Assembly (NCBI GenBank): GCA_964187785.1 | Contig: OZ076409.1 | Location: 31,064,001 to 31,128,000 of the forward strand | Reading direction: 5' to 3' | Length of the DNA stretch: 64,000 bases | Source: Amphiscolops sp. MND2022 | Lineage: Eukaryota | Part shown: piece after piece, positions 1-64,000 of the stretch | How the letters are laid out: each line of letters starts with the position of its first letter | Numbering within the stretch: the stretch's first letter is position 1 | Made by a program: the position numbers and the translations under genes | The notes under the pieces: generated by a model | Databases searched by the model: none | What the model saw: the letters and a program-made list of their open reading frames with translations, nothing else | What the model was told of the DNA's origin: nothing

Positions 1-612
1 CGTTTTCCATGAAAGTACGAATGAAACTTTCCTCAAGCCAAATGCAGCCATGTATGTGGGCCATACCACGAAGTTGCCATTTCCACGCGATAAGTGAAGT
101 ACATCACAGGAATAGCTCCGTCATATTCTGCTAGCACGATTGTCCTAATGAAACACTGAACTCTTTTGTTGAAGACGCGAGTAACTTGGACCACATGTTT
201 GCGAAGAATCTCTGATCTTGAAATATGCTTCCGAGCAATAAATTCTTCGAATGGAATTCCATCAATAAAAACGCTATTCACAACTCCATCATCACAGAAT
301 TGCCGCTGGAAAGAAATCTGATGACCCAACGACTTTAGAATGCTAATGGACACTTCCGGCCAACGGGATTCAGCGCAAGAAAGAGTGAAAAACATGAAAA
401 GGACCCAACTGTTTAATTTTTGCCAACATTTCCGATCGCGCAACTCTCCAGTATTGACTGGTACCTCGAAGACGTTGAAACACTGACTGAACGTCAGTTT
501 GATTTACGCCATATAACCCATCACCTTGCACTCCAACTATCCCTTTCCTCAAAAAAAGGTCGCAACTTTTCTCTAGTTGTTCTCTCTCAACTCTTTGCTG
601 TGCTGCAAACAA
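1..612 (-). pseudogene. Helitron/Helentron RepHel, Rep (HUH endonuclease) region, frameshifted; runs off window start
   Basis: Stitched frames read LRGTSQYW...EMLAKIKQLGP / FFTLSCAESRWPE ... YFTYRVE / WQLRGMAHIHGCIWL. These are Rep motif 1 and the HUH (H-I-H) motif 2 typical of Helitron Rep. There are at least two frameshifts. Confidence 0.9.
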
Positions 613-1900
613 ATACGTTCCAATTTATTTCGGACAGACATTGCAGGCATTTTACCATTCTTTAACGACTTCGAGCATGCCCAGCACACGTGAAGAGTCT
701 TCTCTGGATTGCTGCTATACAATTTCTGTTCAGGCAACAAAATATCATCATCGTAATTCTTCCATTCCCGCACACATTCCTCGAAAAGCACCCTTTCATA
801 ACTAGAACAAACGAAAATCAATCCTGGAATCATTTGACTTCGAAAACAAAGTTGAGAGGCAAATGTTGGCATCAATTGCTCGAATTCACGAAGTATTGAT
901 TGCTCCTTTTCAAAAGTGTTTCCATTCTGGAGGACATGGGATTTTATAGCTTTTAATTGTTTGACCTGAATGCCACGTTTCGGCATATTACGGTACTTTT
1001 CAGCGAGCTGACTTCTCAAAGTTGTTTTGTACTTTTCTTTCAATTGCACTCTCAGATAAGCTCGATAATTCTCCTTCAGCTGTGATTCCAATACTTCAGT
1101 GTGTTTCTGTTTCAATCGCATTCGAAGATGATCTTTGTAACGACGTCTCAGCTTGAAGGCCAACTGTGACTTGTATTTCATCTGTAGAACTTCTTTCAGC
1201 TGCAGTTTGTATTTCATTTGCATCTGCTCTTTCAACTGGAATTTGTATTTCTTTTGCATCCATTCTCTCAATTCCAGCTGGTATTTCAACTTCATACGTT
1301 CTTTCAGTTGCATTTTGTATTTCAACTTCATACGTTCTTTCAGGTGCATTTTGTACTTCAACTTCAAACGGTCTTGCATCTGCATTCTGTATTTCAATTG
1401 TAAAGGTTCTTTAATCGAAGTTTGATATAATTGTTTTCTTTTTTCTCTCGTTTTTCTGTAGTAGGTCTGATTTTTTTTCAAAACTGGTTCCTTTCCATTA
1501 ATTTTCCTTTCCACTTGAGATTGACTTCGTATCCAGTTATTAAACGCGCTGTAGTATACTTTACAGGTGCTTCGAGAAAAATGTGCTTTCGCGTTTTTCT
1601 GATCCGTGAAAATTGAACCGCAGGAAACACACGGTTTGCTGAGGGATTCTTCGAAACTTTCGGCAAAATTGAGGGACTCACTATTAGGCGTTGTGATGCA
1701 GCGAGTGGCATCTACCTTTCCACATTTCGTTCGTTTCCTGTGTCTAGCGAGATGTGACTCAATGAAAAAAACTTTGCGACAAGACGGGCAAATCCATGAA
1801 GATTGAGTGCTGTGAGGATTGAGAGAACTCGCAGAACATGACCAATTTTGATCGTCCGAGTGAGCTTGCGAGAGACCAAATGATTCAGGACCGTTTATCA
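573..1900 (-). pseudogene. N-terminal part of the Helentron RepHel: two C2H2-like fingers, 12-aa K/Q/E repeat, pre-Rep Cys motifs
   Basis: ORF 573..2093 contains CPSCRKVF..HLARH and CVSCGSIF..KAH, then (KYKxQLKExMxL)n, then FVCSS.ERVLF and HVCWACSKSLKNGKMPAMSVRNKL. The last resembles the CxxC..GKxP..N motif ahead of Rep in Helentron-type proteins. Confidence 0.7.
1150..1410. repeat. 36-bp coding tandem repeat (~7 copies)
   Basis: Recurrent ttgtatttcaacttcatacgttctttcag-like units; the protein period is 12 aa (LKYKMQLKERMK). Confidence 0.85.
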
Positions 1901-2610
1901 AGTACATTGAAGGGGAGGCCATGGGGGAGACAAGCATCATGCATGATAGATCGATAGAAGTTACTCGATGAGCAGTCGTTGTGGAACTGTTGACTTTCGT
2001 ATGAGTAATTGTTAAGGCAGAAATCGATTTGGAGTTCTCCCTGATCAGAAAGAACGAAGCAGTCAATGATACTAGCTGGTATTTCCACAACAAATCCTTT
2101 TATTCCTGGGTACATGAACTTATTGAAAAGAAACTGAGTGTGACAATCCACAGAGCTGAAGCCAACGGGGGTTCCCATTACATGTGTGTGAATCCATCCC
2201 AAAACTTTCCCATGGAGACATAGTTTGTTCAAAAAGACAGATGAATCCATTCCGTCGATTCTTAAACATTCAAATTTTTCTCGTTCTCAAAAAGCGAGAG
2301 TATATGATCCGAAGCATACAGTAAGCTAAGCATTAGGGTTCTGTTCTAAACGTTCTCAAGTAGACAAATTTATGAAGAAACAATGCGAAACGTTTTGAAA
2401 CTTACCAATGTCTTCGACGTGAGTGTAAGACGCTGATTGACAGGGCAGGACCATATCTGTGACAATCTCAGTAGCACCATTTTCCTTCCCTACAAAGAAG
2501 GCCAGTAACTCGATATTGTTACCTTTCTCGTCAACGGTTGCAACCGATAAATTCAGGAAACGGATGAAATGTTCATGTGGAAGACAGAACATAGATCTAA
2601 AAGAGAGCAA
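1885..2610 (-). pseudogene. JAMM/MPN+ (AMSH/STAMBP-like) metallo-deubiquitinase domain, two exons, co-linear with RepHel
   Basis: Exon 1 is LPHEHFIRFL..NIELLAFFVGK..VTDMVLPCQ, with a GTAAG donor at 2405. Exon 2 is VLGWIHTH..FSSVDCHTQ, matching the JAMM E...HxH-x7-S-x2-D pattern. The acceptor near 2261 is out of phase or mutated. Confidence 0.75.
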
Positions 2611-2700
2611 TTTCTTGAGAACGATTCACTGAATCTTCATGTGAAAACTGAAAGGAACAGTGTAAACGTTTTTTGTTACTCGGAGGAGCAATAAAAACTC

Positions 2701-3070
2701 TATTCCAGACAAAAACTGAATACACTAATCAAATTCTGTTAGTCTTACAGCATGACATGCAGTATTAAACAAAACATCAAACTAATTTCAACCGAAACCT
2801 ACTTTGAGCGCACGCGAACAATTTGAACTCAAAAGCTGGTGATAAAGATGACACAAATTGTAAAAGCAGACAATGCAAATTGTTAAAGCAGCAATTTAAA
2901 AAAAATAATCCAGATAAAAACTGAATACATTAAAACAAATTGTTAGTCATACATCATTACATGCAGTATTAGACAACACATCAACAAACTAATTTCAACC
3001 GAAACCTAATTTGAGCTCACGCGGAGCGTTTGAGCTCAGACAGACAATGCAAATTGTTAAAGCACCAATT
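2701..3070. repeat. Local imperfect ~200-bp direct duplication
   Basis: ccaga.aaaaactgaatacac...acatgcagtatta...aaactaatttcaaccgaaaccta...cagacaatgcaaattgttaaagca occurs at ~2704-2890 and ~2909-3064. Confidence 0.85.
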
Positions 3071-3152
3071 TTCAACAAGTAAACTGACCGACTCTGGAAA
3101 GTAATTTAAACCGAGCAAGAAACCCTCCATGAATACCAAATTTTGGGAGATA

Positions 3153-3859
3153 TCAGTCCAATCTAAAGGCAGCAAACTTGTTGATGACGCTTTCAAGTAT
3201 TAAAAAGTTCAAATTATAGTTCGACAAAGGGTCGTAAAAGTTATCAGCGCAGTAAAAGAGAAACGGAACTTCGCAGTAATTGTAAGAACCGTTCGTAGAA
3301 TTCTCCAAAAGAAGTTCGTTTGTTTTTTCGAGTTCCGCGAAACAACTGTCATCTGATGGACGTATCAGAACAACAATGTGGACAAGTTCAACTTTGTGAC
3401 GCATAAAATCTGCTAAACGTTGAAGTTGCTTATACACCTGGAAAAGAAAAGCTATAACATAATTTCAAAGAAATAGTTACTGAGCAAAAATTTCAACTAT
3501 ATCTTGAAAACAAGTTGGTAATATCCGATCCGAACACGTTAGATATAACCGAAAGATGCTATGAGTTCAAATAAAATAAATCACATGAGAAAAAACGTTC
3601 GAAGAACTCTTGCAATTAGTAAAAAACATTGAAAAACAGGGCTTAAACCCGATTTCCTGGTCTCGGTCTCTCCACCCCAAAATTTGAGGTCGTTACCGTC
3701 GATAAGAAAAATAATGTGGTCATACTGAGCATTTCGCAGTGTCCGCAGCAGTTTTCTTATAGCGTAATCATCGGTGCGTGCTGAATCAAAAACACGAACA
3801 TCAGTTGAAGGCAATACAAAACCTTCAGCCATAGAATCAGCAATGAGTAAAACTTTCAT
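3153..3859 (-). CDS. SGNH/GDSL hydrolase-like gene 1 (two exons; probably catalytically degenerate)
   Basis: Exon 1 is MKVLLIADSM..IIFLIDGNDL (block I and III like). Exon 2 starts after a ttttccag acceptor at 3437 (VYKQLQRL...). The donor is uncertain and there is no clear DxxH in block V. Confidence 0.6.
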
Positions 3860-6733
3860 CAGGAAATTCAAATTGGAACTGAAAAGATTAAATAAATACA
3901 AAATCTCGTTGAAAATTCAAGTCACCGCCAAAATTTGCCATCATATTACTCTAAAGTGATTGAAACTAATGCACAACGAAAAACTGAATATGTTCAAAAT
4001 AGTGCGGACGTTTAAAAGCTAGTTGACAAAAAGACTAGCGTAGATAAACTACTGCTATTTTCAAAAAACTCCCTCAATATTTTGCACAAAAGGTTTCCGC
4101 AAACATTTTAGAAAATAGAAACATTATGATTACTGAAAAGAGTTGAGGTAAAAAAACAAATTCAGGTAAAACAATAACAACGCAATTCAGTTGATTTAAT
4201 ACAACAATTAATTTTTACCAGGTAGAAATTAACTTGATCAAAATCAGTATTTGAAAAAATTTGAAGGTTTGTAGTGTTATTTTTGGTACAAGAAAAACCA
4301 ACTAAACAGGCGTCGCAAATGAAAGGTGTGGCGTAGGCTTTGCAAAAAGAACAAGGAAACATCGAAAATCATTTGGTCAGTTGCAGGAAGAGTGCCAGAT
4401 GTAAGAACACCACGCGATGCATTTGGTATTCCACAAGAACCATTATTGAGCACACGACGAACAAACAACACCACGCGGAGCTTTTGGTGTCGTTGTATAT
4501 TATTTTGATAGATAGGTTCGTTCCAGAGAGAAAGTTGTACGCAAACTAGGAATCAGCTTCAAAACAACAAGAAAGGTCACAATTCACAGATAAAAACTGA
4601 ATACACCAAAAAAATTAAACAACACAATGAACAAACTAATTTAAAATGTAAACGTTACAAAAGGAATAAAAGCAGCTGCGTAAGCGATTCTTTGAACCAT
4701 GTTCTTTATGAAGAACGCTACCAATTCCGCAAAAATTCTACTAAAAGAAACGTAAAAGCGGCAAAACCGAACGTACGTAACAAAAGCATCAACTCATGCT
4801 GCTTGTAATTGACTAACTTTTACATGTTTTAGTGATCACTATCACTTGTGAAGAATTCTTTATAGAGATTGCTTCTCCTGTTTCGGGACGATTTTCGGAT
4901 TTTCTCTGTGAAACATTCCGCTATCTTGGATTTCTCAACACCCTGTTCGGAAACAGGAAGTTGAACTCTTCCTGCAGCTTATTGATTTTGTTCAACATCA
5001 GGTATGGTGCAATGGAGTTCATTCGGGACAATTTCGTTCCCTTTTTCAATATCATCGTGATCTTCTTCTATAATGGGCAAGGCCGCAATAGCGTCGTCTA
5101 CAGAGCTGCCTCCAAAAGAAGCGTAGGATATATTATCAGTAGCAACAGTTCCGAATGTGGAGGTGGAGCAGGCACGTATTGTGCCTTTAGCTTTTCTCGA
5201 CCAGGCACATGTTCTGTCTTTTTTCTTCTTCGAGGTTGCAACAGAACCAGAATTAGGCGTGACAACCGTTTCTCGTTTACTAATTTGTGGTGTCTTTGAG
5301 CTTTTGCCGGATAACAATTTTTTTGAACGAAGAATTTGGAGTGCTCTCAATCGATTTATTTCAGAGCGACTGGAGGACTGATTATTCGAAGATTCGATTT
5401 CTAGCCTGTTTTTCACTCGAGCAGCTGTGTTTTTAGCATGGGACATTGCTCTATCGATGCCAGACAGCAGCAGTTTCTCACCATCGAAAAGAGCTGGACA
5501 GTCTTTAACACGAGACGATGTGGGTCGCTCTATAATGGCATTCCTGAAAAGCGCTCTGGCTGTAAAGAAATATCGTGCATTGTCTCAAGTTCATTGAGCA
5601 GTTTTGAGACAATTGATCGGTCGGCGGTACTATGAACTGCAGCCATGTCAGCACTCTAAAACGTAACCGAACTGTAGGAGGAATTGCACAATAATTCAAT
5701 TTGAAGAATCACGGAAATGACAAAAAACTAATATGATCGATTGCGCAATTTGAAATCGTTGTAAAAAAATAGAGTGATTGTTCATTGTAAACGTATTCAT
5801 TCTCGAACGACTGGTTTGATAGTGAAAAAACTGCGATACGCGATTAAGAATTTTCTGCGATTGCGCCATTTCTGGAGAAACAAACGAAAACCTTGTAATT
5901 CATTACTTGACAAACGAAAGTAGAATATTTTTCCATGCCTTCGTTGGATATGCCTTCTCATGAGCACTATTGAATGGTCATCAACGTTGTAACACAGCCT
6001 CAATAAAATGTCCGTGATACTTATAATAATTGTATTTAAGTCTCTATTGACGACAGCTAACAAAAAAGTTTCGACTTGAAACATTTGTACGCCGCCGTTG
6101 AAAATTGAATGCACTTGCTAAAGCTTGCAATGAAAAAATGACGAAACAACAAAAATGTTCAAAAACGTTTTCCAGATTGATATAATTGAGGCATTATTCT
6201 AAACCATATTTTTCAACCAGCACACGCGAAGCATTTGGCCAGTCAATCAATACGCTCAGAAAATTGCCGGAAGTTGCTAACAAACCAAGTATCAAAAAAC
6301 TGCCTCTTTTCGAAAAAAAAGCGAAAGCAAATAATCGTTAATCGACAACTTGATATACACAAAACTAATCAAAACCTATTTGTTGTAAATCATCAACAAC
6401 AGCTCAACAAAACATGCAGGCGAATTCAAAATGTATCAATTGTAATCAGTAATAATAATAATTGTAATCATAAAAAAATAATAAATGATCAAACACACAA
6501 GTGCTCAACAAAAAAGACAGTGAAGTCCAAATGTAACAATTGTTACCAATAACTCTCAAACAACAATAGAATATAAAAAAAACACAATGCTAACCAAAAC
6601 AAGGCAGTGAAATCCAAATTCCAACTGAACCAAATGTTACCAATGTTTTTAAGTGAAAATTATCAAAAACTCCGCACCAATCAAGTTTTGTCTTTCTGAA
6701 ACCTGTTATTTGCACACAACAGTGCTTCAACTT

Positions 6734-7604
6734 TCAATGTCCCTCACTAATCGGGCTTTTCCCATGGTTCTTAATCATGAGTACTTTCTCGTGAATCAAG
6801 CGGGTGAATTGACGACATCCTCGTTCATTGATATGTACTCCGTCAACGTTCAATAAAAATTTTGTGTTCCCACTGAAATAATTCCCAATCCCGACATATC
6901 TATAGGTTTGTTTCAAACAACCTAACTCCTCGGGTTGTTGAATGAATGTGGAGATTGTCTCTGAAAATTCTTCGGTTTCACCAGGTGAATCTGAACTGTA
7001 CCATCTACGGGGTAGTCCGATGACAAACAAAGCAATTCCGTAATTTGCGTTTAGAGATTCAGTCAGGTCATCCACACGATCGATCACCTAAACTTTTACC
7101 AATTGCAAAATAAGGGGAGCAATCTATTTCAAAACTCAAAGGGAACTACGAACCGTAACCGGTCATCCATATTTATGTTTTATAATGATGGTAACATGTG
7201 TCAAATTATAATACGCACAATCATCAATCAGCACACGCGGAGCATTTGGCCAGTCAATCATCATGCTCAAACATGCTAAAAAGTGAAAACTTTGAAAGAC
7301 TTACTGTCAACGTTGACTCTACAATGTCTGCTTTCCAATCATGGAGGTTGTTACCTCCTAGCAGTAGACACACCTTAATGTAGTTTTCGATTTTCTCATC
7401 CATCATTTTCAGGTATTCAGCAATGTCCTGGACGCGGGCGCCCGCTATCGAAACACAATCATATCGTTGGTTGTTTATGTCTTTGAGGAGACTACTCCCC
7501 ACCACCAGCGTCTCATTCGAATTGTCCTTAGACATCCATTGCCGTACCCGAAAAGACTTTGAGCCAATTTGGCTGTAAGTGATCGTTTCAACCATATCAG
7601 ACAT
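6734..7604 (-). CDS. SGNH/GDSL hydrolase gene 2, intact, join(7604..7305,7087..6734), ~217 aa
   Basis: Motifs are VVGSSLL (block I Ser), IAGARV (II), LLLGGNNL (III) and DGVHINERG (V). A canonical phase-0 GTAAGT...TTTAG intron at 7304-7088 joins ESTLT|VIDRV in frame. Confidence 0.8.
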
Positions 7605-8204
7605 CTTAAAATAGAATATGAATGTTAAAGCCAAATAGTAATTTGAATCAATGTAGGTAGAAACATCTGATAATGCTATTGAGTGGAACACCTAAAAACG
7701 CACGATTCGAACTAATCAAAAAGAAAACGCAAAAAGGAAACCATTAAGTAATATATGATTTTTGAACTGATAAGTGAGACAACCATTAGGAAATACCATT
7801 TGTTAAGCAATAAAAAAATCATTCATCATAAACTAAGAAGCTCAGTTTGGAGAAGCAATAAACAATCGGTCCTTAATTAGTTTTTATTTGCCTCACCGCC
7901 CCTTGAGGCAGATCTACACCTTTTGCCTCGGGTTGACATTCGCAACCGTCAGCGAGGTCCATGGAACCCCCTCTGAAAAGAACAGGGCCAAGAAAAAATA
8001 CTTACCTTTTGCAATTATTTCGGGGTCCCGACTGTAGACGTAGCTTTCACTAAACATACTTCAACGCGTTTATGTTAATAGAAAAATTTTGAACAAGGTA
8101 GAAACGGTTCAATACTGAAAATTTTTATTTTTAACATTCTCGAAAATTGCTCTCAAATGTCTACTTTCAGGTGTCATCAGTCCATCATTTCTGCTTCCAA
8201 CGTC

Positions 8205-8765
8205 TCCAAACATATCTAAGGCTCAAAAATAGCAAAAGGACTTCAATGTGTCAAGTACTCTCCTCTACAGTACCCGAAAAAAAACTCAAAAGGACTTCAA
8301 TGTGTCAAGTACTCTCCTCTACAGTACCCGAAAAAAATTTCCAAAATTTTCTTGAATTTTGTTGAAGTTTCTGGTAAGTCGCATTGTGCCGAAAAATGTG
8401 AAAGGGGCCCTTTGGGAGTTTTTCAACATCCATTCATTTGCAAAATAGAAAAAAATGAAGGGTGGACCCTTTGGAGACATTTTTTAAAAAAAATTAAAAT
8501 TGTGCGAAAAAAGTCTCACAAAGCGGAAAAAAAGCTGCTCAAAAAAGTTTTGGTCAAGGGCGGGACTCGGAACCATGTCCTTCCGCTTGGCAGACCTCAA
8601 AAAGTCGTAACCTCTATGCCAAATGCCAGTGACGTAGTGTGGCACTGTTTAGTGTTAGTGCCGTTAGTGCCGGTCAACTTATAGAACTTATAAAATCTGT
8701 CAGTTCGTTGGTCTTAAAAAAAGTCACTACTATAGTCTGCGTTTTTCTACGAAAAGCGCCGACCG
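8205..8765 (+). mobile_element. Non-autonomous interspersed repeat (HINE/DINE-like), copy 1
   Basis: Shares catatctaaggct.aaaaatagcaaaaggact...cagtacccgaaaa and the 3' hairpin tagtctgcgttttt-ctac-gaaaagcgc.gac with the inverted copy at 49870-50238. It has an internal ~54-bp duplication at 8233-8336. Confidence 0.7.
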
Positions 8766-8769
8766 AAAA

Positions 8770-10330
8770 TAGAAGTCGTTACTCACAATACTACACAGGT
8801 ACTGGAGCCACATCACACCAGAATCTATTACCAAAACATCTCGTACGAGAATTTCTCGAAGCCTCACATGGTCCCAATTGGAGCCATCCATGCATTACGA
8901 AGATGGTACATTTATAATACTTGGTACCCATGTTTCGCTGAAAACATCAAAAAATGGGTGAGAGTCAAACGTGTATACAAAACACACGAATCAACAATGG
9001 CCTTCGCCGAACTGAGTTCTTCAAGTGTCCAGATTGGGAACTAGGTCCGAAGAACATACTGCAGATGGATGTCCTCATAAATGTCCCACCTAGCGGGAGT
9101 ATGACCTCATCATAACAGCCAATGTTGTCTTTTCTCGATGCCTGTTAGCATATCCAGTAACACGCAATACTGCAACTGCGATGGCGCGAGAAATTTTGCA
9201 CATTTTACGCAAACATACACACCTTCCTGCAACTATAATCATAGACCTTAAGTAACCCATGAAGTTGCAGCAGTCCTTGGAATTGAGCTAAAACATGCTA
9301 CCATGAAGCATACTCAAAAGACAGGACTTTCCGATAGAACACATGCTTCAGTGAAAACATCTTATGCTGATACGGGGGAAAGTGGAAACAATTGGTAGAA
9401 ATTTCTCCCCTTAGCAGTCCTCAATTACAATGCAACATACCTTGCATCTATTGGTTGTGAACCCTCACTAGTTTTCGATGGTAGAATACCACAGAACGTA
9501 CTTGACTACAAACTCGGATATAACCTCAATCCTAGATACCACTCGCAAACAGATGTTGCAGGGAAAGTGCGAAGAAGAATGGAGGTACTTCTTTACCAAA
9601 CGAAGAAGAATATAGCGCGAATATATCTCAAATACGAAGTCTATTGTGATAGAAAAGCAAAAACCACTGACTTAGAAACAAACGACTTTTGCTACATACT
9701 AAATCCGAAAGGAGATACACAAGCTACAAAACTCCCATTTCGGGAATTAAGATAACTCGGACCATACAAGATTGAAATGGTCCTACCCAATAACAATTAC
9801 ATAGTTAGAAAGTTAGGAACTAACATGACACAACTACTACACTGAATCTGTTTGCAAAATTTCAGTCAACAAGGGCCTCTTGCAGAAATTTTCGTCCGTG
9901 AAACACATTGGCAGAAAGATGCTCAAATGCCATAGCGCATTTGGTACCTATTTGCTCAAACATGGAATACAAATTTCAGTCCTAACCTTTTTGAATATAC
10001 TCTTCCAGATTATTCTTTAAAAAATTGAAGATACAGAATGCGTACCTATCGAAATACTAGAAAATGACCACATACTTTCCGTGAAATTTCAAAAAATAGC
10101 GGGTAAGCTCATTGTAACAAACCACTGAACCCGAAAGAGAAAACGAGGATGAAATTACCCAAGAAACACACGATATCAAATTAGTTACTCAAAAACCCCA
10201 TGAAGACAGAAACACACAGCAGAAAAACAAACCCAAAAAAACTCCAGAAAACTATCAACTTACCCCGTTGCAAGAAAATTCCTTAAATACTCGTGGTGAA
10301 AAATACACATACGACCCATCCCAACCCAAA
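8770..10330 (+). pseudogene. Decayed Ty3/Gypsy pol 3' region (integrase and C-terminal tail)
   Basis: Fragments LLPKHLVREFLEASHG..HPCITKM, ELGPKNILQMDV, FLPLAVLNYN..SIGCEPSLVFDGRIP and LGPYKIE, with many stops and frameshifts. Confidence 0.75.
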
Positions 10331-10747
10331 TGTCTTCCATGTACTCACACTCATCCAGTTACTAATAACAAACTCCAAACTAAAGCCATCTTTTCCTCTT
10401 CTCTTCGTTCTGACCTTTTGCAGAACGTTTTTCTCGCTTGCCCAACTATGCATATTTGAAATAGGTACACACAACTGCAGAGAGCATAAAAGAATGAGTA
10501 GATACTTTACCAGTAATACAAAATTCCCATCGGAAGTTTAATACAAGAAGTCTAATTCCTTTTCATTTTGCTGGACTTTGTGCTTTTGGATACATTAGCA
10601 CTGTTAGCTGTAATTGGTTGTGATGGCGACACACGAAGGGAACGACAGCAATGAACATGATTTGCAATTTTAAGAGGGGTATATTTTTTCACCGGGGAAC
10701 GTCTAGGCGATTTCCGGGTTGATCCGAGTTCAACTGAAGCAAAATCG

Positions 10748-11350
10748 TTAGCTACTGAAAAGGAAACAGAAGCATACTGTCGTAAGCTTGGTCTGTGGGT
10801 TCACATTAGAACGACCACGGATGGGCTCACTTTGTGAATTATCTCTAGACTTACCACAGCGGTTGTCTTCGGTATCAATTTCCGGTCTCTCGGCCAGAAC
10901 GTTCCATCTGTTTTGTGTCAAGTGGCCTGATCCGGACCTTAAAGCATTCTGGATTTGGGGCAAAGTTTGATTACTAATTGCATCACTAATAGCCCTTTGG
11001 ATCTGCATATTGACACTGGGCATCATCTCGTCCATTTTCCTAGTCAATCTCGAGTTCAACTCACTTGATAATCTATTGTTCTCAGCGTTTAAATTTTCAC
11101 TGGCTGAATTGTGTCCCGGAACTGCATTGTTACCGAATCCCATGTCTTTATGATTCGAATATATGTTCTCATTGTTGTTTCCAAACGTGTTACTGTTGGC
11201 ACTTTCAGGTCTTCTGACCGAATTGCTATTAACACTTTCCTCTCTCTCAGAATGTCTCTCACCTAACATTATGTCTAGATTATCGATGTCTGAAAGTATT
11301 TCAAGCCATCTAGACTTTCTAGCTTTCTTCTGCTTTCTAGGGTTAGGCAT
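10748..11350 (-). CDS. Antisense ORF (200 aa, N/S-rich, predicted coiled-coil) downstream of Gypsy pol, copy 1
   Basis: Open ORF MPNPRKQKKARKSR...; lies antisense to the pol remnant. Confidence 0.5.
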   Translation of the reverse strand: MPNPRKQKKARKSRWLEILSDIDNLDIMLGERHSEREESVNSNSVRRPESANSNTFGNNNENIYSNHKDMGFGNNAVPGHNSASENLNAENNRLSSELNSRLTRKMDEMMPSVNMQIQRAISDAISNQTLPQIQNALRSGSGHLTQNRWNVLAERPEIDTEDNRCGKSRDNSQSEPIRGRSNVNPQTKLTTVCFCFLFSS

Positions 11351-13779
11351 TGAAGAGATCCGAGCATGAACAGTTGAATTGTTTCTTTTCGGAAAATCGA
11401 TTTTTGAACGGTAGAACGATTAACAAAACTTGTGTCTTCCTCAGAAGGGTAATGACTATATATACTCTCCCAAAGATGACATACGCATTTTTTTACATTT
11501 TTCAGAGTATCAGATGCAAGTAACTAACTTGAAACATGTGATATTAAGGATATTTCACGTTCTTAAAAATCATATGACGATCGTCTTTAAAGTGTGTCAA
11601 AGTTTACACCGTGACATCAAACAAGCTGTATTTCATCAACAAAGCATTCATCTCAAGAATATCAACAAATGACTTCAAATATTACAAATATGCAATGTTG
11701 GCACGTGCCACCACGCGAACACTGCTGATTTCAACTAAACCTCATTACGATACATATCCTCGCAAGCAAATTCCCAGATCTTGCGACTTGCATTAGTAAC
11801 CAATCACAGTGAGTTACTATTATAAGTACAGTTTCACACTTTTCTCATATTACACCAAGTGATAATTAGTTACACTGAATGACTAAAATTCGCTAATTGA
11901 CTGGTTTACGCTATCAGGTTTATATTATCAGGCTGAGAATATATGAATACATGTACAGGCTATAGCGTAGGGCTATGGCCTAATCCGGATAATTAATTTA
12001 ACATTGCAACAGTTATGGTATTCAGGGTTAATCTAATTTAGTACGGAATTTTTTGCACCTTACACAATTTGGACAGAATGGGCTATTTGCCTCAAATTAA
12101 ATAAGCACCACCAAACTAAAGGTAAATGGTCTTAATCGGCAAGTAATACTAGGTCTGGGGTATTTCGCTAACTACTACACGGAAACGTTTATTTAACGAG
12201 TAGAACATAAGCACATAAGTATTGAATAATTATAAGCATAATTAACCTCATAATCACATCTTTACATGAAACGACCGGAACCGGCCATTTGACTGAATTG
12301 TTAGTCAAAAGTAGAGGAGTTGCGTCAATTGGCCTTGTTCGGCCATTAATGAATGAAAGTACAAATAAAGCAACAAGTTGTGAAATCTGATTGGACGCGA
12401 CTGCGTGCTCAAGTGACTCAAGTGAAATTTCTCCCCTTAGCAGTCCTCAATTACAATACAACATACCTTGCATCTATTGGTTGTGAACCCTCACTAGTTT
12501 TCGATGGTAGAATACCACAGAACGTACTTGACTACAAACTCGGATATAACCTCAATCCTAGATACCACTCGCAAACAGATGTTGCAGGGAAAGTGCGAAG
12601 AAGAATGGAGGTACTTCTTTACCAAACGGAGAAGAATATAGTGCGAATATATCTCAAAGACGAAGTCTATTGTGATAGAAAAGCAAAAACCGCTGACTTA
12701 AAAACAAACGACTTTTGCTACATACTAAATCCGAAAGGAGATACACAAGCTACAAAACTCCCATTTCGGGAATTAAGATAACTCGGACCATACAAGATTG
12801 AAATGGTCCTACCCAATAACAATTACATAGTTAGAAAGTTAGGAACTAACATGACACAACTTTTACACTGAATCTGTTTGCAAAATTTCAGTCAACAAGG
12901 GCCTCTTGCCGAAATTATCGTCCGTGAAACACATTGGCAGAAAGATGCTCAAATGCCCATAGCGCATTTGGTACCTATTTGCTCAAACATGGAATACAAA
13001 TTTCAGTCCTAACCTTTTTGAATATACTCTTCCAGATTATTCTTTAAAAAATAGAAGATACAGAATGCGTACCCATCGAAATACTAGAAAATGACCACAT
13101 ACCTTCCGTGAAATTTCAAAGAATAGCGGGTAAGCTCATTGTAACAAACCACTGAACCCGAAAGAGAAAACGAGGATGAAATTACCCAAGAAACACACGA
13201 TATCAAATTAGTTACTCAAAAACCCCATGAAGACAAAAACACACAGCAGAAAAACAAACCCAAAAAAACTCCAGAAAACTATCAACTTACCCCGTTGCAA
13301 GAAAATTCCATAAATACTCGTGGTGAAAAATACACATACGACCTCATCCCAACCCAAATGTCTTCCATGTACTCACACTCATCCAGTTACTAAAAACAAA
13401 CTCCAAACTAAAGCCATCTTTTCCTCTTCTCTTCGTTCTGACCTTTTGCAGAACGTTTTTTTCGCTTGCCCAACTACGCATATTTACAATAGGTACACAC
13501 AACTGCAGAGAGCATAAAACAATGAGTAGATACTTTACCAGTAATACAAAATTCCCATCGGAAGTTTAATACAAGAAGTCTAATTCCTTTTCATTTTGCT
13601 GGACTTTGTGCTTTTGGATACATCAGCGTTGTTAGCTGTATTTGGTTGTGACGGCGACACACGAAGGGAACGGCAGCAATGAACATGATTTCCAATTTTA
13701 ACAGGGGTATATTTTTTCACCGGGGAACGTCTAGGCGATTTCCGGGTTGATCCGAGTTCAAATGAAGCAAAATTGTTAG

Positions 13780-14379
13780 CTACTGAAAAGGAAACAGAAG
13801 CATACTGTCGTAAGCTTGGTTTGTGGGTTCAACATTAGAACGACCACGGATGGGCTCACTTTGTGAATTATCTCTAGACTTACCACAGCGGTTGTCTTCG
13901 GTATCAATTTCCGGTCTCTCGGTCAGAACGTTCCATCTGTTTTGTGTCAAGTGGCCTGATCCGGGCCTTAAAGCATTCTGGATTTGGGTCAAAATTTGAT
14001 TACTAATTGCATCACTAATAGCCCTTTGGATCTGCATATTGACACTGGTCATCATCTCGTCCATTTTTCTAGTCAATCTCGAGTTAAATTCACTTGATAA
14101 TCTATTGTTCTCAGCGTTTAAATTTTCACTGGCTGAATTGTGTCCCGGAACTGCATTGTTACCGAATCCCATGTCTTTATGATTCGAATATATGTTCTCA
14201 TTGTTGTTTCCAAACGTGTTACTGTTGGCACTTCCAGGTCTTCTGACCGAATTGCTATTAACACTTTCCTCTCTCTCAGAATGTCTCTCACCTAACATTA
14301 TGTCTAGATTATCGATGTCTGAAAGTATTTCAAGCCATCTAGACTTTCTAGCTTTCTTCTGCTTTCTAGGGTTAGGCAT
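13780..14379 (-). CDS. Antisense ORF, copy 2 (199 aa)
   Basis: Near-identical to 10748..11350; part of the tandem duplication. Confidence 0.5.
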   Translation of the reverse strand: MPNPRKQKKARKSRWLEILSDIDNLDIMLGERHSEREESVNSNSVRRPGSANSNTFGNNNENIYSNHKDMGFGNNAVPGHNSASENLNAENNRLSSEFNSRLTRKMDEMMTSVNMQIQRAISDAISNQILTQIQNALRPGSGHLTQNRWNVLTERPEIDTEDNRCGKSRDNSQSEPIRGRSNVEPTNQAYDSMLLFPFQ

Positions 14380-17300
14380 TGAAGAGATCCGAGCATGAAC
14401 AGTTGAATTGTTTCTATTCGGAAAATTGATTTTTGAACGGTAGAACGATTTACAAAACTTGTGTCTTCCTCAGAAGGGTAATGACTATATATACTCTCTC
14501 AAAGATGACATACGAATTTTTTACATTTTTCAGAGTATCAGATGCAAATAACAAACTTGAAACATGTGATATTAAGGATATTTCACGTTCTTAAAAATCA
14601 TATGACGATCGTCTTCAAAGTGTGTCAAAGTTTACACCGTGACATCAAACAAGCTGTATTTCATCAAGAAAGCAGTCATCTCAAAAATATCAACAAATGA
14701 CTTCAAATATTACAAATATGCAATGTTGGCACGTGCCACCACGCGAACACTGCTGATTTCAACTAAACCTCATTACGATACATGCAAATTCCCAGATCTT
14801 GCGACTTGCATTAGTAACCAATCACAAAGAGTTACTATTATAAGTACAGTTTTACACTTTTCTCATATTACACCAAGTGATAATTAGTTACACTGAATGA
14901 CTAAAATTCGCTAATTGACTGGTTTACACTATCAGGTTTACATTATCAGGCTGAGAATATATGAATACATGTACAGGCTAGCGTAGGGCTATGGCCTAAT
15001 CCGGATAATTAATCTAACATTGCAACAGTTATGGTATTCAGGGTTAATCTAATTTAGTACGGATATATTTGCACCTTACACAATTTGGACAGAATGGGCT
15101 ATTTGCCTCAAATTAAATAAACACCACCAAACTAAAGATAAATGGTCTTAATCGGCAAGTAATACTAGGTCTGGGGTATTTCGCTAACTACTGCACGGAA
15201 ACGTTTATTTAACGAGTAGAACATAAGCACATAAGTATTGAATAATTATAAGCATAATTAACCTCATAATCACATCTTTACATGAAACGACCGGAACCGG
15301 CCATTTGACTGAATTGTTAGTCAAAAGTAGAGGAGTTGCGTCAATTGGCCTTGTTCGGCCATTAATGAATGAAAGTATAAATAAAGCAACAAGTGGTGAA
15401 ATCTGATTGGACGCGACTGCGTGCTCAAGTGACTTTTCCGGAATAGCACTCTACATCACTTGAACACGTTTCCTTTGCTGGCTTACAGTTGTGTACAACT
15501 TGCATCAATCTAATTTACATTCACTGTGTCTTTTGACAAATTCTAACAACTTGATTTGGATTTATCAAATCGTACATTTAACAGACTAATATTTAAACCA
15601 TTTCATAACACATGGGTATTACAAAGTTGTATTGAAATAAAATCAATTTAACTATGAGTTCGCCTAAATGTTTGTTAATTCTTAACTTCAATAGGCTGGT
15701 AGGGTTCCGGGTACGAAGTTCTGACCTTCAGCAGATGTCGTCACAGTTGTACCGTCACAGGCGGCAGCCTGCGACACATACCTGAATCGGTTACCTGGCA
15801 GTTACTGTTCGAAAATAGCCTGGAACCAAACATAGAGAACAGAAGTAGTAGAGCCGTTTCCGTTTAGAACAAAACCGGAAGCGAAAAGCCTCAAAACAAT
15901 TCGGAAGTTGATCGGAATATATTTGGGTTGATTTCTCTTACTAGCCTGAACAGCTATGCAATTTGAAAATTTGTGATCACAAAAAAAATTCAAATTCAAA
16001 ACTAATCCAAACCAAAACAAAACGGAACTCACCAGGAGAAGATTCAGTGTGAGATTTATGCCCATTAGAAGTGCACCTACATGAAATTTGATCCTTACGA
16101 CTTTTCTTTCCATTGAACCCCTATGTGACAACAGTAAACCAGAAATCATTACAAGGCACCCGACGCGAGTGGATAACAAATAATGAGAATAGCCAAATAC
16201 TCAAGAATTGAAGACAATTGGAATGTGTTGTTACAAATATAAACAATTTCCATTACAATTATTTTACATACAATGCGTTATTAGATGAAAAGACGGAACA
16301 TACTGAATTAACTAACAAAACTGAATGAAAGAGACTGTCTTATGAGAAGCAACGGAACTCTCAGAAATGGCAGGAAACTATGGTGAAAGATTCAAAGGCA
16401 TGGTTTACGAAGTACAGGCAAAAGCAAATGAATTGCGGAAGTACAATATGGCGAGAATTGAGCTCAGATCCGGTTAAATTGGTTAAATAACTGCCAGTCA
16501 CTACTGCCAGAGTTGCTGATTACATGATTGACACTAATGAGACTTAGCATACACCCTGCGTTCTTAAGTGATCGCCACCCGGCGTAGTTTAGCGGAAATG
16601 TGGTGGCTGATATGCCGCAAAAGATAACTTTTAAATAATATGCGGCATCATGGGCATTTACTACAAACGCCTTTACCACATGCGATTCTACGTCATCAAG
16701 CGGATCTGCCACAATTGTGTGTACAACGACAAGCGGACCTGTCAAAGACATAAATGTTATACAGTGTCATATACATTTTTTGATCGACAAAAGAAACGTG
16801 ATTCATCTGTGAAGTGTTTCCGATGTGTTGTTTGATTTTGAAACATATTATGATGTTTTGAAATATGAATTCGAAATGTTACATGAACAACCATCATGAA
16901 AACGTTGAATAAAAAGGTATTAATGCACTGTTTAAATGAGGACCTCCATTATATTATCATGTGTGGTCATTATCCTGGCAAGGAGACGAGAGCTTAGAAA
17001 TCTTTTCAATTGGTAATATATTCTACAGTGGTAACGCACTTTGCAAGTGGGGTACCTCTGTGAAAGAAAATTGTAGACAATGTTGCTGCATTGATAACCC
17101 TAAAACATTCGTGTTTTTCCGAATCGGACTTTGTTTTGTTGAAAACAAGAGAAGAGAGAAAGAAGAGAGAAGTTAATTTCCCCATTACCGCGGGGTGGAC
17201 GCCGAATAAGCAGTTCTGCTTTTCTAAGTCGGCGCCCTTTCGGATACTATCTCCCCATGGCAAGCTATGGTACCATATTTGCAGCCAAGTGGTCAAGTAA

Positions 17301-17456
17301 TGGTGGGCTTGAAGCTGTGGTTTCAAAGTGACTTGCTCAAGGTCACAAAGGTCTGACTGCTCACCGTTGTTCTTTTTGTTTTGCTTTTCTCCGCCAAATG
17401 CGTTATTTTTTTGTCATTGACCATACCACTGAGCTACGGATGAAGGACTTGCTTAA

Positions 17457-18468
17457 CACTCGGAGGCCGGGATATGCACTACTTATCTAAGGACGGGAGC
17501 GGTCACATGTGACCGCTTATCATTTTAGTCACTTTTCAAAGCCTTACTTGTTATTAAAAGTTCCTCTAACGAAATGAAAACTTAAATTAGTTTTCAATTT
17601 AACAATTTGCTGTAAAACAATCATCACAAACAACTTTGAGCATTTCTCGTTTGAGTGAGAGCAACATCCACTCTTGGGTTTTTTTGCGATTTTTGCACTA
17701 AGAAAATGTTTTATTCCTACAAAGACTTGTTGCACATCCTTTCCTCTTTTCCAATAATGGCAAACAGCATACTTCATAATATTCAGCATACCTCTGAATA
17801 TGTTTTCTGAACAAACACGACCAGGCGGCGTTGTAAATATTTCCTATGGGTGCCGTCACGTCCAGAAGCAAGTTTTAGGTCAAATTACCATTTTTTCTCA
17901 AAAACTGTCTTTCAAAATTTTAATATAAACAATCACCAGCATATGTGTTAGAACTTGATGGTGTGGTGTCTGTTGTCGCAACATGACCGACAGTGTCTTC
18001 TTCTTTGTCGGACGAATCTGAACTGGAGCTCTGAATAGTTTCGTTTTCGGCACCATCGAAATCATCATCTGAGTCAAGTCCGTCATCAGAATCAACGTCA
18101 GGAAAAACAGCAGCTATTACACCACTATAAGCTGTCTGTCGAGCTCTAGCAGTCATTTTAGTTTGTCAAAGCGTCGGGGAAGCAAACTGATCTGAAAATA
18201 ACAGAATTTTTCAACTCTATTTCTTGAAGCTTGAACAAGAATTAGCGTTTTGCAAGCGCGGTCACAAATGACCGGTCAGACCTTTGAGATGAATTTTGAA
18301 AATCAACTTCTTGAAAATAACCAAATAAAGTTATTTACATTCCTATCTGAAGCTCAACTGAAACAAATAAAAGTCACGGATGTTCAGATCTCACAAATGC
18401 TTGAAAGCAAAAATCTGATTGGTTCATTTTTAGAACCGGTCACATATGACCGGTCCGTCCTTCGAGTG
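17457..18468 (-). mobile_element. piggyBac-like internally deleted DNA transposon
   Basis: TTAA at 17453-56 and 18469-72. TIR is CACTCG.AGG..GGACG...CGGTCA.ATGTGACCG; the left copy has a ~23-bp insertion. Remnants are an acidic N-terminal ORF (17920..18156) and Cys-rich C-terminal fragments (~17600-17800). Confidence 0.8.
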
Positions 18469-18472
18469 TTAA

Positions 18473-18561
18473 GGACCAACAATGGTGAGTTGAGAGAAAT
18501 TCGAACCTGAAACCGCCCTAGTACAGGCCTAATGCTCTAACCACTACGCCATGCTCCCCCC
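18473..18561 (-). mobile_element. tRNA-derived SINE head, interrupted by the piggyBac-like element
   Basis: The minus strand reads GGGGGGAGCA-TGGCGTAGTGG (A box)...GGTTCGAATT (B box). The body appears to continue across the TTAA into 17452 and leftwards. Confidence 0.6.
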
Positions 18562-19971
18562 ACAAGACACTCTCACATGAAATAGTTGGATAGACAGTAC
18601 CTGCAGTCACAATTTCATTCATAACTTCAACTTATTTTCTTCAGATTGACTTTTGTTCATATTCTATTCAAATACGTTTGTAATACAATTGAGAAGGTAC
18701 AGGATAACATAACATGAAAGTGATGAGGAGTACATGTCTCTCGGTTTTGTTCAAGAGCAATCACAACGAAGCGTCGACAACTCGCACTTTCGATATCGAG
18801 TTTCCTTCCCTAAAGCCCGCATCTGGAATTTACGAGACCGGACAAACATGGCAATCTTTTTTACGCGGGAATGCACATGATCGAGTGGATATAGGGAAAT
18901 ATTCACTATACTTTCCAACTAATCAATACTGAAATAAAACTTCTGATAACCCCCATTCACTAGCTGCGAACTTTGTCTGGTACAAACATGGATTGTTTGT
19001 AAGTTAATATGGAAAAACATAGAAATCCTCTGGAATCTCCCTGGCAATTGTGGGGATCTCAAGCGAGTCGGGAGAAGAACTCGTGTCCACCCTGGAGACG
19101 TGACTTCAATAGAAGAAAGATTCAGGATCGGATGCCCAAAATCAACAATGGTGTCAGCATTTGTAGGGTCGGCCACTGCTACCTTGTTCTGTTCTCATTC
19201 AGAAAATGTTATAGCGATGATACGTTTGACATAGCAGGGAGAAGATTTGAGAGAGACCTGCTGGACCTAGTAGAAGAGTTTCAACATGATCCAGACTTGT
19301 CCCCTATCCCATTTGTCGACATTGAATTTGAAGATACACAAACGACATTTTGGGACCTCTGTGACCATGTTGATGTACGAACTAATAGATACGGGCGCCC
19401 GGCTGCAGCAATTTTACAAACTCCGGAACGATCTATGGGGGAGGGAAACACTCAGGTCAGGCCGACTTCCAGATACCCACCTAGTTACGTACCTGCGTCT
19501 AGTAACTTGGAGTCAGTTTGGTCAGATCTCGAGAGCGTTCAAGCTCCTGTACCATATGATGGGATTATTGACAATCAAACAGTTACCGCGGCAGTGAGTT
19601 CGAGGGGCGGTTCAGAACAACTCAGTAGCACCTTATTCCACGCCTATGATGATCCAAATACCATCCCATACTTCTCGCCCATATAAACAAATCGAACTAA
19701 ATTTGTGATATCCCAATGCTCTTGAGTGACTTCTGTGTCATTATACGTCTTTTTATGATGTGTACAGACGTCAATATACTTTTTATAGTGTATGTTATGT
19801 GTCATTTTACATTTTGAAGACTGCGAATAAACAGCATCATACACTTGAAGAAATATGAACATACATCATCATGCGGTTTGTTGGACTGTGTTCATACATC
19901 AATATAAGGATTAGCATTGTATTAGCTTGCGGTGTTCTACATAGCAATTGATCGTTAGTGTTCATCTTTAT

Positions 19972-20533
19972 CCTCGACAGTACACCGAGAAGTTGAAAAA
20001 GTGACAAAAAATAGCAAAAAATTTTTCAAAGCCTAATTTCTCCGCGAATAATAGCGACAGCTCAAATCGGTTTTCTGCTCCTGAAAGCCCTTTACCTAAG
20101 CTTTCAAATGGACACTAGTTAGGCTGGGAGTTGGCGCCACTTTTGGGGTGAGAGCGCCATCCCTTTCAAATGACACTCGAACTTTTCCCTGAAGCTTCAT
20201 TGAAAAAACTTCTATATGCGGTTTCAATGGTGGCAAACTGTGTTACTAGAGAGTGACAGTAACTTAGCAAACAGTTGCTGTGTTATTGAGAAAACGTTAA
20301 TTTTCTGAAAAGTAGCTTTTTGCAAATTTTCACTTTTTTCTAGATACCTTTTTGCCGGTGGTTAGGAAAACAAACTATATTGACACAAATAACAACTCGC
20401 CCCAGGTAGTCCAATAGAGTGTTGATTAGAAAAACAAAACTCCGTTTTCCTATGAGCTTTTTGCGTTTCGTAATGTTTTATTGATTGTGAAAAAAATTGC
20501 TGTCCTCATTTGGGGACAAAAGCACTGTCGAGG
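19972..20533. mobile_element. MITE with 12-bp TIRs and TTAT target duplication (piggyBac-like)
   Basis: CCTCGACAGTAC ... GCACTGTCGAGG; TTAT at 19968-71 and 20534-37. Confidence 0.7.
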
Positions 20534-21165
20534 TTATGGATGACTGGTATGCGTCACCATACGTTTTCCTGGAGGTCCAAGATTTTACATGATTTATAAT
20601 GTTAATTCGCTGTCATGTAGCTCTATTTTTATAATCTATGAATAGGATGACATCAGTTGACGTGATTCTATTTTTATCTACATGATGTCACAAAAATTGA
20701 GTGTCATGCTTGGAAAATTGCAGAAAGTTGCGCTAGAAATAGGATTTTCACTTTTTGAAAAACCGTCTAACTGAACAGCCACCTTCCTCGTTCAACCGCT
20801 TTTGTAAAGATTTTTTAAATACCCAACATGTACCTCTTTTCTCTCAGATTTGATAACACTTTTGTCTATCAGCAATTGAAACATTTCTCGAAACTGATTT
20901 TCGCTTGAGCAAAGATGGGAAAGAGAATTGAGGGAAGGAAGACATCCTGCCTTACCTTTGATCCAAAATGTACTGGACTTGGACGACACTGTAAACATAT
21001 TTGAAAACCCTGAGAAAGATGATTTTCACAACTCTTGTCAAAGCACACATTGGCATCATGAGATGGAGAATTGTCGGATTGAAATTGTGGTAAAGTAATA
21101 AGGCTTGAATATACTGTATCTCTAATATATTTTTTATTTTTTGATGTTTTGTTTGCTCGAAACAG

Positions 21166-21381
21166 GGAAAGCGGCGTCAATCAAAAATCTGTGTATTACT
21201 CCCAAAGAGTTTGAGTCGCGCTTGGGAGTGTTTGGACACTACTGCCCAGTTAGTCTGGCTATGCGAAACGAGCTATGCGATTGCTCCACCCAGCTCAACC
21301 TTGACTTGGCTGCTGAGTTCAGGGGCAAATATTATCGAATGGCGTCTGATGCAGATCTCAAAGAGTTCTTGTCCAGAGCAG
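21166..21381 (+). CDS. AK9: Host adenylate kinase 9-like gene, internal exon
   Basis: AG/GT-bounded exon encoding GKAASIKNLCITPKEFESRLGVFGHYCPVSLA...AAEFRGKYYRMAS, recognised as the AK9 C-terminal-half (YCPV) region. Confidence 0.8.
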
Positions 21382-22081
21382 GTAGGAACTAAATTCAAGA
21401 GCAAATTTTTATTCTAACGTCTTATCTCATTCGCACCGATCGATCAATCATTCGAGCCCCCTACATTTTTTGGAACAAATATTTTATATCACTTCTTATA
21501 TATGTTAAAGTAAACCAAATCGTTGCGCATTGAATGTGAAGCGATTGATATCTGTGCATTATGCAATTTTCACTTTCTAGGGGAAGCGAGCTGTTGCCAC
21601 TTGTATGGTCTTATCATTTTAACCATTCGTCGACTAACGTAACCATTCATAAAAATTAACATATCGTCGACTGATTGTGTACAATTGATCATACTGTGCA
21701 ACAGGGGTGTGATATTGACGGCGAAGGCGGTAGCGTTAGATACCATTCGGCATGAATTAGCAATAGCGATAGTTACCCACAAATTGAGGCGTTTGCGAAA
21801 ATGATAACTGGGGAACTTTTACAGAAGTAAAACGCTCATCAAAACTATTGATCATACTCCCCTCAACTACGGCATTCCATGAGGCATTATTGTCAAAATA
21901 TAAACTTCTCAATGCAGTCTCCAGGAGCATTCTTTTATACTAACACAGCTGAAGAGTGTTGGTCACAAATGCTGTCATTTCCATATACGCCAATGTCAAT
22001 TCCATATACGCCATTCTGCTGAAAAATATTGGTCCATGGGTGCGGTGCCATTAGGACATTGACAATTTTGATCCAGAAAGT

Positions 22082-23689
22082 TTTTGCTGCCTTACAGAAA
22101 GTAGCTTCGGCCCAAGGCGAACTAGACTTTGCAGAAGGTTTCAAAATTTGTTACTTCCAAAGTACATTACGGAAATTCAAATGAATATCTTGAAAATCAG
22201 TTTTTTTTAAAAGAAAAATTAGTGATAGCGTTAGCGGACTCATTTTGTTGTAGCGATAGCCATTAAATCGAGCCATTAGCCGATTAGCAGTCAGTAGTAG
22301 GAGAAATCCCGTTCCTGATATAAAAAAAATTTAAGTTCGTAAAATCATTAAAATTAGTCATTTTCACAAAATATCAATCAAATCATTAAAATTAAGCATC
22401 TTTTTCAAGGCAAATCATCAAAAATTAGCCAATTTTCACTACTAAAAAATAACATAAAAATCGATGAACAAAATTTGTCAAAAACTTTGTCACAAGGAAA
22501 AATTCACTAACCTCCATTACGCATTCGGTATGCGAAGCTGCTCTACGCAAAGCGCCTTCGGTATGCGAAGCCAGGTTTACTGTGAATGGTAAAGCTGTGA
22601 ATTTTGCTGTGAATGGTGTGTAGCAAAATTTTTTGGAACGAAAATAGCATTCAAGTGGAAACAAGTGTATGGTATTAATATAAAACTGGAATAACATCAA
22701 GTGGAACGTCACATGCCAACGGCGCTTCGCATGCCAAAGGCGCTTCGTATGTTGAATTTTTCGAGACAAATGAATTTTCCGAGACAAATGAAAAAACCCA
22801 TACAAAAATCTCAAACTTTAAAAAAACCGATACGAAAATCTCAAACTTTAAAAAACCGACACAAAAATCTCAAACTTTGAAAAACCCATACATATATCTC
22901 GGAAAAATGTTCAAATCCATATATGGAAAATTTTTATTCCTGATATTAATACATGGGAAAAAATAATTTAGACAAAATTCACAGAAACAAAAGTTGTAGC
23001 TAATCAAGTGTTACACATATTTCGTTACTGAGTGTTTTCTATAGAATCAACCCACTAATTACCAGGTGCCAAAACAGGTGGGAGAAAACGGGTTTTCCCC
23101 AATTTCTTGAGACTGACTCATTCCAGCGCAATGACACAGGAGATCAAAATTGTTGACAAAAACAAGATACACTGTTTTCAAAAAGAAAGGTTTCTGTATC
23201 TTGGACCCACTGATTACCACCTGCCCCAACAGGTGTGAAAAATTGGTTTTTCTCGAAATTGGTTGGAGTAAGACAGTTGTAAATTAGGTCCACTCTCATA
23301 TGTGATCTTTCTTATGGTATACTCAGCTTGTATGTGACCCGACAGGTGTTGAGATCAGGGTTGACCTTGAAACTTGCAAGATCAAAGGAACTCGCTCAAC
23401 CGTTAGTTTTAGCGTGATGACTCATGGGACCTAAAATGTAGGGCGTCAGAAAATAAGTCTCCCCACCAAATTTCATTTCAGTACTGAAAACCCACTGATT
23501 ACCACCTGCCCCAACAGGTGTGAAAAATGGGTTTTTCTCGAAAATGGTTGGAGTAAGACTAGTAACAGTTGTAAATTAGGTCCACTCTCATATATGATTT
23601 TTATTATGGTATACTCAGCTTGTATGTGACCCGAACAGGTGTTGATATCAGGGTTGACCTTGAAACTTGCAAGATCAAAGGAACTCGCT
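22082..23689. repeat. Tandem duplicate (offset 1621 bp) of host flank + TSD + Polinton left end
   Basis: 22082-23398 matches 23703-24988, including gcagtc|AGTAGTAGGAGAAATCCCG at 22293 and at 23914. Confidence 0.9.
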
Positions 23690-25481
23690 CTTCAAGGCGC
23701 AGTTTTGGCTGCCTTACAGAAAGTAGCTTCGGCCCAAGGCGAACTAGACTTTGCAGAAGGTTTCAAAATTTGTTACTTCCAAAGTACATTACGGAAATTC
23801 AAATGAATATCTTGAAAATCAGTTTTTTTAAAAGAAAAATTAGTGATAGCGTTAGCGGACTCATTTTGTTGTAGCGATAGCCATTAAATCGAGCCATTAG
23901 CCGATTAGCAGTCAGTAGTAGGAGAAATCCCGTTCCTGATATAAAAAAATTGAAGTGCGTAAAATCATTAAAATAAGTCATTTTCACAAAATATCAATCA
24001 AATCATTAAAATTAAGCATCTTTTTCAAGGCAAATCATCAAAAATTAGCCATTTTTCACTACTAAAAAATAACATAAAAATCGATGAACAAATATTATCA
24101 AAAACGTTGTCACAAGGAAAAATTCACTAACCTCCGTTACGCATTCGGTATGCGAAGCCAGGTTTACTGTGAATGGTAAAGCTGTGAATTTTGCTGTGAA
24201 TGGTTTGTAGCAAAATTTTTTGGAACGAAAATAGCATTCAAGTGGAAACAAGTGTATGGTATTAATATAAAACGAATAACATCAAGTGGAACGTCACATG
24301 CCAACGGCGCTTCGCATGCCAAAGGCGCTTCGTATGTTGAATTTTTCGAGACAAATGAATTTTCCGAGACAAATGAAAAAACCCATACAAAAGTCTCAAA
24401 CTTTAAAAAAACCGATACGAAAATCTCAAACTTTAAAAAACCGACACAAAAATCTCAAACTTTGAAAAACCCATACATATATCTCGGAAAAATGTTTAAA
24501 TCCATATATGGAAAATTTTTATTCCTGATATTAATACATGGGAAAAAATAATTTAGACAAAATTCACAGAAACAAAAGTTGTAGCTAATCAAGTGTTACA
24601 CATGTTTCGTTACTGAGTGTTTTCTATAGAATCAACCCACTAATTACCAGGTGCCAAAACAGGTGGGAGAAAACGGGTTTTCCCCAATTTCTTGAGACTG
24701 AGTCATTCCAGCGCAATGACTCAGGAGATCAAAATTGTTGACATTAACAAGATACACTTTTTTCAAAAAGAAAGGTTTCTGTATCTTGGACCCACTGATT
24801 ACCACCTGCCCCAACAGGTGTGAAAAATTGGTTTTTCTCGAAATTGGTTGGAGTAAGACTAGTAACAGTTGTAAATTAGGTCCACCCTCATATGTGATCT
24901 TTCTTATGGTATACTCAGCTTGTATGTGACCCGAACAGGTGTTGAGATCAGGGTTGACCTTGAAACTTGCAAGATCAAAGGAACTCGCTCAACCGTTAGG
25001 TTTAGCGTGATGACTCATGGGACCTAAAATGTAGGGCATCAGAAAAAAAACTACTCACCAACTTTCAACTCAGTACTAAAAACCCATTGATTACCACCTG
25101 CCCCAACAGGTGTGAAAAATGGGTTTTTCTCATTTTTCCCGAAACTGAGTCATCCTACAATACCGACTCGCGAGATCAAAGTTATAGACAAAAGTAAGAC
25201 AAGCTTTTTTCAAAAATGAAATTTTCTATAACCCAAACCCAGCAATCAGCACCTGTCAAAACAGGTGTAAAAATAGGTTTGCTCCTTTTTTTTGAGACTG
25301 GTTGGTCCTACGGTGAAAAGTCAGGAGTATAAAATTTTAGATATCCAAAATATGAACAACTTTTTCCCTGACAAATTTTCACTCTTGAATCCCAGGTTTA
25401 AAAAATAAAAAAATTTTCACCAATTTTTTGAAAAATTTTTGTTGAAACATTTTTGGTTAAACTATTTTTTCAATAAAAAAA

Positions 25482-28400
25482 ATTGAGAATTGTAGTATTT
25501 GTAATTCCGAATATAAAAAAGCTTTCAAATCCGATCATATAAAATCAGTAAAACATCAAGAAAAATTGGGGCAATATTATTGTAAAAAAATATCATTTAT
25601 ATATGCCCTTGTCAGATAAGTCTAGTCATCTAAATTCAGATGAACATAAAAACCATCATATTAAAATATGGTNNNNNNNNNNNNNNNNNNNNNNNNNNNN
25701 NNNNNNNNNNNNNNNNNNNNNNNNNNNNNNNNNNNNNNNNNNNNNNNNNNNNNNNNNNNNNNNNNNNNNNNNNNNNNNNNNNNNNNNNNNNNNNNNNNNN
25801 NNNNNNNNNNNNNNNNNNNNNNNNNNNNNNNNNNNNNNNNNNNNNNNNNNNNNNNNNNNNNNNNNNNNNNNNAATAACCAGCCGAATCAACAAATTAACT
25901 TTAGTCTAGATACACAGCAGAGCTGCCCTTCGGTACAAAGTGCCTCCGGTACACAGCAGAGTTCGGTGCAAAGTGTCTCCGGTACACAGCACCCTTCGGT
26001 ACAATTTGATAATAATGTAGAATTAATTGTGAATGAAAATACATACATTAAGCTGAAAGTAAATCCAACATGAAAATCTTGAACACGGCATAAATGAATT
26101 AATAAGTAAAAGGTATTTCCCCGATTTTAATATCGAATGAGTTATTTAGCTAAGTTTTCGAAAATCATTAACGGAGAAGAAAAAGTATTTAAAAGATGGG
26201 TTCAATCAGATTTGAATTATAGTTACTTGGATCAAGATGTTCACAACACATTAATGCAGAAATTAGATGATGAACAATTAGAAGGATCAGGTTTTGTGTT
26301 TCAAGAAATAGAAGAAGTTATATTAGAAATATATAAAGTTATTGATATTCAAGCATCTTCATAATTGAGTTACCACCAAATTATAAAAAGAATCTGTCAA
26401 TTATAAATATAAAAAATAAAGATCAATTTTTGTGTGGAGTTAATTAGCATATTTATATCCCGTTGAGAATAATAAAAATAAAACATCAAGTTATTCAATG
26501 CATTTTAATAAATTCAACCTAGAAGGTTTAGAATTCCAATGAAAGTCAAAGATATTCCAAGTTTGAAAATTTAAATATCGGACTGCGTATAAATGTATTT
26601 GAACTCACTGGAACTGTGTTACCACAGTAATACGAACTATGGTCAACCACAAATAGATTTATTATTATATGAAAATCACTATTGTTTAATAACGAAGTTG
26701 CATTGTCTAATAAAATAAAGATTCACATATGAAACATGTATGTAGAAGATGTCTAACAGCATTCAGTTCAGAACCGGTTCTACTTGATCATATGGAAAGA
26801 TGTATAAATCAACAACCAACTAATATCACATTCAGTTGGAAGGATGACTTAAAATCCGAAGACTACCACATGAAGATACCACTCCCAATTAGAGTATAAG
26901 CAGATTTCGAATGTATCAATCTACTCACAATCAACCCCAACGTATTATATAACGGAATTCCTATTGCAGTAGGATTTTATCGAATAACACCATCCGGAAA
27001 TAAGTATGACTCATACTTCGAGGAAGGTTGTACCGGAGGGCAGCAAAGCTGTGTAGAATGGTTTGTGGAAGAAGTGTTCATAATAGAAAAAAATGCTAGT
27101 AATTACTTTAAAACAATTTTATAATTTTAAATAACTCCTCAAGTAGAAGAATGATTTCAACAATCCACCATATGTTGGCTTTGCGAACAACCTTTTACTG
27201 AAAGTAAAGTAAGAGATCAAGATCATCTGACAGGAAAATACAGAGGAGCAGCTCATAATATATGTAACATAAATTGTAAACAAAAGCCATCAACGTTTGT
27301 TCCCATACTTTTCCATAACTTTTTTGGATATGCTTGTCATTTCATATTTGAAGAACTCTTAACACAAGCTTACAAAATGGGGTATGAACCAAAAATAATT
27401 CCAAAGTCAATAGAAAATTATGTATCAGTTCAAATAGGTTTTTAAGGTTTTTATCCATCAGATGAAGAAATTAACCGTACAAAAGAAATTATTTAAAAAT
27501 ATGATATAGAGAACGGACAAGAATTAACTTTGTTCTATTTGCAAATGGATGTTTTACCATTAGCAGATGTATTCGAAAACTTTGTGGAAAGTTTTTCACG
27601 AGAATGTAAAAATACTCCTTTGTATAGTTACTCTCTACCTGGTTATACATGGAAAGCAGGTTTAAAATTTACTAATATAAAGTTAGACTTTATAAAAGAT
27701 AAACACATGTTACTGTTTTTGGAAAATGATATCCGTGGAGGAATTTCAAGTGTAATGGGTGATAGGCATGTGCAAAGCACCTCCGATGTTGAATCTGATG
27801 AAAACAATAAACTTTCATATATTGATGCAAATAATCTATTTGGATGGGCTATGAGTCAACCTCATCCTACTGGCGAATTCGAAAAACTACCTTTTAATCC
27901 GTGTAATTACACAGATGATTACAATCTAGATCAATTAGTAGAAGATTTAATAAAAATACCTGATGACAATGAATATGGATTCTTCATAGAATGCGATTTA
28001 GAATATCCAGCTGAAATTAAAGAAAAAACAGAAAATTTTCCACTTTGTCCTTATCAAACAAAAGCAGATCCTAGGAGAAAGAGTAAACTTAGAGAATATA
28101 CCCCACACCAATATTGATCAAATAATGGAAAGACAATCGAAGTTACGTTTCAAAGGAATATCACAACATTATAATGATTTTAGTTTATATAAATATGATA
28201 AAGAAAAGACACTCTTTGATAAACCAATTTACTTGGGATTCTCTGTTTTAGAACTGAGTAATTTGATAATGTATGAGTTTCATTATCAAAAATTACAACC
28301 ATATTATAACCATACGCAAAGCGCCTCCGGTAAAATTAAACTGCATTATATGGATACAGACTCATTCATTCTAAGTATCAAAACCAAAGACCCTTTAAAA

Positions 28401-28992
28401 GACTTGGAATATTTTAAAAAATAATTTTGATTTCAGTGAATTAGATGAAAACCATCCATCATACGATATAACAAATAAGAAAGTTATTGGTAAAATGAAA
28501 AAAGAAACCTCACCAATTATTGAATTAGACAACTTCGTAGCATTGAGATCAAAATCATACGCCTTTTCATCTGCAAACATGCAAAGCACCTTCGGTAAAG
28601 AAAATTCTGAACAAGAAGGAATCCAAAAGTCTCCCAAGAAGGAAAGTTATATTAATTCATTATTTAATTCTCAAAGAACAACTGCAACTAATTATTCTAT
28701 CCGTTCAGAGGCTCACAATTTAACTGTTCAGAAGCAAGATAAGCTAGCTTTAAATCCATTTGATGATTAAAGAATGTATTTGAACCCAACCCAAAGTATC
28801 CCATGGAATAAACACATACGAAGTAGATTTTGTCCATGTATACTTTGTATAAAATTTATTAGATTGTATTATAATGAACTAACTGAAAGTAAAACAGAAA
28901 AAGAACTTTATTTAAATGTTTGGTTCGTAAAAGAAAATCAATACCATCAACAGCTTTTAAAACTGATAAGTGATCGAACACATCATTTATAA
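25482..28992 (+). pseudogene. Protein-primed family B DNA polymerase (pPolB) with N-terminal zinc fingers
   Basis: VRDQDHLTGKYRGAAHNICN, FHNFFGY, YIDANNLFGWAMSQ (motif A), YMDTDS (motif C) and ALRSKSY. The motif B region appears deleted near 28070. There are many stops and frameshifts, and it spans the N gap. Confidence 0.92.
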
Positions 28993-29294
28993 CTATATGC
29001 AAAGCGCCTCCGGTATACAGCTTCGCTGGCTTCGCATATATTATTATTATATTATAATAATTACAATAATATATAATAATATAATAAAATAAGTATAATA
29101 ATTATATATAACTTCTTCCATATCGTAATGAAAGTCTTGCTTCCCAAGTTTCTTTCTCAATCTTTCAGCTTTTAATAGAGATTTTGATTCTTGCAATTCT
29201 TTCAATTTTTCTACATCATCTCGACTATGAATTGAATACATAATTTATTCATTAATTATAATAATTTTGAATTTAAATTTAATCAATGAATAAT

Positions 29295-29680
29295 TAATGC
29301 ATTTTACCCAATTACAGGCCCTTCCCTTGATGAACAAATTTTATAATATCAGGAGCAGTTGCAGCAATAATTTTTGGATATTTACTTGCTGCTGCAGTTC
29401 CAATATTTGCTGCAAGCTCTAACGCTCTTCCAGGATTATTTGAAATTTTCTTTCCGACACTCTTTGCGGCTTTTCCTACACCTCGGAAGATGTCACCCAA
29501 TCCTTCTGCTTGTTTTGTTTGATCCGATACTATTAGTGACTTATTTCTTTCACAAGTTGAACAAGTACCTCTTAATAGTTTAACAGCTGCTCCACAATTT
29601 TTATTTTGAGTAATATCTCCACGAATATTTGTGGTAGCGGAATAATGTTTTCCACCAACACAATATGAATTATGTTTAAA
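29295..29680 (-). pseudogene. Small Polinton protein: Cys/His Zn-ribbon followed by amphipathic helix (copy 1)
   Basis: YCVGGKH...RGTCSTC.RNKS...GLGDIFRGVGKAAKSVGKKISNNPGRALE; further copies at ~36742-37125 and ~47350-47700. Confidence 0.6.
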
Positions 29681-29799
29681 TTTATTAATTTATTCATAAA
29701 TATAAAATCATTTTATGTTTATTTATATAAATATCAGAGATTCCTTATTATATTTTTACCATTTGTTTATAAATATTAATTTATTCATTGAAAATATAT

Positions 29800-31015
29800 T
29801 ATATTGAATCAAAATTCTTTTGTCCATCACTACTGGTACTTATCAGCTTGTGTGTTAGGACTATATAATCTGCAACATTAATGGCAGCACTAAAGTTAAA
29901 TTCTAATATAATAGGTGACTCGCAATATTATCATTTTGTTTGGATAAGTCAAATACATAGAAACTTTAATTTGTCCTGAATTTATGCAAATCAATAAATG
30001 GCCTCAATAGGTTGGTTTTTGTATGCAATCGATAGAAGTTTTCTGTTTCTTGATATGCTTCACGGTAGTTGTCTCTATCGTAATCACATCCAATTCCGTC
30101 AACAGGATATTTTTCTGATCCTATTTTACAAACAGCATTTGAAATAGGTAAACGATCAAATATTGCATTATCATGTGTTTGCGAATCAATTTTATTTCTA
30201 GTTTGAAATTCAACTTTTACGAAAGTTGGTGTTGATTCTCTACTATTTCCCACGTCAAAGGTCCAATTTTTATTACTGTTTACATCTTTTCTAAAAACAA
30301 TCCGTTCCATATAATACAATTCAGTTGGATCTTTATTCAGTAATTGATCCATCATAATTAGTTGATTTTCTAAGCTAAGTGTACAATGCGGAATATACCA
30401 ACCAATATCTTCTATAACAATTTTCGCAGCATCTACCCCAATATCCCTTATAATAGGATCGTTATTATTATTTCGTTTTAAAGTAAGAGAGAGTATAACC
30501 CAAACCATATGTTACTTTTTCTTGATCAGCAAACCCAAATAAATCAATTAGCTTGATGTTCACAAAGAATATTTCTTTCTCTGTCTTATTGGTAGTTAGT
30601 TCTAATCTGGTTGCTTGTGATTCTTCAAAATCATACATCAATTCGCTGGTTTGTTGTTGGGAAGTTAAAAGTTTATTCATTAAATTTACCGTGTGTAAAT
30701 TATCAACTTTTTCCAAATGTTTCCCCGAACTGGTTGTCAGCTCAGCTTCACTAAATAAAGCAGCAGGTCCAAAGTTGACCAAGTTTATTTTATCACCGTC
30801 GGCATATCTTGTATCATTGTTTTTAAGACCTTCAAAATCTAATGATTTGTATGAATTTTGTAAACAAATATTTGCGTCTTCTCTTGGTAAACTGATTGAA
30901 ATATTTGAGTTATTATTATTGATTGTCGCAAAACTATCAGGCGAATACTCAATTAAATCAATTTTATGAATAGGTTTATTGCGAGCATATTTATTTTTCA
31001 ATGAAAGTAATTCCT
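29800..31015 (-). pseudogene. Major capsid protein (double jelly-roll, hexon-like), copy 1
   Basis: Frames 30468..31001 and 29966..30508 join to ~400 aa with LIDLFGFADQEK, IGWYIPH, FQTR, FDRL, EKYP and FYVFDLSKQ, a pattern typical of Polinton/adintovirus MCP. Confidence 0.7.
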
Positions 31016-31159
31016 TTTATATAGAAAAATTATTCATTTTTTCTACAAACCTTTGGTTTGTAATATTAAAAAATCATGATTTAAAATGTATACTTATTTT
31101 ATTTTTACTAAATACCGAAGGCGCGAAGCGTAAGGTTAGCCTAAAAAGTAAACTCAGAA

Positions 31160-31661
31160 TTCAGTTAAGTTTTATTGTTTTTTTACACATCGTATGTTTG
31201 TTTTAGTTTGTTGTGTTCATTCAGATCTATTTTCTTATCTTCTAGACTTTTTGTGTGTAGCTTTTGGAAGTTGTTTAAAGTTCCACCAGCAAGAGTATAT
31301 TTCTCAAGATTGTGTTGTTCTTTTTCTTTTCAGATACTCACCAATAAACTTACTGAAAATGGATACTCCTGCACCTATACCACTCGCGATTGGTACCACA
31401 ATAAATCCAACTCCGGTAACACTTAACGTGGTAGCAGTTGAAGAAACACCCAATAATAAAACTCCATGAATAGATTGAATTGAACCGTTTATATTTTTAT
31501 TTGTTTTAGATTTCTTTTTTATTTGATTTTTTAGCTTCATGATTATAAAAATTTTGAATATCTTTCATATTTTGAATTGAATTATTAAAACTATTTATTT
31601 CTTTCAATCGCATATTGAGACTATCTGATTCGCGTAAACTAGGCCAAAGTTTTTCACTCAT
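31160..31661 (-). pseudogene. Polinton membrane protein (Gly-rich hydrophobic hairpin)
   Basis: GVLLLGVSSTATTLSVTGVGFIVVPIASGIGAGVSIFSK; further copies at ~38620-39119 and a truncated one at 42278-42473. Confidence 0.55.
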
Positions 31662-31883
31662 TTGTTCAGTTTAAAATTTACAAATTAGTGTTCAAAAAGA
31701 ATGAAATTGAGCTCAGTATTGGTTAGTTTCATTCTATTTTCAAGGTCAACAATAACTTTGTACTGGTCTTTCTTCAAACTAATTAACACGGTTTGTCTTG
31801 TTGAATAGTCTAAGTCTGATAAATATTACACACCATCTGATTTTTGTATTTCTTTTCCGTATTTTTCCAATAAGTATTCATTA

Positions 31884-32399
31884 CTAAATATAGATAAGAT
31901 TCAAAGGATTGGTTTTATTTTCAAATGGGTCAAACAATCCTTTATTATATTGTAATTGAATAGTATCTTTGACTGCTTCACTTTTACGTTTTTCTAATTC
32001 CAGAATAAGGTTCCGTTCGGATTGAATACGGAAAATGGTTTGTTGTTCTTCTACTAACTTGGCAGCATCCAAAATACTTTCTTTCTTCCTTTCGAATAAT
32101 TTATTTTTAATATCTTGTTCTAAATATTTTAAATTTGTTTTTATATCTTCTATACTTTTATTTATATCTAAGAATAACTTTGCATTAATTATTATATTTG
32201 TTTCACCGTTGGTAAATTGAATTTCTTCTACACGCAAAGCGCCTTCGGTACGCACTTCGGTACGTAATTCGGTATTTTGTTCTTTAAATTCATTAATATA
32301 TGTTTCTACTTTATCAGATACATCGTTAAGTTTTATGTTAATTAATTTGGTTTGTGATTCAAATTCTTTTTCAAGATTCCCACTTTTATCTTTTTGCAA
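31884..32399 (-). CDS. Polinton coiled-coil protein of unknown function
   Basis: 171-aa E/K-rich ORF; disrupted copies at ~39349-39860 and ~42700-43205. Confidence 0.5.
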   Translation of the reverse strand: MQKDKSGNLEKEFESQTKLINIKLNDVSDKVETYINEFKEQNTELRTEVRTEGALRVEEIQFTNGETNIIINAKLFLDINKSIEDIKTNLKYLEQDIKNKLFERKKESILDAAKLVEEQQTIFRIQSERNLILELEKRKSEAVKDTIQLQYNKGLFDPFENKTNPLNLIYI

Positions 32400-32503
32400 G
32401 CTATCGACACTATAACCAAATTTATGAATTGACAGTATTTATTTGAATGTAATTACTCAAATTGATTGAAAATATTCCTAATTTTTACGTTTTGTTGTTA
32501 AAT

Positions 32504-33319
32504 TTAAACTTGAATACACTTCTTAAAAGTTCTTGTTCATAATACTTTCCTTCTATTTGTTCGTTGATTTCATCTTTTAGAGTGTAAGTAACGGGATTCG
32601 TTTTGTTAACTTTATGTATTTTAAAAAGTTCTCAATTCCAATTTGTTGTATAACCTTTACTGTATAGTGTACGTTTATCAGGAACTCTTACAAAATCTCT
32701 CACTTGAAATTTGGGCAATTTATGCGAAGCCAGCTTTGCTGTATTATTATTATTATTATTGTTAGGTATTAGTTTATTATTAGTTGATATTTCAAATGGT
32801 GTCATTTTTGTTGTACCGTGGACACGAATATTATTTTTTTCCAGAGCAGTGATGATTCAGCCAACAACCTTCATTATACATTGGTTCTTTGATTAAGTCC
32901 AAAAGTGTTCTATTGAAACGTTCAACAAAAACAGCTGTTAAATCTGAATTGGTTGAATGACTTTGAATGTTTTGCTCTTTTAGGAAATTTAAAAATATTT
33001 TATTATAAAACTCTTCACCTCTATCAGACCAAATTTTATCAGGTTTTCATTTTGCTTTTTCAATAAGATTTTTAATGCAGTTGTTGTACTTTTTCCGGAC
33101 TTATCTTTAAGGGGAATCGCCCATGCATATTTAGTATGGTTTTCAATTATCGTGAAAATAAACTTGTAATTTGTGTTGTATTTGCATAAACTTGAGCGAT
33201 CAATTATATCGATACTACAACACTCATCTTTATAGTGAGTTTGTATTTGAATTCTTTGAAACCTTCTTAGTTACAGGAGAGAATATTTCTTTATCAATTT
33301 CTTTCTTCTTTTCATTCAT
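32504..33319 (-). pseudogene. Retroviral-type (rve) integrase, copy 1
   Basis: SIDIID..KYAWAIPLK..IWSDRGEEF..VERFNRTL..KFQV.DFVRV..YTTNW; frameshifted. Confidence 0.9.
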
Positions 33320-33546
33320 TGAATGAAATAAATGAAATAAATAAATGAATATGCAAAGCACCTTCGGTAGAGGAATCTTTGATAATGATTATTTAAATTG
33401 TTTAACTTCAAAGCAAAACTCTAAATGGTATTTGTATAATTATAATAGTAATTATATTTATAATATATTGGTGTTATATTCGCCCTAAATGGTATGAAGA
33501 AATTTATAAAAAACTGAAACAGTTTAAAGGGTTTAAGTATTCTCAT

Positions 33547-34395
33547 TTGACAAACCAAGAAGACGACCAAGAACTTACTCCAACAGTTACAAATACAAAC
33601 TTTCACTTTTTAATATTTGGAAGTAGTGGGTCGGGGAAGACTAGTTTCTTGAAACACTAACTAGATCAAACTAAATCTGATTCGTTAGTATTTGGACGAG
33701 ACGAAAATGAGTTTCCTGATAATTATATACCTTTGTTGCAGTTAGAAAAAATAGAAATTGAAAAAAACGGTAATACTGGATGATGCAGGTGCATATAAAA
33801 ACCTTAAAACAAAAGTAGGAGACTTTTTCCGGTTTGGTAGACATTATTACATCCAGGTGATATATTTAGCTCACTATGCAGAGAATGTTCTCCCAATAGT
33901 GAGAGAGAATTGTTTTAAGATCCTAATAACAATTATAAACGCAGATAACTTTTTGGAAACCATAATTAGTGCATATGCAATCAAAGAACTCAAGTGGAAA
34001 CAATACCGTGAGCAGTTAGAATTTGGTATAATTGAATTTGATACCCGCTCACAGAAGTACAAAATACTGAACCACAAGTACAATTTAATTTCCTATTCTA
34101 GTAAGCGCAACAAGTGGAGTCCGGAGGTTTTTTTACACAGGTGAGGAATACAACAAAATGAAACTCTTTTGAGAGGAGATGTCTGACCAGACAATTGGAA
34201 TAACACCTTATAATGTAGCTTATCATTATGTAGCTTATTGCAAACAAAATAAAGTAAAAGTGAATGAATGTAAAATAGACAATTATATCCGAAGGATGAA
34301 ACAACCTCTGATTTCAGACAAAATTAAAGCTGAATTTAAAAATTAATTTTGATCCAGGCGGTTAGGTATGGTAAATTTTACCAAAATAACTCTTA
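33547..34395 (+). pseudogene. A32/FtsK-like packaging ATPase 1, copy 1
   Basis: Walker A FGSSGSGKTS, Walker B VILDD, and FRFGRHYYIQVIYLAH. Confidence 0.8.
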
Positions 34396-34576
34396 GTGTT
34401 TTAGTGTTTTTAGTCACTAAGCAATTCACTAAACCTCTTTTATTTAAGCACTAAGAGCAAACCCACACTTGGACTTGGTTGTTAACTTAGTGAAAATGTT
34501 TAGTGATCTTAGTGATTTTTTACTAATTAAATGAGGTGTTTAATTTGTGATCAAAATAGTGAAACTTCGCTGTGCA

Positions 34577-35548
34577 ATGATTGTCGTAATAAAAAGATGT
34601 AAGGACTGTAATATATTGACAACAGATTTATATAAATATAAAAATGGTAAAATATATAGTACATGTATAGAATGTTTCAATAAAAAAGTAAAATGTGAAT
34701 TTTGTATTGAGGAATTCAATAGAACATTTTCATCAAAACATATCAAAAGATGCCTTATTGAGATGCTGCATTTAAGTGATAATAAAATTATAAATAATAA
34801 TGGTGAAAATATTTTTAATAATAATAATGAAAATAATACCGGAGGCACCGGAGGCGTTTTGCCTGCTTCGCGTATTATGAATAATAATGATGAAAATAGT
34901 AATGATGAAAATACCGGAGGCCAGGAAAGCTGTAATAGAACGTTAATAGTTGGTCCATCAATTTGTCATTTTGTGGAAAGACCCATTCGTTATTAAACAA
35001 AGTACAATTAACTCGATTGTGTGATAGTGAAAAATAAATACGTATCTTTACGAAAAGTTCTGAACAATACAGCAAAGCTGGCTTCGCATATACAAATACA
35101 AATACCGAATTATGTATTTCAGTGGAAGGAGATTCAGAAGATAGAACAATACAAGATTTTCAAAATTGTTGTGTTGTATTTGATGATATGTTGGATAGTA
35201 ATCAAAAACTAATAGATCCATTTTTTACTAGAGGAAGACATAATGATATGGATGTTTATTCTTTATCACATTCATATTTCGATTTACCTAAAAGAACAAT
35301 TAGAAACAATTCGAATATACTTGTTTTATTTCAACAAACCTTGAAAGATGTAGAGCATATTTATAGACATAACTGGTTTTGATATGTCTTATGATGAATT
35401 CCAAAGTTTATGCAGAGAAGCATGGAAAGAAAAATATAATTATTTAATAATAAATAGATTAGAAGATAAAATGGCAAAAAATATATGATTTGTAATGAAT
35501 CTAATCCGGAGTATAAAATCTTTAATCCACAAACGGAAACTTTTTAAA
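34577..35548 (+). pseudogene. A32/FtsK-like packaging ATPase 2 with N-terminal Cys/His zinc-binding region, copy 1
   Basis: CKDC..CIEC..CEFC..H; RTLIVGPS(F)CGKT; CVVFDDML; FTRGRHND..LSHSYFDLPKRTIRNNSN. Confidence 0.85.
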
Positions 35549-35602
35549 CATTACCGAAGGTGCTTTGCATATTTTGGTGTTAATTTGTTGTAATGCATCA
35601 TG

Positions 35603-35996
35603 TAGATACATTTTCATTAAACGTTTAGTTCAATCCCAATTAGGAAGTGGATTTATTCAGTATGTCCCCTCCCATCTGATCCAGACGAGCTTGTAGATCA
35701 ACTTAAACTAATCGTGTTAGAAAAAGTAAGAGGTAAGGATAATCCTATGCTTAGTGAACAAATCATAGCAATTACAGATAAGCTCCTGGAATATGAATGA
35801 TTCATATTCCAGGAGCTTATCTGTAATTGCTATGATTTGTTCACTAAGCATAGGATTATCCTTACCTCTTACTTTTTCTAACACGATTAGTTTAAGTTGA
35901 TCTACAAGCTCATCTGGATCAGATGGGAGGGAGACATACTGAATAAATCCACTTCCTAATTGGGATTGAACTAAACGTTTAATGAAAATATATCTA
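35603..35996. repeat. ~195-bp near-perfect foldback (inverted duplication), 3-nt loop at 35798-35800
   Basis: ...agctcctggaatatgaa-tga-ttcatattccaggagct... with arms 35603-35797 and 35801-35996; absent from the paralogous copy at ~46400. Confidence 0.9.
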
Positions 35997-36688
35997 TTGG
36001 ATTTTTTATCTCCATAATTTGAATCGTAATTCATATCACGTAAAAAATTATAATTCATAGCTATGTTTTTAATGTTATCGTGTTGTGTAATAGTTACGAA
36101 ATTTGAAAGATCCGGATCATTCAAATTATACATGTTGTTATTGCTTAAGAAGGTTAGTATTGAACCTTTAATTAGTACTTAATGGGGATTATGGGGTTTA
36201 TTGTGAATAAATTTGGATTACCTTCACCGAATTGTGTAACAGGTTCTAAACTGAATTGACTTTTGTTTTTATCATTAAGTAAATTAGAAACTGTCTTGAT
36301 TATACTAGAATCAACTTGGTTGAAATTAACAAGACTCGTAAGAAGCTGATTAGTACGATTCATAATTTCATCATAATCTTGTATTCCCTATTTGATTGAC
36401 TTTTGTAAATTTTTATTTAAAATATCGCTGGATTGTTGTTTTGCTCTTGTTTGATTTTCAATAGTTTGGGTTTGTTGGCCAATGGCTTGTAATTGTTTTT
36501 CAGATAATTGTTTCTGGTTTTAAGTAGCTTCAGCCTGTTTTACAGTAACAGGTTCAAAAACTTCTTCCTTATCTTAATGAAAGTCTTGCTTCCCAAGCTT
36601 TTTTCAATCTTTCAGCTTTTAATAAAGATTTTGATTCTTGCAATTTTTTCAATTTTTCTAAATCATCTCGACTATGAATTGATTACAT
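35801..36688 (-). pseudogene. Conserved Polinton ORF ending GSG..LPSDPDEL..LKLI (function unknown)
   Basis: N-terminus is ...LGKQDFH..EEVFEPVT and C-terminus is GSGFIQYVSLPSDPDELVDQLKL. Other copies are at 46354-47299 and a fragment at 29110-29241. Confidence 0.6.
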
Positions 36689-37246
36689 AATTTATTTATT
36701 AATTATAATAATTTTGAATTTAAATTTAATCAATGAATTAATTAATGAATTTTACCCAAATACAGGCCCTTCCCTTGATGAACAAATTTTATAATATCAG
36801 GAGCAGTTGCAGCAATAAGTTTTGGATATTTACTTGCTGCTGCAGTTCCAATGTTTGCTGCAAGCTCTAACGCTCTTCCAGGATTATTTGAAATTTTCCT
36901 TCCGACACTATTTGCGGCTTTTCCTACACCTCGGAAGATGTCACCCAATCCTTCTGCTTGTTTTGTTTGATCCGATACTATTAGTGACTTATTTCTTTCA
37001 CAAGTTGAACAAGTACCTCTTATTAGTTTAACAGCTGCTCCAGTTTTTTTATTTTGAGTAACATCTCCACGAATATTTGTGGTAGCGGAATAATGTTTTC
37101 CACCAACACAATATGAATTATGTTTAAATTTATTAATTTATTTATATATATAAAATCATTTTATGTTTATTTATATAAATATCAGAGATTCCTTATTGTA
37201 TTTTTACCATTTGTTTATAAATATTAATTTATTCAATAAAAATATA

Positions 37247-38479
37247 TTATATTGAATCAAAAATCCTTTGTCCATCACTACTGGTACTTATCAGCTTGTG
37301 TGTTAGGACTAGGGCATAAGTTGTATAATCTGCAACATTAATGGCAGCACTAAAGGTAATTTCTAATATAATAGGTGACTCGCAGTATTATCATTTTGTT
37401 TGGATAAGTCAAATACATAGAAATTATAATTTGTCCTGAATTTATGCAAATCAATAAATGGCCTAAATAGGTTGGTTTTTGTATGCAATCGATAGAAGTT
37501 TTCTGTTTCTTGATATGCTTCACGGTAGTTGTCTCTATCGTAATCACATCCAATTCCGTCAACAGGATATTTTTCTGATCCTATTTTACAAACAGCATTT
37601 GAAATAGGTAAACGATCAAATATTGCATTATCATGTGTTTGCGAATCAATTTTATTTCTAGTTTGAAATTCAACTTTTACGAAAGTTGGTGTTGATTCTC
37701 CACTATTTCCCAAGTCAAAGGTCCAATTTTTATTACTGTTTACATCTTTTCTAAAAACAATCCGTTCCATATAATACAATTCAGTTGGATCTTTATTCAG
37801 TAATTGATCCATCATAATTAGTTGATTTTCTAAGCTAAGTGTACAATGTGGAATATACCAACCAATATCTTCTATAACAATTTTTGCAGCATCTACCCCA
37901 ATATCCCTTATAATAGGATCGTTATTATTTTTTCGTTTTAAAGTAAGAGAGAGTATAACCCAAACCATATGTTACCTTTTCTTGATCAGCAAACCCAAAT
38001 AAATCAATTAGCTTGATGTTCACAAAGAATGTTCCTTTCTCTGTCTTATTGGTAGTTAGTTCTAATCTTCTGGTTGCTTGTGATTCTTCAAAACCATACA
38101 TCAATTCGCTGGTTTGTTGTTGGGAAGTTAAAAGTTTATTCATTAAACTTACCGTGTGTAAATTATCAACTTTTTCCAAATGTTTCCCCGAACTGGTTGT
38201 CAGCTCAGCTTCACTAAATAAAGCAACAGGTCCAAAGTTGACCAAGTTTATTTTATCACCGTCGGCATATCTTGTATCATTGTTTTTAAGACCTTCAAAA
38301 TCTAATGATTTGTATGAATTTTGTAAACAAATAATTGCGTCTTCTCTTGGTAAACTGATTGAAATATTTGAGTTATTATTATTGATTGTCGCCAAACTAT
38401 TAGGCGAATACTTAATTAAATCAATTTTATGAATAGGTTTATTGCGAGCATATTTATTTTTCAATGAAAATAATTCCAT
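37247..38479 (-). pseudogene. Major capsid protein, copy 2
   Basis: Frames 37925..38479 and 37363..37968; near-identical to copy 1 with the same frameshift. Confidence 0.7.
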
Positions 38480-39973
38480 TTATATAAAAAAAATCATTTT
38501 TTCTACAACCCTTTGTTTGTAATATTAAAAAATCATGATTTAAAATGTATACTCATTTTATTTTTACTAAATACCGAAGGCGCGAAGCGTAAGGTTAGCC
38601 TAAAAAGTAAACTCAGAATTCAGTTAAGTTTTATTGTTTTTTTACACATCGTATGTTTGTTTTAGTTTGTTGTATTCATTCAGATCTATTTTATTATCTT
38701 CTAGACTTTTTGTGTGTAGCTTTTGAAAGTTGTTTGAAGTTCCACCAGCAAGAGTATATTTCTCAAGATTGTGTTGTTCTTTTTCTTTTCAGATACTCAC
38801 CAATAAATTTACTGAAAATGGATACTCCTGCACCTATACCACTCGCGATTGGTACCACAATAAATCCAACTCCGGTAACACTTAACGTGATAGCAGTTGA
38901 AGAAACACCCAATAATAAAACTCCATGAATAGATTGAATTGAAACGTTTATATTTTTATTTGTTTTAGATTTCTTTTTTATTTGATTTTTTAGCTTCATG
39001 ATTATAAAAATTTTGAATATCTTTCATATTTTGAAATGAATTAATAAAACTATTTATTTCTTTCAATCGCATACGAGACTATGTGATTCGCGTAAACTAG
39101 GCTACAATTTTTCACTCATTTATTCAGTTTAAAATTTACAAAATAGTTTTCAAAAAGAATGAAATTGAGCTCAGTATTGGTTAGTTTCATTCTATTTTTA
39201 AGGTCAACAATAACTTTGTCCTGGTCTTTCTTCAAACTATTTAACACTGTTTGTCTTGTTGAATAGTCTAGGTCTGATAAATAATACACACCATCTGATT
39301 TTTGTATTTCTTTTCCGTATTTTTCCAATAAGTATTCATTAATAAAATTTAGAAAAGATTCAAAGGATTGGTTTTATTTTCAAATGAGTCAAACAATTCT
39401 TTATTATATTGTAATTGAATAGTATCTTTGACTGCTTCACTTTTACGTTTTTCTAATTCCAGAATAAGGTTCCGTTCGGATTGAATACGGAAAATGGTTT
39501 GTTGTTCTTCTCCTAACTTGGCAGCATCCAAAATACTTTCTTTCTTCCTTTCGAATAATTTATTTTTAATATCTTGTTCTAAATATTTTTTAAATATATT
39601 TTTATATCTTCTATACTTTTATTTATATCTAAGAATAACTTTGCATTAATTATTATATTTGTTTCACCGTTGTTAAATTGAATTTCTTCTAGACGCAAAG
39701 CGCCTTCGGTACGCATTTCGGTACGTAATTCGGTATTTTGTTCTTTAAATTCATTAATATATGCTCCTACTTTATCAGATACATCGTTAAGTTTTATGTT
39801 AATTAATTTGGTTTGTGATTCAAATTCTTTCTCAAGATTCCCACTTTTATCTTTTTGCAAGCTATCGACACTATAACCAAATTTATGAATTGATGAATTG
39901 ACATTATTTATTTAAATATAATTACTCAAATTGATTGAAAATATTCATACTTTTTAACGTTTTGTTGTTAACT

Positions 39974-40783
39974 TTAAAGTTGAATACACTTCCTAAAAGT
40001 TCTTGTTCATAATACTTTCCTTCTATTTGTTCGTTGATTTCTTCTTTTAGAGTATAAGTAACGGGATTCGTTTTGTTAACTTTATGTATTTTAAAAAGTT
40101 CTCAATTCCAATTTGTTGTATAACTGTATAGTGTACGTTTATCAGGAACTCTTACAAAATCTCCCACTTGGACTTTGGGCAATTTATGCGAAGCCAGCTT
40201 CGCTGTATTATTATTATTGTTAGGTATTAGTTTATTATTAGTTGACATTTCAAATGGTGTCATTTTTGTTGTACCGTGGACACGAATAATATTTTTTTCC
40301 AGAGCAGTATTAAGATGATTCAGCCAACAACCCTCAATATACATTGGTTCTTTGATTAAGTCCAAAAGTGTTCTATTGAAACGTTCAACAAAAACAGCTG
40401 TTAAATCTGAATTGGTTGAATGAATTTGAATGTTTTGCTCTTTTAGGAAATTTAAAAATATTTTATTATAAAACTCTTCACCTCTATCAGACCAAATTTT
40501 ATCAGGTTTTCTTTTTGCTTTTTCAATAAGATTTTTTAATGCAGTTGTTGTACTTTTTCCGGACATATCTTTAAGGGGAATCGCCCATGCATATTTAGTA
40601 TGGTTTTCAATTATCGTGAAAATAAACTTGTAGTTTGTGTTGCATTTGCATAAACTTGAGCGATCAATTATATCGATACTACAACACTCATCTTTATAGT
40701 GAGTTTGTATTTGAATTCTTTGAAACCTTCTTAGTTACAGGAGAGAATATTTCTTTAGCAATTTCTTTCTTCTTTTCATTCAT
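39974..40783 (-). pseudogene. rve integrase, copy 2
   Basis: ORF 40102..40566 has IWSDRGEEF...VERFNRTL. Confidence 0.88.
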
Positions 40784-41009
40784 TGAATGAAATAAATGAA
40801 ATAAATAAATGAATATACAAAGCACCTTCGGTAAAGGAATCTTTGATAATGATTATTTTAATTGTTTAACTTCAAAGCAAAACTCTAAATGGTATTTGTA
40901 TAATTATAATAGTAATTATATTTTTAATATATTGGTGTTATATTCGCCCTAAATGGTATGAAGAAATTTATAAAAAACTGAAACAGTTTAAAGGGTTTAA
41001 GTATTCTCA

Positions 41010-41861
41010 TTTGACAAACCAAGAAGACGACCAAGAACTTACTCCAACAGTTACAAATACAAACTTTCACTTTTTAATATTTGGAAGTAGGGGTCGGGGA
41101 AGACTAGTTTCTTGAAACACTACCTAGATCAAACGAAATCTGATTCTTTAGTATTTGGACGAGACGAAAATGAGTTTCCTGATAATTATATACCTTTGTT
41201 GCAGTTAGAAAAAATAGAAATTGAAAAAAACGGTAATACTGGATGATGCAGGTGCATATAAAAACCTTAAAACAAAAGTAGGAGACTTTTTCCGGTTTGG
41301 TAGACATTATTACATCCAGGTGATATATTTAGCTCACTATGCAGAGAATGTTCTCCCAATAGTGAGAGAGAATTGTTTTAAGATCCTAATAACAATTATA
41401 AACGCAGATAACTTTTTGGAAACCATAATTAATGCATATGCAATCAAAGAACTCAAGTGGAAACAATACCGTGATCAGTTAGAATTTGGTATAATTGAAT
41501 TTGATACCCGCTCACAGAAGTACAAAATACTGAACCACAAGTACAATTTAATTTCCTATTCTAGTAAGCGCAACAAGTGGAGTCCGGAGGTTTTTTGTAC
41601 ACAGGTGAGGAATACAACAAAATGAAACTCTTTTTAGAGGAGATGTCTGACCAGACAATTGGAATAACACCTTATAATGTAGCTTATCATTTTGTAGCTT
41701 ATTGCAAACAAAATAAAGTAAAAGTGAATGAATGTAAAATAGACAATTATATCCGAAGGATGAAACAACCTCTGATTTCAGACAAAATGAAAGCTGAATT
41801 TAAAAATTTAATTTTGATCCAGGCGGTTAGGTATGGTAAATATTACCAAAATAACTCTTAG
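41010..41861 (+). pseudogene. Packaging ATPase 1, copy 2
   Basis: Same VILDD / GRHYY motifs as copy 1. Confidence 0.8.
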
Positions 41862-43311
41862 TGTTTTAGTGTTTTTAGTCACCAAGCAATTCACTAAACC
41901 TCTTTTATTTAAGCACTAAGAGCAAACCCACACTTGGACTAAAGTTAACTTAGTGAAAATGTTTAGTGATCTTAGTGATTTTTTACTAAATAAATGAAGT
42001 GTTTACTTTGTGATGAAAATAGTGAAACTTCGCTGTGCAATGATTGTCGTAATAAAAAGATGTAAGGACTGTAATATATTGACAACAGATTTATATAAAT
42101 ATAAAAATGGTAAAATGTATAGTACATGTATAGAATGTTTCAATAAAAAAGTAAAATGTGAATTTTGTAATGAGGAATTCAATAGAACATTTTTATCAAA
42201 ACATATCAAAAGATGCTTTATTGAGATGCTGCATTTAAATGATAATAAAATTATAAATAGTAATGATGAAAATATATCATGAATAGATTGAATTGAACCG
42301 TTTATATTTTTATTTGTTTTAGATTTCTTTTTTATTTGATTTTTTAGCTTCATGATTATAAAAATTTTGAATATCTTTCATATTTTGAATTGAATTATTA
42401 AAACTATTCATTTCTTTCAATCGCATACGAGACTATCTGATTCGCGTAAACTAGGCTACAATTTTTCACTCATTTATTCAGTTTAAACTTTACAAAATAG
42501 TTTTCAAAAAGAATGAAATTGAGCTCAGTATTGGTTAGTTTCATTCTATTTTTAAGGTGAACAATAACTTTGTACTGGTCTTTCTTCAAACTATTTAACA
42601 CGGTTTGTCTTGTTGAATAGTCTAAGTCTGATAAATAATACACACCATCTGATTTTTGTATTTCTTTTCCGTATTTTTCCAATAAGTATTCATTACTAAA
42701 ATTTAGATATGATTCAAAGGATTGGTTTTATTTTCAAATGAGTCCAACAATCCTTTATTATATTGTAATTGAATAGTATCTTTGACTGCTTCACTTTTAC
42801 GTTTTTCTAATTCCAGAATAAGGTTCCTTCGGATTGAATACGGAAAATGGTTTGTTGTTCTTCTATTAACTTGGCAGCATCCAAAATACTTTCTTTCTTC
42901 CTTTCGAATACTTTATTTTTAATATCTTGTTCTAAATATTTTAAATTTATTTTATATCTTCTATACTTTTATTTATATATGAATATCTTTGCATTAATTA
43001 TTATATTTGTTTCACCGTTGTTAAATTGAATTTCTTCTACACGCAAAGCGCCTTCGGTACGCACTTCGGTACGTAATTCGGTATTTTGTTCTTTAAATTC
43101 ATTAATATATGTTTCTACTATCAGATACATCGTTAAGTTTTATGTTAATTAATTTGGTTTGTGATTCAAATTCTTTTTGAAGATTCCCACTTTTATCTTT
43201 TTGCAAGCTATCGACACTATAACCAAATTTATGAAATGACATTATTTATTTAAATATAATTACTCAAATTGATTGAAAATATTCATACTTTTTAACGTTT
43301 TGTTGTTAAAT

Positions 43312-44128
43312 TTAAAGTTGAATACACTTGTTAAAAGTTCTTGTTCATAATACTTTCCTTCTATTTGTTCGTTGATTTCATCTTTTAGAGTATAAAGTAA
43401 CGGGATTCGTTTTGTTAACTTTATGCATTTTAAAAAGTTCTCAATTCCAATTTGTTGTATAACCTTTACTGTATAGTGTACGTTTATCAGGAACTCTTAC
43501 AAAATCTCCCACTTGGAATTTGGGCAATTTATGCGAAGCCAGCTTCGCTGTATTATTATTATTGTTAGGTATTAGTTTATTATTAGTTGACATTTCAAAT
43601 GGTGTCATTTTTGTTGTACCGTGGACACGAATATTATTTTTTTCCAGAGCAGTATTAAGATGATTCAGCCAACAACCCTCAATATACATTGGTTCTTTGA
43701 TTAAGTCCAAAAGTGTTCTATTGAAACGTTCAACGAAAATAGCTGTTAAATCTGAATTGGTTGAATGAATTCGAATGTTTTGCTCTCTTAGGAAATTTAA
43801 AAATATTTTATTATAAAACTCTTCACCTCTATCAGACCAAATTTTATCAGGATTTCTTTTTTGCTTTTTCAATAAGATTTTTTAATGCAGTTGTTGTACT
43901 TTTTCCGGACTTATTTTTAAGGGGAATCGCCCATGCATATTTAGTATGGTTTTCAATTATCGTGAAAATAAACTTGTAGTTTGTGTTGTATTTGCATAAA
44001 CTTGAGCGATCAATTATATCGATACTACACACTCATCTTTATTGTGAGTTTGTATTTGAATTCTTTGAAACCTTCTTAGTTACAGGAGAGAATATTTCTT
44101 TAGCAATTTCTTTCTTCTTTTCATTCAT
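43312..44128 (-). pseudogene. rve integrase, copy 3
   Basis: ORFs 43847..44032 and 43441..43872. Confidence 0.88.
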
Positions 44129-44355
44129 TGAATGAAATAAATGAAATAAATAAATGAATATGCAAAGCACCTCCGGTAAAGGAATCTTTGATAATGATTA
44201 TTTTAATTGTTTAACTTCAAAGCAAAACTCTAAATGGTATTTGTATAATTATAATAGTAATTATATTTATAATATATTGGTGTTATATTCGCCCTAAATG
44301 GTATGAAGAAATTTATAAAAAACTGAAACAGTTTAAAGGGTTTAAGTATTCTCAT

Positions 44356-45207
44356 TTGACAAACCAAGAAGACGACCAAGAACTTACTCCAACAGTTACA
44401 AATACAAACTTTCACTTTTTAATATTTGGAAGTAGTGGGTCGGGGAAGACTAGTTTCTTGAAACACTACCTAGATCAAACTAAATCTGATTCGTTAGTAT
44501 TTGGACGAGACGAAAATGATTTTCCTGATAATTATAAACCTTTGTTGCAGTTAGAAAAAATAGAAATTGAAAAAAACGGTAATACTGGATGATGCAGGTG
44601 CATATAAAAACCTTAAAACAAAAGTAGAAGACTTTTTCCGGTTTGGTAGACATTATTACATCCAGGTGATATATTTAGCTCACTATGCAGAGAATGTTCT
44701 CCCAATAGTGAGAGAGAATTGTTTTAAGATCCTTATAACAATTTTAAACGCAGATAACTTTTTGGAAACCATAATTAGTGCATATGCAATCAAAGAACTC
44801 AAGTGGAAACAATACCGTGATCAGTTAGAATTTGGTATAATTGAATTTGATACCCGCTCACAGAAGTACAAAATACTGAACCACAAGTACAATTTAATTT
44901 CCTATTCTAGTAAGCGCAACAAGTGGAGTCCGGAGGTTTTTTTTACACAGGTGAGGAATACAACAAAATGAAACTCTTTTGAGAGGAGATGTCTGACCAG
45001 ACAATTGAAATAACACCTTATAATGTAGCTTATCATTATGTAGCTTATTGCAAACAAAATAAGGTGAAAGTGAATGAATGTAAAATAGACAATTATATCC
45101 GAAGGATGAAACAACCTCTGATTTCAGACAAAATGAAAGCTGAATTTAAAAATTTAATTTTGATCCAGGCGGTTAGGTATGGTAAATATTACCAAAATAA
45201 CTTTTAG
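44356..45207 (+). pseudogene. Packaging ATPase 1, copy 3
   Basis: FGSSGSGKTS in 44356..44592; VILDD / GRH in 44567..44971. Confidence 0.8.
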
Positions 45208-45385
45208 TAATTTAGTGTTTTTAGTCACTAAGCAATTCACTAAACCTCTTTTATTTAAGCACTTAGAGCAAACCCACACTTGGACTAAAGTTAACTTAGT
45301 GAAAATGTTTAGTGAGCTTCGTGATTTTTTACTAAATAAATGAAGTGTTTAATTTGTGATGAAAATAGTGAAACTTCGCTGTGCA

Positions 45386-46357
45386 ATGATTGTATTAATA
45401 AAAAAAGATGTAAGGACTGTAATACATTGACAACAGATTTATATAAATATAAAAATGGTAAAATATATAGTACATGTATAGAATGTTTCAAAAAAAAGTA
45501 AAATGTGAATTTTGTAATGAGGAATTCAATAGAACATTTTTATCAAAACATATCAAAAGATGCCTTATTGAGATGCTGCATTTAAATGATAATAAAATTA
45601 TAAGTATTAATGATGAAAATATTATTAATAATAATAATGAAAATAATACCGCAGGCACCGAAGGCGTTTTGCCTGCTTCGAGTATTATGAATAATAATGA
45701 TGAAAATAATAATGATGAAATGAAAATACCGGAGGCCAGCAAAGCTGTAATAGAACGTTAATAGTTGGTCCATCATTTTGTGGGAAGACCCATTCGTTAT
45801 TAAACAAATTACAATTAACTCGATTGTGTGATAGTGAAAAGTAAATACGTATCTTTACGAGAAGTTCTGAACAATACAGCAAAGCTGGCTTCGCATATAC
45901 AAATACAAATACCGAATTATGTATTTCAGTGGAAGAAGATCTAGAAGATAGAACAATACAAGATTTTCAAAATTGTTGTGTTGTATTTGATGATATGTTG
46001 GATAGTAATCAAAAACTAATAGATCCATTTTTTACTAGAGGAAGACATAATGATTTGTATGTTTATTCTTTATCACAATCATATTTTGATTTACCTAGAA
46101 GAACAATTACAAACAATTCGAATTTTATTATTTTATTCCAACAAACCTTGAAAGATGTAGAGCATATTTATAGAGACAAAACTGGTTTTGATATGTCTTA
46201 TGATGAATTCCAAAGTTTATGCAGAGAAGCATGGAAAGAAAAATATAATTACTTAATAATAAATAGATTAGAAGATAAAAATGGCAAAAAATATATGATT
46301 TGTAATGAATCTAATCCGGAGTATAAAATCTATAATCCACAAACGGAAACTTTTTAA
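45386..46357 (+). pseudogene. Packaging ATPase 2, last copy
   Basis: RTLIVGPSFCGKTH; VVFDD; FTRGRH; LSQSYF. Confidence 0.85.
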
Positions 46358-47299
46358 ACATTACCGAAGGTGCTTTGCATATTTTGGTGTTGATTTGTTG
46401 TAATACATTCATATTCCAGGAGCTTATCTGTAATTGCTATGATTTGTTCACTAAGGAAAGAATTATCCTTACCTCTTACTTTTTCTAACACGATTAGTTT
46501 AAGTTGAACTACAAGCTCATCTGGATCAGATGGGAGGAAGACATACTGAATAAATCCACTTCCCAATTGGGATTGAAGTAAACGTTTAATGAAAATATAT
46601 CTGTTTGATTTTTTATCTCCATAATTTAAATCGTAATTCATAGCACGTGAAAAATTATTATTCATACCTATGTTTTTAATGTTATCGTGTTGTGTAATAG
46701 TAACGAAATTTGAAAGATCCGGATCATTCAAATTATACATGTTGTTATTGCTTAAGAAGGTTAGTATTGAACCTTTAATTAGTACTTAATGGGGATTATG
46801 GGGGTATATTGTGAATAAATTTGGATTACCTTCACCGAATTATGTAACAGGTTCTAAACTAAATTGACTTTTGTTTTTATCATTAAGTAAATTAGAAACT
46901 GTCTTGGTTATACTAGAATCAACTTGGTTGAAATTAACAAGACTCGTAAGAAGCTGATTAGTACGATTCATAATTTCATCATGATCTTGTATTCCCTATT
47001 TGATTGACTTTTGTAAATTTTTATTTAAATTATCGCTGGATTGTTGTATTGCTCTTGTTTGATTTTCAATAGTTTGGGTTTGTTGGCCAATGGCCTGTAA
47101 TTGTTTTTCAGATAATTGTTTCTGGTTTTAAGTAGCTTCAGCCTGTTTTACAGTAACAGGTTCGAAAACTTCTTCCATATCGTAATGAAAGTCTTGCTTC
47201 CCAAGCTTCTTTTTCAATCTTTCAGCTTTTAATAAAGATTTTGATTCTTGCAGTTTTTTCAATTTTTCTAAATCATCTCGACTATGAATTGAATACATA
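46354..47299 (-). pseudogene. LPSDPDEL-motif Polinton ORF, last copy
   Basis: ORF 46354..46740 plus upstream disrupted frames. Confidence 0.6.
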
Positions 47300-47719
47300 A
47301 TTTATTTTATAATTATAATAATTTTGAATTTAAATTTAATCAATGAATTAGTTAATGAATTTTACCCAAATACAGGCCCTTCCCTTGATAAACAAATTTT
47401 ATAATATCAGGAGCAGTTGCAGCAATAAGTTTTGGATATTTTTTGCTGCTGCAGTTCCAATATTTGCTGCAAGCTCTAACGCTCTTCCAGGATTATTTAA
47501 AATTTTCTTTCCGACACTCTTTGCGGCTTTTCCTACACCTCGGAAGAAGTCACCCAATCCTTCTGCTTGTATTGTTTGATCCGATACTAATAGTGACTTA
47601 ATTCTTTTACAAGTTGAACAAGTACCTCTTAATAGTTAAACAGCTGCTCCAGTGGTAGCGGAATAATGTTTTCCACCAACACAATATGAATTATGTTTGA
47701 ATTTATTAAAGCTCCTTAT

Positions 47720-48586
47720 TTAGATTAAATCTTGATAATGTGAATTGTAAATGTTAGTGTTTCGGAGTTGAAATCTACTGGGTTATGATTGTTATGCTCA
47801 CGCAAAAACTGGATCTTGTCTAACCTTGCTTTTAAATCTTTTTATACAAATTAGTATTAGGTTCTTTAATAATTTTATATCCTGGAGGTGCACTAAGATT
47901 GAAAGAAAATAAAATTTGTTCTCGTATACCAATAACAATTGAACCATCTACACAATCACATTTAAGATGAACTTTGTCTGTGGTTGTTATCATAACTGGT
48001 TTCTCTGACTTATGAGTTCCTTCTATATAGTATTCATTTGTGAATCCTAGAAGTTTATTTAATTCTGAATTAAAATGTATGTCATGAGAAGTTGTTAAAA
48101 CTGATTTCATTGATATTGTATCTGCTTCTATATTGAATTCAAATTCATACTCACTATATAATCACTAGAAAGTTTTTGTTTTATAATTTTGTTTATATCA
48201 ACTAATTCATATACACCAGGTAGTAGTTCTATTCTAATGTGATCGTGTACAAATTCAAATTCAGGAATATTTATGGAATTTAATTGATCTTTACGCGAAG
48301 CGCCTTTGATATCGAGATTAAGGAATTTTGTATCTTGTTGAACATCTTCAATTTCACTTGTTATACAGTTAAGATCATATCTGGTAAGTGACGTTCCAGA
48401 ATAACTATTGTTTATACTTTTATTAGTTTTTTCTATAAATTCATTATAGGAAGCCAGCGTTTTTGTCTGATTGAATTCAATTGAATAATCATAAACATTT
48501 TTCTGTAGTTCAGTGTCAACGTTTAATGATTTGAATTGTTGTCTTGTGAAATGGATTTCAAGTTTCGCTGGCTTCGCATAATTCAT
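47720..48586 (-). pseudogene. Minor capsid (penton-like single jelly-roll) protein
   Basis: LLPGVYELVDIN..LLGF..SEKPVMIT..VHLKCDCVDGS..ILFSF..PPGYKIIKEP..PVDFNSETLTF, a pattern typical of Polinton penton. Confidence 0.7.
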
Positions 48587-49869
48587 TTATTAGTTATTTT
48601 TTCATGAACTGTTTGTTCAAAAAGTATCATGAAATTAATATTTGTGTAATGAAAATTTATGCGCATCGACTTTTATGTTGTTATTTTTTGGTGGTGAAAA
48701 AGGCTAATTTTTGATGATTTGCCTTGAAAAAAATGCCTAATTTTAATGACTTGATTGATATTTTGTGAAAATGACTAATTTTATTGATTTCACGAACTTA
48801 ATTTTTTTGTTTCTGTTGTCTGTTAATTTTTAGTTGTGAAAAAATGGTACTTTTGATGATATATTTGGAAAAATATCTGTTTTAACTGTTTGTTTGAAAA
48901 AATATGCTTAATTTTGCTGATTTTTATATCAGGATTTGGAAAAATACCTGTTTGAACTGTTTGTTCGAAAAAATATGCTTAATTTTGATGATTTTTGTAT
49001 CAGGAACGGGAATTATCCTACTACTGCAGTCACACCTCTGGTGTGCTATTACGCGGAGTTTTCTGTACTTGGGGTATTTATTATAAGACTGGTGGCATAC
49101 ATAAAATATGATAAGGATTTTGGTCTCTGGCGTGCAGTACTGCGTCATGTGATGGTTTAACAGGTTTTAACATTCAATAGGTTCAAGGTTGATTTCGTCG
49201 AGAAAAAATTAAGTTATTCAAAGCGTCGAAAGAATTCCATATCAGCGAATATTTTCATATTGGTTGATTGACTCGCCCTATCTTCAAAACCATCCATTGG
49301 TAAAGAAATGGCACGTCGCTCCGCTTCGCTTCGCTCCTGCATTTAGGTCACTATGGGTATGTGAGCATAGTTGATTACTTTATCGTAATTAGTTCGCCGC
49401 TTGTGCTGTATTCATTTTACTGGAAATTAATTGGCTTACTGGAATTTAAATGAAATTTTAGTCACGTGCCCATGATACACAGTGGTTATAAATTTTTCTC
49501 CATTCTGAGTATTGATTATTTTGCAAGTTAGTCAAATGAAGTCAACTGTCATCACAAGGGTATATAAATTGAACATAAATTGACAGTTTCCGGGCATGGT
49601 GTTCTTACGCCTGTTTTGTTATTTCTTTTCAGTCGTGACATCAACAGATAATGTTTAACATAAGAGCCTTTTGTGATATGTCCCGAAAGGAACAAATCAT
49701 TTCACAGACTGTAAAATCGTACACTGGAAACCGTATACCTTCCTCTTGCGCATTTGAGAATGAAAGTTTCCCCAAATCACAGTTTTCAGTCACTTGAAAA
49801 ATTTCAAGTTGTAGTTCGGTTTGTCTATTGACAATTTGTTAATCACTGATCACATGAATTGATTGTTTA

Positions 49870-50238
49870 GTCAGCGCTTTTCGTAGAAAACGCAGACTAT
49901 AGCACTGGCTTTTTTCAAAGCGATGAAGTGACAGATTTTATAAGCTTCATAAGCTGAGCTGCTTGAAAAAGTTCGCAACCGAATGGATTTTGAAAAACCC
50001 CAAAGGGTCCCCTCCTCAGGGTTTTCGGCACTATGCGACTTACCGGATACCTTTTTTCTCATTTTTTCGTTTTTTTGAGAGGTTTTCGGTTGAGTAATTT
50101 AAAATTTTGCAACAGAATGGGTTTTTGAAAAATCCGAAAGGGCGCGCTAATCCAATTTTTGGGTTTTTCGGGTACTGTAGAAGAGAATACTTGACACTTT
50201 CAAGTCCTTTTGCTATTTTTTAGCCTTAGATATGGCGC
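49870..50238 (-). mobile_element. Non-autonomous HINE/DINE-like repeat, copy 2
   Basis: Reverse complement of both ends of the 8205-8765 element. Confidence 0.7.
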
Positions 50239-50529
50239 TTGTTAATTAGAGTTGTGGCTCTTCGGTCAATGTTTAGCATTTTGAAGCGTTGCTGCTGCTG
50301 ATTAGTTTCTTTTCGAGTCAAATAAAGCTGCTTTCTAGGTGTTATGAGTACAGTTCAAAACTGTTTCAACGTTTGCAAAGGTAGTTTAGGTCAATTTGGC
50401 TTCTCTTTTTTTGGCACTGCTAATTCCCGAAAACATTCCACAAAATGACCGTATCCCCTGAGTTTTTTGAGGATGTTTTTCCCTATTTTGTTTTTTAGCA
50501 CCCTGAGCATAGCTTCCTAAATATGCCTA

Positions 50530-51078
50530 CCCTGGTTGAAACTGCTTTAACTTTTTACAAGTTTTTGTAGGTTACCAAGCTAATTTTTCATGATTTTATA
50601 AAATTCTCAAGGGGACTTCCATGCATCAAAATTTCACTGATTCAATTTAATTTTATCAAGCTGCCTTAAAGATGCATCCTAAAATTGGCGGCAATTGCCA
50701 ACCGCGACGTTTTGCAGGTTTCATCAAGCAGCGGCTCTAATTTTAAAAGCAGCTAAGACCTTCATCAATTTTACCGCGCTTTCAATGCAAACAAACTTCA
50801 GTCACATTATAAGTTTCAAAGTAGCGTCATATTCAGCGTGTTATTTGAATAACGGTAATCACATAAGGTACTTACTTGAGAAACTTACGCGTGAAAACAA
50901 AATGATCGCGGTGGTGAAGAAGTGGAAATGTTTTCAGTTTTAATTCAAATAGTGCAAGCTGCATAGTAATCCTATAAAATTTCTCCATGCGTGCTCTGAG
51001 TATTTTCTATGTTAATCAAAAATTTAGAATGCTTGCATGGATGCAACATGGAAAACTTTCCGGAAGCTTCAACTAGGG
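50530..51078. mobile_element. MITE with 13-bp imperfect TIRs flanked by TA
   Basis: TA-CCCTGGTTGAAAC ... GCTTCAACTAGGG-TA. Confidence 0.55.
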
Positions 51079-51451
51079 TAGAAAAAAATTCAAAATTTTT
51101 TAGCGATCTCCCATTTTTTCTCAAAATTGAATTTTTTGTTTTCAATTAGGTAAAGCGTTTCTCAATGCTCGAAGAGGCATCGGATGCCCTTTCGGGTACT
51201 TTTTGGTTTTGTGAGATCGCTGATAGATTTTTGAATAAGTTTTTCTGACTATATTTTAGAAGCTATGCTCACAGGCTCACAGTGCCGAAAAAGCCAAACA
51301 AGGGGATAAAACATTGCTCAAAAACTAGAACTTGCTCAATTGTACAAGAACAATAAAGTGAATGTAATTGGTATCTTACTTTTTTGAGTGAAAAGTCGTT
51401 TGAATAGATAATACCTTATTTGTAAATGACATCAGAGATCTTACTATTCAG

Positions 51452-51602
51452 CGCTGTATGTGCCGCCACTTGCACGAGCACAGCTCCCTCCTGAAGAAGA
51501 TTTGCCGAAACGAAGAACAAACCTCGACATCAAAGCATTGTTTCCCAAGAGGATAGAGCTACAAGGATATGACCCCGTGGCATATGTAGATGGCGCTCTC
51601 AA
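51452..51602 (+). CDS. AK9: Host adenylate kinase 9-like gene, next exon
   Basis: AG/GT-bounded exon encoding (A)LYVPPLARAQLPPEEDLPKR..LFPKRIELQGYDPVAYVDG. It is phase-1 compatible with the 21166-21381 exon and follows it in AK9 order. Confidence 0.8.
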
Positions 51603-52488
51603 GTAAATCAATCACTTCTGTGTTGAACATAGTAACCAATGATGAATCATGTCAAATTAGCATAACTTCAATCCACCCCATGTTGATTCACCCTCAATTA
51701 GTGTCAGTCCATCTAGGACCATATTAAATAGTTAGAAAGTAGCAAAGGATCCCCCTTTTAGGTTTTCCGGCGCTGAGCAACTTTTTTTCCAAAAGTTTTA
51801 GAATTATTTTTTTGACATTTTGTGTGAGAAAAAGCCTTTTCAAGCCTAAAGATTTTTTTGCACTGTGATACTTTAAGAATTTCCACAGAGCGGCGTTTTA
51901 TATGTAAATTCATTCAAATGAACCAGTTTTGCCCAGTTCTCTGTAGCTTTTCCGTTGATTTGTTCGGTGTTGACGTCATTCAAGAGTTAGCTAACTACCT
52001 TCCGATTGATTTGATCGGAGCTGTTTTTGAGTACTTGTTTCATTCTCGAGAAATTCTTGTCGAAATTAAGGATAAATGTCACATTTGAACTTCAAACATA
52101 GTTTTTTTTCGAAACTGATCAACCGAATTCCTTTACAAAGAGCTGATAAAAAATACCCGAATTCCCGAGTAAAATTATTCGTTTTTTTTTGCAAAATGTT
52201 TTTTTTGTCTGAATTTCCCCGAGATGATATTGTCGTACAAAACTTCAAGATACAAAAATTTGAAGATGGAAAAACGTCTGGAAAACTTCCTCTTAAGCCA
52301 AAGTTTTGTTTCAAATTGTTGTCGATTCCTTCTACAAGCAATCAAATGTCAAGAAGATAGGCTCCACGGTTGTTTGCGAAAGCATTTTGCCTTCAGTGAT
52401 GTTTGATAGTTAAAAGATAAATGGTTTTCTAATTGATAGTTATATTGAAGACGTTACAACTTATATCATAACTTAACCTTACATCATA

Positions 52489-52679
52489 TGTAGAGAGTAC
52501 AGACAATTAACTTAATTAGTCTATAAACTGTCTACTACATTTGTAATTGATGTTCTTTTATTTAAATACCTGCCACTTAAGCGCAGATGATCTACCATCA
52601 GAAAGCTTGTATAGTAAGCTAGAAAACAATTGAGTTTTGTACTGAGATATTTCTTTAACCGTAAAGCTAGATTACAACA
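52489..52679 (+). repeat. 5' LTR
   Basis: Direct repeat of 58360-58550. Confidence 0.97.
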
Positions 52680-52691
52680 TGGCGCAGTCAG
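52680..52691 (+). promoter_or_regulatory. Primer-binding site (probably tRNA-Ser)
   Basis: TGGCGCAGTCAG immediately after the LTR; complementary to a ...CUGACUGCGCCA tRNA 3' end, as in invertebrate tRNA-Ser. Confidence 0.65.
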
Positions 52692-52747
52692 AATAGCGTT
52701 CAAGCTATACACGATTCACACCAAAGAAGAGAAAGTAACCATTCAAT

Positions 52748-55700
52748 ATGGACGAAAACACGGGAGACGGAGAGAACACACAGACGTCAACGGGAACACA
52801 ACGAGACGGACAAACGTTACCGAACGACACAATGAACAGGACGGCAGACCGGACCTGCACCCAGAAGCTCACCATTCCCACGCTAGAAAAGCAAGACCAA
52901 GCCAATGCAAACATGTGGTGGAGAAAATTCGTCCAATATATAAAAATGACGAAAGACATAGACTTGTCAACCATGACGAACAGCAAAGAAATCCTACCAC
53001 AATACCGTGAACAACTCGAAACAGATATAAAAGACATTTTTATCTGGGCAATCGGACAAAATGCTATCACGGAGATGACAAAGACGGTCAGGGAAAGAGA
53101 ACCGAGCTCATTACCGCTATACAAACTCTACACACTCTTCCGACTACACTTCACCCCAGAGAGGAACGTACACCATAGCAGAGCCGATTTCTTTGATTTG
53201 AAACGGGAAGACGGCGAAACTGCAGCAGATGTATGGAAACGGATATTAGAAGTGGAAAAGAACTGCGAGTTTGAAACAGTTACCGCAGCAGAGCTCTTAG
53301 CATCAAAATTTTTGTCACTGATCGGTAAATCAACCGGTGACTACGACTTAAAAAAGAAAATTAGAAAGAGTGATATGTCGGTAGAAGCCATAACCGATGC
53401 AATACATGAGTATATGTACGAAAAATTAAACGACTCACCTGAAACAGAGGAAGAGAAGAAAATCCGATATGTAAACAAACGAAAAACAAAAACCACAAAA
53501 GAACAACCAGAAAAACCGGCAAAATTTAAAAAGATTGACTGCAACCGTTGCGGAGCACCGAACTGGTCACGTCAACATGAATGTCCCGCCAGAGGAAAGA
53601 AATGCGCAAAATGTAGCAAAATTGGCCATTTCGCTAAATGCTGCCGCGCAAACAAAAGAGTAAACCACTTAATGGAAGGTGAAACAAGCAGCGCAGGTGA
53701 AGACGACTGGACACCGAACACAATCCATTCAGTAAAACAAAAGATACATTCAACCCGGTCGATGAGCAACAACGGACCGGAATTCTTCACAATTACCGCA
53801 TTGGTTAACAACCGACCAATAAAATTCATAATAGACAGCGGTTCACCAGTAACGCTAATACCAAAATCACAATTCAACAAGTTAACACCGTTACACCCTT
53901 TAGAAACCGAATACCGGGACGTGAATGACAACCGGATACGATTTGAAGGGAAAACAACCGCGAAAGTAGAAATTAACGGAACACGAAAAGAACTGGAGCT
54001 TCTAGTAACAACCAAGAAAACAAACCCCCTGCTAGGTTTGGATTGGATGAAAAAATTGGGAATAACGCTGGAGACCGGTATGACCGTCTCACAAATACAT
54101 CGAATAAAAGAAGACACAGATGTAACAAAATTAAAAACAAAATTCAAAAAGCTGTTCAATGAAAACCATACAGTAAACGGGTTAGAAGTGAAAATACAAC
54201 TGAAAGAAAATGCCAAATTGATACAACAGAAGGGAAGACCCATACCGATACATTTGCAACAATCGGTGGAAAAAGAAATAGAAAAGTTAATAAAACAAGG
54301 CCACATTGAAAAGGCCAACAATATTGATGAAAATTGCTTCGTGAGCCCAGCAGTCATCACGGTAAAGAAAGATAAATCCGTAAAAATTGCGTTAGATTCA
54401 AGAAAGCTAAACGAAATAACCGTGAAACGAAAAGCTCAAATGCCAAACATGGAAGAGCTAATTTCGAGAATATCGAGAAAAATAGCAGACGGTCCAGCAG
54501 ATGAAATCTGGATTTCCAAATTCGATTTAGACTATGCTTACGGTCAGCTCATACTTTCAAAATCAGCCAGAAACTTGTGCATATTCGCTGTAACCGGAGG
54601 AAACTTCACCGGTTACTACCGCTTCCTAAAAGGATTTTACGGGTTAGCGGATATACCGACGATATTCCAAGAAAAGATCGACCAAACACTGGAAAACAAA
54701 CATCCAGCATGGCTAGACGATATCATCGTGGTAACGAAAGGATCCAAAGAAGAACACATGAAAGAATTAATTGACGTTCTAACCAAACTCGAAAACGCTG
54801 GATACAGACTGAGTGAGACAAAATCCGAATTTTTCAAAACAGAAATTGAATGGATCGGTCACCGGATAGATCAAGCCGGAATCCGACCGTTACAAGACAA
54901 ACTACTGGCTATAAAAGAATTGAAACAACCGAACAACGAAAAGGAATTAAAATCCTTTTTGGGAGCCATCCAGTACTTGTCAAAATATATTGACAACCTT
55001 TCCGCCCAAACCGATAGTCTGAGACAGTTGCTGAAAAAAAATACCAAATGGCTCTGGACGGAAGAACATACACGGGCTTTCGAAAATTTAAAACAAAAGA
55101 TCACGGAAATACCGTGTCTAGCACATTACAACTCCGATTATCCAAACGTGATAACAACCGACGCGAGCACAAAAGGCCTAGGGGCAACCTTATGGCAAGA
55201 ACAACCGAACGGAACACTAAAACCCATTGGTTTTGCAAGTCGCTTCCTATCAGACACAGAAAAAAAATACGCCATCAATGAACTTGAACTACTGGCAGTA
55301 GTTTGGGGCCTAGAACATTTCCGTCTATACATTTATGGTAAACCTATTAAGCTCTTGACGGATCACCAGGCATTAGAACCATTAATTAAACGAAATCGCT
55401 CCAATAAAACATATAGCGCACGCTTAACACGGTGGTTGGACCGGTTAGCACATTTCACGATCAACGTAAACCATATAGCAGGCAAACACTTAGCACTCAC
55501 GGATTATCTCAGCAGAAATCCGGTATTACCACCACAAGCGGACGATACGTACGACGAAGAATACGTAATCAACAATATCATTCCACACTACAGCTTCATC
55601 TCCAAATACGGTTGCCTTAGCAACCATGCGAGCCAATCAGAAAACGGTACCGAGATAAGTGAACGCAAATCGAACAACGAGCCATCGACAAACGACACGC

Positions 55701-58381
55701 GTGAACAAACTGCCATTGATTGCCTTAACAGCGCCGTACACACACGCTCAAAGCCAAACAAATTAAACAACCTAAAGCATACCACATTAAAAATGGATGC
55801 TAAAACGATCGAAAACATCGAAGCAAGATTTAATTCCGCTGAAATAACCGAGCTAACGACTCGGTGGAAAGAAATTGTCAAACCCGGAATTTACCGCATG
55901 ACCGGGGGGAGATGGAAACGCTACCATGAACCTAAATTCCTTCGCAACGAGAGGAAAGTCATAGAGGAACGACTACAACAACTTACCAGTAATCGACAAC
56001 CAGAAGACCTTCGACAAATTATCGGACCGCAACACAAAGGGGGCTATCAACCACAAACCGGTCACTCCGAGCAATGGACAGTGGACCCATATTGGGACAT
56101 GGACCGACCAACCCCAGTTCAACCGGACAAACCTGGCCCATCCTCCGCACCAATCCCGATGGAAGAAGGTGAGATTGACTCGGAAACGGACCAAGACCCT
56201 TCGGTCCTAGAGGTGCCAGCAATAAATTGGGCACGATACGTCGGGGTAAAAAGTGTCCAGTACGTAAAGATGGGACACGCACCAAGAGTCGCAGCAGAAG
56301 AGCGAAATCAATGGAATCTCGAACACGCAGTGCGGGAGACAGAAAAGAACTTCTCCACGGATTTGCAGCTATTGATGAATGAGACCACAAACGACCCCAG
56401 CTTGCTAAAAACCCTGGTATGTCTCGAAAGACAACAGCACGAAATGATACCGGAGGAATATCAAACGGTCAGAAGAAAACTATCCAGCCGGTTCGGTCTT
56501 GTTTTCATGGAAGACAGAATTATAGTACCAAAAAACCTCCGAACCACAGTCATCAGCCTTTTGCACAAAGGACATCCAGCCATCAATAAGATGACTCTGG
56601 CAGCTCGACACTTCCGGTGGCCGAAGATGACAGAAACCATACAGAAAAAATGTGAAACTTGCATCCCCTGCAAAATGTCCGGTAAGAGCATAAAACCTAA
56701 CATACCCAGCACGGAAAAAAATAACCTACCCCCGGTGAATAGTCCGAACGAAGAAATCCAATTGGATTTCATCGGACCAATCACGGATAATAACCGTCGA
56801 TTTTATATATTACTATCCATTGACCGGTACAGTAAATGGCCGGCAGCCAGTTTCTGCAAACACACCGACGGGGAAACGGCGGTAAAATTTCTTGAACAAT
56901 ATATTCAACTGAACGGTATACCAAAGACAATTAGAACCGATAAGGCGACTGCGTTTACGGGCCGCACTTTCCGCAATTTCTGCAAAAAACACTACATTAA
57001 ACTGATCTACGGAACACCGTACATCCACACCCCCACAGGCTTAGTAGAAAGAGGGGTCAGAACTCTGAAAGATAATCTTCTAACGAACATTAAGGCCGGA
57101 GAACGATTCGGAAAAGCTCTAGACTTGTCATTAGACGTGATGAGAAAAACACCTCACACGAAACTAAAAAAGTCCGCATTCGAACTACATTACGGTCGAA
57201 AACCAAACACGGAAATTTCTAATCTGTTAAGCTTAGATAACTTGAAAAATCTAACAAAGAATTCCATTTCAGCGAAACCAGATACCTTACAGGTATATTC
57301 ATTCAGCGGAGTTGGCGGTGTCTCCGACCAGCTACCGATGAAGACAAGAAAAAGCGATAAAGGAGTTAGTAACCACCCTTTCCTTTTCTTAGAAAAAAAA
57401 CATCACAAAACAAAGTTCGAAAGTGCATATACAGATAAACCGAATATAGCTATTTCGGAAACGAACCATACCGTAACAACGCCAAACGGAAGAACAATAC
57501 ACAAGAAATCTATTAGTAAACCCATCTGTAATTTTAACCAGGAATGCAACAACAACAGAGGAACTGGGCCGAGAGGGCCAGACGGCCGGTTTACAAGATC
57601 ACCATCAAAACCGAAGAGGGCATACGTGATCGAATCAGACACCGAGACACCGCTACCAGAAATCAACAGCCCAATCACCACGGACCAACCGGACAACGCC
57701 ACGGTGAGAAACGGTACGTATGGCAGAGGCAGACCAGTGAAACTAATACGAGACCGGAGAAACTCAAGCCCCCACCAATCCCCACCAGGAGGGACGGGCA
57801 GCACTGGCCCACTTACCATCATCGCAGCCAACATGACAGACACGGAGATCAACCGTGCTATCGAAGACGCTAGACAAGCGAACGATGAACTTTTTATCAG
57901 AGATGATAATGGTAAGGTGTTTAAAAATCTGACTTCTTTTCCTAAAACGGGGGAAGAGAACAACTTTGAAAATTCTGAATTAGACTTGATCAGTAATCTG
58001 AGCTCTAGCACTGAATTAGAAGCAGATATTAAACACGAAGAAGAAAAAACAGTACGCAGATCAAAAAGACTAACAAAAACCAACCCAATTGTTAGATATA
58101 ATAACCCGGTATGTCATGATTACAGGAAACACCGTAGAAAGGCTGAACCTGAACCAAATGGAAACGGAACCAAACAACCTCAACTAGCCCATACAACGGA
58201 CAACAAACTGACGTCACGGACAAACACTCACCGTGACAACCACACAAGCGAGGATCGGTCATCCGTCCATAAACAACTGGACCATTGGAGGAACTACCGC
58301 CATACAGCAGAAGAACAGAAACCCATTGGCCGAACATCAGCCAATAGTGAGGGGGGAAATGTAGAGAGTACAGACAATTAA
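52748..58381 (+). CDS. Gag-Pol polyprotein (1877 aa): Gag with Zn knuckles, aspartic protease, RT, RNase H, integrase
   Basis: CNRC..HECPA..CAKCSKIGHFAKCC; IDSGS; WLDD; TDAS..ELE..TDH; HKGH..CETCIPC; QLDF/RTDK/LVER. Confidence 0.97.
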   Translation: MDENTGDGENTQTSTGTQRDGQTLPNDTMNRTADRTCTQKLTIPTLEKQDQANANMWWRKFVQYIKMTKDIDLSTMTNSKEILPQYREQLETDIKDIFIWAIGQNAITEMTKTVREREPSSLPLYKLYTLFRLHFTPERNVHHSRADFFDLKREDGETAADVWKRILEVEKNCEFETVTAAELLASKFLSLIGKSTGDYDLKKKIRKSDMSVEAITDAIHEYMYEKLNDSPETEEEKKIRYVNKRKTKTTKEQPEKPAKFKKIDCNRCGAPNWSRQHECPARGKKCAKCSKIGHFAKCCRANKRVNHLMEGETSSAGEDDWTPNTIHSVKQKIHSTRSMSNNGPEFFTITALVNNRPIKFIIDSGSPVTLIPKSQFNKLTPLHPLETEYRDVNDNRIRFEGKTTAKVEINGTRKELELLVTTKKTNPLLGLDWMKKLGITLETGMTVSQIHRIKEDTDVTKLKTKFKKLFNENHTVNGLEVKIQLKENAKLIQQKGRPIPIHLQQSVEKEIEKLIKQGHIEKANNIDENCFVSPAVITVKKDKSVKIALDSRKLNEITVKRKAQMPNMEELISRISRKIADGPADEIWISKFDLDYAYGQLILSKSARNLCIFAVTGGNFTGYYRFLKGFYGLADIPTIFQEKIDQTLENKHPAWLDDIIVVTKGSKEEHMKELIDVLTKLENAGYRLSETKSEFFKTEIEWIGHRIDQAGIRPLQDKLLAIKELKQPNNEKELKSFLGAIQYLSKYIDNLSAQTDSLRQLLKKNTKWLWTEEHTRAFENLKQKITEIPCLAHYNSDYPNVITTDASTKGLGATLWQEQPNGTLKPIGFASRFLSDTEKKYAINELELLAVVWGLEHFRLYIYGKPIKLLTDHQALEPLIKRNRSNKTYSARLTRWLDRLAHFTINVNHIAGKHLALTDYLSRNPVLPPQADDTYDEEYVINNIIPHYSFISKYGCLSNHASQSENGTEISERKSNNEPSTNDTREQTAIDCLNSAVHTRSKPNKLNNLKHTTLKMDAKTIENIEARFNSAEITELTTRWKEIVKPGIYRMTGGRWKRYHEPKFLRNERKVIEERLQQLTSNRQPEDLRQIIGPQHKGGYQPQTGHSEQWTVDPYWDMDRPTPVQPDKPGPSSAPIPMEEGEIDSETDQDPSVLEVPAINWARYVGVKSVQYVKMGHAPRVAAEERNQWNLEHAVRETEKNFSTDLQLLMNETTNDPSLLKTLVCLERQQHEMIPEEYQTVRRKLSSRFGLVFMEDRIIVPKNLRTTVISLLHKGHPAINKMTLAARHFRWPKMTETIQKKCETCIPCKMSGKSIKPNIPSTEKNNLPPVNSPNEEIQLDFIGPITDNNRRFYILLSIDRYSKWPAASFCKHTDGETAVKFLEQYIQLNGIPKTIRTDKATAFTGRTFRNFCKKHYIKLIYGTPYIHTPTGLVERGVRTLKDNLLTNIKAGERFGKALDLSLDVMRKTPHTKLKKSAFELHYGRKPNTEISNLLSLDNLKNLTKNSISAKPDTLQVYSFSGVGGVSDQLPMKTRKSDKGVSNHPFLFLEKKHHKTKFESAYTDKPNIAISETNHTVTTPNGRTIHKKSISKPICNFNQECNNNRGTGPRGPDGRFTRSPSKPKRAYVIESDTETPLPEINSPITTDQPDNATVRNGTYGRGRPVKLIRDRRNSSPHQSPPGGTGSTGPLTIIAANMTDTEINRAIEDARQANDELFIRDDNGKVFKNLTSFPKTGEENNFENSELDLISNLSSSTELEADIKHEEEKTVRRSKRLTKTNPIVRYNNPVCHDYRKHRRKAEPEPNGNGTKQPQLAHTTDNKLTSRTNTHRDNHTSEDRSSVHKQLDHWRNYRHTAEEQKPIGRTSANSEGGNVESTDN

Positions 58382-58550
58382 CTTAATTAGTCTATAAACT
58401 GTCTACTACATTTGTAATTGATGTTCTTTTATTTAAATACCTGCCACTTAAGCGCAGATGATCTACCATCAGAAAGCTTGTATAGTAAGCTAGAAAACAA
58501 TTGAGTTTTGTACTGAGATATTTCTTTAACCGTAAAGCTAGATTACAACA
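58360..58550 (+). repeat. 3' LTR
   Basis: Direct repeat of 52489-52679, followed by TSD TCATA. Confidence 0.97.
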
Positions 58551-58568
58551 TCATAATACGCTGAAATC

Positions 58569-59576
58569 AAGTGTCGGACGTTTAACATCTGCAAAACGGC
58601 TTTCGAAATTAGAACCAATCAGTTGAAAGATTGAATTCTCTAATTATATTACTGTGATTCGGGTGGATTTGGATTCGGTTTTCTCGGAATCGGTTGAAAA
58701 TTTTTAAGAGCATCAGAGACAAAAGTGGCTTAGCATTTCATTTATTATACTATTGTAATTTTTTTTTGAAATATTCTGGGAAAGTTACAAATATCTTATT
58801 TCGAGCGAATTCGGGATTTTTCCGTTTTTCCAATTTTTGTGATTTACCTACACTTTTTTGGCAAGTTTTAAACTCAATTAACGCCCCAAAACATACTGAA
58901 GTTTTGGATATATTATGTGATTTAAAAAATGATCAGCGGTTTTGAAAGATCAGGCTCGAAAGGTAAAATTTGTACGATTTGCATGTATTAAGTTCGTTAA
59001 TTATGTTTTCGCGGTGAAAAACGCGAATATCATTTAATTTAAAATGTTTCTTGCACGCAAAGTACATATAAATGAATTCTAGGTAATCCGCAGAATCCAT
59101 TGACTAAAGTTTCAGAAGAAATTCAAAATGCCAAATTTGGGAAAATAACTGAAGTGTTTTTTCTGCGCCTGAGATTTCACTAAATGGACCAATCAGAACT
59201 GGAAGTGGTGCAAATAAGCAAATTTAATCGGTTGATAAAGACGATCAGCGCATATGGGCATGATTTTTTAATCACAGTACTGTTGACATTCAAATATCAC
59301 AATTCAACATTAGATTTTAGTAATTCCTTCGCGCACCACTGCTTGAATTACCACCATAAATAAAATTGGCAGTTTGCGGTTACGCGTTGCAACATTCCGT
59401 TCTTTCTACCTCTTTTATAGCCCGATATTAGCGTAGCCTAATCTTCAATGTCTTTTTTGGTAATTTTGACTGTCTATTTTTTCGAATCACGCAATTGGAA
59501 TCAAGATTGATTACGCACACTGATTTTGAAAAACAAATTTGAATGTCCTGTTGCAAATTTTTAACGTCCGACACTG
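58569..59576. mobile_element. Tc1/mariner-like non-autonomous element
   Basis: AGTGTCGGACGTTTAACATCTGCAA at ~58570 is inverted to TTGCAAATTTTTAACGTCCGACACTG-TA at 59551-59578. Confidence 0.65.
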
Positions 59577-60307
59577 TAACTGTTCATGTGGTCGTAATTG
59601 CTATTAATGAACGAACCACTTTCAGTTGCTCAACATATGGGCTGAAATGAACTTGGTAGTGAAATGAACGCGCACCATTTGATCAGCTTTCTTTTAGCCC
59701 GATTAGTCTGATAGAAAAGTAGAAACCGGTTTAAAAATGGAAGAACCTTGAAAGAATTGAGGAAACTGCCGTTGCTTTAATTGATCAGTGCGCCTTCCAA
59801 CTGCATTATTCTGCCATTCCTCAGATGGTAACCAATCAGTGATTTCAAGAGAACATCTCGTTCTTCCGGTGCTTCCTTCATATATCCCTGGTATGAGGAA
59901 TCCCGTTATAGGCCAGAGAACAATCAAATTAGGCTGTTGTCATGGTAAGTCAAAAATTAGTCATTTTTCAATGGTATAAAATGTACTAACATTAGTAGTA
60001 AGGGAAGGGGGGTTTACTGCAATTTTTGGATCCCAAACCATCATCTGCAATTTTTCGATCCCAAACCACCGAGTGTAATTTTTCGATCCCAAACCGAAAT
60101 TCGTCTAAGTCAGAAAGGTCAAAGATCATTTTGTTTGAACTGTCAAATTTTGTATATTTTATCACTCAACTGTCAAATTTCATTTACTATTCGTCAAAAT
60201 TGGCTTTTCAGACTTAGAATAAACTCAACTAGGGAGCCAAAAAAATGCAATGAGATTCTGAGAATAATTTCGGCGAAAGAGCTGTAAACATGCACAAACT
60301 TGCAGCT

Positions 60308-62158
60308 TTACGACCGTGTTCATTGAATTTTAGCTACTTTAGACCTATAGTATGGTACTGTACATTCAAATATAGATCGAATATAAGTCCTACACGACTG
60401 TGTTCATCGAATCTTAGCTACCTTAGACGTAAAGTATTGTACTGTATACTGAATGATAGATCCAATATAAGTCCTATACGTCTATGTTCATTGAATCTTA
60501 GCTACTTTAGACCTATAGTATTGTACTGTACATTGAAATACAGATCGAATATAAGTCCTACACGACCGTGTTCTTTGAATCTTAGCTTCTTTAGACCTAC
60601 AGTATGGGGCTGTATATCGAACGATATATCAAATATAAGTCCTACACGACCGTGTTCATCGAATCTTAGCTACCTTAGACGTATAGTATTGTACTGTATA
60701 CTGAATGATAGATCCAATATAAGTCCTATACGTCTATGTTCATTAAATCTTACCTACATTAGACCTATAGTATGGTACTGTATAGTGAAAGATAGATCGA
60801 ATATAAGTCCAATACTATCGTCTTCATCGAATCTTAGCTACTCTAGTCCTATATTATGGTACTGTATTTTGAAAGAAAGATCGAATATAAGTCCTATAGA
60901 ACATTGTTCATTAAACCTTAGCTACTTTAGACCTATAGTATTGTACTGAATATTGAAATATAGATCGAATATAGGTCCTATACGAAAGTGTTCATCGAAT
61001 CTTAGCTACTTTATAATATGGAACTGTATATTGAAAAATAGATCGAAAATAAGTCCAATACTATCGTGTTAAGCGAGTCTTAGCTACTTTAGAAATATAA
61101 TACAGTAATGTATATTGAAAGATAGATCGAATATAATTTCTATACGATCGTGTTCATCGAATCTTAGCTACTTTACACCTACAATATGGTACTGTATATT
61201 AAGAGATAGATCAAACAAAGGTCTCATATGGGTCTGTTCATCGAATCGTAGGTACTTTAGACCTATTGTATGGTACTGTATATTGAAACATTGATCGAAT
61301 ATAAAACCCATACGATCGTGTTCACTTAATACTAGCTACCTTAGACATATTATGATATATTTTAGACCTATAGTATGGTATGGTACTGTATATTGAAACA
61401 ATGATCGAATATAAAACCCATACGATCGTGTTCACTTAATATTAGCTACCTTAGACATATTATGATACTGTATATTGAAAGATAAATATAATTCCTATAC
61501 GGCTAGGTTCATTGAATCTTAGCTACTTTAGTCCTATAGTTTTGTACTGTTTATTGAAAGATATATCGAATATAAGTCCTATACGAAAGTGTTCATCGAA
61601 TCTTCGCTACTTTAGACTTATAGTTTGGAACTGCATATTGAAAAAAACAGATCGCATTTAAGTCCAATACTACCTTGTTCATCGAATCTGAGCTACTTTA
61701 GACCTATCATATGATACTGTATATTTAAAGATAGATCGAACAAAGGTCCTATACAGCTGTGTTCATAGAATCTCAGCTACTTAAGTCCTTTAGAATGGTG
61801 TTGTGAATTGAAAGATAGATCGAATTTAATTCCTATACGGCTGTGTTCATTGAATCTTAGCTACTTTAGTCCTATCGTATTGTATTGTAATGGAAAGATA
61901 AATCGAATCTAAGTCCTATACGAAAGTTTCATCGAATCTTAGCTACTTTAGAAATCCGGTATAGTAATGTAAAATGAAAGATAGATCGAATATAAGTCAA
62001 TACGACCGTGCTCATCGGTTCTTTACTATATTAGACCTATAATATGGTACTGTATATTGAAACATAGATCGAACAATGGTCCTATACGGCTCTGTTTGTT
62101 GAATTTCATCTACTATAGTCCAATAGTGTGGTACTGTATATTGAAAGGGAAGATCGAA
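60308..62158. repeat. 84-bp tandem satellite (~22 diverged copies)
   Basis: Unit cgac.gtgttcat.gaatcttagctactttagacctatagtatggtactgtatattgaaagatagatcgaatataagtcctata; starts at 60311, 60395 and onward. Confidence 0.95.
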
Positions 62159-62420
62159 TGGTCTTGTGATATAAACAAACGGAAACTATGTTGACAACTC
62201 AAACGAACTTCCAATCCAAGTTGAATTCAGAAGTTTGCACAGTCATCCGAAGAGTCAATATCAACAAGGAATCAACTTAACATTTCTACGTTGTCTATTG
62301 CAAGTGAAACAAAAGGATCTAGGAGTTGATAAAACAAAACCTGACTCAAAAACCGTTTCTATTATCATAACACTTTTTGACGATGAACGCTGTTGGACGA
62401 AGTTTTGCAGGAAACACGAA

Positions 62421-63037
62421 ATGAACAAATCCGGATCGATTGAAGCAATTATTGGCCCTATGTTTAGCGGGAAAACGACTGAGATTCTCAGACGGGTCAG
62501 ACGTTATAGTCATCGTCAAAAATCCTGCGTCGTGGTCAAATACGCAGGTGACTTGAGATACAGCTCCAAGCATGTTGTTTCTTACGACGGGTAATCACTT
62601 GAAGCAATTGTGACATTGACACCGGATGCAGTTTACGAAAAAATGTCGCAATATGACGTTGTAGGTAAGTTGTGGTACCTTGCTTTTCCATTCTTTTTTC
62701 TGAACAATTGCTCAAAAATCGTTTCAGGCATTGACGAAGGACAATTTTTCGATGACATTGTTGAAATGAGTGACCAATTGGCTATGGCAGGGAAAGTTGT
62801 CGTCGTCGCGGCACTGATTGGTAATCAGCGCAGAGAGGGCTTCAAAAAATTTTCAATCTCCTACCCAAACTTGCATCAAATAAGATGTTGACCGCTATTT
62901 GTGGTATGTGTTCGAAAGAGAAAAGTTGTTTCACAAGGCATCAAACATTAGTGGCACCAGAAGAAATAACAACTGGTGGTGAGAAAGAATTCATCACACT
63001 GTGCCGCAAGTGCTGGAAACTTGTAGAACAAAACTAA
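62421..63037 (+). pseudogene. TK1: Thymidine kinase 1-like gene with 63-bp intron (62665-62727), in-frame TAA and a frameshift
   Basis: [53 protein letters not shown]. Stop at 62592-94 and a frameshift in the A-run near 62850. Confidence 0.85.
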
Positions 63038-64000
63038 TGAAGAAATTGAGCATTTCAATCTCGATCACAAACACTTAATTAGCAACTAAATAACTCTGAT
63101 TTTCATGTGTAACCCGTTAAAGTAAAAGATTTAATTTCCAACTTTTCTAGTCAGAAGACACATAATGCAATTAGTCCAGTGAACAATTTCAGGACTTAGG
63201 AGCTTGAGCTAATTATTGGTTGTGGATGTTCAACTGGTGAGGTGCAGTTAATTCGTTTTCTGTGCTATAGAGTTTTCTTTCAACACGATTTTCTTTCATT
63301 GTTTCGAAAGTTTAAAAATATTTGTGTCAACTCAGTGAAAAATTCATTTTTCGGTCTCTTGTGCTGCACAAGCAAGCAGTGAACTTTTTAAAAACTCGCG
63401 ATAATGTTATTTTGACAAAAACTCGCTCATTTTCATCTCATTGAATTGTCAGCAAGTTTCAGAGAACTTCCGGCGCACACACCTGTCACCATTTTCAACA
63501 GAACAAATCAAGTTAGGTTTTGAAACGAGTGATTAAGGGTCGTCCGATTGTGCTGCCCCGGGAACCTCTGATTTGATATCCAACGTTCCCTTGATTAATT
63601 TTTCGGTTTGCAGAAAACTTCGCCGTTCCAATACTTGAGCGAATGGGTGAAAATTTCATCGCTAAATACAGCCTAATTTTCCAGGTAGATTGCTGCGAGC
63701 ATCGTGAATGAACCAAGGCTGAATGTTGTTTCGGTTGGTATCAGACAATCAACAAAGAGTGCATAGCAACAAATTGTACATTGCGTCACTGATGTCACTA
63801 CACAAAGCAAAATACCCAGAGAACTGCAATCCAGCCATCAATTCTACCAACTCCAATGCGAGCAGCAGAGAGAATGCTATGTGCTGATGAGAGCAGAACG
63901 CGGACTGGTTCCCGGATAAGCGCGGGAGCCTGAGTTTTGAACAAAAGAAGATATGAAGATGTAGCATTTCGTCTTTCTGATTGAAAATTGAGTTTTGAAA

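Follow-up and report, generated by a model that had tools for sequence, protein, structure and literature searches.

An AMSH-like JAMM domain fused to the Rep-helicase of Helentrons in the genome of Amphiscolops sp.

The window, a 64,000-nucleotide stretch of contig OZ076409.1 of Amphiscolops sp. MND2022 (positions 31,064,001 to 31,128,000), carries a decayed Helentron copy on the minus strand of its first 2,600 nucleotides. Six-frame translation reveals, in this order and on one strand as the original prediction had it, a JAMM domain, two zinc fingers, a lysine-rich repeat and the Rep endonuclease. JAMM exon 1 (2406..2592) starts at an ATG at 2592, preceded four bases 5' by the splice acceptor TTTTAG, includes the catalytic Glu (within IELLAF) and the first half of Ins-1, and ends in VEDIG. 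The phase-1 intron (2262..2405; donor GTAAG at 2405) falls within the Gly codon of VEDxG, a position common to sister copies and to the metagenome loci L102 and L104; its acceptor is damaged in the window copy, and lies one base out of frame compared with four sister copies. Exon 2 (1885..2261), the translation of which contains GWIHTHVMGTPVGFSSVDCH, includes the HTHV-x7-S-xx-D core and the His, Cys, His and Cys residues of a putative second zinc site. It ends in a frameshift (near 1890-1900) and a stop, and is followed by a 508-codon frame which holds both the fingers (1563..1790; single units at 1790-1722 and 1631-1563) and a 36-bp tandem repeat (1171..1412; 6.7 copies). The fingers, initially classed as C2H2, read CX2CX12HX5C (CCHC) in translation and match Pfam zinc-finger profiles weakly; in P0001, the protein of an intact copy, the motifs are at residues 234 and 283. 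The repeat codes for a 12-residue, lysine-rich, KY-containing unit (LKxKYxxxLKE-like); matches to FixG_C and other domains in the opposite frame were dismissed as repeat artefacts.

The start of the Cys-rich/DUF6570 region (573..860, minus strand) is cut short where about 240 codons have been deleted: query residues 647-887 are absent between window positions 621 and 618. The N-terminal half of Rep, a HUH endonuclease (1..618, minus strand), is spread over three frames, and features the FTLS motif and GMAHIHG (58-50). The remainder of Rep, the Pif1 helicase and the EEP endonuclease lie past the window edge in the stretch L008 (G000:C1:31054001-31064000), as does the 3' terminus of the copy (L008:5530-5570). 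Upstream, on the same strand, ORF-A (4979..5584) is kept in all subfamilies examined and has no Pfam matches. A probable 5' terminus, made of the subterminal inverted repeat GGTCGGCGC and an inner inverted repeat, is located at 8725..8767 (minus strand), and we infer that it belongs to the window copy; its hairpin has a z of -2.0, and 10 of 200 shuffles fold as well. The parts had been thought to be separated only by an intron and frameshifts; both occur, but the 240-codon deletion and the acceptor shift must be added and, together with the stop after JAMM and more stops and frameshifts beyond it, leave the window copy dead. Pfam matches are below cut-off both for JAB on exon 2 (E=2.7e-4; 21.2 bits, cut-off 22.5) and for Helitron_like_N (E=1.7e-3). 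The window contains one match to a degenerate 57-base pattern of the motif; 100 shuffles contain none.

The JAMM-Rep fusion needs no reconstruction, because two genomic copies (C10 and C1), 99.5% identical across the frame, hold a single stop-free frame of about 2,283-2,304 codons. The frame opens with the start Met of JAMM and goes on through fingers, repeat, DUF6570, Rep, Pif1 and EEP; Pfam identifies JAB, DUF6570, Helitron_like_N, PIF1 and Exo_endo_phos. Intact copies had been indicated as the place to see whether JAMM and Rep are separate genes; they are in one frame, and the predicted fusion is further sustained by the open frame of P0028, a 38%-identical protein. The intact subfamilies lack the JAMM intron. 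A 69-nt GT-AG segment found in the helicase of the intact frame, and absent from a distant relative, is probably an in-frame intron.

The elements belong to the Helentrons (HLE2). P0001 matches Helitron_like_N and PIF1 above cut-off, and carries FTLS, GMAHIHG, YICDYYSK and the Walker A/B motifs. The EEP endonuclease is recognized above cut-off in the L008 piece of the window copy (Exo_endo_phos, E=1.2e-6), and with E of 1e-3 to 5e-3 in the intact copies; the DUF6570 marker scores E=1.9e-13 in the latter, and is mostly deleted in the former. Intact copies share about 11 kb, delimited by TTTT-AGTCGGCGCC with the inner inverted repeat at the 5' end and by GGCGCCGACT at the 3' end. The subterminal inverted repeats AGTCGGCGCC and GGCGCCGACT measure 10 bp, the published range being 12-15 bp, and T runs flank both element ends. 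The 5' hairpin formed by the inner inverted repeat is matched by none of 200 shuffles (z -3.7); at the 3' end, most copies have a short palindrome after the repeat, and this folds no better than shuffles (z -0.5 and -0.6). Subterminal inverted repeats with a 5' inner inverted repeat are the Helentron layout set out in PMC4067079.

Searching the genome with exon 2 yielded 46 matches among 50 candidates. At 39 of the 44 JAMM loci left after merging, a Rep resides on the same strand within 10 kb downstream. In turn, JAMM is found upstream in 45/54 closely related Rep rows and in 0/20 distant ones, a count which took 74 of 110 Rep rows, those omitted being mostly second fragments at the same loci. 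When six JAMM-less loci were re-examined by profile, one contained a degraded JAMM. The catalytic core is intact in 25 of 30 genomic loci. JAMM elements of this genome form one group in both the Rep tree (97/94; 25 of 33 loci past the coverage filter) and the helicase tree (98/98; 29 of 33). SGNH-like ORFs were considered as a general component of these elements and discarded, since almost all of their 78 genomic matches are, by eye, away from JAMM loci. Substitution patterns indicate that the JAMM domain is under purifying selection, pN (0.17-0.47) being lower than pS (0.64-0.85) in all 45 pairs compared across subfamilies; synonymous sites are near saturation, and dN/dS ranges from 0.10 to 0.36 in the 19 pairs that are not saturated. 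Host AMSH is encoded elsewhere (C5:48.86 Mb), is split into multiple exons at other intron positions, and has the canonical x7 motif. In a 60-row tree the family is a single clade (100/99) apart from AMSH orthologues, with which the host AMSH exon groups. This tree was midpoint-rooted, leaving out Rpn11, CSN5, MYSM1 and BRCC36 as outgroups, and therefore does not name the donor.

The motif defining JAMM enzymes is ExnHxHx7Sx2D, and the five catalytic residues of AMSH-LP are named in PMC9313428. The original prediction was right in recognizing the motif; its spacing, HxH-x8-S-xx-D, is longer than the canonical x7 by one residue, inserted after the second His and before Ser. Among family members, ~20-35% identical in sequence, the five catalytic positions are kept at 87-98% (Glu 39/45, His 132/135, His 128/134, Ser 132/137, Asp 133/137), and the four additional residues of the putative second zinc site at 98-100% (His 135/137, Cys 126/127, His 120/123, Cys 123/123). 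The likeness to AMSH, also part of that prediction, emerges both from sequence searches, in which AMSH-LP and AMSH top the PDB entries, and from the predicted fold. The AlphaFold model built on 83 sequences has pLDDT 95.6 and pTM 0.91, and shows a beta-hairpin at Ins-1; with 13 sequences, pLDDT was 83.1, and a loop at 98-101 was weak. Foldseek ranked AMSH, AMSH-LP and Sst2 before Prp8, Rpn11 and CSN5; among the matches listed, all ranks down to 23 are AMSH, AMSH-LP or Sst2 (E 1e-14 to 7e-13), and the next family scores 5e-10. The model has TM 0.70-0.73 to AMSH and Sst2, and VIA gave, for the first model, Z 18.6 and an rmsd of 2.5 A over 167 residues with AMSH, and Z 16.6 with Prp8.

AMSH/STAMBP, AMSH-LP and S. 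pombe Sst2 (PF01398; PDB 2ZNR, 2ZNV, 3RZU, 4JXE) are thus the best match by sequence and structure. The family shares with them Glu, His, His, Ser and Asp, the predicted Ins-1 hairpin, and residues that align with His and Cys in the zinc site of Ins-2. It differs in its low identity (~24%), in the x8 spacing, in having Val, not Pro, after HxH, in forming its own clade, and in lacking the MIT/USP8_dimer region, as Pfam returned no USP8_dimer (N-terminal MIT) match in JAMM elements. His107, Cys148 and His160 align with the His, Cys and His which we take to be second-zinc ligands of AMSH-LP; the fourth ligand looks like Cys163, and thus the last appears to be Cys (HxxC) in the family and not His (HxH). 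By its sequence the family is AMSH-like, and not an AMSH orthologue. This JAMM/MPN+ domain is predicted to combine an AMSH-like fold with a hairpin at Ins-1 and a second zinc site of the His-Cys-His-Cys type, and is likely an active zinc isopeptidase/deubiquitinase. Its linkage preference is probably unlike the K63 rule of AMSH, because one residue is added in the loop that presumably reads the proximal ubiquitin, and the alignment reveals that two Phe residues, which we take to be proximal-ubiquitin contacts in AMSH, are not kept.

The family is not confined to this genome. When 1.84 billion representatives were searched with a profile, 642 matched at E<=0.001; HxHV-x7-[ST]-xx-D is found in 116 of 159 proteins (the best 150 of the 642 plus nine from a second search), a few of which are from the same species or close kin. 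The family is large, has no name, and carries a shifted motif, one residue longer than the canonical one. Other genomes had been suggested as a source of the same architecture, and P0028 (2,152 aa; ENA, another source; 38% identical to P0001) supplies it in the complete form JAMM-DUF6570-Rep-Pif1-EEP. Most of the family proteins of at least 450 aa (17/24) run on into DUF6570/Rep. The other seven have no Rep similarity, two of them ending in C2H2 arrays; some members may therefore be host-recruited, or reside in other elements. In the metagenome locus L103 the order is JAMM, finger, Rep, interrupted by a single frameshift. In L102 and L104 the JAMM intron lies in the codon that it splits in the window copy, and some 19 database proteins start at the intron point of the family profile; an old intron, lost from the intronless subfamilies, is therefore probable. 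In a DUF6570 tree, 23 JAMM-bearing sequences separate from six Helentrons of this genome that lack JAMM; support is moderate (90/89) and branches are long; the grouping is consistent with a single ancient JAMM capture, without proving it.

The JAMM motif scan gave four matches in metagenome contigs, none in viral contigs and none in prokaryotic genomes. A viral fold search returned only weak MPN matches (best E 3e-7, TM 0.58). No viral donor is thus indicated. A second protein search gave four matches, three resembling families of this genome or close kin, and one being a Schistosoma AMSH; the ESM Atlas returned generic prokaryotic/archaeal JAB clusters alone (0.91-0.93). A word-index search with P0001 residues 1-200 against proteins of 1,255-3,996 aa matched 0/457 candidates, and must be regarded as insensitive, because P0028 exists.

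Helentrons/HLE2 carrying VTD (Herpes_teg_N) or OTU domains (Erven et al. 2022, PMC9741609; Thomas et al. 2014, PMC4067079) are the closest known systems. They have Rep-Pif1-EEP and DUF6570, and feature, like the JAMM elements, subterminal inverted repeats in T-rich flanks and a domain of ubiquitin-protease type located before Rep in one frame. Yet VTD and OTU are papain-fold cysteine proteases, JAMM has a zinc metalloprotease fold, and neither VTD nor OTU was found by Pfam in the JAMM elements. Similarly, HLE2 elements with UCH (USP) or Peptidase_C48 (PMC11417382) have stably captured a deconjugating domain at a fixed place relative to RepHel, as observed here. HELIANO (Li et al. 2024, PMC11417382) reports OTU, Herpes_teg_N, UCH and Peptidase_C48 among 20 domains; its deconjugating domains, unlike JAMM, are all cysteine proteases. 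JAB and MPN occur 0 times in its main text, and JAB, MPN, AMSH, Mov34 and JAMM 0 times in its supplement including Table S11. The notion that Helentrons may carry OTU was thus correct but incomplete, VTD, USP and Ulp1 being also on record in Helitrons; all the ubiquitin/SUMO protease domains found on record there (OTU, VTD, USP, Ulp1) are cysteine proteases. A JAMM in any Helitron was not found among the matches listed in the full-text literature, Repbase, Dfam, the PMC9741609 supplements and subscription reviews being outside this scope. The idea of exchangeable deubiquitinases (DUBs) is already in the literature; no published JAMM occupant was found. The JAMM-Helentron is real, conserved, widespread and apparently unreported, and its metallo-DUB would be the first in the slot where Helentrons carry a DUB. 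The capture had been regarded as independent of that of OTU, and the unrelated fold and separate clade bear this out; that both serve the same role, as also predicted, is an inference. Other Helentrons of this genome have OTU in the same 2,244-codon frame as RepHel (L076), or UCH (USP) upstream of DUF6570/Rep (L077, L081, L083). A DUB is not evidently required, because several Helentrons (L075, L079, L085-L087) have no Pfam DUB match upstream of Rep.

What JAMM does for the element is suggested by its neighbours. According to PMC9741609, the VTD domains of Helentrons act as DUBs in vitro, cleaving K48, K63 and NEDD8 substrates, and the authors propose that they protect transposition proteins from degradation, DUB classes being exchangeable. 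Because OTU and USP share the slot, and VTD is active with a proposed anti-degradation role, we regard it as likely that JAMM is active and removes ubiquitin, in cis, from the transposase complex. The Rep-helicase-endonuclease protein starts with this domain, which during transposition would strip ubiquitin from the transposase itself or from proteins next to it. The step most plausibly protected would be the covalent Rep-tyrosine-DNA intermediate with the loaded helicase. The host would treat such an intermediate as a DNA-protein crosslink, and mark it with ubiquitin for proteasomal removal.

The same isopeptidase might act instead on chromatin or damage signals at the target site, MYSM1 and BRCC36 being JAMM enzymes which act on ubiquitylated H2A/H2B or K63 chains. 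The tethering of JAMM to DNA-binding fingers and a basic repeat, the K63 selectivity of the enzymes nearest in structure, and the PHD-JAB proteins among the family-search matches agree with this; however, MYSM1 and BRCC36 score far under AMSH, and the differing linkage preferences of OTU, USP and VTD in the slot better fit a general anti-degradation role, which makes a chromatin target unlikely. The substrates of JAMM enzymes are not limited to ubiquitin, and include NEDD8 and other modifiers. That the substrate is a ubiquitin-like modifier (NEDD8, SUMO), or the polyprotein of the element itself, would accord with the altered active-site loop, with the deneddylating activity of Helentron VTDs (PMC9741609), and with the Ulp1 domains of Helitrons (PMC11417382); it is improbable, as the domain sides with AMSH and not with CSN5 in its fold and second zinc site, and no cleavage motif was noticed.

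Loss of catalysis altogether, JAMM being a silent ubiquitin-binding or scaffold module of the MPN-minus kind, might be read from the inserted residue between the second His and Ser, and from Gln replacing Glu in 5/45 family rows. Silent MPN domains lose catalytic positions, as stated in PMC9313428; here all five are highly conserved among very divergent sequences, and we consider a silent module very improbable. Helitrons often capture host fragments (PMC11417382), and the window copy is degenerate, as expected of a one-off STAMBP fragment, or neighbouring pseudogene, of no use to the element. This is hardly credible given the shared frame of intact copies, the linkage to Rep, the purifying selection and the relatives elsewhere; a neighbouring STAMBP pseudogene is ruled out by the distinct host AMSH gene, with its own intron positions, and by its placement outside the family clade.

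The cis-acting deubiquitinase thus remains the preferred interpretation. A bolder version, which we hold only tentatively, is that an ancient transposon-borne JAMM subfamily (HxHV-x7-S-xx-D, His-Cys-His-Cys zinc; >100 clusters at 50% identity) would be the first metallo-deubiquitinase of a eukaryotic mobile element, active alone, free of the K63 restriction of AMSH, and shielding the covalent Rep-DNA intermediate. The JAMM fold is unrelated to that of the cysteine DUBs found in the same slot; shared ancestry or fold is therefore removed as an explanation, which argues that ubiquitin stripping is the function selected. If true, the interchange of OTU, USP, VTD and JAMM would show that ubiquitin-based host defence limits rolling-circle transposition, and that any deubiquitinating chemistry answers it. 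JAMM, OTU and USP clades side by side in one genome, along with near-identical young intact JAMM copies, provide a direct test bed for the DUB role. To a small, drug-relevant class of enzymes the family contributes a divergent JAMM, probably stand-alone and altered in its active-site loop, which bears on linkage specificity. Pfam largely misses it, JAB scores being near or below cut-off, with 39 of 83 members at E<=0.001.

Most JAMM-Helentrons of the Amphiscolops genome, elements encoding JAMM, fingers, DUF6570, Rep, Pif1 and EEP in one frame, carry a non-coding block of about 700 nt close to the 5' end. The block spans 7660-8393 of L052, a locus bearing one such element (45145159-45145892 of contig C10), and was scored at 39 other places. 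Identity is 80-100% across subfamilies whose synonymous sites are saturated (40/40 scored matches; 88 candidates). The fold obtained with RNAalifold from 15 copies comprises 168 pairs, with 97.4% of cells paired. G-U changes are numerous, and 10 pairs are changed on both sides, a result matched by 3 of 500 shuffles in a comparison where relatedness among copies is uncontrolled. For the coding strand, folding z-scores lie between -3.9 and -4.9; for the opposite strand, between -2.8 and -3.7. Nothing of note matched the block in Rfam, and the decayed window copy lacks it. The block is possibly an unknown structured RNA.

An upstream reading frame, ORF-A, is found at window 4979-5584 (minus strand), at L052:9123-10000, and at 829-1983 of L013, another JAMM-Helentron locus. 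The blocks AI.ERP...LFDGEK.LL..IDRA and GGSS.D..IA..PI are kept in all subfamilies examined, and ORF-A had no match in Pfam. A splice acceptor precedes it, as at the JAMM start. In the metagenome locus L103 a 349-codon ORF with a zinc ribbon (2-1048, minus strand), presumably RPA-like, lies upstream of JAMM in divergent orientation.

The family JAMM is found in database proteins of other layouts. P0042 represents another Helentron and differs from the elements described here in that JAMM is placed inside the Rep N-terminal region, downstream of DUF6570. In P0032, P0035 and P0052 the domain is followed by classical C2H2 finger arrays without Rep, a layout possibly reflecting host recruitment or non-autonomous cargo. 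In P0041 it is preceded by GIERNPGP, which we take to be a 2A-like stop-go signal; in P0133 and P0164 a JAB domain of canonical spacing is fused to a PHD finger. Since these three proteins resemble ORF1 of non-LTR retrotransposons, JAMM may occur in other kinds of element too.

Some other Helentrons of the same genome carry cysteine-type deubiquitinase domains. Tandem USP domains lie upstream of Rep in a young family (L077, L078, L080 and L083, on contigs C4, C7, C4 and C1, respectively), and L081 represents a second USP clade. At L076 an OTU domain is encoded within a frame of 2,244 codons; the OTU-like motif of L079 had no match in Pfam.

Three minus-strand ORFs (window 3581-3916, 6734-7087 and 7254-7691), positioned inside the presumed window element, display GSS, GGNN/GND and DGVH motifs, which we assume to be SGNH/GDSL esterase blocks; none matched Pfam. 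Because matches number 78 genome-wide, these ORFs are probably cargo of another repeat. The window also hosts an LTR retrotransposon with a 1,880-codon open frame (52739-58381, plus strand), in which gag zinc knuckle, protease, RT, RNase H and integrase motifs were recognized by eye, a block made up of 18- and 29-bp repeats and present twice (22712-22900 and 24297-24485), and an 84-bp tandem array (60309-62159).

Follow-up and report, generated by a model that had tools for sequence, protein, structure and literature searches.

In teleost fish, intron-containing SGNH genes of the texim type lie upstream of Helitron coding sequence (Tomaszkiewicz et al. 2014, PMC4021074); in the accessible part of that report the genes are multicopy and related to CR1 ORF1 esterases, their association with Helitrons is found in fish only, and both readings of texim, as a transposon aid or as a hitch-hiking fertility gene, are left open. 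An esterase of this kind from CR1/L2-type LINEs, ZfL2-1 ORF1p (PDB 4c1b; Schneider et al. 2013, PMC3905857), is described in the available text as a slow carboxylesterase that binds acidic membranes. HLE2 elements or Helentrons, in turn, carry a ubiquitin-type protease domain (OTU, VTD/Herpes_teg_N, UCH or Peptidase_C48) upstream of Rep, together with Helitron_like_N and a zinc-finger N-terminus (PMC11417382, PMC9741609); protection of transposition proteins has been suggested for the OTU and VTD deubiquitinases (PMC9741609), and DUF6570 upstream of Rep is an HLE2/Helentron marker, with neither JAB/MPN nor Lipase_GDSL/SGNH present in Table S11 as available (PMC11417382). Both SGNH-plus-Helitron and Helentron deubiquitinases are hence already known, and the undescribed element subgroup that a first-pass annotation had suspected from SGNH genes beside a Helitron-type Rep loses its novelty to texim in that respect.

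The window analyzed here, 64,000 nucleotides from Amphiscolops sp. MND2022 that form a nest of unrelated insertions, shares with the texim-Helitrons an intron-containing, multicopy SGNH gene with CR1-type kinship upstream of Helitron coding sequence, the comparison being made with the description of texim rather than with Texim sequence. As far as texim is described in the accessible text (PMC4021074), teximYa/b have 15 exons whereas each SGNH gene here has two coding exons; a second copy lacking part of the catalytic set, a repeated hairpin and a JAMM ORF are further features of the present locus. All of the open reading frames named in the first-pass annotation were present at about the positions assigned to them there, on the minus strand and co-oriented with JAMM and Rep.

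The upstream gene, SGNH-A (7604-6734, minus strand), was found to have the intact catalytic set and clean intron earlier ascribed to it, since its two exons splice across a 217-nt intron, without any frame break, into a protein of 217 aa having GSS, G, GGNN and DGVH. Exon 1 (7305..7604, 100 aa) starts with the ATG at 7604, right behind a pyrimidine-rich AG, and comprises a predicted N-terminal beta-hairpin followed by blocks I-III (GSS, G, GGNN); the predicted GT-AG intron (7088..7304) contains one copy of the hairpin, and exon 2 (6734..7087, 117 aa) supplies DGVH as the catalytic Asp/His block. The Ser of block I, Gly of block II, Asn of block III and Asp-x-x-His of the last block all align with LINE ORF1 esterases, and the spliced protein matched a profile of three LINE-ORF1-type esterase domains at E 1.8e-15 (in a database of 6 sequences). 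Neither exon alone gave a direct Pfam match, and Lipase_GDSL_2 was matched weakly by 3 of 17 aligned family members. Continuation into exon-2 sequence was seen for 0 of 13 family representatives; a second contig holds a 99% identical copy of exon 2.

The closest outside relatives found were the ORF1 proteins of two complete LINEs (L001 and L002; 31-36% on exon 1), and the only two confirmed metagenome loci with relatives of SGNH-A were both complete retroelements with ORF1 (esterase) and ORF2 (endonuclease-RT). When the predicted exon-1 model was compared with known structures, 4c1b was the only one of 50 rows titled as an SGNH protein, at a Z of 5.6 that tied with alpha/beta hydrolases, and the model aligned to its residues 132-200, stopping at the published half-domain hinge R200. 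Foldseek returned nothing for this model at E 0.001 or better, and no SGNH was found among PDB sequences with a family-only profile. A further match to 4c1b, obtained with alignment A7, was discarded as circular because LINE proteins are part of that alignment. An exon-1 SGNH tree, with no Texim sequence among its taxa, was mostly unresolved with long branches, and we therefore claim no donor from it. A word-based search for exon 1 within longer proteins gave 0 of 206 candidates at E 0.01 or better, which is weak evidence on fused forms, and viral and prokaryote contigs contained relatives of neither SGNH-A nor Rep. The assignment of SGNH-A to the LINE-ORF1 type of esterase is supported by the two metagenome loci and the presence of 4c1b among the structure matches. 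SGNH-A shares with ZfL2-1 the SGNH fold and catalytic set; however, it is a stand-alone gene with an intron and without PHD, coiled coil, zinc knuckle or ORF2 (no RT/endonuclease ORF was found in 2.6-9.4 kb), it has the additional predicted beta-hairpin, and the residue corresponding, counted from block III, to H191, termed 'transposon-specific' in the published text as available (PMC3905857), is Leu.

The second gene, SGNH-B (3153..3859, minus strand), has an exon 1 from ATG 3859, an intron of ~211 nt and an exon 2 at 3437-3153, with the likeliest donor (3648) and the acceptor (3437) in different phases. It scored 21.0 bits against the LINE-ORF1-type esterase profile, compared with 6.6 for the best of 500 shuffles, and its alignment contains Ser and Asn, but exon 2 lacks the Asp-x-x-His block and thereby the catalytic His. 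The earlier description as a second intron-containing SGNH hydrolase thus holds for its SGNH-like nature and not for its intron or its catalysis, as the gene in its encoded form is not an active hydrolase.

Among the smaller frames, the CxxC-x8-CxxC ORF (4162..4362, minus strand, 66 aa, 41% T) is unsupported as a gene and likely due to chance: the sequence around it is T-rich and intergenic-like, shuffling of the region yields an ATG-initiated frame of 66 aa or longer in 38% of cases, Pfam gave no significant match, and its exact sequence was absent from the protein collection. ORF 5797-6114 likewise did not stand up as a gene, with 95 aa or more in 7% of region shuffles, no significant Pfam match and protein-like stretches that change frame across the ORF. 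ORF 4979-5446 proved to be the middle of a longer broken orphan gene, here called X (4829..5869, minus strand), whose frame stays open from 5584 up to a premature TAA (4981-4979) and continues beyond it to about 4829. Gene X has a frameshift near 5530, a basic low-complexity middle and a coding-like T content (0.21-0.30) from 5700 to 4801; an Atlas search gave no usable match for it. Codon usage lacked the power to settle the status of any ORF, known exons failing the test too. What had been called a virus-like multi-gene cassette therefore retains two or three cargo genes, but the term was overstated, with one of them catalytically incomplete and the cassette smaller and more decayed than presumed.

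Downstream of the cassette, an AMSH/STAMBP-like JAMM ORF (1885..2640, minus strand) has two exons with the motif E...HTH-x8-SxxD, a stop at codon 5 and an out-of-phase intron. It matched Pfam JAB at E 2.7e-4, and the best PDB matches of exon 2 were AMSH/STAMBP (E 0.003-0.006, STAMBP at E 0.003) with HTH and SSVD aligned; the motif Glu was placed by inspection in exon 1, which alone had no PDB match. The motif has one residue more than the canonical EXnHS/THX7SXXD given for JAMM/MPN+ metalloproteases in the available text (PMC300881), with eight rather than the seven residues of AMSH/STAMBP from the second His to Ser. No MIT or other AMSH domains were seen, the present copy is broken, a paralogue (P0026) has lost the first His, and the predicted structure was unusable (pLDDT 33). 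Next to this ORF lies the N-terminus of RepHel (573..1940, minus strand), with two C2H2-type fingers, frameshifted acidic repeats and a CxxC stretch that we take to resemble the start of DUF6570, for which there was no Pfam match upstream of Rep in either this copy or its relatives. That stretch joins the Rep region directly, through an apparent internal deletion in which at least ~100 codons of the relative P0030 are missing near 625. Rep itself (33..624, minus strand) is spread over three frames and runs off the window start, beyond which the PIF1 helicase that Helitron-like elements have in this ORF, the AP endonuclease at the C-terminus of HLE2 proteins and the other element end would lie. 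Its own match to Helitron_like_N (E 0.0017) fell below the Pfam cut-off, whereas 4 of 4 relatives exceeded it (29.3-45.9 bits vs 28.9), and the residues of the HUH motif are visible across frames, so that by its sequence it belongs with the HUH Reps of Helitron-like elements. The RepHel of the first-pass annotation was accordingly recovered with its JAMM, C2H2 and Rep parts, but with Rep frameshifted, internally deleted and lacking a helicase within the window. Sequencing error is an unlikely cause of the Rep C-terminal frameshift, the JAMM stop or the state of the SGNH-B donor region, because these lesions recur in a second contig. In comparison with the Helentrons as described in the accessible text (PMC11417382, PMC9741609), the protease upstream of Helitron_like_N and the zinc-finger N-terminus are alike, but here a metalloenzyme of the JAMM type takes the place of the protease. 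Neither a JAMM-type Helentron deubiquitinase nor the hairpin was found in the open-access literature searched.

This predicted RNA hairpin occurs in six copies with a 15-nt core and variable yet self-complementary flanks, all on the coding strand. In the direction of transcription the first lies in the SGNH-A intron and the last 170 nt short of the JAMM ATG, with none elsewhere in the 64 kb above E 0.5. Numbered against the direction of transcription, hairpins 1 and 2 (cores 2811-2825 and 3018-3032) lie in a tandem spacer module of ~205 nt (2684..3046), the units of which (2684-2831 vs 2887-3038) are 82% alike and have a 30-nt block in common with 4587-4616. Hairpins 3 (4397..4439, core 4411-4425) and 4 (4458..4500, core 4472-4486) follow. 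Hairpin 5 (6209..6251, core 6223-6237) is in the U-rich spacer after SGNH-A, within a 46-nt repeat 89% identical to the intron copy, and hairpin 6 (7220..7262, core 7234-7248), having the weakest stem, is that intron copy. Flank pairing was not a selection criterion for the copies; the native matching of 5' and 3' flanks nonetheless ranked first among 720 permutations, and in each of 4 subsets it ranked first among 24. Five of the six stems were in the top 2.4% of background windows of the same geometry, with hairpin 6 not above background (22%). The coding-strand fold was better for 5/6, with 1-5 G-U pairs each, and folding with DNA parameters was weak (-0.7 to -9.4 kcal/mol), its strand bias not seen in all copies. 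Two copy pairs arose by plain duplication, leaving only about three independent stem lineages, between which 1-7 of 14 flank positions are identical. A 55%-identical paralogue, P0004, retains the motif in its intron read-through (20/21 bases compatible, 0/2000 shuffles), whereas the motif is marginal in the tail of P0010 (42/2000 shuffles) and is absent from 6 of 8 tested tails, three of them of at most 11 aa and one of 28 aa. Rfam gave three chance-level matches on 2-9 kb, none over hairpins and none reaching the gathering threshold of a family. Two hairpins may resemble U1 snRNA stem-loop II, but U1 was absent among those matches. An intronic C/D snoRNA, considered from box-like words in the SGNH-A intron, was dropped for want of Rfam support and a terminal box D, and a 23-nt hairpin pattern gave, in 596 Gb, no viral match and one within an ordinary bacterial gene, taken as chance.

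The SGNH-A family amounted to 22 proteins over 21 contigs (cluster representatives). Being dispersed, multicopy and kin to LINE ORF1 esterases, SGNH-A is not the single-copy host gene that the first-pass annotation had allowed for. Five near-identical copies (P0007 type) on 5 contigs of 120 kb-1.4 Mb all kept the intron, which points to movement as DNA. JAMM and Rep occur together on another contig (P0026 and P0031, 449,975 nt). The sole contig with all parts (294,597 nt) is 98-100% identical with lesions in common; it probably represents this very locus from a different haplotype or assembly, and was not counted as an independent copy. Between the end of the spacer module (2684) and the JAMM acceptor (2647) there are only 37 nt, too few for a separate promoter or terminus. 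An acceptor-like AG within 20 nt before the ATG was present at 3/3 gene starts (A, B and JAMM, the last not fixed by homology) vs 33/119 ATGs of the region; the lack of AATAAA in the spacers was not significant (P 0.25). Of the Helentron hallmarks, which comprise subterminal inverted repeats, a 3' stem-loop and insertion between T and T, no 5' terminus or subterminal repeat was recognized at 7.6-8.25 kb, with only short AT-rich or 7-bp inverted repeats seen. It is likely that the cassette is linked to Rep. Against this, the hairpins nearest JAMM could be the 3' UTR of SGNH-B, in which case they would unite the cassette but not connect it to Rep.

Counting co-orientation, contiguity, hairpins on the coding strand only, their flank pairing, the dispersed intron-keeping copies, the acceptor-before-ATG layout and the precedents in favor of a single element, we consider it slightly more likely than not that the locus is the left part of one large decayed Helentron-type (HLE2-like) element with LINE-ORF1-derived esterase cargo and a long, hairpin-regulated transcript. 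Such an element, containing the cassette, likely acquired its esterase from a LINE ORF1, with a probable duplication of the gene afterwards. A promoter near 8.0-8.2 kb would yield a long pre-mRNA expressing the esterase, the orphan gene, the dead esterase and JAMM-Rep, with the acceptor before each ATG selecting the gene through cis-splicing from a leader or trans-splicing. The hairpin would be a candidate site for one binding protein acting on splicing, stability or translation, and thereby also on whether the SGNH-A intron is retained. By analogy with ZfL2-1, SGNH-A might help germline localization of element products, possibly with SGNH-B as a non-catalytic partner, and JAMM may shield transposition proteins from ubiquitin-driven removal, as proposed for OTU/VTD in Helentrons.

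That the SGNH cassette is instead a separate non-autonomous mobile unit, or a segmentally amplified LINE-ORF1-derived host family, which landed 5' of a JAMM-Helentron with the hairpins as its own UTR or intron elements, is a possibility we regard as less likely. It would fit with the unrelated insertions nested throughout the window, with all six hairpins lying in or just behind cassette genes, and with texim-like genes without Helitrons in amphioxus, sea urchin and Oikopleura, as given in the accessible text (PMC4021074). Furthermore, 0 of 5 contigs with diverged Rep/JAMM relatives matched any of the 21 SGNH-family contigs, but this comparison of cluster representatives was underpowered, the window's own exon-1 protein also being unlisted among those visible. 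Against this reading, the cassette encodes no transposase, shares strand and acceptor-before-ATG layout with JAMM, and is separated from its acceptor by those mere 37 nt.

The hairpins could also be read as acting in DNA. Rep origins have a conserved loop with a variable stem, and the copies, mostly between genes, might be old termini or Rep-recognition stem-loops on a Helitron with cargo, left by successive end-bypass capture. As stated in the accessible text, Helentrons end in stem-loops and RepHel may be in minus orientation (PMC4067079), and the scenario is possible if RepHel is reversed relative to the element ends. We find this unlikely, as the stems rely on coding-strand G-U pairs and fold weakly, with no uniform strand bias, under DNA parameters, and a paralogue conserves the intron position of one copy. 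Even less likely, in our view, is a duplicated promoter or enhancer, or neutral spacer, with a promoter for each gene and incidental stems: plain duplication of two copy pairs, CACGCG/CGCGTG in the core and the empty Rfam result would agree with it, but the flanks differ between lineages while each pairs best with its own partner, and all copies are on one strand. Beyond the single Helentron-type element as such, we rate as improbable a more far-reaching version, a new Helentron lineage organized like a small DNA virus, in which an active LINE-derived and a dead esterase, the orphan gene and JAMM-RepHel, each with its own acceptor on one transcript, would be under the joint control of cis-regulatory RNA hairpins of a new class. 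Retention of the hairpin-bearing intron would then give exactly the first esterase half-domain. The dead SGNH domain of Oskar binds RNA, and the hairpin might similarly be bound by an element protein such as the dead SGNH.

Should the linkage hold, rolling-circle elements outside fish have also acquired an SGNH esterase, apparently directly from LINE ORF1, and this would favor esterases as general transposon aids over texim as a hitch-hiking fertility gene. JAMM would likewise add a metalloprotease class to the cysteine deubiquitinases of Helentrons, supporting a recurrent need for deubiquitination, and the hairpin is a candidate for post-transcriptional control of several Helitron genes. The present copy is dead and serves to point towards intact relatives, of which the five near-identical copies of the P0007 type are examples.

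The upstream SGNH (esterase-type) gene, SGNH-A, starts at 7604 on the minus strand and contains a 217-nt GT-AG intron (7304–7088), predicted splicing of which gives a 217-aa product carrying GSS, G, GGNN and DGVH, thereby upholding the intact S/D/H and clean intron of the first-pass annotation. A phmmer search of 1.84 billion representatives gave 16 matches at E 0.001 or better, comprising 13 exon-1-type proteins (35–75% identity), two LINE-ORF1-like proteins and one spurious repeat. Exon-2 sequence followed in none of the 13 exon-1-type relatives, consistent with an intron common to the family. Including 90% clusters, the family held 22 proteins on 21 contigs, 12 of those >100 kb, so that SGNH-A was not a single-copy host gene, an outcome that the annotation had allowed for. 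One cluster, of P0007 type, had five copies on five contigs, with the exon 99–100% identical and intron read-through agreeing at 42–44 of 44. Since the window's own SGNH locus was found on two contigs only, this points to true amplification at several loci with the intron retained, and suggests that the family is mobile as DNA.

SGNH-A scored 45.9 bits against a profile from three LINE-type esterase domains, and likely descends from a LINE ORF1 esterase, on two grounds. Among 56 metagenome candidates for SGNH-A relatives, two were confirmed as loci (L001, 2–4450, and L002, 1–5014, of metagenome contigs), both apparently complete LINEs with the esterase in ORF1 and an intact ORF2 that reads as endonuclease plus reverse transcriptase; Cys/His knuckles are found at the C-terminal end of both ORF1s, with a weak PHD match in that of L001. 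The model of SGNH-A exon 1 (pLDDT 77), moreover, aligned to residues 132–200 of 4c1b, the esterase structure of the LINE ZfL2-1, at a Z of 5.6 that tied with many alpha/beta hydrolases, and stopped at the half-domain hinge of that esterase, as described in excerpts of PMC3905857. The same excerpts report membrane binding and slow ester hydrolysis for the ZfL2-1 esterase, and no binding to oligo-A RNA. The SGNH tree did not resolve a LINE-ORF1 origin.

The cassette is real yet decayed. SGNH-B (3859–3153, minus strand), previously annotated as a second SGNH hydrolase, is indeed SGNH-like (21.0 bits against the LINE-type esterase profile; best of 500 shuffles 6.6), but the most plausible donor is not in phase with the acceptor and the Asp-x-x-His block is absent. 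An ORF proposed at 4979–5446 exists, but merely as part of one broken orphan gene between SGNH-A and SGNH-B (gene X, about 5869–4829, minus strand), which matched nothing in Pfam or the Atlas, whereas a CxxC ORF (4162–4362) and an ORF at 5797–6114 fell to chance level, being equalled in 38% and 7% of shuffles, respectively. Two candidate short introns with strong GT...AG were seen on the minus strand, at 7973–8005 (33 nt) and 5872–5906 (35 nt), one of them within what is presumably the leader of the cassette. The U-rich spacer 3′ of SGNH-A holds imperfect tandem repeats of ~100 nt each (6396–6644, minus strand), unlike the hairpin family described next.

That family, absent from the first-pass account of the cassette, has a 15-nt core, CAAANGCNNCGCGTG, in six copies (2811, 3018, 4411, 4472, 6223 and 7234), five exact and one with two mismatches. 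Its pattern gave 8 matches in the 64-kb window versus 1.7 expected, a partly circular comparison as the pattern was derived from these copies; a covariance model gave no extra copy above E 0.5 in the window, and Rfam gave no match. Non-circular evidence is provided by flank self-pairing: the flanks vary between lineages, yet pairing with the own partner was the best of 720 permutations, and also ranked first of 24 in each of four subsets from which duplicate pairs had been left out, with only about three independent stem lineages among the six hairpins. Five of the six stems ranked within the top 2.4% of background windows, the intron copy being at 22%. RNA folding was better on the coding strand for five of six, via G-U pairs. 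That the hairpins are ssDNA termini is unlikely, their DNA folding being weak, and we give still less credence to a DNA motif with incidental stems, considering that the varied flanks pair best with their own partners and that all six copies lie on the coding strand. With regards to relatives, intron read-through of P0004, an SGNH-A exon-1 family protein, had 20 of 21 motif bases compatible at about equal donor distance (0 of 2000 shuffles), that of P0010, of the same family, matched marginally (42 of 2000), and six of eight paralogue tails examined had nothing of the motif.

Downstream of the cassette lies the AMSH-like JAMM ORF (Pfam JAB, E 2.7e-4; STAMBP, E 0.003), with two C2H2-type fingers between it and Rep. 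The RepHel annotated there stands as Rep, but frameshifted and internally shortened, lacking at least about 100 codons that its relative P0030 has, and with the helicase outside the window; this copy of the element cannot be autonomous. At 1885–2099 (minus strand), 71 open codons of the zinc-finger/Rep frame overlap the JAMM ORF end, and the two frames may be fused via frameshift or splice, or be two overlapping ORFs. As a diverged JAMM (P0026, 65%) and a diverged Rep (P0031) lie on apparently one 449,975-base contig, JAMM-Rep is a recurrent unit.

Linkage of the cassette to this unit was judged via protein searches together with matching, by length, of the contigs carrying the relatives. Cassette, JAMM and Rep are all on one strand, with no foreign repeat from 7.6 kb to Rep and with 37 nt from the last spacer module to the JAMM acceptor. 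A 30-nt block is common to the spacers after gene X and before JAMM, with a score of 45 that was reached by none of 200 shuffles, the next best across 484 control windows being 30. None of five contigs with diverged Rep/JAMM relatives was among the 21 SGNH contigs, a weak comparison covering cluster representatives only and missing the window's own exon-1 protein. A 294,597-base contig, probably the window's locus again, carries SGNH-A exon 2, SGNH-B exon 1, JAMM and Rep at 98–100% with identical lesions, showing that the lesions are real. No element terminus was recognised; Helentron end structures are described in part of PMC4067079. Judged from sequence, the cassette is rather probably Helitron cargo, while its being a separate unit inserted upstream is a less probable but substantial alternative. 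Upstream, the cassette is bounded by a dispersed non-coding repeat at 8211–8763, also present on the opposite strand at 49870–50234 (blocks 81–93% identical); the read-through end of P0031 runs into similar sequence, indicating a common insertion in this genome.

SGNH genes 5′ of Helitrons were already published in fish (PMC4021074, in part), and Helitrons rarely capture full-length genes according to the relevant portion of PMC6431247. For Helitron-like elements, deubiquitinase-type domains noted in excerpts of PMC11417382 include OTU, Herpes_teg_N, UCH and Peptidase_C48; its whole Table S11 contains neither a JAB/MPN nor an SGNH domain, and a literature search on Helitron/Helentron with JAMM found no linking paper, the lone co-occurrence being a general sentence. 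What would distinguish the present element is that two LINE-type esterases, JAMM and a hairpin of no catalogued family occur together, putatively linked to Rep.

A pyrimidine-rich AG lies ≤20 nt 5′ of the ATG in all three of SGNH-A, SGNH-B and JAMM, as against 33 of the region's 119 ATGs, and this layout is absent at the three orphan ATGs of the first-pass annotation. Together with the U-rich spacers lacking AATAAA (an absence that is not significant), it would fit one transcript split by splicing. Most likely, a Helentron-type element would have taken up a LINE esterase, which was then duplicated within the element, with the element genes regulated via the repeated RNA hairpin. By analogy with ZfL2-1, the esterase might bind membranes and slowly hydrolyse esters (PMC3905857, in part), and JAMM might shield transposition proteins, as suggested for VTD/OTU of Helentrons in a section of PMC9741609.

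With its introns and abundant repeats the window is eukaryotic and probably animal DNA, judging by LINE-, Gypsy- and Polinton-like sequence and by the neighbours found in the Atlas, which come from arthropods, chordates and molluscs. A 3.0-kb tandem duplication (9398–12418 and 12424–15434, 97% identity) carries a Ser/Asn-rich ORF of 223–229 aa, and its other strand shows integrase-like sequence in degraded form. Another, of about 1.5 kb (22079–25131, 95%), contains further repeats of 200 bp and shares a piece of 160 bp with 48650–48808. The AT-rich stretch at 25900–48600 (GC about 29%) consists of tandem frameshifted units, 94–97% identical, whose ORFs we take by eye to be a family B polymerase, packaging ATPase, integrase and capsid proteins, and thus Polinton/adintovirus-like. 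An intact Gypsy-type LTR element (52488–58551) with a single 1880-aa ORF (52739–58381) has identical 193-bp direct repeats on either side, indicating very recent insertion. A tandem array at 60306–62159 (period about 84 bp, 72–79% between units) has a repetitive open frame of 231 aa, and apparently interrupted exons with a GPMFSGKT motif, presumably resembling thymidine kinase 1, are found at 62175–62891.

Follow-up and report, generated by a model that had tools for sequence, protein, structure and literature searches.

Short GC-rich words are scattered in both orientations through an AT-rich part of a window of Amphiscolops sp. MND2022 DNA (64,000 nucleotides, contig OZ076409.1), several of them in frame inside unrelated genes. 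What are these words, and how did they come to be there? Positions 22293–49024 (unstranded) of the window are occupied by a decayed Polinton/Maverick copy with internal duplications. It begins with AGTAGT at 22293 and ends with ACTACT at 49024, with terminal inverted arms of 87–89% identity. A 6-bp target duplication, GCAGTC, flanks it on both sides, and it thus has the AG...CT ends and terminal inverted repeats of a Polinton. The left end is duplicated at 23914. Internal blocks are also duplicated, with 94–97% identity, and the duplicated blocks differ at some units. Profile matches revealed the Polinton gene set, comprising the rve integrase, a DJR(-like) capsid protein and an A32-like ATPase (Pox_A32); pPolB was named via relatives annotated as PF03175.

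Structure of the units

The repeat words were present on both strands at the positions listed in the original prediction, and the peptides QSTSDV, TQSASG, QSTFG, TEGALR and TAKLASH were found in the ORF frames. The words, predicted to be 14–25 bp long, are real repeats, but the actual units are 18 and 21 nt in length, bounded by A...T, with the layout A-[hairpin][hairpin]-T, i.e., two hairpins each. Type A has the anatomy A-YGC nnn GCR-CC nnn GG-T and type B A-CAGC nnn GCTG-short hairpin-T; type C is GC-GNA-GC-TNC-GC. Judging by this anatomy, one module pairing appears to be trimmed by one base and another padded by one, reaching 21 nt. The predicted GNA loop was kept in the short hairpin of A (GAA, GGA or GTA in 103 of 120 contexts) but not in the other hairpin, where AAA is the commonest loop, GC-AAA-GC being no GNA loop. 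The c-GNA-g triloop with a free middle base was found in 57 of 78 B1 contexts, and the 5′ loops of C-type matches were mostly GAA (196), GTA (101), GCA (41) and GGA (32). At 69 sites, the outer stem pair of A was C-G (31), T-A (23), T-G (7), A-T (5) or broken (3). Stem covariation, nesting, tandem copies and module swaps were all observed among the units. Nearest-neighbour folding of the units was no better than that of shuffles (z −0.1 to −1.2) and mostly showed one hairpin.

Several of the units lie in pPolB. Tandem B2 and degenerate A units occupy 25914–26001 (+) in the 5′ part of the gene (QQSCPSVQSASGTQQ...). A 21-nt B2 unit at 27032–27052 (−) adds TGGQQSC at a T|G step; among other loci, three were empty, six had 21 nt and one had 42 nt. 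An 18-nt type A unit with a changed first base at 27770–27787 (+), also at a T|G step, adds VQSTSD, and here 39 other loci were empty, 10 had 18 nt and one was nested with 36 nt. The micro-duplications at 27029/27050 and 27768/27786 had been taken for insertion scars; the empty site is a plain T|G step in both cases, which rules out target-site duplication, and insertion was blunt at a pyrimidine|purine (Y|R) step. The type A unit at 28314–28331 (+), which adds TQSASG at a T|A step, was missing from 26 other loci and lies in an insertion-tolerant loop with 12-, 15-, 36-, 54- and 72-nt alleles too. Another type A unit, at 28579–28596 (+), adds MQSTFG in a hypervariable loop. At the 3′ end of pPolB, a type A unit at 28997–29014, with one empty homolog (T|A), is followed by a type B1 unit at 29017–29037 (both +).

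The remaining units lie elsewhere in the element. Near its left end, an 18-nt type A unit at 22545–22562 (+) lies within a cluster of hairpin modules, and no homologous empty site was found for it. The type A unit at 31114–31131 (−), duplicated at 38573–38590, occupies a T|A step that was empty at eight other loci and filled with 18 nt at three. The type A unit at 32232–32249 (+) reads TEGALR in a minus-strand ORF, is duplicated at 39693 and 43041, and is followed by two 12-nt deletion derivatives. In the integrase gene, a type B1 unit at 32722–32742 (−; duplicates at 40186 and 43531) adds TAKLASH. Upstream of the first ATPase gene, a type A unit is located at 33351–33368 (+; duplicates at 40815 and 44160), for which no empty homolog was found. 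The second ATPase gene contains a type B2 unit at 34913–34933 (−; duplicate at 45728) and a type B1 unit at 35069–35089 (+; duplicate at 45876), the latter read as YSKAGFAY. A type A unit at 35553–35570 (−; duplicate at 46363) marks the junction of two convergent genes. Two of the predicted sites proved to be degenerate or partial units outside the family patterns: 34837 (degenerate unit at 34838) and 48564 (partial B1 unit, 48564–48580, +, near the start of a minus-strand ORF).

Insertion sites

Presence/absence polymorphism in multiples of three had been proposed as a check on the units and was indeed found: sites with a clean empty homolog gained exactly 18 or 21 nt in 47 of 52 cases. Sites were counted by flank clustering, not on a tree, and with family patterns derived from the same data. 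Filled and empty alleles compared as TA..TA to TA at 20 sites, CA..TA to CA at eight, TA..TG to TG at four and CA..TG to CG at one. The pairs match base for base, so A/B inserts have no target duplication, and our initial reading of a TA target-site duplication was ruled out by the empty sites. The target was Y|R in 95 of 109 sites vs. 23% of the background, and in 37 of 51 sites outside protein matches. C units were also inserted bluntly, many of them without homology, and the Y|R rule was weaker for them in genes (5 of 16 at phase 1). Y|R steps are found at both junctions (Y|A or Y|G on the left, T|R or C|R on the right), at the target and at the junction that a circularized unit would have. 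Neither hallmark of MITE/class II elements was found: target-site duplication was not observed in the A/B empty-site comparisons or at the blunt C units, and in place of terminal inverted repeats A and B share only a single A/T end pair. The unit ends had no resemblance to the Polinton ends.

Distribution

The family scan of the window detected 27 A/B units, all within the Polinton and with its duplicated copies counted, and none in 37 kb of flanks. The c-GNA-g 7-mers were found 57 times in the Polinton vs. 3.7 in shuffles, and 23 times in the flanks vs. 22.6 in shuffles. In the whole genome, exact matches numbered 727 for the 17-mer and 300 for the 21-mer, with none for the reversed-pattern controls, and all sampled matches were within this Polinton clade. 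The sole family-pattern match outside Polinton DNA, at locus L096, was poor, with one mismatch, and was rejected as a false positive. Another Polinton family of the same genome had no units in 65 kb, and the sister subfamily carries a different unit, of 12 nt. Other hosts were assessed by pPolB protein alignments: database relatives had unit peptides inside long open pPolB frames, and no such inserts were seen in the pPolB of distant relatives (~52% identical). No relatives of this pPolB were found in IMG/VR and JGI metagenomes, and a pattern scan of IMG/VR gave two matches, both by chance, in a phage structural gene. The text returned by literature searches on hairpins, short repeats and GNA triloops of Polintons, Mavericks and adintoviruses contained no description of such units in Polintons. 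Neither fixed ancestral coding sequence nor equal frequency outside Polintons, the two outcomes named beforehand as contrary to the original prediction, was observed. The proposal of a self-propagating micro-repeat analogous to yeast GC clusters is supported by these optional inserts confined to Polinton DNA.

Reading frame

Inserts of 12, 18 and 21 nt add 4–7 amino acids to viral proteins with the frame kept, and thereby constitute a steady supply of 4–7-residue loops. A pattern-free census of indels gave lengths of 3n in 122 of 145 GC-rich vs. 146 of 303 AT-rich indels (Fisher p 1e-13). A/B inserts were located between codons at 50 of 65 coding sites, with 45% expected from TA steps, and C inserts favoured phase 1 (16 of 27). 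The unit lengths in multiples of three and the position between codons point to selection on the translated viral proteins. The trimmed and padded module pairings suggest that selection also acts on the repeat itself.

Mechanism of spread

The best explanation, which we hold with moderate confidence, is that the units are selfish micro-elements that spread when the protein-primed polymerase of the Polinton switches templates at hairpins, with short-patch recombination as the following step. Strand-displacement replication would expose single strands, on which the GNA mini-hairpins could fold. The polymerase would pause, its growing end would jump to a unit folded so that the two ends are adjacent, copy it, and return to the departure point. 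Filled alleles would then move between copies in short recombination patches, and selection on translated proteins would keep only stop-free unit lineages of length 3n, mostly in tolerated frames or loops. The predicted tie of the units to strand-displacement replication is plausible.

Several observations bear on the copying step. Template-switch mutations at hairpins are reported to invert loops, to compensate stem changes at a stroke and to insert sequence into stems (PMC8794818), features that the units share; the loop inversions among the units, e.g., AAA/TTT and GAA/TTC, carry the signature of template switching described there. All nine A-in-A nestings examined were at one of three testable Y|R steps, and the nesting point is about one base ahead of where the polymerase would reach the GNA hairpin of the template. 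Against template switching, C units and targets of the type C|G often lack microhomology that could guide the switch, and the preference for C over A/G to the left of the site needs more than base pairing to account for it.

For the recombination step, near-identical copies had 27 of 205 substitutions within 40 nt of unit indels vs. ~5 expected, and 14 of 37 divergence patches contained a hairpin word vs. 3.2 expected. As the word was present in only 14 of the 37, patches also form without hairpins. Variants within one copy were shared in 13 of 233 pairs for A vs. 4.9 expected (p 0.006); the same excess was not seen for B1 and C. Fresh jumps between 99.6%-identical copies were considered as proof of activity and rejected, because the alleles are common to other copies and accompanied by flanking changes; they look like recombined old alleles.

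The common Y|R character of both junctions, the target and the circle junction is also what one active site would be expected to leave. It is therefore possible, with clearly lower probability than template switching, that an element-encoded enzyme shifts the folded single-strand unit by cutting and joining at Y|R, the candidates being the rve integrase and an Endonuclease VII-like domain in pPolB. The motif of the latter (CxxC...DHD/Q.H...RGxxH..C N) lies at 27155–27270 (+) and has been retained by 62 of 70 close relatives. The exact, duplication-free unit ends fit such a mover, and a role of nucleases has been suggested for the GC clusters of yeast (PMC4478555). On the other hand, the motif is also present in 47 of 50 distant relatives (~52% identical), whose pPolB has no such inserts, its Pfam match (PF02945, E 0.002) is below the cut-off, and no PDB sequence matched. 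When the integrase inserts the whole element, 6 bp of target are duplicated. Enzymes of the Endonuclease VII family would cut branched DNA; T4 endonuclease VII may have a pyrimidine preference, to which this analysis gives no weight. IS200/IS605-type and REP/RAYT elements are associated with an HUH transposase, and 13 representative Polinton ORFs (six without a Pfam match) yielded neither an HUH enzyme nor a tyrosine recombinase. A bolder form of this idea, which we regard as speculative and slightly less probable, is that two mini-hairpins of 12–21 bases constitute a minimal mobile DNA, a parasite of protein-primed DNA viruses. Its mover would be an enzyme of viral replication, possibly the Endonuclease VII-like domain of pPolB, that acts on the folded single strand and cuts and joins at Y|R bonds exclusively; the length and sequence of the mobile DNA itself would have evolved to fit the genetic code. 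If true, this process would also explain the orphan GNA-hairpin repeats of mitochondria.

GNA mini-hairpins are reported to resist 3′ exonuclease (PMC13037366), and many C insertions are blunt and without homology. Mini-hairpin oligonucleotides might thus outlast the turnover of displaced viral strands and be captured at breaks by end joining. We consider this unlikely: the ends are too exact for ordinary end joining (47 of 52), and neither host DNA nor another Polinton family sharing the same nuclei has the units.

A useful cis signal for priming, packaging, transcription or SSB exclusion, kept and spread by selection, is quite improbable. GNA mini-hairpins are indeed known from the priming sites of phage G4 and ssiA and from the N4 promoter, they are poor binders of SSB (PMC13037366), and some units are found in many terminal regions. 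However, unit positions are not conserved, the two subfamilies have different units, the termini L008 and L009 have no hairpin word in 900 nt, and the 10-kb stretches L097 and L099, which include pPolB and capsid genes, are devoid of units. With positions that vary from copy to copy and stretches that lack them altogether, the units are not required as a signal; the structural signal of the original prediction was not borne out in its obligatory form, which is largely refuted, and a conserved end signal was rejected. Least probable of all is that host repair or gene conversion between decaying copies created the inserts once the element had integrated. The window copy is indeed decayed, some units are not alike in its duplicated blocks, and short, conversion-like patches exist, but the 3n and codon-phase biases, the unit peptides in long open pPolB frames and the lack of units in neighbouring host DNA demand selection at the level of the translated viral proteins.

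Comparison with known repeats

The GC clusters of yeast mtDNA (GC42; Wu and Hao, 2015, PMC4478555) resemble the units as GC-rich palindromic optional inserts in AT-rich DNA, with constrained stems, variable loops, modules that merge and shuffle, and changed neighbouring bases. They are likewise described there as having no enzyme of their own and an unresolved mechanism. In contrast to the units, GC42 is 42 nt long, is flanked by AG or ACT direct repeats and occupies intergenic DNA and introns (PMC4478555). The units are 12–21 nt, duplication-free, inserted at Y|R, have GNA triloops, lie largely in frame in genes, and are carried by a nuclear-integrated virus-like element, not by mitochondria. 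In its working the unit resembles a GC cluster, without belonging to that class.

Double-hairpin elements (DHEs) of chytrid and fission-yeast mitochondria are also GC-rich, gene-less and potentially mobile, with two adjacent hairpins (PMC10085805); compared by description, the units share this arrangement in a gene-less optional unit, although folding shows mostly one hairpin. DHEs differ in being mitochondrial, located in intergenic DNA and rRNA genes, and detected in 35-bp windows (PMC10085805), whereas the units have 2–4-bp stems, 3-nt loops and lengths that fit the codon. Rickettsia palindromic elements (PMC10969869) are similarly palindromic and in frame in unrelated genes, to which they add peptides, but they are ~150 bp long, bacterial, and classed with MITEs. 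The units are about ten times smaller and have no terminal inverted repeats or target duplications. Template-switch mutations are described as local events (PMC8794818), whereas the units appear whole at distant, non-homologous sites.

How gene-less hairpin repeats such as yeast GC clusters, DHEs and Rickettsia palindromic elements multiply is presented as unresolved in the sources cited above. Here, the candidate movers are confined to the dozen or so genes of a ~15-kb element, and with hundreds of copies in a single genome the ends of the units, the rule for the target and the frame bias are defined exactly, so the mechanism is testable with one polymerase and a few oligonucleotides. To our knowledge, the units are among the smallest self-spreading sequences.

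Hairpin units in Polinton copies

In the window, taken from a genome of 1.07 Gb that is probably an animal's, a Polinton occupies positions 22293–49024, starting with AGTAGT, ending with ACTACT and flanked on both sides by GCAGTC. The copy is decayed, with stops, frameshifts and a duplicated left end; coding remnants of capsid, rve integrase, ATPases and pPolB are recognizable. The GC-rich words of the original prediction were present where it had placed them, and 27 units were counted inside the Polinton against none in 37 kb of flanks. c-GNA-g 7-mers numbered 57 inside vs. 3.7 in shuffles, and 23 vs. 22.6 outside.

A motif-free scan for two adjacent triloop hairpins bounded by TA dinucleotides yielded 77 matches, 51 with a 16-nt core and 20 with a 19-nt core, compared to 22 of mixed length in two rounds of shuffles. 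Family patterns derived from these matches detected 315 units in 553 kb and none in a shuffle. Type A (18 nt) has the structure A-YGC nnn GCR-CC nnn GG-T, with an outer stem pair C-G, T-A, T-G, or A-T at 66 of 69 sites; in 103 of 120 contexts its short loop is GAA, GGA, or GTA. Types B1 and B2 (21 nt) combine a longer hairpin, CAGC nnn GCTG, with a short one; probably, B1 contains an A-like hairpin minus one base and B2 an added one-base spacer, and they would otherwise measure 22 and 20 nt. Twenty-three of the 25 commonest exact unit types are free of stops in all frames and introduce none when placed after TA. According to one review (PMC13037366), a mini-hairpin is very stable and exonuclease-resistant only with a GNA loop; the common GC-AAA-GC half is therefore an ordinary hairpin. 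Folding software rated the units no stabler than shuffles; standard folding parameters miss GNA mini-hairpin structures, as stated in the same review.

A pattern-free indel census revealed the 12-nt type C, GC-GNA-GC-TNC-GC, with one GNA hairpin per strand and the central GC common to both. It is dominant in a sister subfamily (266 matches vs. 5.8 in shuffles). A few units pass between the subfamilies: 180 kb of sister-group DNA contained 14 of type A or B.

Two exact unit patterns, a 17-mer and a 21-mer, matched the genome 727 and 300 times, respectively, and the reversed patterns not once. Polinton DNA was found in all 20 regions fetched around matches of the first pattern and in all 30 loci of the second (six being the window itself, several overlapping). 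Among 40 isolated matches chosen in a hunt for exceptions, 38 lay no more than 1.5 kb from a Polinton protein match and two within ~600 nt of a Polinton end; one weak family-pattern match outside Polinton DNA was counted as a false positive. A short GCTCCGCTTCGCTTCGC run at 49318–49334, 300 nt beyond the right end, is similar to C-type modules; it matches a loose pattern and fails the strict one. The one other Polinton family of this genome that was sampled (65 kb) had no unit and no GNA excess (21 words vs. 40 shuffled), and no such inserts were seen in pPolB relatives at ~52% identity. Counting the sampled one, at least two other Polinton families (loci L083 and L173–L192) were represented in the genome, by capsid fragments ~88% and 38–41% identical to the L083 query.

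Insertion sites and nesting

The 315 units formed 114 clusters, 52 with a clean homologous empty site; the gain was exactly 18 or 21 nt at 47 of these 52, a few of which were tandem or nested. Filled TA..TA corresponded to empty TA at 20 sites, CA..TA to CA at eight, TA..TG to TG at four, and CA..TG to CG at one, the other 19 pairs showing point changes or other mismatches. Target duplication, which would predict CA..CA and TG..TG, was rejected: the terminal A and T belong to the unit, and its entry is blunt, at a junction of pyrimidine and purine (Y|R step). Both flanking micro-duplications originally reported, at 27029/27050 and 27768/27786, proved to be blunt T|G sites. A Y|R step was present at 95 of 109 independent solitary sites (background 23%), and 70 carried an A two positions upstream. 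The bias held outside protein matches (37 of 51 sites), so codon structure is not its cause. Type C entry is also blunt; 38 of its 58 sites had a Y|R step, but just five of 16 in codon phase 1. In a pPolB loop homologous to window position 28579, A units occur in both orientations at apparently one T|A step (loci L026 and L035 vs. L041), by either independent insertions or in-place inversion.

Units also occur as tandem runs and nested one inside another. All nine A-in-A nestings listed, two of them at one pPolB site and one with a degenerate host unit, used the step that directly follows GC-nnn-GC, out of three Y|R steps that could be tested; for C, tandem repeats confounded the nestings. As a rule the inner unit is not the same as the outer one and so came from elsewhere. 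The long hairpin loop was found in both orientations, and within-copy sharing of variants exceeded expectation for A only.

In each of two copy pairs (99.55% and 99.65% identity over ~7.6 kb), at least two 12-nt indels distinguish the copies. Present-day jumping was rejected as the explanation because the aligned alleles are common to other copies and have flanking changes. Filled and empty alleles recombine in short patches, as shown by the substitutions within 40 nt of unit indels (27 of 205 vs. ~5 expected; five close pairs) and hairpin words in 14 of 37 divergence patches (3.2 expected; seven pairs).

Mechanism of unit movement

Polintons, having protein-primed polymerases, presumably replicate by strand displacement. 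In our favored explanation, given about an even chance, pPolB would switch template to a unit during such replication, with no extra gene needed. This would explain why the units are confined to one viral clade and why there is no duplication, and nesting sits at the predicted polymerase pause; loop inversions and module swaps also fit (PMC8794818). The Y|R preference and those insertions that lack microhomology are its weak points. The main rival, clearly less probable, is strand transfer by an enzyme of the virus, in view of the Y|R bond at every junction; pPolB carries an Endo VII-like motif, and inserted homing-endonuclease domains are reported for Polinton pPolBs (bioRxiv 10.1101/2024.03.18.585575). 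However, the motif is just as conserved in relatives that lack inserts. Capture of free hairpin oligonucleotides seems improbable. The units are dispensable, some Polinton termini and some 10-kb stretches bearing core genes having none, and we regard an adaptive signal as very unlikely.

Biases in insert length and codon phase point to selection acting on the encoded proteins. Between copies, indel length was divisible by three in 122 of 145 GC-rich and 146 of 303 AT-rich cases. Within genes, A/B sites lay between codons in 50 of 65 cases (45% expected, p 2e-7), adding peptides such as TQSAFG, TEGALR, TAKLASH, and TGGQQSC, while C sites favored codon phase 1 (16 of 27); pPolB alone contributed 44 sites. 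Close database relatives carry unit peptides at varying positions within open pPolB frames. These results indicate that the inserts arose during expression and replication of the elements, and origin after integration is the least credible alternative. Absence from outgroup proteins polarizes the inserts as gains.

Related systems and other features of the window

The observation is real, and the units are unusually small and unusually well resolved. They behave similarly to yeast GC clusters (PMC4478555), mitochondrial double-hairpin elements (PMC10085805, PMC7218506), and Rickettsia RPEs (PMC10969869); membership tests placed them in neither GC clusters nor MITEs. They appear akin in kind to known gene-less hairpin repeats. 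The literature covered, thin for subscription journals, contained no report of such units in Polintons, for which they appear undescribed.

The left end of the Polinton with ~200 nt of host flank forms a tandem duplication (22079–25131), and internal blocks of 3–7 kb are present two or three times at 94–97% identity (29110–47709); these are either real rearrangements or two haplotypes assembled together. A near-perfect palindrome (395 nt, 98%) at 35603–35996 replaces a gene's end, found uninverted at 46406–46602, and looks like a fold-back template switch. This clade has two neighboring A32-like ATPase genes (locus L058, 229–2979; window 33406–35379), the second with a cysteine-rich N-terminal domain. 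The pPolB relative P0096 (1537 aa) contains Hint/intein Pfam domains. A 1877-codon open frame of an LTR retrotransposon (52748–58381) encodes protease, RT, RNase H, and integrase, arranged as in Ty3/Gypsy elements. An 84-nt sequence repeated in tandem at least 16 times (60226–62150) overlaps a 219-codon frame.
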